Assembly (NCBI GenBank): GCA_964535955.1
Contig: CAZHVK010000011.1
Coordinates: 1-40,092 of the forward strand
Length of the DNA: 40,092 nucleotides
From: an uncultured Methanosarcinales archaeon
Lineage (GTDB): Archaea; Nanobdellota; Nanobdellia; Woesearchaeales; CAXGTL01
Direction: 5' to 3'
Shown here piece by piece: positions 1 through 40,092 of this stretch (positions within the stretch are counted from its first letter, which is position 1; every line of letters starts with the position of its first letter). The notes beneath the pieces were generated by a model, which was given only the letters and a program-made list of their open reading frames with translations, did no database searches and was not told the DNA's origin. A program made the position numbers and the translations under genes.

Positions 1-57
1 CATAGAAAACAGTAAAACTAGCATAATACCATAACAAATAATGATCTTATTTTTCAT
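1..57 (-). CDS. 5' end of a secreted or membrane protein running off the window
   Basis: ATG at 57 gives MKNKIIICYGIMLVLLFSM (signal-peptide-like). GGTGGTG SD and a TTTATATA box lie upstream on the minus strand. Confidence 0.6.
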   Translation of the reverse strand, partial: MKNKIIICYGIMLVLLFSM

Positions 58-134
58 ACACACCACCACTTTTTAATATATATAGACAATATTATTATTT
101 TTTATTTTATTATATATAAAGATTTCTACCAATA

Positions 135-311
135 GTGTTAGTGCAACCCTTGCCTGTAAGGCCAGTGAACCAATGTTAGTGTTCGTCAGAATACATTGAT
201 GCTCAATTAGACATGTCAGAAATACAGAGTATTTCTGATCATGCTCAGAAACCTTTGGTTTCTGACATTACATAGACATTGAACAGGTGAACGAAAGGGT
301 TGTACCAACAC
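135..311. repeat. Structured dispersed element family 1, copy A (carries a nested family-2 insertion)
   Basis: 17-bp imperfect terminal IR (GTGTTAGTGCAACCCTT/AAGGGTTGTACCAACAC). The core GCC-loop-GGC-CAGTGA ... GAACGA is shared with the copies at 25685, 29543 and 32108. Confidence 0.85.
213..268. repeat. Double-hairpin palindromic element family 2, copy 1
   Basis: ATGTCA-hairpin-TGATCATGCTCA-hairpin-TGACAT. Absent from the equivalent loop of family-1 copy D. Confidence 0.85.
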
Positions 312-357
312 CACTTCCGATAACTTAATATACTACATCAACCAAATCAGTGCAATC

Positions 358-894
358 ATGAAACAATCATTTAACAAAGCTGTTATCCAAGAACCAGCAT
401 TAGTTGCTCTACTAACAGCTGCAATGGAAGTATATCCAAAAGAAACATTTGGCTTAGTATTTGGCTCCAGGTTTAAGAAAAAGTTCATAATCAAGAATGC
501 TCTTACATACCAAAATGCAACTAGAAAAAAGAATGAAACAAGCATCTGGCCTGCACAAGAAAGAAAAGTAAGGTATGTTTTGAATGAAGTTTCTGGTTAT
601 TCAATAATTGGTGATTTTCATTCTCATCCAGAAGATACTTGTTCTTTAAGCAAACATGACAAAAAAGATATGATTGAGGATGGTGAACATTTTGCAATAC
701 TTATTTCTGTATTTGAATGGGATGAAAAAGTTAAGTGGCACTATGATAAAAAAGAAAAATTTATTGAAGGCACTATTCATTCTGGTGATTTTCTTATTAA
801 TATTAAGGCTTATTACAGAGAGCCTGGAACAAGAGTAATTAGAAAATTGAGATTAGATTGTCCTAGTTTGAGGAAATTGAATAAGTGGTTTTGA
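358..894 (+). CDS. JAB/MPN (JAMM) domain metalloprotease
   Basis: N-terminal E (YPKETFG) plus HSHP-x5-S-x2-D JAMM motif (GDFHSHPEDTCSLSKHD). Confidence 0.85.
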   Translation: MKQSFNKAVIQEPALVALLTAAMEVYPKETFGLVFGSRFKKKFIIKNALTYQNATRKKNETSIWPAQERKVRYVLNEVSGYSIIGDFHSHPEDTCSLSKHDKKDMIEDGEHFAILISVFEWDEKVKWHYDKKEKFIEGTIHSGDFLINIKAYYREPGTRVIRKLRLDCPSLRKLNKWF

Positions 895-940
895 TATTTC
901 TACAATTATCACGAAAAACAACCAAAACACTTATATATTA

Positions 941-962
941 CATATGATAACATCATCATATG
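941..962. promoter_or_regulatory. Putative ArsR operator
   Basis: Inverted repeat CATATGA-N8-TCATATG between a TTATATA box and the ArsR start codon. Confidence 0.55.
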
Positions 963-1262
963 ACAACAAAATCATATAATGCATTCTTTATGAACTTTGC
1001 TAATAATGCTAGATTCAAGATTATCATGGCACTTCGGAAAAAGGAGTTAAGTGTTACAGAAATATGTAAAGAGACTAACCAAGAGCAAAGCAGAGTATCT
1101 CATCATCTAAAATCAATGGAAGGATGTAATATACTTAATGTTAAACAAGATGGTAGGTGGAGGGTGTACTCATTAAACAAAGAAACTGTAATCCCAATTC
1201 TAAAATTAATAGAAAAACACATAAAGAAATATTGCAGAGGGTGTGATAAACATGAAATCTAA
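960..1262 (+). CDS. ArsR/SmtB family transcriptional regulator
   Basis: R-x2-I...LSVTEI...QSRVSHHLK...GRWRVYSL winged-HTH pattern; C-terminal CxxC. Confidence 0.9.
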   Translation: MTTKSYNAFFMNFANNARFKIIMALRKKELSVTEICKETNQEQSRVSHHLKSMEGCNILNVKQDGRWRVYSLNKETVIPILKLIEKHIKKYCRGCDKHEI

Positions 1263-2427
1263 ACAAATATATCTAGATAATGGAGCTTCAACCAAAGTTG
1301 ATCCATTAGTAGTTCAAGAAATGAATAAATATCATTCAGAAGAATATGCAAATGCATCATCAACACACACATTTGGACAAGATGCAAAGCAAGCTCTGGA
1401 AAATGCTCGGAGGAAACTTTCAAAACTGTTAAAAGCAAAATCAGAAGAAATAGTTTTCACATCAGGAGGCACAGAATCAAATAATTTTGCAATCAAAGGG
1501 ATTGCATTTGCAAACAAAGACAAGAATCATATAATCACAACAAAAGTTGAACACAAGTGTGTATTAAAAAGTTGTAAATGGTTAGAATCACAAGGCTTTG
1601 AAGTCACATACATAGATGTAGACAGCAAAGGATTTGTTAGAGTTGAAGATTTAGAAAATGCAATAAAACCTAACACAATTTTGGTGAGCATAATTCATGG
1701 TAATAATGAGATTGGCACTATTCAAAATCTTGAAGAATTATATAAAGTTTGTAAAAGCAAAGGTGTTTATTTACACACAGATGCATGTCAATCATTTACA
1801 AAAACACCAATAACATCAGAACATGCAGATTTGATAACATTAAATGCTCACAAAATACATGGACCAAAAGGTGTTGGTGCTTTGTTTATTAAGTCTGGAG
1901 TAAAAATCAGTAATTGGCAACATGGTGGTGACCATGAATTTGCAATGAGAGCTGGAACTGAGAACATACCAGGAATCATAGGCTTTGTTAAAGCTGCTGA
2001 ATTAGCAATGAATAAAAAACATATTGAACACATGACAAGACTTAGAGATAAGTTAGTGGAAGGAGTTTTAAAAATAGAAGGTGTTAAATTAAATGGACCT
2101 AGAGAAAATAGATTGTGCAACAATGCAAACTTTTCATTCAAAGCTGTTGAAGGAGAAGCATTAGGAGGATACTTAGACCAAAAAGATATTTGTTCATCTA
2201 CAGGCTCAGCATGTACTTCAAAAGTACTAGAGCCAAGCCATGTATTAAAAGGAATTGGTTTATCAGACGAAGATGCAAATGGATCATTAAGATTAACATT
2301 AAGCAGATTCACAACAGAAGAAGAGATAGATTATATTCTTATAGTTTTACCAAAAATAGTTAAAAAACTAAGGAGGATATCACCTATTGGTAAATTAATC
2401 CAAAATGTACTCAAAAAAAGTAATTAA
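1252..2427 (+). CDS. iscS: Cysteine desulfurase IscS/NifS
   Basis: IYLDNGAST, FTSGGTESNN, AHKIHGPKG (PLP lysine), STGSACTS (catalytic Cys). Start placed at the ATG after the GAGGGTG SD. Confidence 0.95.
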   Translation: MKSKQIYLDNGASTKVDPLVVQEMNKYHSEEYANASSTHTFGQDAKQALENARRKLSKLLKAKSEEIVFTSGGTESNNFAIKGIAFANKDKNHIITTKVEHKCVLKSCKWLESQGFEVTYIDVDSKGFVRVEDLENAIKPNTILVSIIHGNNEIGTIQNLEELYKVCKSKGVYLHTDACQSFTKTPITSEHADLITLNAHKIHGPKGVGALFIKSGVKISNWQHGGDHEFAMRAGTENIPGIIGFVKAAELAMNKKHIEHMTRLRDKLVEGVLKIEGVKLNGPRENRLCNNANFSFKAVEGEALGGYLDQKDICSSTGSACTSKVLEPSHVLKGIGLSDEDANGSLRLTLSRFTTEEEIDYILIVLPKIVKKLRRISPIGKLIQNVLKKSN

Positions 2428-2773
2428 ACATTTTACAGACCCAAAATTTGCAGGAGAATTAAAGAATCCTGATGCTGTCGGAGAAGTTGGTAATATGGCT
2501 TGCGGAGACATAATGAGAATCTATTTAAAAATTAAAAACAACAAAATAATAGACATCAAATTCTTAACATATGGATGCGCAGCTGCAATTGCAGCATCAG
2601 ACACAATGTGTCAATTAGCAAAAGGCAAGACTTTGGATCAAGCATTAAAGATAACTGCTAAAGACATTGCAAAAGAACTAGATAATCTTCCACCTGTTAA
2701 GTTTCATTGTTCTGTATTAGGTACAGAAGCTTTGAAAAAAGCAATTGATGATTATAAAAATAAAAAGAAATAA
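2405..2773 (+). CDS. iscU: Fe-S cluster scaffold IscU/NifU-N
   Basis: GNMACGD, YGCAAAIA and LPPVKFHCS motifs. Confidence 0.95.
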   Translation: MYSKKVIKHFTDPKFAGELKNPDAVGEVGNMACGDIMRIYLKIKNNKIIDIKFLTYGCAAAIAASDTMCQLAKGKTLDQALKITAKDIAKELDNLPPVKFHCSVLGTEALKKAIDDYKNKKK

Positions 2774-2776
2774 TAA

Positions 2777-2849
2777 AAACAGAACACCACCCAAGTATAG
2801 CTTCCTAACAGAACCAAGGGAGGGTGATCGGGGGAAAGGCCTGGTGGGG
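2777..2849 (+). repeat. G-rich dispersed repeat family 3, copy 1
   Basis: AAACAGA..CCCAAGTATAGCTTCCTAACAGAACCAAGGGAGGGTGATCGGGGGAAAGGCCTGGTGGGG; homologous copies elsewhere in the window. Confidence 0.8.
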
Positions 2850-2911
2850 ATTATAAACATAAAAACATAACAAACTTTAAATACCACTTAAATTTTTCTA
2901 ATAATAACACT

Positions 2912-3009
2912 GGAGGCGTGGCCAAGCAGCTAAGGCAAGAGGCTGCAATCTTTTGCAGAGCCCTCTGATCCCGGGTGCAAGACTAAATGTGCAAATCCCG
3001 GCGCCTCCT
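2912..3009 (+). tRNA. trnC: tRNA-Cys(GCA) with two introns (37/38: 2949-2960; 59/60: 2982-2995)
   Basis: Acceptor stem GGAGGCG/CGCCTCC, D stem GCC/GGC, anticodon stem AGAGG/CCTCT, anticodon GCA at 2945-2947, T stem CCGGG/CCCGG, discriminator U73. Both inserts fold into BHB/BHL splice motifs. Confidence 0.9.
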
Positions 3010-3019
3010 TACTATTTTT

Positions 3020-3508
3020 TTACATAGAATCTTCTTTAACTTTGTCATTCCAAGCTTTGTTTACTTTCCCAATTACTTTAACAACTTTAGGACAAAACTC
3101 TTTATTCCAAAACTCTACAGAATAATCAAGAAACTCTGCTTCTTTTTTCTTATCCTTTGTAAGACCAATCAAAGAATTATTACTGACATGAGCTAAAACT
3201 TTCCTCATCAGTTTAAGAATTTCTTCTTTTTCTTGTTCATCAAAAACTTTTGATTCAAAAACATTCATCATATTACCAGGATTAGGCAGCATCAAAGAAT
3301 GAAGATAATTATTCCATCCATTAAAAGTATCTAATATTCTTCTACAGATTCTTCTAGACAAAACATCACTAATATATCTGTCTGAAAGAATCATGTCTTT
3401 AAGAAAAAAATTTTCATCTAATTGTTTTAGAGTAGATTTAAATTTTAATTCTATTTTAATCTCTTTAAACTTTTCTTCAAAATCCTTTATCAATTGTTTG
3501 TTTGTCAT
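3020..3508 (-). CDS. Hypothetical protein
   Basis: 162-aa ORF with typical composition and a TATA box upstream; no motif recognised. Confidence 0.75.
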   Translation of the reverse strand: MTNKQLIKDFEEKFKEIKIELKFKSTLKQLDENFFLKDMILSDRYISDVLSRRICRRILDTFNGWNNYLHSLMLPNPGNMMNVFESKVFDEQEKEEILKLMRKVLAHVSNNSLIGLTKDKKKEAEFLDYSVEFWNKEFCPKVVKVIGKVNKAWNDKVKEDSM

Positions 3509-3551
3509 TTTAGTACTAGAATAACAATAGGATTTATAAATTTAACCTAAT

Positions 3552-4469
3552 TCACACCATCTTCTCATACAAACTTGTTCCACAGAAAATATCAATACCT
3601 TTTGCAATATCTTTTTGATTATACCCACCTTCTAAAACATAAAAACATTTATAATGCTTTAAAATATCTTTTAATGTTACTAAAACAGAATCTTTAATAT
3701 CGAATGAAAGAGACACCATACCATCCCTTTGTTTTTCATCATCAGATAAATTAGTGTAAAAATCAAAACCAGCACTAACAGCGACAATGTCTGGTTTAAA
3801 CTCCTTTAATTTAGGTAATAATATTTTTTCTAATTTTTCAATGTATAAATCAGTGTCAGTATTAGATGATAATGGGATATTGATGCAATTGTTTTCAGAC
3901 CTTATACCTGTCCCAGGGTATAAAAGACTCTTGTGCAATGAAAAATACATAACATTTTCTTCACCAAATAAAATATCTTGTGTTCCATTTCCATGATGCA
4001 GATCAAAATCAAGAACAAATATTTTCTTACCTCGATTCATAAGATATTTAACCGCAATCGCAATATTATTAAAAACACAAAAACCCATGGACTTGTCACT
4101 ACAAGCATGATGACCAGGAGGTCTTATCAATGCAAATGCCTTTTCTCCACCAAATGCATAATCAGCTGCTTTTATTGCACAACCTGCTGCAATGCATGCT
4201 GCTTCATATGTTTGCTTAGTAAAAACAACCTCCCCTTCACCAAGAACAGGTTTATCTTTAACACTATCAGACATGTTTTTAATCTTTTCAATATAATCTC
4301 TATCATGTACTAAAGAAATATGTTGTTCACCACTTTGATTGCATTTTTCTGCAATATCAACATCTTCTAATAATTTATAGATTGTTTTTAATCTTTCAGC
4401 ACATTCAGGGTGAACATCATTAGTTTGAGCTCCGTGTTCAAGACATTTTAATGAATATATTATTTTCAT
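3552..4469 (-). CDS. Histone deacetylase / AcuC family amidohydrolase
   Basis: HPECAERL, RPPGHHA, GFCVFNN, DFDLHHGNGTQ, SAGFD and LEGGY motifs. Confidence 0.92.
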   Translation of the reverse strand: MKIIYSLKCLEHGAQTNDVHPECAERLKTIYKLLEDVDIAEKCNQSGEQHISLVHDRDYIEKIKNMSDSVKDKPVLGEGEVVFTKQTYEAACIAAGCAIKAADYAFGGEKAFALIRPPGHHACSDKSMGFCVFNNIAIAVKYLMNRGKKIFVLDFDLHHGNGTQDILFGEENVMYFSLHKSLLYPGTGIRSENNCINIPLSSNTDTDLYIEKLEKILLPKLKEFKPDIVAVSAGFDFYTNLSDDEKQRDGMVSLSFDIKDSVLVTLKDILKHYKCFYVLEGGYNQKDIAKGIDIFCGTSLYEKMV

Positions 4470-5278
4470 GTGAAATGCCTCAGTTTTGATCTAAAATATT
4501 TAACCATATGCATGCAGCAGCCATCAAACTCAACACTTGGTTCTTCAATAAATCCTAATCTTTGATACTGTCTGACAGCATTATTATTAGTCTTATAAAC
4601 CAGAAGTTCAATACATTCAACAGGATTCTCATTTTGTAAACATGAATTAATATCATACAAAAGTTCCTCAAAATACTTAATCATTTTAGTAAAATATCCT
4701 CTTCTTCTTTTCTCAGGCTTTACATAAATAAAATCAACCCACAATCCTCTGTTAATACAAGAACTAAATCCTCTTTTTTTAATATTATACAAACTAAATG
4801 ATGCAATATCATCAATCTCATACCCTAACATTGCTCTGCAATCTAGATCCACATTATTAATACACTCTTTAATAAATTCATCACAAATAGTTTGTTCATT
4901 TTCTCTATGAAAATCATACAATAATTTATGCATGTCCTTGCCTAATTCATCTACAGGAACAATCTCACCGCAGTTTCTTCTTAACAAATCATATAAATCA
5001 GTTGAATTAATAATCAGATCATATTCAGGAGCAATAATATCTTTTGACCTGCTAGGTCTTCTAACAAAAGAAATATGTCTTTTCTTTGTCCAGACCTCAT
5101 TCAATACACAAACCAAACTTTCTTCAGTTATATTTCTAACCAATTCAACAAACTCTTCCTCATCAAATCTAGAAACAAGAAACTCTGCAGCTTCTTTAAT
5201 AACATCTTTATTTTTTTCTTCTCTTTCTAATTTACTAAGATATTTTGCAAACTTGTCAATATTATTATTCTCACTCAT
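4466..5278 (-). CDS. GNAT family N-acetyltransferase with N-terminal extension
   Basis: IYVKPEKRRRGY (motif A) and N-x2-A-x3-Y-x2-LGF. Stop overlaps the deacetylase start (ATGA). Confidence 0.8.
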   Translation of the reverse strand: MSENNNIDKFAKYLSKLEREEKNKDVIKEAAEFLVSRFDEEEFVELVRNITEESLVCVLNEVWTKKRHISFVRRPSRSKDIIAPEYDLIINSTDLYDLLRRNCGEIVPVDELGKDMHKLLYDFHRENEQTICDEFIKECINNVDLDCRAMLGYEIDDIASFSLYNIKKRGFSSCINRGLWVDFIYVKPEKRRRGYFTKMIKYFEELLYDINSCLQNENPVECIELLVYKTNNNAVRQYQRLGFIEEPSVEFDGCCMHMVKYFRSKLRHFT

Positions 5279-5341
5279 AACATCAAGAGAGAATCTGTAT
5301 TTTATAAAGTTTTATATATAATAGGACATAATACAAAGAAT

Positions 5342-6301
5342 ATGCCAACACCAATAAAAGCAAGAGAAAAATTAATAGAAAATCTTAAACCAAGTTTTAT
5401 AGAACATTATAAATCATTTTGTCCAGATTATGACAAATTCATAGATTTCTCATTCTCATATCCAAGACAAGCAATTAGGGTAAACACTTTGAAAACTTCT
5501 GTGGAAGAAGTAAAGAAAAGTATGACAAAAAATGGATGGTCGTTGGAAGTGGTTCCATGGTGTAAACAAGGTTTCTGGATAACACATAAAGAAAACAGAA
5601 GAGATATAGGAAACACAATCGAACATTCACTTGGTTATATATTTGTACAAGATGCTGCTTCAATGATACCACCTTTAGTTCTTGATCCAAAACCAGATGA
5701 AACAGTTCTTGACATGTGCGCAGCACCTGGAAGCAAAGCAACACAGATAGCACAATACATGGAGAACAAAGGAGTATTGATTGCAAATGATTACAAAGGT
5801 GTTAGAATAAGTGCATTAGGTATTAATATGCAAAGATTAGGTATAACAAATAATGTGATAACATTAATGGAAGGACGTTTCTTTAAAGGATTTAAATTTG
5901 ACAAGATATTAGTTGATGCACCATGTTCAGGCACAGGCACAATCAGAAAAAGTCTAAAGACAACAACACAATGGAGTATTAATTTATTAAAGAATTTATC
6001 AGGCATACAAAGACAATTATTAAGAACAGGATTTGAGAATTTGAAAGTGGGTGGAACATTAGTTTATTCAACATGCAGTTGTGAACCAATGGAAAACGAA
6101 GCTGTTGTTTCATGGTTATTAGATAATTATCCAGATGCAAAAATAGAAGCAATAAAACTGAAAGGTTTAAATACATCAAAGCCTATATTAGAATTTGATA
6201 ATATAAAATACAATCCTCAGGTAAAGAATTGTCTAAGGATCTGGCCATATGATAATGATACAGAAGGTTTCTTTGTGGCTAAGATAAAAAAAACAAAATA
6301 A
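5342..6301 (+). CDS. RsmB/NOP2/Sun family RNA m5C methyltransferase
   Basis: VLDMCAAPGSK, ILVDAPCSG, LVYSTCS and GFFVA motifs. Confidence 0.93.
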   Translation: MPTPIKAREKLIENLKPSFIEHYKSFCPDYDKFIDFSFSYPRQAIRVNTLKTSVEEVKKSMTKNGWSLEVVPWCKQGFWITHKENRRDIGNTIEHSLGYIFVQDAASMIPPLVLDPKPDETVLDMCAAPGSKATQIAQYMENKGVLIANDYKGVRISALGINMQRLGITNNVITLMEGRFFKGFKFDKILVDAPCSGTGTIRKSLKTTTQWSINLLKNLSGIQRQLLRTGFENLKVGGTLVYSTCSCEPMENEAVVSWLLDNYPDAKIEAIKLKGLNTSKPILEFDNIKYNPQVKNCLRIWPYDNDTEGFFVAKIKKTK

Positions 6302-6302
6302 T

Positions 6303-6335
6303 AAACAGACTCTAAGCCCAAGTACAGCTTTCTAA
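6303..6335 (+). repeat. Family 3 repeat, 5' half only
   Basis: AAACAGACTCTAAGCCCAAGTACAGCTTTCTAA matches the 5' half of copy 1 and sits right after a stop codon. Confidence 0.55.
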
Positions 6336-6377
6336 AAATTGAAAAATATAGCCCAAAAACCCAAACCTTTATATATC

Positions 6378-6397
6378 ATTACGTAATATTACGTAAT
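6378..6397. promoter_or_regulatory. Tandem palindromic operator (ATTACGTAAT)x2
   Basis: Perfect 20-bp palindrome between a TTTATATA box and the ATG at 6399. Confidence 0.65.
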
Positions 6398-6398
6398 A

Positions 6399-7163
6399 AT
6401 GATAAGCAAAATAAGCAAAGGAAGCAGGATGGACCAGATTTATATACCTAAGACAAGGATTCCAGGATATGAAATAGGCAAAACCGTATTGATAAAACCA
6501 ATAGAAGAAACAAGAACAATCACACCATTCTATTATAATATTAAGAAAATAGAGCCAGTAAAAAACATAATAATTGAAAAGATTCTTAATCATCTACATT
6601 ATGTTGATAATCTTATAATAACAGGCTCATTCTTAGATAAAGGTTTTCATTTTCATGATATTGATCTTATTATAATTGATGATAAGAAATTGAATTTAAA
6701 TAAAATAAGAAAAGATTTGGAAAAACTAGCAGGGATAGAGTTTCACATAATCCAATTAAATAATAAAACATTATTACAAGGCCTTAACACAGATCCATTG
6801 TTCCAAGCAATGTTAAGCAAATTTGTCTCAAAAAAGAGATTAGTCTATAAAATTAGAAAACAGATTAACTACAAATTACTTGACTTACACTTATTAAAAA
6901 GCAAAACTTTGATCCATGGATTTGATTTCCTCAAAGGCCATGAAAAATATAATTTGATCAGAAACATGATCGCAATCGATTTATTTTTAAAAGGTAGAAA
7001 GATTACAACAGAAAACATAAACAGAGAAATAAGAAAGCATTTTAAGGTTGATATTAAAGATATAAAAGAAAATATAATAGATAGGACAATAATAAATAAA
7101 TACAAGAAAAAACATAAGAAATTATTTAACAAGATAATGAGGGGCCTTAAAATTGGTTCATAA
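6399..7163 (+). CDS. AbrB-like DNA-binding domain fused to a Pol-beta-type nucleotidyltransferase
   Basis: N-terminal KISKGSRMDQIYIPK...GKTVLI (AbrB-like); central ITGSFL...DIDLIII (GS..DxD). Confidence 0.65.
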   Translation: MISKISKGSRMDQIYIPKTRIPGYEIGKTVLIKPIEETRTITPFYYNIKKIEPVKNIIIEKILNHLHYVDNLIITGSFLDKGFHFHDIDLIIIDDKKLNLNKIRKDLEKLAGIEFHIIQLNNKTLLQGLNTDPLFQAMLSKFVSKKRLVYKIRKQINYKLLDLHLLKSKTLIHGFDFLKGHEKYNLIRNMIAIDLFLKGRKITTENINREIRKHFKVDIKDIKENIIDRTIINKYKKKHKKLFNKIMRGLKIGS

Positions 7164-7503
7164 TAGAAACAAACTAATTAAATTAATGATAGGAAATCTA
7201 GCAAATGCAATAGTTCACAAGATATTAGAAAAAGCTATTGAAGATGATATCCATAGAAACCATTACAATAAGGAATTTACAAACAGCATAGAAATTGCTA
7301 AAAAATACAGATTATTCATAAACCCAATTGAAAGACCACTACCAGAGAAAGATGTTGAAGATATTAAACAACAATTATATCAAAAAGTTTATAATGAACT
7401 TAATCTAAGGATATCTAAAGGATATGTAGGTATTAATTTAGAATTAATCAATGAATTAATTGATGAATATCTGGAAGAATTAGAAATAAAAGAAAAAAAA
7501 TAA
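7153..7503 (+). CDS. Small helical hypothetical protein coupled to the NTase gene
   Basis: Overlaps the upstream stop; 116 aa; no RX4-6H motif seen. Confidence 0.7.
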   Translation: MVHNRNKLIKLMIGNLANAIVHKILEKAIEDDIHRNHYNKEFTNSIEIAKKYRLFINPIERPLPEKDVEDIKQQLYQKVYNELNLRISKGYVGINLELINELIDEYLEELEIKEKK

Positions 7504-7504
7504 A

Positions 7505-9736
7505 ATGAAAAAATCAAAAAAAACCAAAAAAAAGAGAAAGATAGAAACAAAAGTTAAAAAACTAGAAAAAAAAGTAAAAAGAAAAATAAAAAAGCATAGA
7601 CTACTTATAACTATAATAATAGTCTTGGCAATAATTATTTTCTCATATTTTGGAACTCAAATATATCTTTACATAAACTTCTTATTAGGCAATGATATTA
7701 TGGTCAAACTTGATGCTAACAAAGAAAACCTGTTCATACAAAGAGGTGAACAGCAAGAGATAGAATTCAAAGCATCTGTTACAACCAACCCATTCTGCAC
7801 AGCAGAATGTAATTATGAATTTATAGACATTAGTAATAATAAAATATTAGATAAAGACATATTCACTATCAGCCCAGGAAACCCATTTAAAAAACAATAC
7901 ACATTTAGAAAAGACGAACTAGGTACTGGCCAGGACTTGTACAGGTTTGACATGGAATGTAATAGCAAAGAAACAACATTATGCCATACATCAGAAGAAC
8001 CATTGACAAGAAATATCCTGATAACACTCAATTATGATCTTAGTGATGATAACAAGATATTAAGAAATAATGTTAAGAAAAAGTTAGATGGTTTAGTTCA
8101 GGATGTATATGAATTAGAAGAAAAGAAATTTAGTCTTGATTTAAATTATGCAATTATTAATAATACAATAGAATTGATTCCATATAAAACAGACTATGAT
8201 AAACAAGAAATGACAAAAGAATTAGAAAGATTGCAAGAATTGTGGTTAGAATATGAATTTGGAATTTTAGATAAAGAAATAGATCTTATTAAAGAAGAGA
8301 TTGTAAAATCAAGTACACACTTAGATAGAGTTAATAAGGGGATGACTGACCAAGCACTAGTGTATAATAATTTAGATAAAGTACTTAATGTATCTATGCA
8401 AAGATTAGTTCAAATAAAAGATTCAATAATACTAAATCAAACATTAGCTATAGAGATTAATGAAACAATAAATGAGTTTAATAAAGCATTAATTGATATT
8501 CAAAAAAGAAATCCAAAACACTTTAAAACTGGTTTAGCAGAGTATTTTGATAAAAAAACTTTAAACATAATCCACGGCATGAATAAAGACATTTATGATA
8601 AGTATGAAGAATTTAATAATGGAAATAAGATATTATGTGAATTAACAGAAGAATGCCCTCCACAGATATCTTTAGAACTTGTTATTGATGATATTGCAGC
8701 AAACATCTCTAATGTCTGCACTGATCTAGATGTATTAAATGAAAAACTATTAGTAGTTAATCAGGGTGTTGGAGTATGCAAACCAATTGACATTAATTAC
8801 ACAGAATTAGATGAAGTTAATCTTAAAAAGATTGAACATATATCAAAAGAATTCAATGAATCTCAATTTGAATTTCATGAACACAAACCACAATGTTGTA
8901 TAATGAGTGAATGCAATGATTGCTGTACAACAGATGAATGCAGAAATAATCCATCCACATATCCAACTGTATTACTTCACGGCCATGCATTTAACAAAGA
9001 CTTATCAGCAGAATACAGTCTGGAAGTATTTAACAAGATACAAGACAAATTACAAGGACAAGGATATATTAATGCAGGAGTCATTACTTTATACACAACA
9101 TATGATGAAGAAAGAGGTTTATTAGGTTTGTCAGGAAAACCAGTCACATTAAGGACAAGTTACTATTTTGACATTTTCAAAAATCCTGAAAATTACATTG
9201 TTGTGCAGGCCAAAAGTGAAAACATAGACACTTATTCAATAAGACTAAGAGATCTTGTTGACCTTATAAAACACAAGACAAACAAACCAAAAGTAAATAT
9301 TATTGCATTCAGCATGGGCGGCTTAGTAGCAAGAAGATATATCCAAATCTTTGGTGAAGATGATGTTAATAAACTTATAATGATAGGCACTCCAAACAAA
9401 GGCATTACAGAAGAGATAGTAGATTATTGTGCAGTAATAGGCGAAAGCTTGGAATGCAGAGACATGAACAAAGATAGTTTATTCATGAACAAACTTAGCA
9501 CAGGAAAACAGCCAAAAATCCAAGTATACAATATAATAGGCACTGGTTGTGAAATGGAATATGGCAAAGGTGATGGAGTTGCTTTAGAAGAAAATGCAAA
9601 ACTTGATTATGCAGAAAACTTTGTAATAGACGGCAAATGCAGATCTTCAACAGAACCATTACACTTAGACTTGCCTAATATTGAATTATATCCAAAAGTT
9701 TATGATATTGTTTTAGAGAGTTTGAAAGATGAATGA
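7505..9736 (+). CDS. Membrane-anchored protein with C-terminal alpha/beta hydrolase (lipase/esterase-like)
   Basis: Lys-rich N-terminus plus TM helix, coiled coil, Cys-rich linker, VLLHGH, IIAFSMGG nucleophile elbow, IGTPNKG, GDGV. Confidence 0.8.
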   Translation: MKKSKKTKKKRKIETKVKKLEKKVKRKIKKHRLLITIIIVLAIIIFSYFGTQIYLYINFLLGNDIMVKLDANKENLFIQRGEQQEIEFKASVTTNPFCTAECNYEFIDISNNKILDKDIFTISPGNPFKKQYTFRKDELGTGQDLYRFDMECNSKETTLCHTSEEPLTRNILITLNYDLSDDNKILRNNVKKKLDGLVQDVYELEEKKFSLDLNYAIINNTIELIPYKTDYDKQEMTKELERLQELWLEYEFGILDKEIDLIKEEIVKSSTHLDRVNKGMTDQALVYNNLDKVLNVSMQRLVQIKDSIILNQTLAIEINETINEFNKALIDIQKRNPKHFKTGLAEYFDKKTLNIIHGMNKDIYDKYEEFNNGNKILCELTEECPPQISLELVIDDIAANISNVCTDLDVLNEKLLVVNQGVGVCKPIDINYTELDEVNLKKIEHISKEFNESQFEFHEHKPQCCIMSECNDCCTTDECRNNPSTYPTVLLHGHAFNKDLSAEYSLEVFNKIQDKLQGQGYINAGVITLYTTYDEERGLLGLSGKPVTLRTSYYFDIFKNPENYIVVQAKSENIDTYSIRLRDLVDLIKHKTNKPKVNIIAFSMGGLVARRYIQIFGEDDVNKLIMIGTPNKGITEEIVDYCAVIGESLECRDMNKDSLFMNKLSTGKQPKIQVYNIIGTGCEMEYGKGDGVALEENAKLDYAENFVIDGKCRSSTEPLHLDLPNIELYPKVYDIVLESLKDE

Positions 9737-9796
9737 AATGAATCTTTTAAAGTTACGAACAGAATAAAATGGAGTGAGTTTAGTTTGGAAGAGTGA

Positions 9797-10570
9797 TCAT
9801 TTCTTCACAACAAAAAACTCTTCATTACCTAGCACAAACCTTTTTACCAGTTTCCAACCATTTCTTTCAGCCATAAACTTTAACCAATTATTTTGTCTGT
9901 AATTCATCTTTTTTCCAGACATTGTCTTTAATGGAAACGAGATAATCAACCACTTACTTCTTACTTTGTTTAATAATTTCTCAGATTCTTTATGATGCTT
10001 AGAAAGATCTATGTGGTTAAGAAGTTTGAACATAAAACACACATCTGTTTTTGGTAATTTTTTTACAGAAAGTAAGTTGACTGACTTAGTATCTAAGAAA
10101 TCTATGTGTAATTTAAGAAAATCCAGATCAGGCTTGCTTATGTCAAATGCATAATATTTCACATTATCAAGATCCATGAATTTGAATGACAAAGGATTAA
10201 AACCACACCCCAGGTCAAGCAATGATTTAGGAATACCTGTTGTCTTAAACAATTCTTTGTAAAGTTTATAGTAGATTGGCAATCTTTCTTTGGTTGACTT
10301 ATGAATCTTTAACAATTTATCAATATCTTTTATCTTATTTTTCTTAAAATAGTTTTTTAAAATAAACATACCATATGCTCTATGAAGGATTGCTCTGATA
10401 TCTTTAACAACTTTTTTCCATACCTTTTTCTTGACTTTATCTTCACCTAATTTTTTCAATAGTTTAGGATGAAGTTTGAAGTACTTGTCTAAGTGGAATT
10501 TGACAAAATCATTATCTACATTTTTCAATGTTTTCTTTTTTTTAATCTCTCTGATAAGTTCTTCATACAT
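9797..10570 (-). CDS. FmrO/RmtB/ArmA-like 16S rRNA m7G methyltransferase homolog
   Basis: HKSTKERLP, LLDLGCGFNPLS, ISFPLKTMSGK and GNE motifs characteristic of the family. Confidence 0.75.
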   Translation of the reverse strand: MYEELIREIKKKKTLKNVDNDFVKFHLDKYFKLHPKLLKKLGEDKVKKKVWKKVVKDIRAILHRAYGMFILKNYFKKNKIKDIDKLLKIHKSTKERLPIYYKLYKELFKTTGIPKSLLDLGCGFNPLSFKFMDLDNVKYYAFDISKPDLDFLKLHIDFLDTKSVNLLSVKKLPKTDVCFMFKLLNHIDLSKHHKESEKLLNKVRSKWLIISFPLKTMSGKKMNYRQNNWLKFMAERNGWKLVKRFVLGNEEFFVVKK

Positions 10571-10640
10571 AATATTAAATATTAATCAAAACATATATAA
10601 ACTTATTTCTTTTTTCAATTATAAGTGGAGGTTTACACAG

Positions 10641-10877
10641 ATGAAAAAAGCTATTGTAGAAAAATTAACAGCCTTGATCACAGCAGCATTTGGTTTGGTT
10701 GCAGCTTTAGCATGGAATGAAGCAATAAAAGCAATATTTGCAGCATACATTAAACCAGTGTTTGGACCAATGGGTGAGATGTGGTCAATGCTAGCATATG
10801 CAGTTGTAGTAACTTTTATAGCTGTTATAGCAACTATATGGATAAGTAAATTAGCACCAAGAAAAAAAAAAGTATAA
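10641..10877 (+). CDS. Small two-TM membrane protein (DUF5654-like)
   Basis: LITAAFGLVAALAWNEAIK motif; GGAGGT SD before ATG 10641. Confidence 0.75.
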   Translation: MKKAIVEKLTALITAAFGLVAALAWNEAIKAIFAAYIKPVFGPMGEMWSMLAYAVVVTFIAVIATIWISKLAPRKKKV

Positions 10878-10881
10878 GACA

Positions 10882-11661
10882 ATGTTAGTTGATGTACATG
10901 CTCATCTAGAGCACCCTATATTGTATAAAAAGATAGATCAGATTATTCAGTATTCTAAAGAAAATAATGTAAAAGTTATAATTACATCAGGCTTTGACAA
11001 AACAACAAATAGGACAGCTTTAGAATTAAGCAAAAAATATGACATTGTCAAATGTTCTTTAGGAATTTATCCAATAGATGCTCTGGAAAACGAAATGAAT
11101 AACAATGACATAAGACACAATGTTGAAAAATTTGACATTGATGAAGAACTTCAATGGATTGAAAAGCATAAAGACGAGATGATTGCAATGGGTGAGATGG
11201 GCATGGATTTGCGAACAGGCAAAGATATTGAATCACAAAAACAATTATTCATCAAACAACTAGAATTAGCTGAAAAATGGAAAAAACCAGTTATCATACA
11301 TTCAAGAAAAGCAGAACAACAAGTATTTGAAACACTTCAATCTACAAAACTAAAGAAAGTAGTCATGCACTGTTATGGTGGCAAACTAAAATTAGCAAAA
11401 AGGATTGCAGACCAAGGTTATTCATTTTCAATACCACCCTCTATAAAACAATCAGAACATTTCCAACACATTGTAAGAGAAACAAACATATCACAATTAT
11501 TAACAGAAACAGATGCACCATTCCAATCACCATATCCAAATAAACATAATGAACCAGCTTATGTAATCGAAGCTATTAAAAAGATTGCAGAGATTAAAGA
11601 AATGGATGTTGAAGAAGTTAAAAAGAATGTGTTTATGAATTATCAGAAATTATTCCTATAA
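10882..11661 (+). CDS. tatD: TatD family nuclease
   Basis: DVHAHL, GEMGMD, IIHSRKA, MHCY and LLTETDAP motifs. Confidence 0.92.
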   Translation: MLVDVHAHLEHPILYKKIDQIIQYSKENNVKVIITSGFDKTTNRTALELSKKYDIVKCSLGIYPIDALENEMNNNDIRHNVEKFDIDEELQWIEKHKDEMIAMGEMGMDLRTGKDIESQKQLFIKQLELAEKWKKPVIIHSRKAEQQVFETLQSTKLKKVVMHCYGGKLKLAKRIADQGYSFSIPPSIKQSEHFQHIVRETNISQLLTETDAPFQSPYPNKHNEPAYVIEAIKKIAEIKEMDVEEVKKNVFMNYQKLFL

Positions 11662-11781
11662 TTTCTGGACTTAACTTCACTTCGTTCGTTAAGTATCAGA
11701 AGGTTTCCTTATGAAAACACAAAAAACAAAATTCCACCCATACAAAACAAAAAACCTGCCAAAATAACCAAAAGCTTTATA

Positions 11782-11805
11782 AATGTAGGAATTATTTCCT
11801 ACATT
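11782..11805. promoter_or_regulatory. Palindromic operator of MNT-HEPN pair 1
   Basis: AATGTAGGAA-TTAT-TTCCTACATT between TTTATAAA and ATG 11806. Confidence 0.7.
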
Positions 11806-12333
11806 ATGACAAACATATATGAAAATCAATTATTAGAATTATTTTTCTTCAACCCTATGAAGGGTTTTGGAATTCGAGAATTAGGAAGAACCACTAAGTT
11901 AGACACAAAAACAATAATGAAATATCTTAATGACTTTATAAAAAGAAATATAATCAAAAAATTAAAAAAAAAAGGTTCTTACCCAAAATATGAAGCAAAC
12001 AGATCTTCTTTACAATATAGATATACGAAAAGTAGTTATTTAGTTAAAAAAATAATTGAATCAGGATTAATCGAATTTCTTGAGAAGAAATTAAAACCAA
12101 AAGCAATTGTTTTGTTTGGTAGCATGCGAAAAGGAACATATCACGAAATGAGTGATATTGATTTATTTATACAATCAGATTATAAAAGAATTAATTTAAG
12201 TAAATATGAAGACAAACTTGATTATGATATACAGTTATTATTTGAAAAAGATCTAAAACAATTATCAGAAGGTTTATTAATAAACATAATTGATGGTATA
12301 ACATTAAGAGGTAAATTAGAGGTAATAAGATGA
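11806..12333 (+). CDS. HTH + minimal nucleotidyltransferase (MNT antitoxin-like)
   Basis: N-terminal winged HTH; VLFGSMRKG...SDIDLFI. Confidence 0.88.
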   Translation: MTNIYENQLLELFFFNPMKGFGIRELGRTTKLDTKTIMKYLNDFIKRNIIKKLKKKGSYPKYEANRSSLQYRYTKSSYLVKKIIESGLIEFLEKKLKPKAIVLFGSMRKGTYHEMSDIDLFIQSDYKRINLSKYEDKLDYDIQLLFEKDLKQLSEGLLINIIDGITLRGKLEVIR

Positions 12334-12773
12334 AAAAAAGAAAAGGTTTTAAAGAATGTACTGATAAAAAACTTTTATTTGAAACAGATGATAAGGACAC
12401 CACATTAATAAATGGATTACTAGACTTAGCAAAACACAGAAGAGAATTCTTTGAAAAAGTAAAAAAAGAATCTGATAATTATCCGTCCTTATTTATAGAA
12501 GGATATTATGAAATAATAAAAGAATTATTTACAGCGATTTTAGCTTTAGATGGTTGGAAAGCATTGAATCATGAATGTTTATTTGCTTATATTAAAGAAA
12601 AACATTCAGACTTAGACTTAGATTTTGATTATTTATTAGAATTAAAAGATACAAGAAATTCTATAGATTATAGAGGCGTTATGGTTAGTTCACAGATTTG
12701 GAATTATAATAAATTAAAGATTGATTTAGTTATTAATAGTTTAATTAAATATATTGAGGAACAAATAAAATGA
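12330..12773 (+). CDS. HEPN domain protein (partner of MNT)
   Basis: YYEIIKEL...NHECL...RNSIDYRG; ATGA overlap with the MNT gene. Confidence 0.8.
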   Translation: MKKRKGFKECTDKKLLFETDDKDTTLINGLLDLAKHRREFFEKVKKESDNYPSLFIEGYYEIIKELFTAILALDGWKALNHECLFAYIKEKHSDLDLDFDYLLELKDTRNSIDYRGVMVSSQIWNYNKLKIDLVINSLIKYIEEQIK

Positions 12774-13906
12774 GACAAATTAAAAAAACAAAATTTTACT
12801 CATATTTAGTAGGAGATATGCCTAAAGGATGTGCTCTTTGTGTTCAGGGAAAGAAGGAAGTAATTTTCATAACAGGTTTATGCAGTGTAGGCTGTGACTT
12901 CTGCCCAGTATCAGACACAAAGCATCAGAAAGATGATGTTTATGCAGATGAATGGAAGATAGATAAAGATGAAGATATAATTTCAGAAGCAAAAGCAATC
13001 AATGCAAAAGGTGCAGGAATTACTGGTGGAGATCCATTAACTAAAGTAGATAGATGTGTAAAATATATAAAATTATTAAAAAAAGAATTTGGAGATCATT
13101 TTCATATTCATTTATATGCACCATTACAATTAGTAACAAAAGACAACCTAAACAAACTTTATGATGCAGGCTTAGACGAAATTCGTTTCCACCTAGATCT
13201 AGATAATGACAAACTTTGGAAAAGAATTGAATTAGCTAACTCATATGATTGGGATGTAGGCATAGAAATACCAGTTATACCTAAAAAAGAAACAAAAATA
13301 AAAAAACTAATAAATTATATAAAAAATAAAGTAAATTTTCTCAACATGAACGAACTTGAGATCAGTGATTCCAATGCACAGAAATTAGTGAAAAAAGGAT
13401 TTGAGACAAAAGATGACATAAGTTATGGTGTAAAAGGAAGTGAAGAACTAGCATTAAAACTATTAAAATTCTGTGAAAAAAACACCAAACTAAATGTTCA
13501 CTATTGCACAACAACATTAAAAGACAAAGTACAGCTAGGTAATAGACTAAAAAGAAGAGCAAAGAACACTTCAAAACCTTATGACATAATAAAACAAGAT
13601 GGAACACTTGTCAGAGGCGCAATCTATCTAAAATCATTAAAACCAGATTTTGGTTACAGAAAAAAATTAGCAAATTTGACAAAAAAACAAAGACAAGAAG
13701 CAATTAATAAGTTAAAAAAGATCAAAAACCAAATACAAAAACAATACAGAATCAGAAACAATCTACTCTACATAGATGAACAAAAGCTTAGGATACTGAC
13801 AAGTGTAAAAAAGATAAAGAAATTAGGAAAAGAACATTGCAGAGCAATTGTCAGAGAATACCCAACACATGATCAAATGGAAGTCGAAGTTCAATTTCTT
13901 AAATAA
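12770..13906 (+). CDS. Archaeal radical SAM protein
   Basis: CSVGCDFC (CxxxCxxC), ITGGDPL, GLDEIRFH. Confidence 0.88.
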   Translation: MRQIKKTKFYSYLVGDMPKGCALCVQGKKEVIFITGLCSVGCDFCPVSDTKHQKDDVYADEWKIDKDEDIISEAKAINAKGAGITGGDPLTKVDRCVKYIKLLKKEFGDHFHIHLYAPLQLVTKDNLNKLYDAGLDEIRFHLDLDNDKLWKRIELANSYDWDVGIEIPVIPKKETKIKKLINYIKNKVNFLNMNELEISDSNAQKLVKKGFETKDDISYGVKGSEELALKLLKFCEKNTKLNVHYCTTTLKDKVQLGNRLKRRAKNTSKPYDIIKQDGTLVRGAIYLKSLKPDFGYRKKLANLTKKQRQEAINKLKKIKNQIQKQYRIRNNLLYIDEQKLRILTSVKKIKKLGKEHCRAIVREYPTHDQMEVEVQFLK

Positions 13907-13981
13907 GTTAAATATATAGTATAATACACATGTTAATCATCATAAATCATTATATACTAAACACCTAATAGTATAAGAGAT

Positions 13982-14668
13982 ATGAGGAAAAGATTCAACC
14001 CATCTAAATTAGTACTAATCTTAATAATACCAATTCTAATTTTATCAATAAGTTTTCACATAAATTCATTTGATGAAGATTATTATCATGAACAGTTTGA
14101 AAAGAATTCAATCTACCAACAATTTGATTTAACAGAACAAGAACTTCACCAGATTAATCATGAATTACTTGATTACCTGAGGCATGGTCATGGTGAAATA
14201 AACCTCACAAATCCACAAACAACACAAAAATTCTACAATCAAAAAGAAACAACTCATCTAATAGAAGTAAGAGAACTTATACAAGACTCATTAATATTAT
14301 TTTATTTCTTCTTAACAATATTCATATTCTTATGCTTGATTATTTATTTAAGAAACAAGAAACAATTCACAAAAAACCTATTAATAATTCTAACCACAGG
14401 CAATATGTTAAACATAATATTTACATTGATCTTATCAGCACTCATGTTTACTAATTTTTCAAAATTCTTTACAAACTTTCACTTAGCTTTATTCAAGACA
14501 GACACATGGTTATTGAATCCAATGACTGATAATTTGATAAAGATGTTTCCTCAACAATTTTTTTATGATATTGGTCTAAAGATTATTAGTAATTCAATCA
14601 TCATATCAGTTGTCTTAGTCTTGATTTCTTTGTATACTTATAGGATTATGAAGAATGTAGAAAAGTAA
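13982..14668 (+). CDS. TIGR01906/DUF1461-like integral membrane protein
   Basis: E-x2-HL-x-EV, F-x2-FH-x2-LF...WL...LIKMFP-x2-FF; several TM segments. Confidence 0.75.
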   Translation: MRKRFNPSKLVLILIIPILILSISFHINSFDEDYYHEQFEKNSIYQQFDLTEQELHQINHELLDYLRHGHGEINLTNPQTTQKFYNQKETTHLIEVRELIQDSLILFYFFLTIFIFLCLIIYLRNKKQFTKNLLIILTTGNMLNIIFTLILSALMFTNFSKFFTNFHLALFKTDTWLLNPMTDNLIKMFPQQFFYDIGLKIISNSIIISVVLVLISLYTYRIMKNVEK

Positions 14669-14669
14669 G

Positions 14670-14743
14670 AAACCAGAATCTACTCTCAAGAATAGCCTCC
14701 TAACAGATAAAAGGATGGGTGGTCGGGGGTTTAGGATGGTGGG
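14670..14743 (+). repeat. Family 3 G-rich repeat
   Basis: ...CAAGAATAGCCTCCTAACAGATAAAAGGATGGGTGGTCGGGGGTTTAGGATGGTGGG, directly after a stop codon. Confidence 0.8.
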
Positions 14744-14768
14744 AAATAAGAAATAAAAACAAATAAAC

Positions 14769-15359
14769 CTAAGGAATAGTCACATAAAGAAGATATAAGC
14801 CATCGTCAAATATTTTTTCATTATTAAAATCATAACTTCTTGCACATTCACTAACAGGATCAGAAGCATCGCAATAACTAGTCTCAACATCAAACACATA
14901 TTTATCTGAAACTGTTTCTTTTGAAACAATAACAGCAATTCCAATTGGCTTTTCTTCACCTGGCTTTAACTCGATAATTCTTTCATATTGATCTTGAGAA
15001 CCAAGCCATACACCAAAAGAATCTTTTTGACTTTGATCATTAACATCAGCATAACTAGTACTTACCTTAACTTTAATATTTGCCTCTGGCCTGCTATTAA
15101 CTAATTTCAAACCAAAGACTTTATACTTTCCTCTTTCAATCTCCAACCTATCAGTATTTAAACATGCAACCCGATTACCACAATTAATAAACCCAATCTG
15201 TTTATCTAGATCATCAGAAGTTTGGGTATAAACATCCAAAGTCTGGGTAAATACTCTTTGTAAAAACCAAACACTTAAACCAAAAATAAAAAGAGCTAAA
15301 ATCAAGATAACAACAAAATTAACAGAAATTTCAATACCTTTTTTATTTTTTCTGAACAT
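14769..15359 (-). CDS. Pilin-like protein with class III signal peptide
   Basis: KKG/IEISVNFVVILIL N-terminus. Confidence 0.75.
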   Translation of the reverse strand: MFRKNKKGIEISVNFVVILILALFIFGLSVWFLQRVFTQTLDVYTQTSDDLDKQIGFINCGNRVACLNTDRLEIERGKYKVFGLKLVNSRPEANIKVKVSTSYADVNDQSQKDSFGVWLGSQDQYERIIELKPGEEKPIGIAVIVSKETVSDKYVFDVETSYCDASDPVSECARSYDFNNEKIFDDGLYLLYVTIP

Positions 15360-15361
15360 CT

Positions 15362-16135
15362 TTATTTAACTTCACCTGTCTCAATAAAATACATTGTCTC
15401 GCCAAACCTGTGCGAATAAGAATTTCTAATTTCTTGTGTTTCTTCTCCTACTTTCTTTTTGATTATATAATCAAATTGCAGTTCTAGTCTTGCAGACTCT
15501 TCAGGTGACATAAGGTCAGCATCTGATAACACTTCGATTGTTATAGGTTCATCATCCATTTTTGAAAACAAGATATTCAGATTACCATCTTTCCCATACA
15601 AATTATCTCCTTGGATAAACTTAACACTCTCTATTTTAAAAGGAGGCACAAAATTTTCAGACTTATCTTTTAGTTTAAATGTTACTTTAAACTTATCTTT
15701 ATTCATCTTAAAAGGAAAATTATATTCAGTAGTCACTTCTAATTCAATCAAACCGTTTTCAACTCTTGGTTCAAATATTTTTCTTTTTAATTTAACATTT
15801 TCAGGATCAACAGAATACACACATTTATTATTTTCACAGAGTTGTTCAAGATATTGAGCATCAGTATTTCTTCCCCGACTATTTTTAAAACTAACTTTCC
15901 CAGCACAAGGTGGTTTACAATCCTCAACACAATTACAATTATTTTCAGGTTTAGGAGCATTTAATTCACACTTCCCATTACCACAAACATTAGGGGTAAA
16001 AGGTCTTTTAATACAATTACCATCTTTACAAATCAATTCACCTTCACAATCAGTATCCAGATCACACTCAGAACATCCAGTAAGAAATAAACACAAAACA
16101 ACTAAGAAAGTAATTAATATTAGTATTTTCTTCAT
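15362..16135 (-). CDS. Cys-rich putative lipoprotein
   Basis: MKKILILI...LTGC lipobox; Cys-rich repeats (CGNGKCE); GGTGAGG SD. Confidence 0.7.
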   Translation of the reverse strand: MKKILILITFLVVLCLFLTGCSECDLDTDCEGELICKDGNCIKRPFTPNVCGNGKCELNAPKPENNCNCVEDCKPPCAGKVSFKNSRGRNTDAQYLEQLCENNKCVYSVDPENVKLKRKIFEPRVENGLIELEVTTEYNFPFKMNKDKFKVTFKLKDKSENFVPPFKIESVKFIQGDNLYGKDGNLNILFSKMDDEPITIEVLSDADLMSPEESARLELQFDYIIKKKVGEETQEIRNSYSHRFGETMYFIETGEVK

Positions 16136-16147
16136 ATTAGCCTCACC

Positions 16148-16200
16148 TGTCAAAAACTTTGTTTTTGATCATGATCAGAATTCCTTTGGAATTCTAACAT
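16148..16200. repeat. Family 2 double-hairpin element
   Basis: TGTCAAAAAC-TTT-GTTTTTGATCATGATCAGAATTCC-TTT-GGAATTCTAACAT. Confidence 0.8.
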
Positions 16201-16235
16201 TTAATAATTTAAAAAATATATTAAAAAATAAAAAT

Positions 16236-16466
16236 TTATTTCACAACTTCATATTCTTTAACCATCAACACGATAAAGATTATCAATAAGATTGCTCCTG
16301 ATATTATATACCAAAGACCTTGTAAAACAATTCCTGTTTCAGCCATTTTATAAACACCAAAAGTCATGATAATAAAACCAATCCAAAGCAGTTTATCTAA
16401 AACAAGTTTCATTATTTCGAATTCTTGTTGTGCTGTTAACTTTTTTTTCTTTTTTGCTTTTGCCAT
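16236..16466 (-). CDS. Small two-TM membrane protein
   Basis: GAGGTTGA SD; basic N-terminus and two hydrophobic helices. Confidence 0.75.
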   Translation of the reverse strand: MAKAKKKKKLTAQQEFEIMKLVLDKLLWIGFIIMTFGVYKMAETGIVLQGLWYIISGAILLIIFIVLMVKEYEVVK

Positions 16467-16483
16467 AAATATCAACCTCTTTT

Positions 16484-17032
16484 TTAGGATATTACATTTA
16501 AGTATACTGTTTTGGAGTCATATGGTTTAAAATCAGTATTCAAAACATTATCAATATCACCTGAACTTATTGCACCAACAGTACAGATATAAAGCCCAGC
16601 ATTCATTGTTCCTGATGCAATTGTGACCACTGTTTTAAATTCAAATACTTCAGAAGGTCCAACACTTGATGCAACAGAAGAAGACATTGTTGGATCTGTA
16701 GTAGTGGTACCAGGAGAATCAACAGAATTACACCCATAGACTTGCATCATCACATTATCATGTGTAGATGAATCTTTATTATAATACTGAAAAGTAAATT
16801 TAGGTTGTTTTCCAATACCAACATCAATATTATCAGACAAAGTTATTGTATTCTTAGAATTTGCTTCTTGTGCAAACTTAGGAATCCCAATTGCTTCTCC
16901 TAACTGCCTCTCAGCACCTCCAAACAAAGTCTGAGTAAAAGTTAAACCTAATCCTAGAACAACAAATGCAATAACAATCACAACAATTGCATTCACAGAT
17001 AAAGATAATGATGCTCTTTTTTTGAATACCAT
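16484..17032 (-). CDS. Pilin-like protein with class III signal peptide
   Basis: KKRA/SLSLSVNAIVVIVIA; GAGGTGA SD. Confidence 0.75.
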   Translation of the reverse strand: MVFKKRASLSLSVNAIVVIVIAFVVLGLGLTFTQTLFGGAERQLGEAIGIPKFAQEANSKNTITLSDNIDVGIGKQPKFTFQYYNKDSSTHDNVMMQVYGCNSVDSPGTTTTDPTMSSSVASSVGPSEVFEFKTVVTIASGTMNAGLYICTVGAISSGDIDNVLNTDFKPYDSKTVYLNVIS

Positions 17033-17132
17033 ATAATTCACCTCTTATTTTTAATATATCATGATTTTAACATAAAATATGCCACAACATACATATTTAT
17101 GTATATCTTATTTATATATGTTTCTATTTAAA

Positions 17133-17188
17133 ATGTCAAAAATCATAGATTTTTAATCATGATCATAAATGCTCTGCATTTATGACAA
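17133..17188. repeat. Family 2 double-hairpin element
   Basis: ATGTCAAAAATC-ATA-GATTTTTAATCATGATCATAAATGC-TCT-GCATTTATGACA. Confidence 0.8.
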
Positions 17189-17264
17189 CCTTGCGATTGT
17201 TTTAAGTATAATTTAGCTAAAACAAACCGATACATTTAAAAAGGAAAATCAAAAACCAATATAC

Positions 17265-17798
17265 ATGGCAAGAATAAGAAGAGCAAATTCATATAGAAGA
17301 TTAGAAAGACCTTACACAAGGATATCTAAGTTCAAGAAAAAGTCTTTTATCAAAGTCAGACCAAATATTGTTATTGTCAAATACGACTTAGGAAATCTTA
17401 AAAAGAAATTTGACTTTCAAGTACAATTAATCTCAAAAGAAAATGTCCAGATAAGGCATAATGCATTAGAATCAGCAAGACAGACAAGCAACAGAGTTCT
17501 AGAAAAAACAATAGGTAAAAAAGCATATCATATGAAAATAAGAACTTATCCACATCACATTTTAAGAGAAAATCCTTTAGCATCAGGTGCAGGAGCAGAC
17601 AGAATGAGCACTGGTATGCAGAAAGCATTTGGTAAACCTATTTCAACAGCTGCAAGAATCAAAAAAGGACAGATAATCATGCATGTCGATGTTAACAAAC
17701 CACACATTCTGGTTGCAAAAAAAGCTTTGAAAAGAGCTTCAAACAAATTTCCTTATTCTTGGAATATTGTTGTTAAAGAAAATAAGCATAAAAAATAA
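17265..17798 (+). CDS. rpl10e: 50S ribosomal protein uL16 (L10e)
   Basis: QIRHNALESAR, YPHHILRENP and GADRMSTGMQKAFGKP motifs. Confidence 0.96.
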   Translation: MARIRRANSYRRLERPYTRISKFKKKSFIKVRPNIVIVKYDLGNLKKKFDFQVQLISKENVQIRHNALESARQTSNRVLEKTIGKKAYHMKIRTYPHHILRENPLASGAGADRMSTGMQKAFGKPISTAARIKKGQIIMHVDVNKPHILVAKKALKRASNKFPYSWNIVVKENKHKK

Positions 17799-17838
17799 GA
17801 TAACAATAAGAATAATAATTAAACAAGTTTATTCTCGA

Positions 17839-18030
17839 TCATTCCTCTTCAAAATTACTCATATTCGGTGAGAGGTTTTTCTCACCTAAAACATCCATAA
17901 CATGAGTCATTCTCAACTCCATTAACTTTGATATTTGGCTCAGAGAATGCCCTTTATCATGTAAATGTAATATCTTTTTCTTTGTCTCGCGATTTAGATT
18001 AGCTTTTGGACGGGTTTTTATTTTTGACAT
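17839..18030 (-). CDS. Small HTH-like protein
   Basis: ILHLHDKGHSLSQISKLM helix-turn-helix pattern. Confidence 0.6.
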   Translation of the reverse strand: MSKIKTRPKANLNRETKKKILHLHDKGHSLSQISKLMELRMTHVMDVLGEKNLSPNMSNFEEE

Positions 18031-18035
18031 CTTTT

Positions 18036-19004
18036 TTATTTCAACAACTCCTTTTTCAACAAATCTAAATTAAACAATTTCATATTTGGATTATCATGTT
18101 TAAACTCTTCAATCATTTTTTTCTCAAGAATATCAATTTTACTAATATAAACCAAGATTGGTTTTCTATACTTTTTCAAATTTTTATACAACTTCATCTG
18201 CTTTTTCAAAGAATACTCTTCAGTCAAGTCAAAAACATAGACCAAAACATCAGCACAATACTTAACAGCTAAGATAGCTTGTTTTTCAATATAATTCATC
18301 TTATCATACCTATCAAGAGTTCCAGGTGTATCAAGAAGCTGAACTTTTACTTCTTTTCCACCAACCTTACCTTCATAAAAACCTACATTTATCCTCTTTG
18401 TTGTAAATGCATATTCATTGATCTCAGGCTTAGATTTAGACAAATGAGATAACAAAGTAGTTTTGCCAACATTAGGAAACCCACATATTGCAATAACATC
18501 ATACTTTTCTCTAATAACAGGAAAATTTACCAACAGTTTCCGTATATGATGCAGATTAACAAGATCTTTTCTAATCTGTTTCATAATAGAACTAATCCTT
18601 CCAGAAAATTCTCTTCTATAAGTATTTATTTTATCCAAATGTTGACAGACTTTTATTTTTTTTTTATATTTATAATAAAATTCATTTATTTTTTTGACAG
18701 CCCAGTTAAGAGCACCTAATGATTTTTTTATATATTTAATATCAATATGAATCTTTAACAATTCTTTATAAAATTCAGACAAATCATCAATTGTTGGAAA
18801 TGTTTTTAATATTTTCATCAAACTATCTACAAGATTAGTTCTCATTGTGTCAATCCTTGCTAATTCAATTCTCCAAGATTTACTTAATCGAGAACCTTTT
18901 ATCTTAGAACCTCTGATCTTAGCAGCCTGCTTCTTAGCTCTTCTAAAAGCCACATCTAAGTAATGCTCATACTTTTCAATTGAAACAATGTTGTTAAATG
19001 CCAT
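18036..19004 (-). CDS. Nog1-family GTPase
   Basis: GFPNVGKT, YAFTTK, DTPG and SKID motifs; N-terminal helical domain. Confidence 0.9.
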   Translation of the reverse strand: MAFNNIVSIEKYEHYLDVAFRRAKKQAAKIRGSKIKGSRLSKSWRIELARIDTMRTNLVDSLMKILKTFPTIDDLSEFYKELLKIHIDIKYIKKSLGALNWAVKKINEFYYKYKKKIKVCQHLDKINTYRREFSGRISSIMKQIRKDLVNLHHIRKLLVNFPVIREKYDVIAICGFPNVGKTTLLSHLSKSKPEINEYAFTTKRINVGFYEGKVGGKEVKVQLLDTPGTLDRYDKMNYIEKQAILAVKYCADVLVYVFDLTEEYSLKKQMKLYKNLKKYRKPILVYISKIDILEKKMIEEFKHDNPNMKLFNLDLLKKELLK

Positions 19005-19049
19005 AATTAACTAAAGAAAGATATAAGTTTAAAAATGTTTGGCAAGAAT

Positions 19050-19173
19050 CGGCTCCATCCAAAATATCCGTCTGTGCCATTATTGACATTGTTAACGAAG
19101 TTAATAATGGCATGGCCAGACGAAGTTTTGTGAGCAAAGCGAGCAAAACGTAGTAGGATTTTTGGATGGAGCT
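19050..19173. mobile_element. MITE-like element with terminal IRs and 8-bp direct repeats
   Basis: IR GGCTCCATCCAAAA/TTTTGGATGGAGCT; GCAAGAAT at 19042-19049 and 19174-19181; two internal hairpins. Confidence 0.7.
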
Positions 19174-19204
19174 GCAAGAATTCTATATTATTCATATTTG
19201 TATG

Positions 19205-22200
19205 TTATTTATGATGTTTATGTTTTTTATGTTTTTTATGTTTTGTATGACTTGTTCTATGTTTTACTTTATTTGTTTTGTGTTTGGAGTGTTTTGTATG
19301 CTTTTTATGATGTTTACTTTTCTTATGTCCTTTACGCTTTTTTCTCATATAAACAAGAATAATAAAACCAATAACCAAAGTAATAAACAATACAATCAAT
19401 AATCTCCTAATATTAATATTATCCATAAATTTAACAGGTTCATGCACTTCTGGTGTAATCTCTTCACAAGCATCACAAACACCACCACAGTCAATACCTA
19501 TTTCATCCTGATCCAATATACTATTATTACAAAGATTTACAGGAATTTCACAAGCATCACAAACACCACCGCAATCAACACCTGTTTCATCTTGATTCTT
19601 TTTATCATCATCACAACTAGGTTTGACAACAACAGGATCAGTTTCATTATCATCATTTTTATCAGTACATCCTGGATCTTTTAGATCAAACAATTTGTCT
19701 CCATCATTATCAATATTATCATTACACTGTTTTGGTACAAAACCTCCACCAGAGCCGCCGCCTCCGCCGCCTCCGCCGCCAGAGCTTCCACCACCTCCCC
19801 CACTAGGAACACTTGGTTTTGGTTTAGGCTTTGGAATAACAAATTCAATAACAGCGCTGTGTTTTAATCCAGAAACAACAAACATTTTTTCATATAATTG
19901 ACAAACATATTCTGCTTTTGTTCCAGGACATTTTACAATTATCTCATTTTTACCTTTACAAGAAGAACTAACATCTGAGATTGCTGCTGTTTCTTGATCT
20001 TTTACACAAACAGCATTAGAACTAGGGTGTTTTTTCTCAACATAAAATATTTTGCTTACATTAGTTATATTTAAACCTTTTAAAATAAAATAAGATTTAG
20101 AATCAGATTCTTTTTGTTTTTCAATCTCAACACTTGACAAATTAATATAATCTATCTCAGTAGTATTATGTATCTTAACTTTAGCAATTGTTTTATTATC
20201 ATGCAACAGTGCAAGTTTTGTTGTTTTTTTCAAATCATCATTTACATCAGACTCATTACTTGGCACAACATAACTCGTTGCATTAGTTTTGCTCATATTA
20301 ACTTGTGTTTCATAACAATCTATTTCACATGTCTTGAAATTCTCTCCTTGTTCACAAATATTATTACCACAAAGAACACAATCATTATCTAAAGAATCAA
20401 CAAGAGTATCACAATCATTATCAACAGAATCACTACATACTTCACTAACACCAGGATTCACAATTGCATTATTATCATCACAATCAGCACCACCTTTATC
20501 TAAAGCATCAAAACCATCATTATCATCATCAAAATCACAATCATTATCCAAAGAATCAGTAAAACCATCACAATCATCATCAAGGTTATTATCACAAACT
20601 TCATCACTGATTTTACTAGAAGCAACACATTGTTTATCCCATTTACCAAGCACACATAATTGTTCAATTGTTTTAGAACAAGCACCTACACCACATGACT
20701 GTGTTTGTTTTGCATTATCTATGCAATCACATCCTTCATCAATACCACCTACACAATTATTATCAATTCCATCACATATTTCTATTGCACTAGGATTAAT
20801 ACTAGCATCTTCATCATAACAATCATCACCACCATATTCAACAGAATCATATCCATCATTATCAACATCTTTATTCACACAATCAGGATCTAAAGAATCA
20901 ACCAAATCATCACAGTCATTATCAATAGTATCGTCACAAATTTCAGAAGCTGCAGGATTTATCTGTGGACTAGTATCATCACAATCATCACCACCTAGAG
21001 CAACAGAATCATAACCATCATTATCATTATCAAAATCACATTCATCACCAAAAGCATCACCTTGTTTTGTTGTCTTGATTACCCATATATCACGACCACC
21101 AGCTCCAAAAGAATCACTATATCCACCAATTATATAACTTTCATCAACTAATTGTTGAACAGTTGTACCAAAATCAAAACCAGTACCTCCAAATGTTTTA
21201 TCCCATTGTTTATTACAATCACCGCCTGTTTTAATTACCCAAACATCATTACCACCTTTCCCCTTAGAATTTGTCCATCCAGTTATAATATATCCATTAT
21301 CAGATGTTTGATCAAGGGACCAGCTTCGTTCATTTCCAGTTCCACCAAAAGTCTTATCCCATTCTTTGTTTCCAGCAGAATCTGTTTTGATTAACCAAAT
21401 ATCTTCACCACCTGCACCATAAGAATTAGTATATCCTGTCATTATATATCCTGAATCAGATGTTTGTTGAACAAATTCACAAAGATCTTCACCTGTTCCA
21501 CCAAAAGTCTTATCCCATTCTTTATTTCCATCAACATCTGTTTTNNNNNNNNNNNNNNNNNNNNNNNNNNNNNNNNNNNNNNNNNNNNNNNNNNNNNNNN
21601 NNNNNNNNNNNNNNNNNNNNNNNNNNNNNNNNNNNNNNNNNNNNCACCTGTTCCACCAAAAGTCTTATCCCATTCTTTATTTCCATCAACATCTGTTTTA
21701 ATTAACCAAACATCTTTACCACCTGAACCAAAAGATGTTGTTTCTCCTGTTATAATATATCCATTATCAGATGTTTGTTGAACAAATCTAGCAAAGTCTT
21801 CACCAGCACCACCAAAAGTCTTTTCCCATTCTTTATTTCCATCAACATCTGTTTTGATTAACCAAACATCTTTGCCACCTGAACCAAAAGATTCTGTGCC
21901 GCCTATTAACACATATCCATTATCAGTTGTTTGTTGAACAGACATAACACCATCATTATTTGCAGCACCAAAAGTTTTGCTCCATTCTTCATCACCATTA
22001 GCATCTGTTTTAATCAACCAAACATCATCATCACCTGAACCAAAAGATGCTGTAACTCCTGCAATAATATATCCATTATCAGATGTTTGTTGAGCCAACC
22101 AACCAATATCTCTACCTGCTCCACCAAATGTTTTATCCCATTGTTTATTTCCTGAAGAATCTATTTTTACTAACAATGCATCCATTGCTGTATCAGGAGA

Positions 22201-23679
22201 GAGTATAATTCCTGCTATTATATATCCATTATCAGAAGTCTGGTCTAGAGAAAACAACATTTCCCAATTAACACCACCAAATGTTTTATCCCATTCTTTT
22301 TTAGGTACAAGATCACTATTTGTTTGTAATGGATTAGACACACCAAGACAATTATCACAAGAATCATCAACACCATCATTATCATCATCTTTAATAGCAG
22401 CACAATCACTATCCAATACATCAACCATGCCATCACAGTCATTATCAATAGTATCATCACAAACTTCAGAAGCTGCAGGATTTATCTGTGGACTAGTATC
22501 ATCACAATCATCACCATTATTATTCTCATCAACATAACCATCATCATCTTTATCAAAATCACAATCACTATCCAATACATCAACCATGCCATCACAATCA
22601 TTATCAACACCATCACTGCAAAGATCAACAGTATTTTCATCAACCTTATTCTCAATCTTTGGCAAACATACAGCAGGAACCCATTCACCAAGCACACATT
22701 CAAGAGCATCTTTATTTTGACACACACCATCACCACAATCAACTTCTTGTGTTAATCCAGTCACGCAATCACATTCTTCATCTTTTGTTCCATCACAATC
22801 ATCATCAATATCATTGCACAAAGCATTTTGTTTTTCATTAAAATTATCCCTTGGATAAACACCAGCATTAGTATCATCACAATCTAATTTATCAGAAAAC
22901 TCAGGTTTTTCACAAGTCTCATCATAAAACCCATCTTCATCAGAATCAACACATTCTGGTTCTGGTTCAACAAGTACAAGTTTATCATTATCAAACATCT
23001 TAATCATATAACCTGTATCAGGTTTAAATTGTTTCAAAGTATTGAAACGAACTGGTATGCTAGGATCATAAACATAAACATCATCAGGACCAAATTCCCT
23101 GATAACTACAATATTAGACTTAATTGGTTCAATTGTTTCAGTAACATCAACTATTTCATCACCTAAGTAAGGCATCATGTTCCAGCCTTTATGAAGTGTT
23201 ACACTTTTATCAGTGAGAGGTAAACCATCAATTGTTAGTGATGCTGCATTCTTCATCTTTATTTGATAAGCTTTACCACCTACAATTGTCTGTAAAGTAT
23301 TGAATCTAGATGGAATTAAGGGATCATAAACATAAACATCTGTTTCTGCAAATTCTCTGATAACAACAGCATCATTTATAACAGATGCTAATGCTTGATC
23401 AATCTCTTTAACATCAGGATCTAATGTAATTGGTAAAACATTCCAACCTTTATGCAATGATAATGTAATCTGATTATCAGATGCAATATCATTAGATAAA
23501 GTATCATCAAGAGCTCCAACCAAAGGCACACCTGCAGACTCAACAGGCGCAGCAATCATTCCTGTCAAACCATCACCAAAGCCAAGAGAAACAAAATAAA
23601 TAAAAAAAATCACTAATACCAATAGACCAAGGATTATAAAACTATCTTGCAAATCCTTTTTCATACTTGTTTTTTCCAT
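19205..23679 (-). CDS. Giant cell-surface protein (one gene, split by the assembly gap)
   Basis: N-terminal TM, MopE-like DCDD..P.A.E.CD..DNDCDG repeats, WDKTFGG beta-propeller repeats, Gly/Pro linker, ETGVDCGG repeats, C-terminal TM and His/Lys tail. The same repeat continues across the 100-N gap at 21545-21644. Confidence 0.8.
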
Positions 23680-23704
23680 TGTAACAACAAAACATCATCA
23701 CATA

Positions 23705-25399
23705 TCAAATTCTTTTTTTATGTAAATCCTTGATATGAGACAATCTTCTTTTAATTAATTTTTTCAGATCACCATTCATGTTTCTAATGATTGCAGATAC
23801 ATGATGATGAGTTCCGCCTAAGATATAAGGTAGTATAACATAATCAGCACCCATTGAATACAATTCCAAAGCTTCTTCAATCTGATTAGCTGTTAATATG
23901 ACAACAGCTTTTTTATTTACTTTTTTTGTCTTTTTCATAAGAAGTAAACTATCTTTTGAATCAGGCACAGTTGATATAACCAGTTTTACTTTCTTAAGGT
24001 CTAGGTGATTAATTATTTCAGGATCACCAATATCTCCATAGATTGCAGTTGCTTTTTTGTATTTACTTCTAATTACATATCTTACAACATCAGGATTATA
24101 ATCAACAACAAGAATTGATTTTTTCATCTTAATAAGTAAATCAATAATCCCATGCGCAATTCTATTATGGCCACAAACAATTACATCATATGGTTTTTTC
24201 CTTTTCTTGATTTGTTTTAAATCTTTATCATTAAAATTAAACTTTTCAAACAACTTCAAAGGTCCCTTAAACACATCAAACAACTTGTGTTCATATTTAA
24301 TTACATAAGTTGTAATTGTAATTGTAAATATAGCAGCCCATATTGCTAATGAAAATATTTGTTTAGAAATATGTCCCAAAATCATTCCTTGTGCTAATAC
24401 AATCATAGAAAATTCAGAAACTTGAATTAAAGATCCAGAAATTAAAAATGCAGGCCTTTCTTTATAACCAAATAAGCTGGTAAAAATCATGAGCAATACT
24501 GGTTTTATTGTCACAACTATCAATGACAATACAGCAGCTAGTATTAATAATTCTTTTAGATTATCAAATATAATGTTTAGACCTAATGATACAAAGAAAA
24601 TTGTAGCAAAAAAATCTCTTAAAGGCTTTACTCTACCGATTATCTCTAGATTATAAGGCAGATTACCTAAAGCAACACCTGCAACAAATGCACCAATTGC
24701 AATTGAAAACCCAATCCAATTAAACATTATTCCAAACAAGAAACACATTGTTAATGATAACAAGAACAATAATTCTTGTGATTCAGCAGCATATTTAAAG
24801 AATCTCGGTAGAATGAATTTGCTTAACACTAATGCTAAAGCAAGCAGACCAATCCCTTTTAACAATGATCCAGCTAAAAACATCCATGAAAAACTATCAA
24901 TAGTTGTCAAAGTAGACAATATCAGCACAGCTAATATATCTTCAACAAGCAGAATACCAACAATAACCCTGCCATGTAATGTATCAACTTCTCTTCTATC
25001 AGCTAATAATTTGACAACAACCATTGTTGATGAGAAAACAAGTATCAAGCCGATATAGATAGCTTGCAATGACAAATAACCAAACATAACAGCTGTCAGA
25101 TAACCTAACCCAAACAATATTGCACTTTTTCCTAATCCAGCTACTGTTGCAACAGGTGCAACATTCTTCAGTTTATCCAGATCAATCTCTAAGCCTACGA
25201 TAAACAGCAAGAATGCAATACCGATCTCAGACAATAACTCGATTGTACTAGAGCTTGTGATCAATTTCAGAACAGGACCTATGATAATTCCAGCTATGAT
25301 ATATGCTGGTACTAATGGCTGTTTTATCAGTCTTGTAACATAAGCTAACAAACTTGCCATGATGATTATCAATCCTATGTCAAAAAATATGTTGTCCAT
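23705..25399 (-). CDS. Kef-type (CPA2) cation/H+ antiporter with TrkA-N domain
   Basis: FLLFIVGLE, FSSTMVVVK, LLVEDI, LRDFF, QVSEF; C-terminal VDYNP...YGD...GADYVI. Confidence 0.9.
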   Translation of the reverse strand: MDNIFFDIGLIIIMASLLAYVTRLIKQPLVPAYIIAGIIIGPVLKLITSSSTIELLSEIGIAFLLFIVGLEIDLDKLKNVAPVATVAGLGKSAILFGLGYLTAVMFGYLSLQAIYIGLILVFSSTMVVVKLLADRREVDTLHGRVIVGILLVEDILAVLILSTLTTIDSFSWMFLAGSLLKGIGLLALALVLSKFILPRFFKYAAESQELLFLLSLTMCFLFGIMFNWIGFSIAIGAFVAGVALGNLPYNLEIIGRVKPLRDFFATIFFVSLGLNIIFDNLKELLILAAVLSLIVVTIKPVLLMIFTSLFGYKERPAFLISGSLIQVSEFSMIVLAQGMILGHISKQIFSLAIWAAIFTITITTYVIKYEHKLFDVFKGPLKLFEKFNFNDKDLKQIKKRKKPYDVIVCGHNRIAHGIIDLLIKMKKSILVVDYNPDVVRYVIRSKYKKATAIYGDIGDPEIINHLDLKKVKLVISTVPDSKDSLLLMKKTKKVNKKAVVILTANQIEEALELYSMGADYVILPYILGGTHHHVSAIIRNMNGDLKKLIKRRLSHIKDLHKKRI

Positions 25400-25440
25400 T
25401 TTGTATTTTTTATTATTTTATATTCATAACCCATGCCTCA

Positions 25441-25475
25441 CCAGGGGAGGGTGGTCGGGGGAATGGCTTGGTGGG
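25441..25475 (+). repeat. Family 3 G-rich repeat (core only)
   Basis: CCAGGGGAGGGTGGTCGGGGGAATGGCTTGGTGGG. Confidence 0.8.
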
Positions 25476-25480
25476 CTATA

Positions 25481-25672
25481 TTATTTTAACCTCTTCTTCA
25501 ATTCCTTCAAACTCATGAGTTCAGCAGTAGCAATAAGCTGACCATTAACACTATACCAATAAAGCTCATCTCCTTCTTTTACATTGATATCTTCCCTAGC
25601 TTCTTTTGGTACTGTGATCTGGCCTAATGATGTTATCTTCGCTTTTCCTATGAATTTGATTCTTTTTGCCAT
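25481..25672 (-). CDS. AbrB/MazE/SpoVT family DNA-binding protein
   Basis: KITSLGQITVPKEARE...GDEL. Start moved to ATG 25672 because the longer ORF runs into the repeat element. Confidence 0.88.
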   Translation of the reverse strand: MAKRIKFIGKAKITSLGQITVPKEAREDINVKEGDELYWYSVNGQLIATAELMSLKELKKRLK

Positions 25673-25684
25673 TATTTTATTTAA

Positions 25685-25796
25685 ATATGTGGTAAGCGCC
25701 AATTGGCCAGTGAGTGCACACGCAAATTGTTAAACTGTAAGGGCTTCCCATATGAGGATAAATCAATTGGAAAGCACGAACGAGCTTGCCACATAT
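25685..25796. repeat. Structured element family 1, copy B
   Basis: IR ATATGTGGTAAGC/GCTTGCCACATAT; GCCAATTGGC-CAGTGA-GTG ... CAC-GAACGA. Confidence 0.85.
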
Positions 25797-25870
25797 TCAA
25801 TTTCTAGATTATTAATATTTATAATTTTATTAATATTATTAATATTTATAATTCTCCTTTATAAATCTTT

Positions 25871-26467
25871 CTATAATATATTTAGAATTCTATTGAAATT
25901 TGCTTTGTTTAGGTTATTTTTGTATTCCCTGCCTAACTCAATCAACTTATCCTTGTCAACCTTAATACCTTTAGAACCAAGCAATTTCCTATTTCTTATA
26001 ACATATTGCACAAACTGTGTAACATTATGTGGTTTTTCAGTAAAAGCAGCACGTTCAAAGTCAAGCAAAACAATCTTTTCACCAACAACAATATGTTTAT
26101 AGGGATTGTGCATTTCTTCTTTATTAATGCCTAATTTATCTAATCTGGCACATTGTTCAAACACATTTCTTAGAACTCTTTTTATTCTTACATGACTTGT
26201 TTCTTTTTCCAAATATTCTTTAATAAAAACACCCTCTACAAATTCATAAACAAAAAATCCTTTACCAGAAAACAGTAACTTAGGACCAATCCTAAACTTA
26301 CCCAGTTTCTGTAGAAACGAAATCTCATTCTTTATCTTACCAAGAGCTTCACTCTTAGGATTCTTTACTTTAACAGCAACTTTCTTCTTACCATACTTAC
26401 CAGTATAGATCAAACCACGCTTACCTTTAGCAAATAATTCAAGACCAGTAACACCTTTTATCTTCAT
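25871..26467 (-). CDS. Atypical Ser/Thr protein kinase-like protein
   Basis: AKGKRG glycine loop, VAVK, NE, YEFVEG, LLDFE. Confidence 0.75.
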   Translation of the reverse strand: MKIKGVTGLELFAKGKRGLIYTGKYGKKKVAVKVKNPKSEALGKIKNEISFLQKLGKFRIGPKLLFSGKGFFVYEFVEGVFIKEYLEKETSHVRIKRVLRNVFEQCARLDKLGINKEEMHNPYKHIVVGEKIVLLDFERAAFTEKPHNVTQFVQYVIRNRKLLGSKGIKVDKDKLIELGREYKNNLNKANFNRILNIL

Positions 26468-26494
26468 AATAATATGATGTAGAATTACTTATAC

Positions 26495-27133
26495 TTAAAC
26501 CTTATGATAATTACAAATACTAATAGGCTTTCGATTTTCACACTTAACATTACTAGGTCTTTGACAAAAATAATTACTACCAAAAGCTTTACCTGAATAA
26601 GGACAAAGATTTGGTTTAGAATCTATAAGTTTATTAACTATCCTTAATAGGCTAGTATCAAGACCATGAACAATCTTATTTAATTTATCAGGAAGGATAT
26701 AAAAACTTGTATTCTTAAGATAATCTCTTTTTTTCATATTTTCTTTATCAGTTAAGACCAAAAGTGGAATTCTATACAAATCTCCTTTACCTAGTTTATA
26801 TCTAAGAACATCAACAAGATCAAAATATTTTTGTCTAGGAACAAATAATGCTTTTTCACTTCCAACAACTTCCTCAGCATCGACCAATGTTGACACAATC
26901 AGGTCAGGATTATCATTTTCAATCTCATAAATAATTCCTTTATAAATTTCATCTAAAAGATTATTATCACTCACACTACGCCTTCCCTCAAATGTATAAA
27001 AATCATATGATGTCTGAAGAAATGGTTTTTGTTCATACCACCACATATAAACAGAAAACATTGCCTTGATTTCATAATACAATTGTTTTGGCGCAACAAA
27101 TATCTTTTTTTTTTGTTTTTTTACCATTAACAA
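26495..27133 (-). CDS. Hypothetical protein, possibly a degenerate receiver-like fold with C-terminal Cys cluster
   Basis: NPDLIV and IPLLVLT resemble receiver-domain strands; no clear phosphoacceptor Asp. Confidence 0.55.
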   Translation of the reverse strand: MLMVKKQKKKIFVAPKQLYYEIKAMFSVYMWWYEQKPFLQTSYDFYTFEGRRSVSDNNLLDEIYKGIIYEIENDNPDLIVSTLVDAEEVVGSEKALFVPRQKYFDLVDVLRYKLGKGDLYRIPLLVLTDKENMKKRDYLKNTSFYILPDKLNKIVHGLDTSLLRIVNKLIDSKPNLCPYSGKAFGSNYFCQRPSNVKCENRKPISICNYHKV

Positions 27134-27163
27134 TTAATAATCAGTAATCATTTATATTAATTT

Positions 27164-27691
27164 CTAGACTAGAACATAGACATAAAGTTCTTCAAAAAAG
27201 ATCTTTTGTTTTGCAACTTGTTTAAATTTAAAACCAGATTTTCTGATAAATTCTTCAACCTTTTTCTTTTTAGTCAATGATGAAAAAAGAAGTAACACTT
27301 TACCATTTGTTTTTAAAAAATCTTTTAATTCACATAAAAACTTCTGAATCAATTCATAACCTTTTTTTCCACCATCAAGAGTAATATCCTTGAGCTTGAC
27401 ATCTTCAGGCAGATATGGTGGATTAAATATAATCAAATCAAACTTTCCAGTAATATTAGAAAATAAATCAGAAACCATATACTTAATTTTTTTATCATGA
27501 TTTTCTCTTTTTAATTTTGCAATAACACCTCTCTGTACATCAACAGCAACCACTTTTTTACAATACTTAGCAGCTTCTTTAGCTAATATCCCAGAACCAG
27601 TCCCCATATCTAAAACAATATCATTAGGTTTACAATATTTCTTGATCTGTTTTTGCAGTAAAAATGAATCCCCTCTAGGTTCATATATCAT
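27164..27691 (-). CDS. HemK2/MTQ2 family protein methyltransferase
   Basis: IYEPRGDSFLL, LDMGTGSG and FNPPYLP motifs. Confidence 0.9.
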   Translation of the reverse strand: MIYEPRGDSFLLQKQIKKYCKPNDIVLDMGTGSGILAKEAAKYCKKVVAVDVQRGVIAKLKRENHDKKIKYMVSDLFSNITGKFDLIIFNPPYLPEDVKLKDITLDGGKKGYELIQKFLCELKDFLKTNGKVLLLFSSLTKKKKVEEFIRKSGFKFKQVAKQKIFFEELYVYVLV

Positions 27692-27746
27692 GATAGATTA
27701 ATGTATTAAGCAGAAGTATTTATAGTTTTTGTAAAAAAAAGAACAA

Positions 27747-27873
27747 ATGTCAAGAACCACCGGTCAATAGACCGGTGGCATGAAGCGAAAGCTTCATAAC
27801 AATCTATAATGACCAGTGGTTCTTGATCATGCTCAGTATACCACCAGTCTATTGACTGGTGGTATACTGACAT
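27747..27873. repeat. Family 2 element, expanded form with nested hairpins
   Basis: ATGTCA...TGATCATGCTCA...TGACAT frame; arms contain CCACCGGTC-AATA-GACCGGTGG and CCACCAGTC-TATT-GACTGGTGG. Confidence 0.8.
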
Positions 27874-27942
27874 ATTAAATAAACATAAGAGAAATAAAAA
27901 GAAATCAAAAAAAACAAAAAGAATTAAAAAAAATAAAAAATC

Positions 27943-28404
27943 TTATGTAGCACACTTACCTTTCAGCTTGTGACCTTCTCCTGTAAATGTATATGATGCA
28001 TCAGTTTCATCATCAGTGTATGTGATACTTACATCATAATTATAATTGTCTCCTGCACTTGCACATGTCATTGCACCACCACAATCAGTTGTTTGACCTG
28101 CTCCTAAACTTGTTTCATCACATGTTAGAGCAACATTGTTAACTGTTACTGTCAATGATGAGATAGCATTTCTTTGATTGTTTCTGATTGATGTATTCAA
28201 TACATCTGCTGCTGCTGAAACAGCATAACTTTGTATTGCAATGTCTGCTGTGTCCCAGAATGATTTAGATGCTCTTTCTTGTGCACCTGTACCAATACCA
28301 GGAATTCCTCCCATTGCTGCTACAACAATCAATGCAATTATGATAACAACTGCTAGAATTATCAGATATTCTGTTGCACCTTGTGCTTTTTTAAATTTAT
28401 CCAT
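27943..28404 (-). CDS. Type IV pilin-like protein (class III signal peptide)
   Basis: KKAQGATEYLIILAVVIIIALIVV; GAGGTGA SD. Confidence 0.85.
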   Translation of the reverse strand: MDKFKKAQGATEYLIILAVVIIIALIVVAAMGGIPGIGTGAQERASKSFWDTADIAIQSYAVSAAADVLNTSIRNNQRNAISSLTVTVNNVALTCDETSLGAGQTTDCGGAMTCASAGDNYNYDVSITYTDDETDASYTFTGEGHKLKGKCAT

Positions 28405-28545
28405 TTATTATCACCTCATGTTTTTTTAAATTAAAATAGCAATAAATAATAATAATAATAATAATATAAAGCCATTATTAATGATTATTAGAATCTTTAT
28501 ATATAAATATTTTGTTTTTTAAAGTGTTTTCTTATTTCTCTCCAC

Positions 28546-29013
28546 TTAATTACCACACTTACCTTCTAATTTATGTCCTTCACCAGTATATGTATATTCT
28601 GTATCTGTGTCTAAGTCTGTGTATGTAATACTAACATCAAAACTATATGCATCACCTGGACTGCAAGCTGTTACATCAATTACACCACATGTTGTTTGTT
28701 GGCCTGTTGATAAACTATTTCCACTACAAGTCATTTCTTGACCATCAACATACATATCACCCAATGATATACTATGATCTCTATTATTTCTTAAAGTAAG
28801 GTTCATGTTATCTGTAGCAGCTGAAACAGCATGAGTGATTACTGCAACATCTAATGTTTCCCAAAATGAGGAAGAAGTCCTTTGTCTTGTAGCAGTTCCA
28901 ATTCCTGGGATTCCTCCCATTACAGCAACTACAATCAAAGCAATGATTATAACAATTGCTAGAATTATCAGATATTCTGTTGCACCTTGTGCTTTATCAT
29001 TATTTAACATCAT
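28546..29013 (-). CDS. Type IV pilin-like protein, tandem paralog
   Basis: KAQGATEYLIILAIVIII; shares the YTD...GEGHKL.GKC C-terminus with its neighbour. Confidence 0.85.
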   Translation of the reverse strand: MMLNNDKAQGATEYLIILAIVIIIALIVVAVMGGIPGIGTATRQRTSSSFWETLDVAVITHAVSAATDNMNLTLRNNRDHSISLGDMYVDGQEMTCSGNSLSTGQQTTCGVIDVTACSPGDAYSFDVSITYTDLDTDTEYTYTGEGHKLEGKCGN

Positions 29014-29098
29014 ATTCACCTATTTTTACTTTATTGTTCTTATTATTTGTTTTGTGTTTTATAAATCTTTCTTTTATTTATATATAATCTCTGGGTTT

Positions 29099-29533
29099 TT
29101 ATTCTTTTAATTTATCTGTAATAAGCTTTTTTAATAATTTAATTATATGCTGATATTCTAACTTATTTCTGTCAAAAAACTCTTTTTTAACAAAAAAGCC
29201 TCTATAATCTATCTTATTCCTTATTTTTCTTAGTTCATCTATTTTTTCACATTCAAAATTTAAATCAGGATTTTGTTTTTCAAAATATCTTATTAAACAT
29301 TCATGATTAGAAGATGATAATGCATCAAGATTAAGATAAGCAGTCAATAATTCTTTGATTATTTCATAATAAGCTTCTACAACTAAAGAAGCAAATTTCT
29401 CTTTAATATTTTTACTTATAGGTTCCCAAAACTCTAGTCTTACTTCTATTAATTTCAACATATTTCTGACTCTTTCTTTGTCTTGTTCAATGTTTCTTAT
29501 TATTTTTTCACTATAGCATTTGTCTAATTCCAT
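29099..29533 (-). CDS. HEPN domain protein (paralog of 12330-12773)
   Basis: YYEIIKEL...NHECL...RNKIDYRG; GGTGA SD before ATG 29533. Confidence 0.8.
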   Translation of the reverse strand: MELDKCYSEKIIRNIEQDKERVRNMLKLIEVRLEFWEPISKNIKEKFASLVVEAYYEIIKELLTAYLNLDALSSSNHECLIRYFEKQNPDLNFECEKIDELRKIRNKIDYRGFFVKKEFFDRNKLEYQHIIKLLKKLITDKLKE

Positions 29534-29542
29534 TATTTCACC

Positions 29543-29657
29543 ATATGTGCATGGTTCGTTCGCACTTTCCAATTGATATAACAATGCACATGAAAACCCC
29601 TCGCTGTCTTACGATTCTCGTGGGTGCTCACTGGCCTTACAGGCACCATGCACATAT
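29543..29657. mobile_element. Structured element family 1, copy C, with direct repeats
   Basis: Perfect 13-bp IR ATATGTGCATGGT/ACCATGCACATAT; TATTTCACC repeated at 29534-29542 and 29657-29665. Confidence 0.85.
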
Positions 29658-29660
29658 ATT

Positions 29661-30185
29661 TCACCTAAATAATCTTAGATTACCACTTAATATAATCCCA
29701 TTTGTTATGTTATTCTTAAGCTCTTTACTCATGTATTTCAGATCCTTATCAAAAACTAGATGGATCTTTCTTTTGAGAATCTTTTCAAATTTATCAAGAT
29801 TGATTTTTTGTTGTTTTGACTGGATAAATATATCAATATCACTGTCTTTTACATCTGTTCCTTTTGCATAACCACCAAATAATATGATGACTTCTGGCAT
29901 TAGTTCATTATCTAGAAATTCAATTAAGCCTGATTCAGATATTTTAAGTTGATTAAATATTTTTTTGTATTTTTTGAAAATCTCATTTTCTGTATTTGAA
30001 TTGTAACTTTTGTATAATGTAGAAGTGTTAATCTTTATTAAACCTAGTTTAACCAGTTTTTTAAGATATATTAATACTGATTTATGTTCTAATTTGATCA
30101 TTCTACTGATCTGTCTTAATTGAAAATCTTTTATAGGATCATCAAAAAATACATTCAATACCTTATACAAATTATAATTACCCAA
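29661..30185 (-). CDS. HTH + minimal nucleotidyltransferase (paralog of 11806-12333)
   Basis: ILFGGYAKG...DSDIDIFI; N-terminal wHTH; TTG start uncertain. Confidence 0.85.
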   Translation of the reverse strand: MGNYNLYKVLNVFFDDPIKDFQLRQISRMIKLEHKSVLIYLKKLVKLGLIKINTSTLYKSYNSNTENEIFKKYKKIFNQLKISESGLIEFLDNELMPEVIILFGGYAKGTDVKDSDIDIFIQSKQQKINLDKFEKILKRKIHLVFDKDLKYMSKELKNNITNGIILSGNLRLFR

Positions 30186-30189
30186 TATC

Positions 30190-30248
30190 TGGTTTATTTT
30201 TACACCACCTGTTGAATTATTTCACCACATGGTGTAAACTAACACCAG
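30190..30248. promoter_or_regulatory. Inverted-repeat operator region of MNT-HEPN pair 2
   Basis: CTGGT..TTTACACCA ... TGGTGTAAA..ACCAG just downstream of a minus-strand TTTATATA box. Confidence 0.5.
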
Positions 30249-30298
30249 AACTATATAAATCTTTCTATTATTTTAATAGAATTCTGATAAATCTTAAC

Positions 30299-30472
30299 TT
30301 ATTTCAGTTTCTTAAGTTCTTTCTGCTTTTGTTTAAGTACTTTTTGAGCTTCTTTAATATTCTCTTGCAAAACTTTAATATAATACTTAAGATATTGTTT
30401 TCTATTCATGTGTTCAACTTTGTCTACTTCTGGTAATAAGTTTCTTCTTGTTTTTTTGATCTTTAGTTTCAT
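30299..30472 (-). CDS. Small basic coiled-coil protein (57 aa, below the ORF-track cutoff)
   Basis: MKLKIKKTRRNLLPEVDKVEHMNRKQYLKYYIKVLQENIKEAQKVLKQKQKELKKLK, translated by hand; AGGT upstream. Confidence 0.55.
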   Translation of the reverse strand: MKLKIKKTRRNLLPEVDKVEHMNRKQYLKYYIKVLQENIKEAQKVLKQKQKELKKLK

Positions 30473-30481
30473 TTTACCTAA

Positions 30482-30554
30482 CCCGCCAAGACCTTCCCCC
30501 GGCCACCCACCCCTGGTTCAATAAGGACTAAGTTCTTGGGTTGTGATCTGTTTT
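30482..30554 (-). repeat. Family 3 G-rich repeat
   Basis: Minus strand AAACAGATCACAACCCAAG...GAACCAGGGGTGGGTGGCCGGGGGAAGGTCTTGGCGGG. Confidence 0.8.
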
Positions 30555-30569
30555 TATTTATTATTATAT

Positions 30570-30607
30570 TTGCCCTTTATTTTATAAGATTTAATTGTAA
30601 AGGGTAA
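30570..30607. promoter_or_regulatory. 38-bp palindromic site downstream of fic
   Basis: TTGCCCTTTA-N18-TAAAGGGTAA; second copy at 31657-31694. Confidence 0.65.
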
Positions 30608-30614
30608 ATTATTT

Positions 30615-31622
30615 TCACACCAAAAAATTGTTCCAATAATTATCAATCAATTCTTTAGTTATAAAATTGACTACTTTTTTGAAATATTTAGGATCATTTT
30701 TATTTAAATCTATCTTATTTGCTTTTGATAGTGCATCTAAATATTCATTCCTTTTTGAATTTCTTATAATTATGGGTGGGTATTTTTTTCTCATCAATAA
30801 ATAATTCATGACCATTCTTCCTGTTCTTCCATTTCCTTCTGCAAATGGGTGTATTCTTTCAAATTTTTGATGAAACAAACTTGCTAATATTAATGGATGA
30901 AACTTTCTTTTATTTTTCTTAAGCCATTTCAACAGAATGTTCATGTCAATCTTTATATATTTTGCAGGAGAAGAATCAAATCTCGATCTAAATACTCTAA
31001 CATCATGTGTTCTATAACCTTTTCTTATATCAATATCCTGCATTAATTTATCATGTATCTTGATTATTAGTTTGTTGTTTATTCTTGCTTTTGAGTCTAT
31101 TAATTCAAAAAATAATTTTTCTGTGTTTTGAAGATCATAAACTTCTCTTAGTGTCTTGTTTTTTGGTGTCAGATTTTCTGTTAAAAGTTTTTGTGTTTCT
31201 GCTAATGATATTGTATTACCTTCTATTGAGGTTGTGTTGAATGCAAAATCTATCAAGAAATTTTTAAAAACATCTTTTTTAGTTAAATCATCTAGTTTTA
31301 AGAATACTTCTTTATAGTGTAATCTTATTGCTTCTATTTGTTCAATTACTTCTTTGTCAAGGTATTCACTTTTCTTGATCTTTAATGTTTTTGCTTTTTT
31401 AAGAAAATATTCAGATTCAATATGTTTTTTTATATTTCTGTAAGTTTTTTTAATCTCTTTTTGATATTTTTTAGGCAAATTATCAAGTTTTTTTTGGATT
31501 TTAGAAACATCACTGCCTAAATAAGCAATATCTTTTACAATTGTCTTATTTTTTACTTTTTTTGATATTCTTAAATAATAATAAGGTTTCCCATTTATTG
31601 TTTTTTTGTATAAATAAGCCAT
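30615..31622 (-). CDS. Fic family protein with N-terminal beta-rich extension
   Basis: TTSIEGN and IHPFAEGNGRTGR Fic motif; N-terminal KKTINGKPYYYL. Confidence 0.92.
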   Translation of the reverse strand: MAYLYKKTINGKPYYYLRISKKVKNKTIVKDIAYLGSDVSKIQKKLDNLPKKYQKEIKKTYRNIKKHIESEYFLKKAKTLKIKKSEYLDKEVIEQIEAIRLHYKEVFLKLDDLTKKDVFKNFLIDFAFNTTSIEGNTISLAETQKLLTENLTPKNKTLREVYDLQNTEKLFFELIDSKARINNKLIIKIHDKLMQDIDIRKGYRTHDVRVFRSRFDSSPAKYIKIDMNILLKWLKKNKRKFHPLILASLFHQKFERIHPFAEGNGRTGRMVMNYLLMRKKYPPIIIRNSKRNEYLDALSKANKIDLNKNDPKYFKKVVNFITKELIDNYWNNFLV

Positions 31623-31656
31623 ATTTAATATGAATAGTAGAACTTATATATAAATC

Positions 31657-31694
31657 TTACCCTTTATTTTCCTGAATCCACTTGTAAAGGGTAA
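31657..31694. promoter_or_regulatory. 38-bp palindromic site upstream of fic
   Basis: TTACCCTTTA-N18-TAAAGGGTAA adjacent to the fic TATA box. Confidence 0.65.
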
Positions 31695-31970
31695 TTATTT
31701 ATCTAATATATCATCAATCAATCCCAAAACATGGTCAATTTCTTTATGTACTCTTTTTTCCCAGAGCTTTATTTCAATTATTTCTTTTTTTAATTTTCTT
31801 TGTTTTTTATGTAATAATGACTCTTTTTTTTCTAATTGTTTGACTTTTTTGATTAGAAGTTGTTCTTTTCCTTTTCCACCTAGATTCTTTTTGCTTTTGT
31901 TTTTGGTTATTTTTCTAGATTTAGGTTTAGTCTTTTTCTTTTTAGTAGACTTTTTCCTCTTTTTTGACAT
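31695..31970 (-). CDS. Lys-rich coiled-coil hypothetical protein
   Basis: 91-aa ORF with a TATA box upstream. Confidence 0.6.
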   Translation of the reverse strand: MSKKRKKSTKKKKTKPKSRKITKNKSKKNLGGKGKEQLLIKKVKQLEKKESLLHKKQRKLKKEIIEIKLWEKRVHKEIDHVLGLIDDILDK

Positions 31971-32005
31971 GTTATTAATTTAATCTTACTCATATATAAA
32001 CTTTA

Positions 32006-32047
32006 CCCACATACTCCTCCCCCACCACCCTCCCTTGATTCTGTTAG
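32006..32047 (-). repeat. Family 3 G-rich repeat (3' part)
   Basis: Minus strand CTAACAGAATCAAGGGAGGGTGGTGGGGGAGGAGTATGTGGG. Confidence 0.75.
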
Positions 32048-32107
32048 TAAATATACAGAAAACTATAAATACTATTCAAACATTAATAAAATAAAAAAGA
32101 GGTAAAG

Positions 32108-32220
32108 TATGTTCATGGCTCGTTCGCATGCTCTATATTTATCTAATGTCTAATAGAGCACCTATGAAGTCTAACGAATCGAGCTATTGCTTACTGGCCA
32201 ATACTGGCGCCATGAACATA
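32108..32220. repeat. Structured element family 1, copy D
   Basis: Perfect 12-bp IR TATGTTCATGGC/GCCATGAACATA; TCGTTC-GCA ... TGC-TTACTG-GCC-AATACT-GGC. Confidence 0.85.
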
Positions 32221-32230
32221 GTAAACAAAT

Positions 32231-33175
32231 ATGCAACTAGAACTACTATACTTAATATTTGGACTAATTGGTTTGTTAATAGGAAGTGAGCTAGTCATAA
32301 GAGCTGTTCTAAACATATCTCGTCATTATAAGATATCGCACCTATTTCTAGGACTTGTGATTTTGTCAATTGGTACTGATTTGCCAGAACTGGTTGTTGA
32401 TGTGACAGGAGCAATATATAGATTGCGTGGTATTGAGACATCTGGTTTGATAGTTGGTGAAACTATTGGTACATGTTTTTCTCAAGTTGGTCTGGTTTTG
32501 GGAATAATTGCATTGTTTGGTACAATGACATTAACTAAAAAAGAAATTTTTAGAGATGGTGCAATGATGGTCAGCAGTGTTGCGTTGTTAATTCTTGCAA
32601 GTTTGGATGGAGTGATAAGTAAAACAGAAGGTTTGATATTTGTGTTAATATTTTGTCTTTATCTTTTGGTTGTTTATAGAGAAGAGCATCTTCATGAGAA
32701 GATAAAAAGAGCACCACAAGTCAAATGGTTTTGGGATGTTATTTCTATAATTGGTGGTTTTATAATAATTTACTTTGGTTCAAGTGCTGTTCTAGATAAT
32801 GGTTTAAGTTTGGCAACTTCATGGGGTGTTAGTCAAGCAATTATAGGTATTACTTTGGTTGGTTTAGGCACAAGTTTACCAGAACTTGCAATTGCATTAA
32901 ATGCTTTAAGAAAAGGTGCTGTTAAATTGTCTGCTGCTAATTTAATAGGTAGCAATACATTTGATATTTTGTTTACTTTGGGTTTAGGAAGTGCGATTGC
33001 TGGTTTTAATGTAAGTAGAAATTTATTATTATTTGATATTCCTTTGTTGTTATTGTTTTCATCCTTAGTTGTGTTCTTTTTTTACAGAAAGATGAAGATT
33101 GAGAAAAAAGAAGCAATTATTTTGTTGGTTCTGTATTTTGCTTATATTGGGATTAAGATCTTTACAAATTTATAG
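32231..33175 (+). CDS. Na+/Ca2+ antiporter (YrbG/CaCA family)
   Basis: Two alpha repeats, SIGTDLPEL and GLGTSLPEL; NLIGSN. Confidence 0.9.
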   Translation: MQLELLYLIFGLIGLLIGSELVIRAVLNISRHYKISHLFLGLVILSIGTDLPELVVDVTGAIYRLRGIETSGLIVGETIGTCFSQVGLVLGIIALFGTMTLTKKEIFRDGAMMVSSVALLILASLDGVISKTEGLIFVLIFCLYLLVVYREEHLHEKIKRAPQVKWFWDVISIIGGFIIIYFGSSAVLDNGLSLATSWGVSQAIIGITLVGLGTSLPELAIALNALRKGAVKLSAANLIGSNTFDILFTLGLGSAIAGFNVSRNLLLFDIPLLLLFSSLVVFFFYRKMKIEKKEAIILLVLYFAYIGIKIFTNL

Positions 33176-33199
33176 AACTCAAACTAATCCATAAGATTA

Positions 33200-33406
33200 A
33201 TAAAAAAATAGAATCAAAAGCATCAATGTCCGAAGTCTAAGAATCAACAAAAAATCAAATCCGAAGATCAAAAATCTTGCATCAACCCAAATTCTCCCAT
33301 TAATGCCAATGAATGAATATAAGTAGACCACAATCAAAATAATAAATCAAAAGACCTGAATCCGAAGACCCAAACCAAATGACAAATCATCTTTCAAGTG
33401 ATCCAT
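33200..33406 (-). ncRNA. Candidate structured non-coding RNA
   Basis: No ORF; three CUUCGG motifs on the minus strand, G-U-rich stems, and a TTTAAATA box ~22 nt upstream. Confidence 0.35.
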
Positions 33407-33491
33407 TTGTTAGTTTTGTATAAGTTGTATTTAAAGGTTTCTGTTTTTCTGATTTTGTTATTTTATTTTTATTAATTTTTTAAAACAGAAT

Positions 33492-33707
33492 TCACTTAAA
33501 CTTCTCCCCTTTAATCTTCAGATACTGTTCCCTTGTTATCATTGGTTTTTTGCCATTTTGAAAAATAGAATTAATCAAAACATTCTGCTGCTTAGACCAC
33601 ATTATATCAGCATGGGTCCTAACATATGCTGCCCATAGCTCAACAAATTTCATTCTGTCGAAATCATTACTTTTCCTGAATTCCTCAGCATTAAATACCT
33701 TAGTCAT
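33492..33707 (-). CDS. Small protein coupled to the NTase-like gene
   Basis: ATGA overlap with 33704-34276. Confidence 0.7.
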   Translation of the reverse strand: MTKVFNAEEFRKSNDFDRMKFVELWAAYVRTHADIMWSKQQNVLINSIFQNGKKPMITREQYLKIKGEKFK

Positions 33708-34276
33708 GTTTTTCTTAACTCTTCTTTATATTTATTAATAAGACCAACATCTAAATGTTCATAAGCAATCAATCTTATATGTTTGGCATCCTCTAAATCT
33801 TTATTTCCTTTCAAAACCTCTTCTTTATAAGCAATTTGTAATTCTAGAAATGAAGTCTTAATTTCTTTATCATTTAATCTAATTATGATTGGATTCTTTA
33901 GTGCAGCTTTATCATAAATTGTTTTAGAAAACTTCAATTCAATATTTGGTATGATTCTTGGTTCTATTGCAAATCTAACACTAGATTTAGATTCTAATAA
34001 TTCATAAGAATTATTTGTATTGTTAGAATTTAAACACCAAAAACCATCTTCAATTAATTCATTAAATAATTTAACATATTTTTCTTTATCTAATTTTGGA
34101 ATAATAATATCAATATCCTCTGTTGTTCTTGATCTGCCTAATAATATTGCTACGTATCCACTAACAATGACATAATCAGAATATTTCTTAAGTATATCTA
34201 AGAATCTAAATGTGAACTTGTCTACTTCATTTATTTCTTTATCTATTTTTATTGTTTTCTTATCTAAGAATTGCAT
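33704..34276 (-). CDS. Nucleotidyltransferase-like protein (DUF6036/AbiEii-like)
   Basis: VIVSGYVAILLGRSRTTEDIDIII and K..KDLEDA pattern. Confidence 0.7.
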   Translation of the reverse strand: MQFLDKKTIKIDKEINEVDKFTFRFLDILKKYSDYVIVSGYVAILLGRSRTTEDIDIIIPKLDKEKYVKLFNELIEDGFWCLNSNNTNNSYELLESKSSVRFAIEPRIIPNIELKFSKTIYDKAALKNPIIIRLNDKEIKTSFLELQIAYKEEVLKGNKDLEDAKHIRLIAYEHLDVGLINKYKEELRKT

Positions 34277-34342
34277 ATGTGCAGGTAAGGTTTTGATATA
34301 TATAAAGGTTTTTACAGATTTTTATGAATATATTCAAAAGAT

Positions 34343-34822
34343 TCACTTAAATTTTTCATCAACTTCTCCCATATATTCTCTAACTCTTTCAACAATTATA
34401 GGCAGAATCAGTTTTTGTAATTTTTCATCCATAATATCAACTAAACTCAGATATTCTGTAATTCTATAATTATTAGTAACTTTCTCAACCAACATAACTT
34501 CACGAAGTCGTTTCAATTGTCGTCTAATATTAGAACCAGCAACACCTAATAATTTTAATTCATTCTTTTTTCTATAATCAACTACTTTCTTCCGAACTTG
34601 TTCAGAAGAGAGATGCTTTTTCTTTTTACGATGCAATAACAAAATATTAAGAACATCCACAACAACATCTCTAGAATCTCCTGGCTGTAACAAACCTAAT
34701 GACAAACAAAGTCTTTTAACTAGACCTCTCTGTCCTAACTCGGATGGTTTTTCATATCTTCGCAGAGTAATCTCTGCTAAAGGAATGTCTCTAGAAATTG
34801 TTTGTTTTTTTACAGCCAACAT
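34343..34822 (-). CDS. Archaeal hypothetical protein, winged-helix-like
   Basis: EITLRRYEKP, SLGLLQPGDSRD, SNIRRQLKRL; GAGGTGA SD. Confidence 0.7.
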   Translation of the reverse strand: MLAVKKQTISRDIPLAEITLRRYEKPSELGQRGLVKRLCLSLGLLQPGDSRDVVVDVLNILLLHRKKKKHLSSEQVRKKVVDYRKKNELKLLGVAGSNIRRQLKRLREVMLVEKVTNNYRITEYLSLVDIMDEKLQKLILPIIVERVREYMGEVDEKFK

Positions 34823-34931
34823 ATCACCTCAATTAATAACAATAATTAATGCTAATATGTTTTAAGCAGAAATCATTTATAAATGTTTTTATTTTTTAAA
34901 AATATAGACGAGAAAAAAAGATAAAATAAGA

Positions 34932-35567
34932 TTATTTCCTTTTCTTCTTTTTCTTAACTTTTTTTACTTTTTTTCTTTTAATTGTTTTTTTCTTTTTACT
35001 TTTCTTAACTTTTTTCTTTCCAACTCTCATTGCTCTTTTAATCTTATTATTCTCAACCCTTTCAACAATAGAAAAAAATTTTTCAAGTTCAACTACTTCT
35101 TTTCTAATATTCACAATTTGAGTAGAATTATCCTGTAATTCAATCAATTGTCCACATTCAGGACATTTGAATTCAAAATCCATTGCATTTTCAAAACTTA
35201 ATCTCATACATTTTTCTTCACACATATAGAATTGTCCTCCTTGTTCTCTGATTAATCTTTCTTTTAATTTGTTTAGTCTGTCTTTTTTTAATTTTATAAA
35301 CAAGTGTCTTATTTGATTATCTTGAAAAGTCCAATAATAAATATACCATCCTTTTTTTCTATCTTTTTTTCTCATAAAGTGTACAAGATTACTTTGAAAC
35401 AACCTGTACAACATATTCCTAACAAGATTTATTTCAGTGTCCATAGCTTCAGCAATTTTAAACTCAGAAACATTTTTTTTACCTTTTATCTTCATAACTA
35501 ATTCAAACGCGTCTTCTCCTGCCACATCAGCAACAACATTTTTGATAATGTTATTAGTTATTCTCAT
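34932..35567 (-). CDS. tfe: Transcription factor E alpha subunit
   Basis: wHTH (VSEFKIAE...VRNMLYRL), KGWYIYYW, Zn ribbon (C..C...FKCPECG); Lys-rich tail. Confidence 0.9.
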   Translation of the reverse strand: MRITNNIIKNVVADVAGEDAFELVMKIKGKKNVSEFKIAEAMDTEINLVRNMLYRLFQSNLVHFMRKKDRKKGWYIYYWTFQDNQIRHLFIKLKKDRLNKLKERLIREQGGQFYMCEEKCMRLSFENAMDFEFKCPECGQLIELQDNSTQIVNIRKEVVELEKFFSIVERVENNKIKRAMRVGKKKVKKSKKKKTIKRKKVKKVKKKKKRK

Positions 35568-35588
35568 CACAACCACCACTACATGCAC

Positions 35589-35774
35589 TTAGTCTTCTTT
35601 AGCCCAATTTCTTAGACATTTAAGACTACAAAAAGTGTGTTCATCTGCCTTTTTCTTGATTCTCCAATGTGCTGTTAGCACAAAGTAATCCTTACTAATT
35701 TCTACTTGTTTTCTACAATTCTTACACTTTAGAGTCTTATCCTTCCATTTTCCTATTTTTTTATAATGTTGCAT
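35589..35774 (-). CDS. Small zinc-finger (TRASH-like) protein
   Basis: CKNC ... FCSLKCL. Confidence 0.65.
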   Translation of the reverse strand: MQHYKKIGKWKDKTLKCKNCRKQVEISKDYFVLTAHWRIKKKADEHTFCSLKCLRNWAKED

Positions 35775-35982
35775 TTTCTTCTAATACCTCTGAATCTGGT
35801 GTATTCTCACCATTTACTTGTTTTATAAGTGTTTCATATTCTTTTTCAAGTGATTGTAAGTATGGCAATTTACCAGGATTAAGCTGATTATGTTCTTTAT
35901 CCCATTGTAATTTAGCTATCACTGGCTTGATATCATCCATTCTTTGCTTAATTTGATCTAAATTTTCAGTTTCCATTTTCAA
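35761..35982 (-). CDS. Hypothetical protein
   Basis: 73-aa ORF with AGGTTGA SD; overlaps the next gene. Confidence 0.65.
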   Translation of the reverse strand: MKMETENLDQIKQRMDDIKPVIAKLQWDKEHNQLNPGKLPYLQSLEKEYETLIKQVNGENTPDSEVLEENATL

Positions 35983-36249
35983 CCTATTTAATAGTATATT
36001 GATTATTATGACTACTTAATTTATCTAAAAGCCTTTCTCAGAGCCCCCTACCTATTTAAGCCCTATTTCAGCCTTATCTAAGCCAAATAATCTCCTCATC
36101 CCTTTTTTAAAGTATGATTCTATATATATTTATGTAACGCAAGCTATTTAAATGTTTCTATTTTTAGATGTCTTTTTATTACTTATAAGTGAAATGATTA
36201 TAATAAACTATAGAAAAAGATATAAATCCAAAGTCTTTTCTATTTAATT

Positions 36250-36717
36250 ATGAAATTAACAATAGACAAACATTCTTTAGATGATTCTTATGAAGGGACA
36301 TTAGAATTAGAAGCTGCTATCTTTGCTTTTCAAGAAAAATCAGATGATTGCCATGATAAAGATTGCCAAGAATGTGGAAAACCCACATATCTTTTCTTTG
36401 TAGACACAACTGAATATGATAACCTTTGGAAAGAAACAACAAAAGACTTTAAACCAACTGAAGATTGGAGACCAAAATTAAAAACATTATATCAAAAAGA
36501 CCCAGGACTTGAACAAAGATTAAGTAAACAGGCAAAATATCTGGTCCCTGCTGAATTATTACAGATCTCTCATGATGAAGGCGGAGGACATGGAGATTTA
36601 AGATTAAGATATAAAGATGCTATTGTATTATTCTTTCCATTAAAAGAATTCGAATGGTTTAAAAGCGAATTTTCTAAGGATTGGGATGCATTATTATACA
36701 ATAAAGAGATGAATTAA
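36250..36717 (+). CDS. Hypothetical protein
   Basis: 155-aa ORF with a CH-x3-CQECG cluster. Confidence 0.65.
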   Translation: MKLTIDKHSLDDSYEGTLELEAAIFAFQEKSDDCHDKDCQECGKPTYLFFVDTTEYDNLWKETTKDFKPTEDWRPKLKTLYQKDPGLEQRLSKQAKYLVPAELLQISHDEGGGHGDLRLRYKDAIVLFFPLKEFEWFKSEFSKDWDALLYNKEMN

Positions 36718-36718
36718 T

Positions 36719-37252
36719 TTATTCTCCTTCAAATTCAACCAATGTAAATGTCTTATACCCTTTTTCTTGTAATTTCTTTCTGCCGCCAACTTCTGGTAAA
36801 TCAACTATAAATGCACATTCATGAACACTTCCACCTAATTTTTCTACCAATGCACAAGCAGCACCAGCTGTGCCCCCTGTGGCACACAAATCGTCAATTA
36901 TTAAAACATTATCACCTTGTTGAATAGCATCTTTGTGAACCTCTATTGTGTCTGTGCCATATTCTAATTCATATTCATATGATTCAACATCAGCTGGTAA
37001 TTTACCTTTTTTCCGCAAAAGGACTAAACCTTTACCTAACTGATGAGCCAAAGCACCACCCAATATAAATCCTCTTGATTCAATTGCAGCAATCTTATCA
37101 AAATTTTCACCAGAATATCTGTGGACTAAAAGATCAACAACTTTTCTCATTCCTTTTGCATCTTTAAGTAAAGTTGTAATATCTCTGAACATTATGCCTT
37201 GCTTTGGCCAGTTTGGTATTGTTCTTATTTTTGATTTGATTTCTTCAGTCAT
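36719..37252 (-). CDS. apt: Adenine phosphoribosyltransferase
   Basis: FRDITTLL, IESRGF, RKKGKLP, YELEYG, IIDDLCATGGT. Confidence 0.95.
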   Translation of the reverse strand: MTEEIKSKIRTIPNWPKQGIMFRDITTLLKDAKGMRKVVDLLVHRYSGENFDKIAAIESRGFILGGALAHQLGKGLVLLRKKGKLPADVESYEYELEYGTDTIEVHKDAIQQGDNVLIIDDLCATGGTAGAACALVEKLGGSVHECAFIVDLPEVGGRKKLQEKGYKTFTLVEFEGE

Positions 37253-37262
37253 TTATAACACC

Positions 37263-37472
37263 TCATACAACAATATGATCAATAACATCTTGTATCATCT
37301 CATCACTTAAAGCAGGTGTATCAGCAAATTCCAATAATCTATGCGGAGCAATACACTCCATCCTCTGATACATTCTAATCACATCTAAAGGACCATTTCC
37401 AAAAGAAAACACATTACTATATTCATCATCCATGTTCCCATATTCAACAATTTTTGAGTAAAAACTTTTCAT
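37263..37472 (-). CDS. Small hypothetical protein (paralog 2)
   Basis: 69 aa; GAGG SD; Y.RMECIA.HR.LEF.D motif shared with its neighbour. Confidence 0.75.
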   Translation of the reverse strand: MKSFYSKIVEYGNMDDEYSNVFSFGNGPLDVIRMYQRMECIAPHRLLEFADTPALSDEMIQDVIDHIVV

Positions 37473-37484
37473 TTTATATCCCTC

Positions 37485-37694
37485 CTATAATTCAATACAT
37501 TCTAACAATTCATTAATTATTTTATCATCCAAAGCAGTCTCTGGATCAACAAACTCTAAAATTCTATGAGCAGCAATACATTCCATTCTTTTATACAATG
37601 CGATTGTATCAGCAGGATTACCAAAAGGTAATACACCTCTAAGATCACTATCACACCTATCATACTCAACAACATCTGAAAAATAAGTTTTCAT
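37485..37694 (-). CDS. Small hypothetical protein (paralog 1)
   Basis: 69 aa from ATG 37694 after a GAGGTGA SD; aligns end to end with paralog 2. Confidence 0.75.
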   Translation of the reverse strand: MKTYFSDVVEYDRCDSDLRGVLPFGNPADTIALYKRMECIAAHRILEFVDPETALDDKIINELLECIEL

Positions 37695-37719
37695 TTTTAC
37701 ATCACCTCTAACATTTCTT

Positions 37720-38193
37720 TTATTCATCATAAAAAACTACTGAATGATCTAATATAGTTTTTCCGTCTTCAGCATAAGTAAAAGTTGCTTTAAACTTTTT
37801 TCCTTGAAGAACCCAAGGAAGGAAAATTCTATCTGATGTCCATGTTGGTCTGTCTAAGATTTTATCAGTATCAACCCATTCTAAGATTCCTTCTTTTGAT
37901 TCTTTCAAATCACCTTCATAACCTTTGAATACATAAACATAACAATAAAAATCTTCTTTTTCCCTTGCCATTTTTGGAAAAAGGATTTCTCCATGCAGAA
38001 TAGGATCTTTGACAATCAATCCTGATTCTTCAAAAACCTCTCTTATAGCACCTTCAATAGGTGTTTCCCCTTCTTGAATCTTACCACCAAGTCCATTCCA
38101 TTTAGCATTATACCTAGGATCAGCTTTTTTTTTAGAACAGATAAGCAAGGTCTTATTACTTTCCTGTACATAACATATTGTAGCTAATTTCAT
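37720..38193 (-). CDS. Nudix hydrolase (MutT/8-oxo-dGTPase-like)
   Basis: WNGLGGKIQEGETPIEGAIREVFEESGL Nudix box. Confidence 0.9.
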   Translation of the reverse strand: MKLATICYVQESNKTLLICSKKKADPRYNAKWNGLGGKIQEGETPIEGAIREVFEESGLIVKDPILHGEILFPKMAREKEDFYCYVYVFKGYEGDLKESKEGILEWVDTDKILDRPTWTSDRIFLPWVLQGKKFKATFTYAEDGKTILDHSVVFYDE

Positions 38194-38195
38194 TT

Positions 38196-38939
38196 TTACA
38201 TTGCCTCAATAACCTTTACCAACAATTTCTTAACATTTTCAGCATTTTGGTTAAATACTTTTAATATTTCTTCCCATGTAACAGGTGCTTCGTCACTTTT
38301 CCACGAATCGAAGTCAGTACTCATAGCTACAGCAGCATAAGGCAATCCAATCTCATTAGCAAGAATACACTCAGGTGCAACACTCATATTAATAACATCA
38401 GCACCCCAAGCTCTAAACATGTGAGACTCTGCTTTTGTTGAGAATCTAGGTCCTTCGATTGTAATGACTGTTCCTTTAGGATGATATTTTAAGTGAAGTT
38501 CTTTAGCACAACTTATCAATTTGTCCCTAAGTTCTTGGTGGAATGGAGTAGCCATTGGTGTGTGTTTAACTTCGCCTGGCTTAAATTCTTCATAAAAACT
38601 CAATTTACGAAGTCTAGTAAAATCAATAAACTGATCTAAAATAACTAAATCACCTCTACCGATTTCTTCACGCAAACTACCACAAGCAGTTGTAGCAAGG
38701 ATATGTGTGCAACCTTGATCCTTAAGAGCTTGAATATTGGCTCTGAAATTGACTTGTGTTGGAGGAATTGTGTGTTTTCTACCATGCCTTGCAATTAATA
38801 CTACATCTTTACCTTTTATTTGTCCAATTTTTAGATCAGAACTCGGCCTACCGAATGATGTTTCAACTTCAACACTTCTAGAATCTTCAAGAATATCAGG
38901 ATCATCAAGACCACTACCACCTATTATACCTATTTTCAT
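38196..38939 (-). CDS. mtnP: S-methyl-5'-thioadenosine phosphorylase
   Basis: IGIIGGSG, ARHGRKH, ACGSL, IEGPRFSTKAES, VINMS, STDFD. Confidence 0.93.
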   Translation of the reverse strand: MKIGIIGGSGLDDPDILEDSRSVEVETSFGRPSSDLKIGQIKGKDVVLIARHGRKHTIPPTQVNFRANIQALKDQGCTHILATTACGSLREEIGRGDLVILDQFIDFTRLRKLSFYEEFKPGEVKHTPMATPFHQELRDKLISCAKELHLKYHPKGTVITIEGPRFSTKAESHMFRAWGADVINMSVAPECILANEIGLPYAAVAMSTDFDSWKSDEAPVTWEEILKVFNQNAENVKKLLVKVIEAM

Positions 38940-39067
38940 TATTACACCCCTCAATATATCAAATGATTAAGAAATCATATATATAATTTTCTAATAAAGT
39001 ATATAATCCAGAATAATAATGCTTATATAGACAAAAATCAAAAAACAAACAAAAGAGGTGAAAAAAC

Positions 39068-40018
39068 ATGTACCCAGACCAAACAACATATGAAGAATTT
39101 ACACATGAAGATAATCTAAAAAAAGATTTCAAAAATTTCCCTTGTAACAATGAAATGTTCAAAATATCAGATAAAGCTCTTGAAAAAAAGAAAGACCTTA
39201 TCAAAAAAATGTTTAAACCAAGCCAAGTCCTAGAAATTATTAAAGAACATTTTGATTCATTAGGATTAGATGACTTTGTTTTCAAATATTCTCAACCAAT
39301 GCTTGAAAGTGGATTTTCAGCATATATTGTTAATAACAAAGGAGAAGTAATAAATGAGAACATAACTAACTTCCTCAACCACATACAACAAGGAAAACCA
39401 GGATTCACATTTCCATACAATTACGAAACAGATGTAACAATAACAAAAAACAATCAAGAAGCTATAATACCAATTAGCATCCACACACTAGAAGGCATAA
39501 TGAACAGACCTAGCAAAGTACTTAAAGAAGAAAAACCAACCAAAACAGGAATTATATCTGTATTTAAAATCTCAATGCAAAGAATATTATACATCTGTAC
39601 CAAAGAATTAGAAGACGCAGTAAGACTATATAATTCAATGAAAGAATTAAAACAAGTTAATACAATTGCAGGGCATAAAAAAGAGGAATTCTATAACTAT
39701 GAAATAGCCATCAATTTAAACAATTTCAAAGAAGTTGAGGAAATATCAAAATTACTATTAGATGAATTTAAAACAAATAAAATCATAAAATATGAAGTTG
39801 ATTATACAACAACTTTAGATGAATTAATCAAACAAAATATTTATGCAAAAGGAGAACTACCATTCTATGAAAAACCTTCACAAACAAGGTTAAGAAAATC
39901 ATACCAATTTGCAATGCTTGGTAGAGCAGGATCAAGATGGTATGAAAAAAACTATGCATCAAGGAAAAACATAGATCCAAATAAAAAAAGACCAACAGTA
40001 AACTTAGACTTTGCATAA
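39068..40018 (+). CDS. Hypothetical protein
   Basis: 316-aa ORF after a GAGGTGA SD; no motif recognised. Confidence 0.75.
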   Translation: MYPDQTTYEEFTHEDNLKKDFKNFPCNNEMFKISDKALEKKKDLIKKMFKPSQVLEIIKEHFDSLGLDDFVFKYSQPMLESGFSAYIVNNKGEVINENITNFLNHIQQGKPGFTFPYNYETDVTITKNNQEAIIPISIHTLEGIMNRPSKVLKEEKPTKTGIISVFKISMQRILYICTKELEDAVRLYNSMKELKQVNTIAGHKKEEFYNYEIAINLNNFKEVEEISKLLLDEFKTNKIIKYEVDYTTTLDELIKQNIYAKGELPFYEKPSQTRLRKSYQFAMLGRAGSRWYEKNYASRKNIDPNKKRPTVNLDFA

Positions 40019-40092
40019 TATAAAACAATTAATATTAAGAGAATTAAACCCTTAACTTAACAAACTAAAGAGGTGAAACAAATGCTAAAACA

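Follow-up and report, generated by a model that had tools for sequence, protein, structure and literature searches.

Bacterial MITEs (miniature inverted-repeat transposable elements) whose fold is conserved at the RNA level include the ERIC/IRU sequences of enterobacteria, the Correia/NEMIS repeats of Neisseria, and the RPE of Rickettsia; each is essentially a single long, imperfect hairpin bounded by conserved terminal repeats, and the majority duplicate a short target, often TA. IS200/IS605-derived elements (PATEs, REP/RAYT) have no terminal inverted repeats, do not duplicate the target, and insert beside a fixed motif of 4–5 nt. Integron attC sites, which have been reported in archaea, share a single orientation within cassette arrays next to an integrase, with one site per cassette, and produce no target duplication. 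To our knowledge, none of the known single-strand DNA transposons (IS200/IS605, IS91, and Helitrons) makes a target duplication, and we know of no SINE-like retroposon in archaea.

The window analyzed here (the whole stretch of 40,092 nt) contains four repeats that are copies of a ~110-nt non-coding, non-autonomous mobile element family of Woesearchaeota/Nanoarchaeota-type (DPANN) archaea (Table 1). Their identity as copies of a structured mobile element is all but certain. Insertion takes place in intergenic DNA, with 8–10 bp of target duplicated, occasionally up to ~12 bp. As for the way in which the element is mobilized, we see about an even chance that it is a non-autonomous MITE-like element recognized as a folded single strand in a replication-linked manner.

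The element resembles ERIC/IRU, Correia/NEMIS, and RPE in its size of ~100–150 bp, intergenic location, non-coding nature, and large number of copies, as well as in its pairing ends, target duplication, and compensatory changes in hairpins. It differs from them in having a branched fold of five helices whose asymmetric junction is invariant, a closing helix variable in both sequence and length, longer duplications (8–10 bp), and an archaeal host. [quoted passage not shown] These features contradict a previous sequence-only reading of the window, which considered a classical HUH (IS200/IS605-type) substrate. With attC sites the element has in common the conservation of structure over sequence, and, putatively, recombination as a folded single strand with replication-strand effects; however, its copies lie dispersed and in both orientations, each has a duplication of its own, and the window encodes no integrase. 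Like SINEs such as Alu, it is a short structured unit with variable duplications and no conserved terminal cleavage motif, presumably relying on an enzyme from elsewhere, whereas no internal promoter is apparent, an A-rich or partner-derived tail is missing, the helix ends are blunt, and the ORFs examined included no reverse transcriptase.

Table 1. Copies of the element and target-site duplications in the window (all read directly from the DNA)
Feature	Positions	Strand	Length (nt)	Covariance model match	Score (bits)	Remark
Copy 1	135..311	+	177	140-306(+)	71.6	
Copy 2	25685..25796	+	112	25686-25795(+)	90.8	
Copy 3	29543..29657	-	115	29544-29656(-)	91.9	
Copy 3 target-site duplication, left	29535..29542					plus strand ATTTCACC
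Copy 3 target-site duplication, right	29658..29665					same 8-mer as 29535-29542
Copy 4	32108..32220	-	113	32108-32220(-)	101.8	best-scoring copy

The four copies had been located by the sequence-only reading at the same positions. The covariance model (R1), with a seed of 37 sequences comprising 34 from other genomes and copies 2–4 of the window, was run over the whole window with filters off and returned exactly these four sites, with a runner-up at 12.9 bits (E = 0.18). Copy 1 represents an independent match since it was absent from the seed alignment. A composite core pattern matched copies 2–4 with a chance expectation of 0.00 in the window, and the string CGAACGA occurred there 4 times, compared to 0.13 expected. 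The copies are 2.5–25 kb apart and lie in both orientations. Both strands fold better than shuffled sequences, with z-scores from −2.5 to −7.2 in single-sequence folding (−6.7 for copy 1 and −4.6 for copy 4).

In copy 1, positions 135–151 pair with 295–311 to form the closing helix P1, and the GCC-loop-GGC core is followed by CAGTGA; its greater length is due to 64 nt in the loop of arm B in the model match, and this arm bears a nested insert of 56 nt at ~213–268. Copy 2 lies upstream of a MazE/AbrB-like gene on the minus strand, whose ATG is 13 nt away, and is antisense to both neighbors. Copy 3, with a blunt P1 of 13 bp, lies in the sense orientation between a pair of genes on the minus strand, and the GGTGA ribosome-binding motif of the gene starting at 29533 on the minus strand falls within its left duplication. 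Copy 4 has CAGTAA in the junction and occupies a divergent intergenic region, with an ATG at 32231, 11 nt off; its flanking repeat is weak (GTAAA, 32102–32106 and 32221–32225).

All copies can adopt a common single-strand fold of five helices, consisting of P1, P2, a junction, P3, and two arms. P1 is formed by both element ends and extends over 12–18 bp; judged by eye, the clear cases have 13–18 bp and roughly half of them are blunt, the terminal bases are not conserved, and several P1 types coexist in one genome, DAOWKC01. In the model, P1 comprises 11 pairs with 92.8% of cells paired, and its outer part is partly conserved (consensus auugaaaacguc). P2, a 3–4-bp hairpin GCC-loop-GGC, is stacked directly on P1. 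The junction is nearly invariant, with CAGUGA facing GAACGA, and P3 has 3 bp. Arm A is tipped with a U-Y-GNNA-R-A mini-hairpin, in which the Y-R pair is C-G in 31 of the 51 known copies and U-A in 18; the loop motif TYTNACRA noted previously on the opposite strand is real and corresponds to this mini-hairpin of the GA-rich strand, with its covarying Y-R pair. Arm B has 7–9 bp and an AT-rich loop.

The sequences of the helices vary freely among the copies while pairing is retained. In the alignment of 51 copies, 95.3% of 1,477 cells pair, compared to 28.0%–44.5% after sliding the partners by 1–3 columns, and the covariation score is 0.80 versus 0.06–0.12 for the slid partners, a value reached in 0 of 500 shuffles. 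The proposal that the fold is under selection, made from four copies, is very strongly supported by the 51 aligned copies, and the covariation persisted with more homologs; the variants of the 3-bp stem, the covarying arm, and the mixed orientation were also described correctly. Double changes occurred in 23 of 29 predicted pairs in a MAFFT-only alignment. P3, arm B, and the tip of arm A, which lie 60–70 nt apart within the element, all covary. On the GA-rich strand, 38 G.U pairs were counted against 19 A.C, an excess of just 2:1 obtained on an alignment fitted to that strand. Evolution has preserved the fold and not the sequence of the ends, a hint that the element may move in an unusual way that depends on its shape.

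Forty of the 51 copies carry the exact junction core, and in 2 copies CAGCGA is paired with GAGCGA, representing a U-A to C-G double change. From this change we infer that the junction consists of two Watson-Crick pairs with flanking G.A pairs, and a k-turn or loop-E arrangement was dropped. The three-way junction with purine-rich conserved strands superficially resembles the type III hammerhead and could belong to a new self-cleaving ribozyme carried by the mobile element. This is highly improbable: the junction strands pair together, as follows from the double change, no Rfam ribozyme family was matched even at E ≤ 10, and, the copies being insertions of DNA that duplicate the target, cleavage would have no evident role. 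The sequence-only reading did not recognize the element as hammerhead, twister, pistol, hatchet, or HDV, and no known ribozyme class matches; its suggestion of a possibly ribozyme-like RNA is not supported, as nothing else points to cleavage.

Of the 46 loci returned by a scan, 35 were archaeal. The covariance model identified 47 further copies on 35 contigs from 14 Woesearchaeota/Nanoarchaeota-type genomes, making 51 copies together with those of the window, while the 11 bacterial chance loci contained no copy according to the model. The copies range from 110 to 177 nt in length, and all of them are intergenic. Their density is 4 per 40 kb in the window and 12 per ~120 kb in one MAG, and the element accounts for ~1% of the sampled sequence despite the very small size of DPANN genomes. 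Coding of a small protein was ruled out since the frames differ from copy to copy (by eye, short reading frames shift between copies 2–4). Rfam 15 gave 0 matches at the gathering score over the window and nothing overlapping copies 2–4 at E ≤ 10; copy 1 had just 11.8–18.5-bit matches, with cut-offs of 43–49. A tRNA scan found none, and blastn of copy 4 against phage and plasmid collections yielded no match. An origin from 5S rRNA, tRNA, or SRP-Alu was ruled out by the order of helices and the lack of an Rfam match. No description of the element family was found in the literature; the supplementary MITE lists of PMC11602168 may contain copies.

Mobility of the element, proposed previously, is evidenced by target-site duplications, which the sequence-only reading had missed. 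Copy 3 is flanked by a perfect 8-bp duplication. Flanking repeats matching at 9/9 positions were found in 13 of 51 copies, compared to 26 of 3,000 (0.9%) mismatched flank pairs, and those matching at no fewer than 8/9 in 22 of 51 copies (10% of mismatched flank pairs); exact repeats of at least 8 bp flank 11 of 51 copies versus 65 of 2,000. The duplication length is possibly subfamily-dependent, being, by eye, 9–11 bp in the GGGTCTGTCCC type and 8–9 bp in the TATG type. As for empty orthologous sites, whose search had been suggested, the orthologous spacer in locus L012 is empty opposite a filled site in locus L023. In locus L036, syntenic with the window at ~75% identity, a copy lies upstream of the L10e gene; none is present there in the window (17042–17264), but the intergenic DNA is not alignable and this was not accepted as a clean empty site. 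In L040 and L017, the insertion positions in one intergenic region differ by ~58 nt, indicating that independent insertion into one intergenic region occurs.

The orientation of copies shows no bias relative to gene direction, with 10 sense and 10 antisense in tandem-gene contexts. An apparent sense bias relative to the downstream gene (28 versus 13) is an artefact of divergent-region scoring, which skews this count and leaves only the tandem contexts informative. Orientation is linked to strand composition. Regression of flanking GC skew, taken as an assumed proxy for replication direction and measured on 20-kb pieces, against coding fraction gave an intercept of −0.084 ± 0.013. This gene-independent skew of the element strand is −0.084 for all positions and −0.21 for third codon positions (95% confidence intervals from bootstrapping by genome, −0.128 to −0.027 and −0.323 to −0.056, respectively); it lies below zero in 13 of 15 genomes and is opposite in 2. 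The window as a whole has a skew of just −0.02 to −0.03. Since orientation follows strand composition independently of genes, the single strand that is recognized would most likely be replication-fork DNA.

Our best guess is a single-strand, replication-linked mechanism. An enzyme encoded away from the element would move it in trans, reading the folded single strand by the invariant three-way-junction core and the base of P1, while the terminal sequence would not be read. The strand, most likely DNA that becomes accessible at the replication fork, would then be joined into a staggered target cut. Several observations count against single-strand recognition: target-site duplications are a mark of double-strand staggered insertion, a possible dependence of duplication length on subfamily would fit several cognate DDE transposases, and the partial conservation of outer P1 is as in the terminal repeats of a diverging IS family.

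The same observations suit an ordinary MITE that depends on DDE transposases encoded in another part of the genome, or in a host or virus. P1 would then be the terminal inverted repeat, changing on both sides as each subfamily tracks its own transposase, and the inner fold would be a side effect or act on transcripts only. The element does have several properties of MITEs, being short and non-coding, with terminal inverted repeats, duplications of the target site, and many dispersed copies, and a MITE census reports a Woesearchaea genome carrying 105 MITEs per Mb (PMC11602168). This explanation nevertheless appears rather unlikely. It explains neither why P3, arm B, and the tip of arm A covary nor why the junction is invariant and asymmetric, and symmetric ends leave the orientation bias relative to strand composition unexplained. 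In addition, the many P1 types in one MAG (four contigs, ~1.3 Mb) would require many transposases, while none was found in ~0.5 Mb of flanks. The earlier statement that the element is unlike an ordinary DDE MITE gains some support from the unconserved termini of P1, the several P1 types in one genome, and the strand-linked orientation.

The co-occurring transposase, reverse transcriptase, or HUH gene that had been suggested was found neither among the window ORFs nor among the 216 flank ORFs (230–620 aa, Pfam E ≤ 1e-20, ~0.5 Mb of flanks), the latter including 2 tyrosine-recombinase matches. The Pfam cut-off was strict, with about half of the flank ORFs having no family at E ≤ 1e-20, and the lack of an enzyme in the window and ~0.5 Mb of flanks is weak evidence. 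Searches of the loci for orphan 5′ and 3′ halves of a longer autonomous version yielded a few isolated strings resembling the core, none of which had a partner to match, P1 12-mers with one mismatch allowed produced only noise, and among inverted repeats of at least 14 bp spaced 0.6–4 kb nothing was IS-like.

Eleven copies begin within 15 nt past a co-oriented stop codon and would be transcribed as a 3′ UTR. This location would suit a SINE-like retro-mobile RNA, in which a transcript reading through the element is cut back to the base of P1, bound via the core that is invariant, copied by reverse transcription, and inserted at a nick, generating duplications of variable length. Such a pathway is consistent with an element ending at the base of a variable-length helix without conserved terminal bases, with duplications from 8 to ~12 bp, with covariation in every helix, and with the prevalence of G.U over A.C pairs; LINE-type insertion is also replication-strand-biased. 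We consider it improbable, since no internal promoter is apparent and a 3′ tail is absent, no reverse transcriptase was found in the window or in the scanned flank ORFs of 230–620 aa, and 18 of 41 classifiable copies have divergent promoters on either side and lie upstream of both TATA boxes, a location in which they probably escape transcription.

Movement of a folded DNA strand, which we prefer, has also to be weighed against a benefit to the host. In L046 and L028, copies occupy the same orthologous site between convergent genes, with flanks ~70%–80% identical. P3 and arm B, along with part of P1, differ wholly between them but still pair, while the junction is kept, differing in L028 solely by the paired CAGCGA/GAGCGA substitution. 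Such a pattern could be expected if a non-coding RNA or cis structure useful to the host (a protein-binding RNA, 3′-end structure, or insulator) had been spread by transposition and is now selected at each site. Likewise, 94.3% of cells are paired in copies without a detectable duplication compared to 96.5% in those with a clear one, but copies were found via the conserved core, which left decayed copies unsampled. A role of this kind is quite improbable given the equal numbers of sense and antisense copies, the location of many copies upstream of both neighboring promoters, the lack of an apparent promoter of its own, and the independent insertions in L040 and L017.

A broader version of single-strand recognition would include a second hairpin-built family from the same genomes. 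Both would be moved by machinery that sees only a folded single strand, with an invariant three-way-junction core and any closing helix, inserts in a replication-strand-specific manner, and retains target duplication. This is unlikely, and no transposon class is known to combine these traits; if true, it would represent a new pathway of single-strand DNA transposition or a SINE-like retroposon, the first in archaea. Should the mobilizing enzyme read the fold, the element would be a natural case of structure-guided DNA insertion, and the covariance model would offer a handle for finding the enzyme by co-occurrence. If it is an ordinary MITE, an annotation model is gained that prevents these repeats from being mistaken for RNA genes. 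Elements inserted immediately upstream of core promoters or abutting stop codons mark dispensable intergenic bases in compact genomes, and the strand bias could mark replication direction in fragmentary MAGs.

Two copies with unpaired ends were found 500 nt apart in L019; if they moved as such, pairing of P1 is not needed. According to the inverted-repeat search, the copy L019:9982 bears the 3′ end type of L019:7382.

On the GA-rich strand, the layout described in the sequence-only reading was present at all four sites of the window, the sequence of each having been read. The two ends of the element pair to form the closing helix P1, immediately 3' of which stand GCC, a loop of 4–6 nt and GGC (the P2 hairpin), and then CAGTGA, which is replaced by CAGTAA in copy 4. 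The first strand of a 3-bp stem (P3), two arms (A and B) and the second strand of that stem follow, and GAACGA with the second P1 strand ends the element. The composite core pattern matched copies 2–4 at a shuffle expectation of 0.00, CGAACGA occurred four times in the window against 0.13 expected, and single-sequence folding of the copies was more stable than that of shuffles on both strands (z from −2.5 to −7.2). Thus, chance is ruled out as the cause of the repeats. Rfam 15 gave zero matches at the gathering score across the window and none overlapping the copies at E ≤ 10, and an ARAGORN search of the window revealed no tRNA. The window is archaeal and carries genes for L10e, TFIIE-alpha, NOG1, and a class III signal peptide.

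A core-pattern scan of GTDB species genomes yielded 46 loci, 35 of them archaeal, on contigs from 14 MAGs or SAGs titled Woesearchaeota, Nanoarchaeota/Nanoarchaeia or "uncultured archaeon." Three carriers were MAGs titled "uncultured Methanosarcinales archaeon" (loci L002, L006, L012, L018, L023, L026, L030, L035, L036, L040, and L045); this label looks doubtful, since every other carrier is titled Woesearchaeota, Nanoarchaeota or unclassified archaeon. A covariance model was built from a MAFFT alignment of 37 pattern matches, with copy 1 left out of the seed. Searched against the window and all 46 loci (732,619 bases) at E ≤ 0.001, it found 51 copies. None lay in the 11 bacterial loci, whose ends were unpaired, and these are therefore chance matches. 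With filters off, exactly four copies were found in the window (101.8, 91.9, 90.8, and 71.6 bits; next match, 12.9 bits), copy 1 being recovered with its arm B loop enlarged by a 64-nt insertion.

RNAalifold predicted 29 pairs on the MAFFT alignment (37 sequences), with double changes that kept pairing in 23 of them. In the 51-copy alignment, which was fitted to the covariance model and with which the MAFFT-only alignment agrees in direction, standard pairs filled 95.3% of 1,477 cells versus 28.0%–44.5% with partners slid by 1–3 columns, and double changes affected 24/29 pairs. The covariation score was 0.80; slid partners scored 0.06–0.12 and shuffles 0.20, and 0.80 was attained in none of 500 shuffles. 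The earlier observation that P1 differs between copies yet still pairs was borne out by covariation at all 11 P1 pairs, and that of a covarying 3-bp stem and arm by three P3 pairs and all seven arm B pairs. The fourth P2 pair (A-U in 24 copies, U-A in 21) and the Y-R pair beneath the GNNA loop (C-G in 31, U-A in 18) also covaried; the lower stem of arm A was weak but co-changing by eye (e.g., CCC/GGG, UUCC/GGAA, CCAAU/AUUGG). The junction, CAGUGA opposite GAACGA, was exact in 40 copies, and in two CAGCGA was paired with GAGCGA, a U-A to C-G double change. From these two copies and the junction invariance, we infer that the junction strands would form two Watson-Crick pairs between them, bordered on each side by G.A pairs. 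G.U exceeded A.C on the GA-rich strand (38 versus 19), which hints modestly that the constraint lies on this strand.

The copies are insertions. A perfect 8-bp direct repeat bounds copy 3, and one of its copies contains the ribosome-binding motif for the gene that begins at 29533. The best flanking 9-mer matched at 9/9 in 13/51 copies versus 26/3,000 mismatched flank pairs and at no less than 8/9 in 22/51 copies versus 10% in the null; exact flanking repeats of at least 8 bp were found in 11/51 copies versus 65/2,000. By eye, duplications measured 8–9 bp in the TATG-type subfamily and 9–11 bp in the GGGTCTGTCCC-type subfamily, and two with ambiguous borders were as long as 12–13 bp. The search for an empty orthologous site produced one filled/empty pair: in L023 the element and its two flanking duplications fill the interval from stop codon to start codon, and the L012 spacer is just 6–8 nt. 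P1 spans 13–18 bp and, among the clear cases, ends bluntly in about half; conservation does not extend to any terminal di- or trinucleotide, and one MAG holds several P1 types.

At E ≤ 1e-3, none of the 53 window ORFs encoded a transposase, reverse transcriptase, HUH protein or integrase, the nearest hint being a 63-aa HTH below the cut-off. Of 241 flank ORFs of at least 230 aa, the 216 of up to 620 aa were searched at E ≤ 1e-20, where about half had no family; two Phage_integrase matches (248 and 268 aa) were obtained and nothing else relevant. No co-occurring transposase, reverse transcriptase or HUH gene, for which the sequence-only reading advised looking, was seen beside the copies in either set; for reverse transcriptase this counts against the rival of a SINE-like retro-mobile RNA. 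Neither orphan element halves that pair up nor IS-like inverted repeats were found.

Orientation was shared within 9/11 multi-copy loci. Regression of flanking GC skew on the element strand against coding fraction gave an intercept of −0.084 ± 0.013. Splitting genes by orientation isolated a gene-independent skew on that strand of −0.084 over all positions and, for third codon positions, −0.21 (95% CI from a bootstrap by genome, −0.128 to −0.027 and −0.323 to −0.056), negative in 13/15 genomes. GC skew of this kind generally marks replication direction and may do so in these genomes. On small counts, third codon positions of the plus strand of the window are rich in C except in one segment of reversed skew, which holds minus-strand copies 3 and 4 and may be inverted.

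The element is mobile, structured, and non-autonomous. On the side of an ordinary MITE moved by a DDE enzyme, conventional staggered-cut insertion is suggested by the target duplication and by an outer P1 that is partly conserved. The internal covariation, asymmetric invariant junction, variable-length helix ends, and gene-independent strand bias together point to the folded single strand as what is recognised. A trans-acting enzyme would then read the folded form, with DNA at the replication fork as its most likely substrate, a proposal to which we give an even chance. Its rivals are the ordinary DDE MITE, the SINE-like RNA and an RNA kept by the host. A MITE census (PMC11602168) mentions a MITE-rich Woesearchaea genome; no description of the element family was found in the literature searched, and the supplementary lists of that census may already include these copies.

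All copies are intergenic, and six overlapping a called ORF by >30 nt look like over-long ORF calls. The 41 classifiable copies lay between divergent (18) or convergent (3) genes or in tandem sense (10) or antisense (10) positions. Copies were placed ~15–20 nt upstream of TTTAWATA-type boxes and ~50 nt from start codons or, failing that, within 15 nt of stop codons. Our reading of this placement is that it is the only space tolerated in compact genomes rather than a signal of function.

The interpretation leaves two observations unexplained: two divergent copies at one orthologous site in two species and two L019 copies with unpaired ends. The L046 and L028 copies, both flanked by convergent genes, have one orientation and share a homologous duplication. 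Their junction is kept save the paired CAGCGA/GAGCGA change in L028; the sequences of P3, of arm B, and of part of P1 are unlike yet paired, which could reflect gene conversion, a hot spot or compensatory evolution in place. Two lower-scoring L019 copies, flanking a single small minus-strand gene, combine the 5' end of one P1 type with the 3' end of another, leaving P1 unpaired; the intact copy at L019:7382 has a 5' end matching their 3' end, and they are probably recombinants. The L013 inverted repeats, which the covariance model did not call, may represent a related element with another core.

Positions of element copies, second-family repeats, and other features
Feature	Sequence	Position	Remark
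Element copy 1	window	135–311	plus strand
Element copy 2	window	25685–25796	plus strand
Element copy 3	window	29543–29657	minus strand
Element copy 4	window	32108–32220	minus strand
8-bp direct repeat	window	29535–29542; 29658–29665	bounds copy 3
Reversed third-codon GC skew	window	26500–33200	
Element copy	L046	9989–10100	
Element copy	L028	8572–8684	
Element copy	L019	9982–10102	51 bits
Element copy	L019	10523–10634	48 bits
Inverted repeats	L013	~6773–6883	12 nt, ~100 nt apart, P1 type as in L012
Second-family repeat	window	213–268	56 nt, nested in arm B loop of copy 1
Second-family repeat	window	~16147–16200	
Second-family repeat	window	~17150–17190	partial
Second-family repeat	window	27747–27873	
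Second-family repeats	L013	~1700–1790; ~19975–20050	
Block upstream of L10e gene	window	17089–17133	~45 nt
Block upstream of L10e gene	L036	~9921–9965	89% identical to window
745-aa genes	window	19205–21442; 21442–23679	adjacent, MopE-type metal-binding motifs

A second small repeat family consists of two hairpins (ATGTCA, stem 1, TGA; TCATG(C/A); TCA, stem 2, TGACAT), the stems of which vary between copies yet keep pairing; in a 127-nt version the first hairpin is branched. Rfam returned at most hairpin matches far below threshold for this family. L036, from one of the Methanosarcinales-titled MAGs, is syntenic with the window, and the block upstream of its L10e gene contains a TTTATATA-like box, the remaining spacer being unalignable. 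The two 745-aa genes look like a tandem pair.
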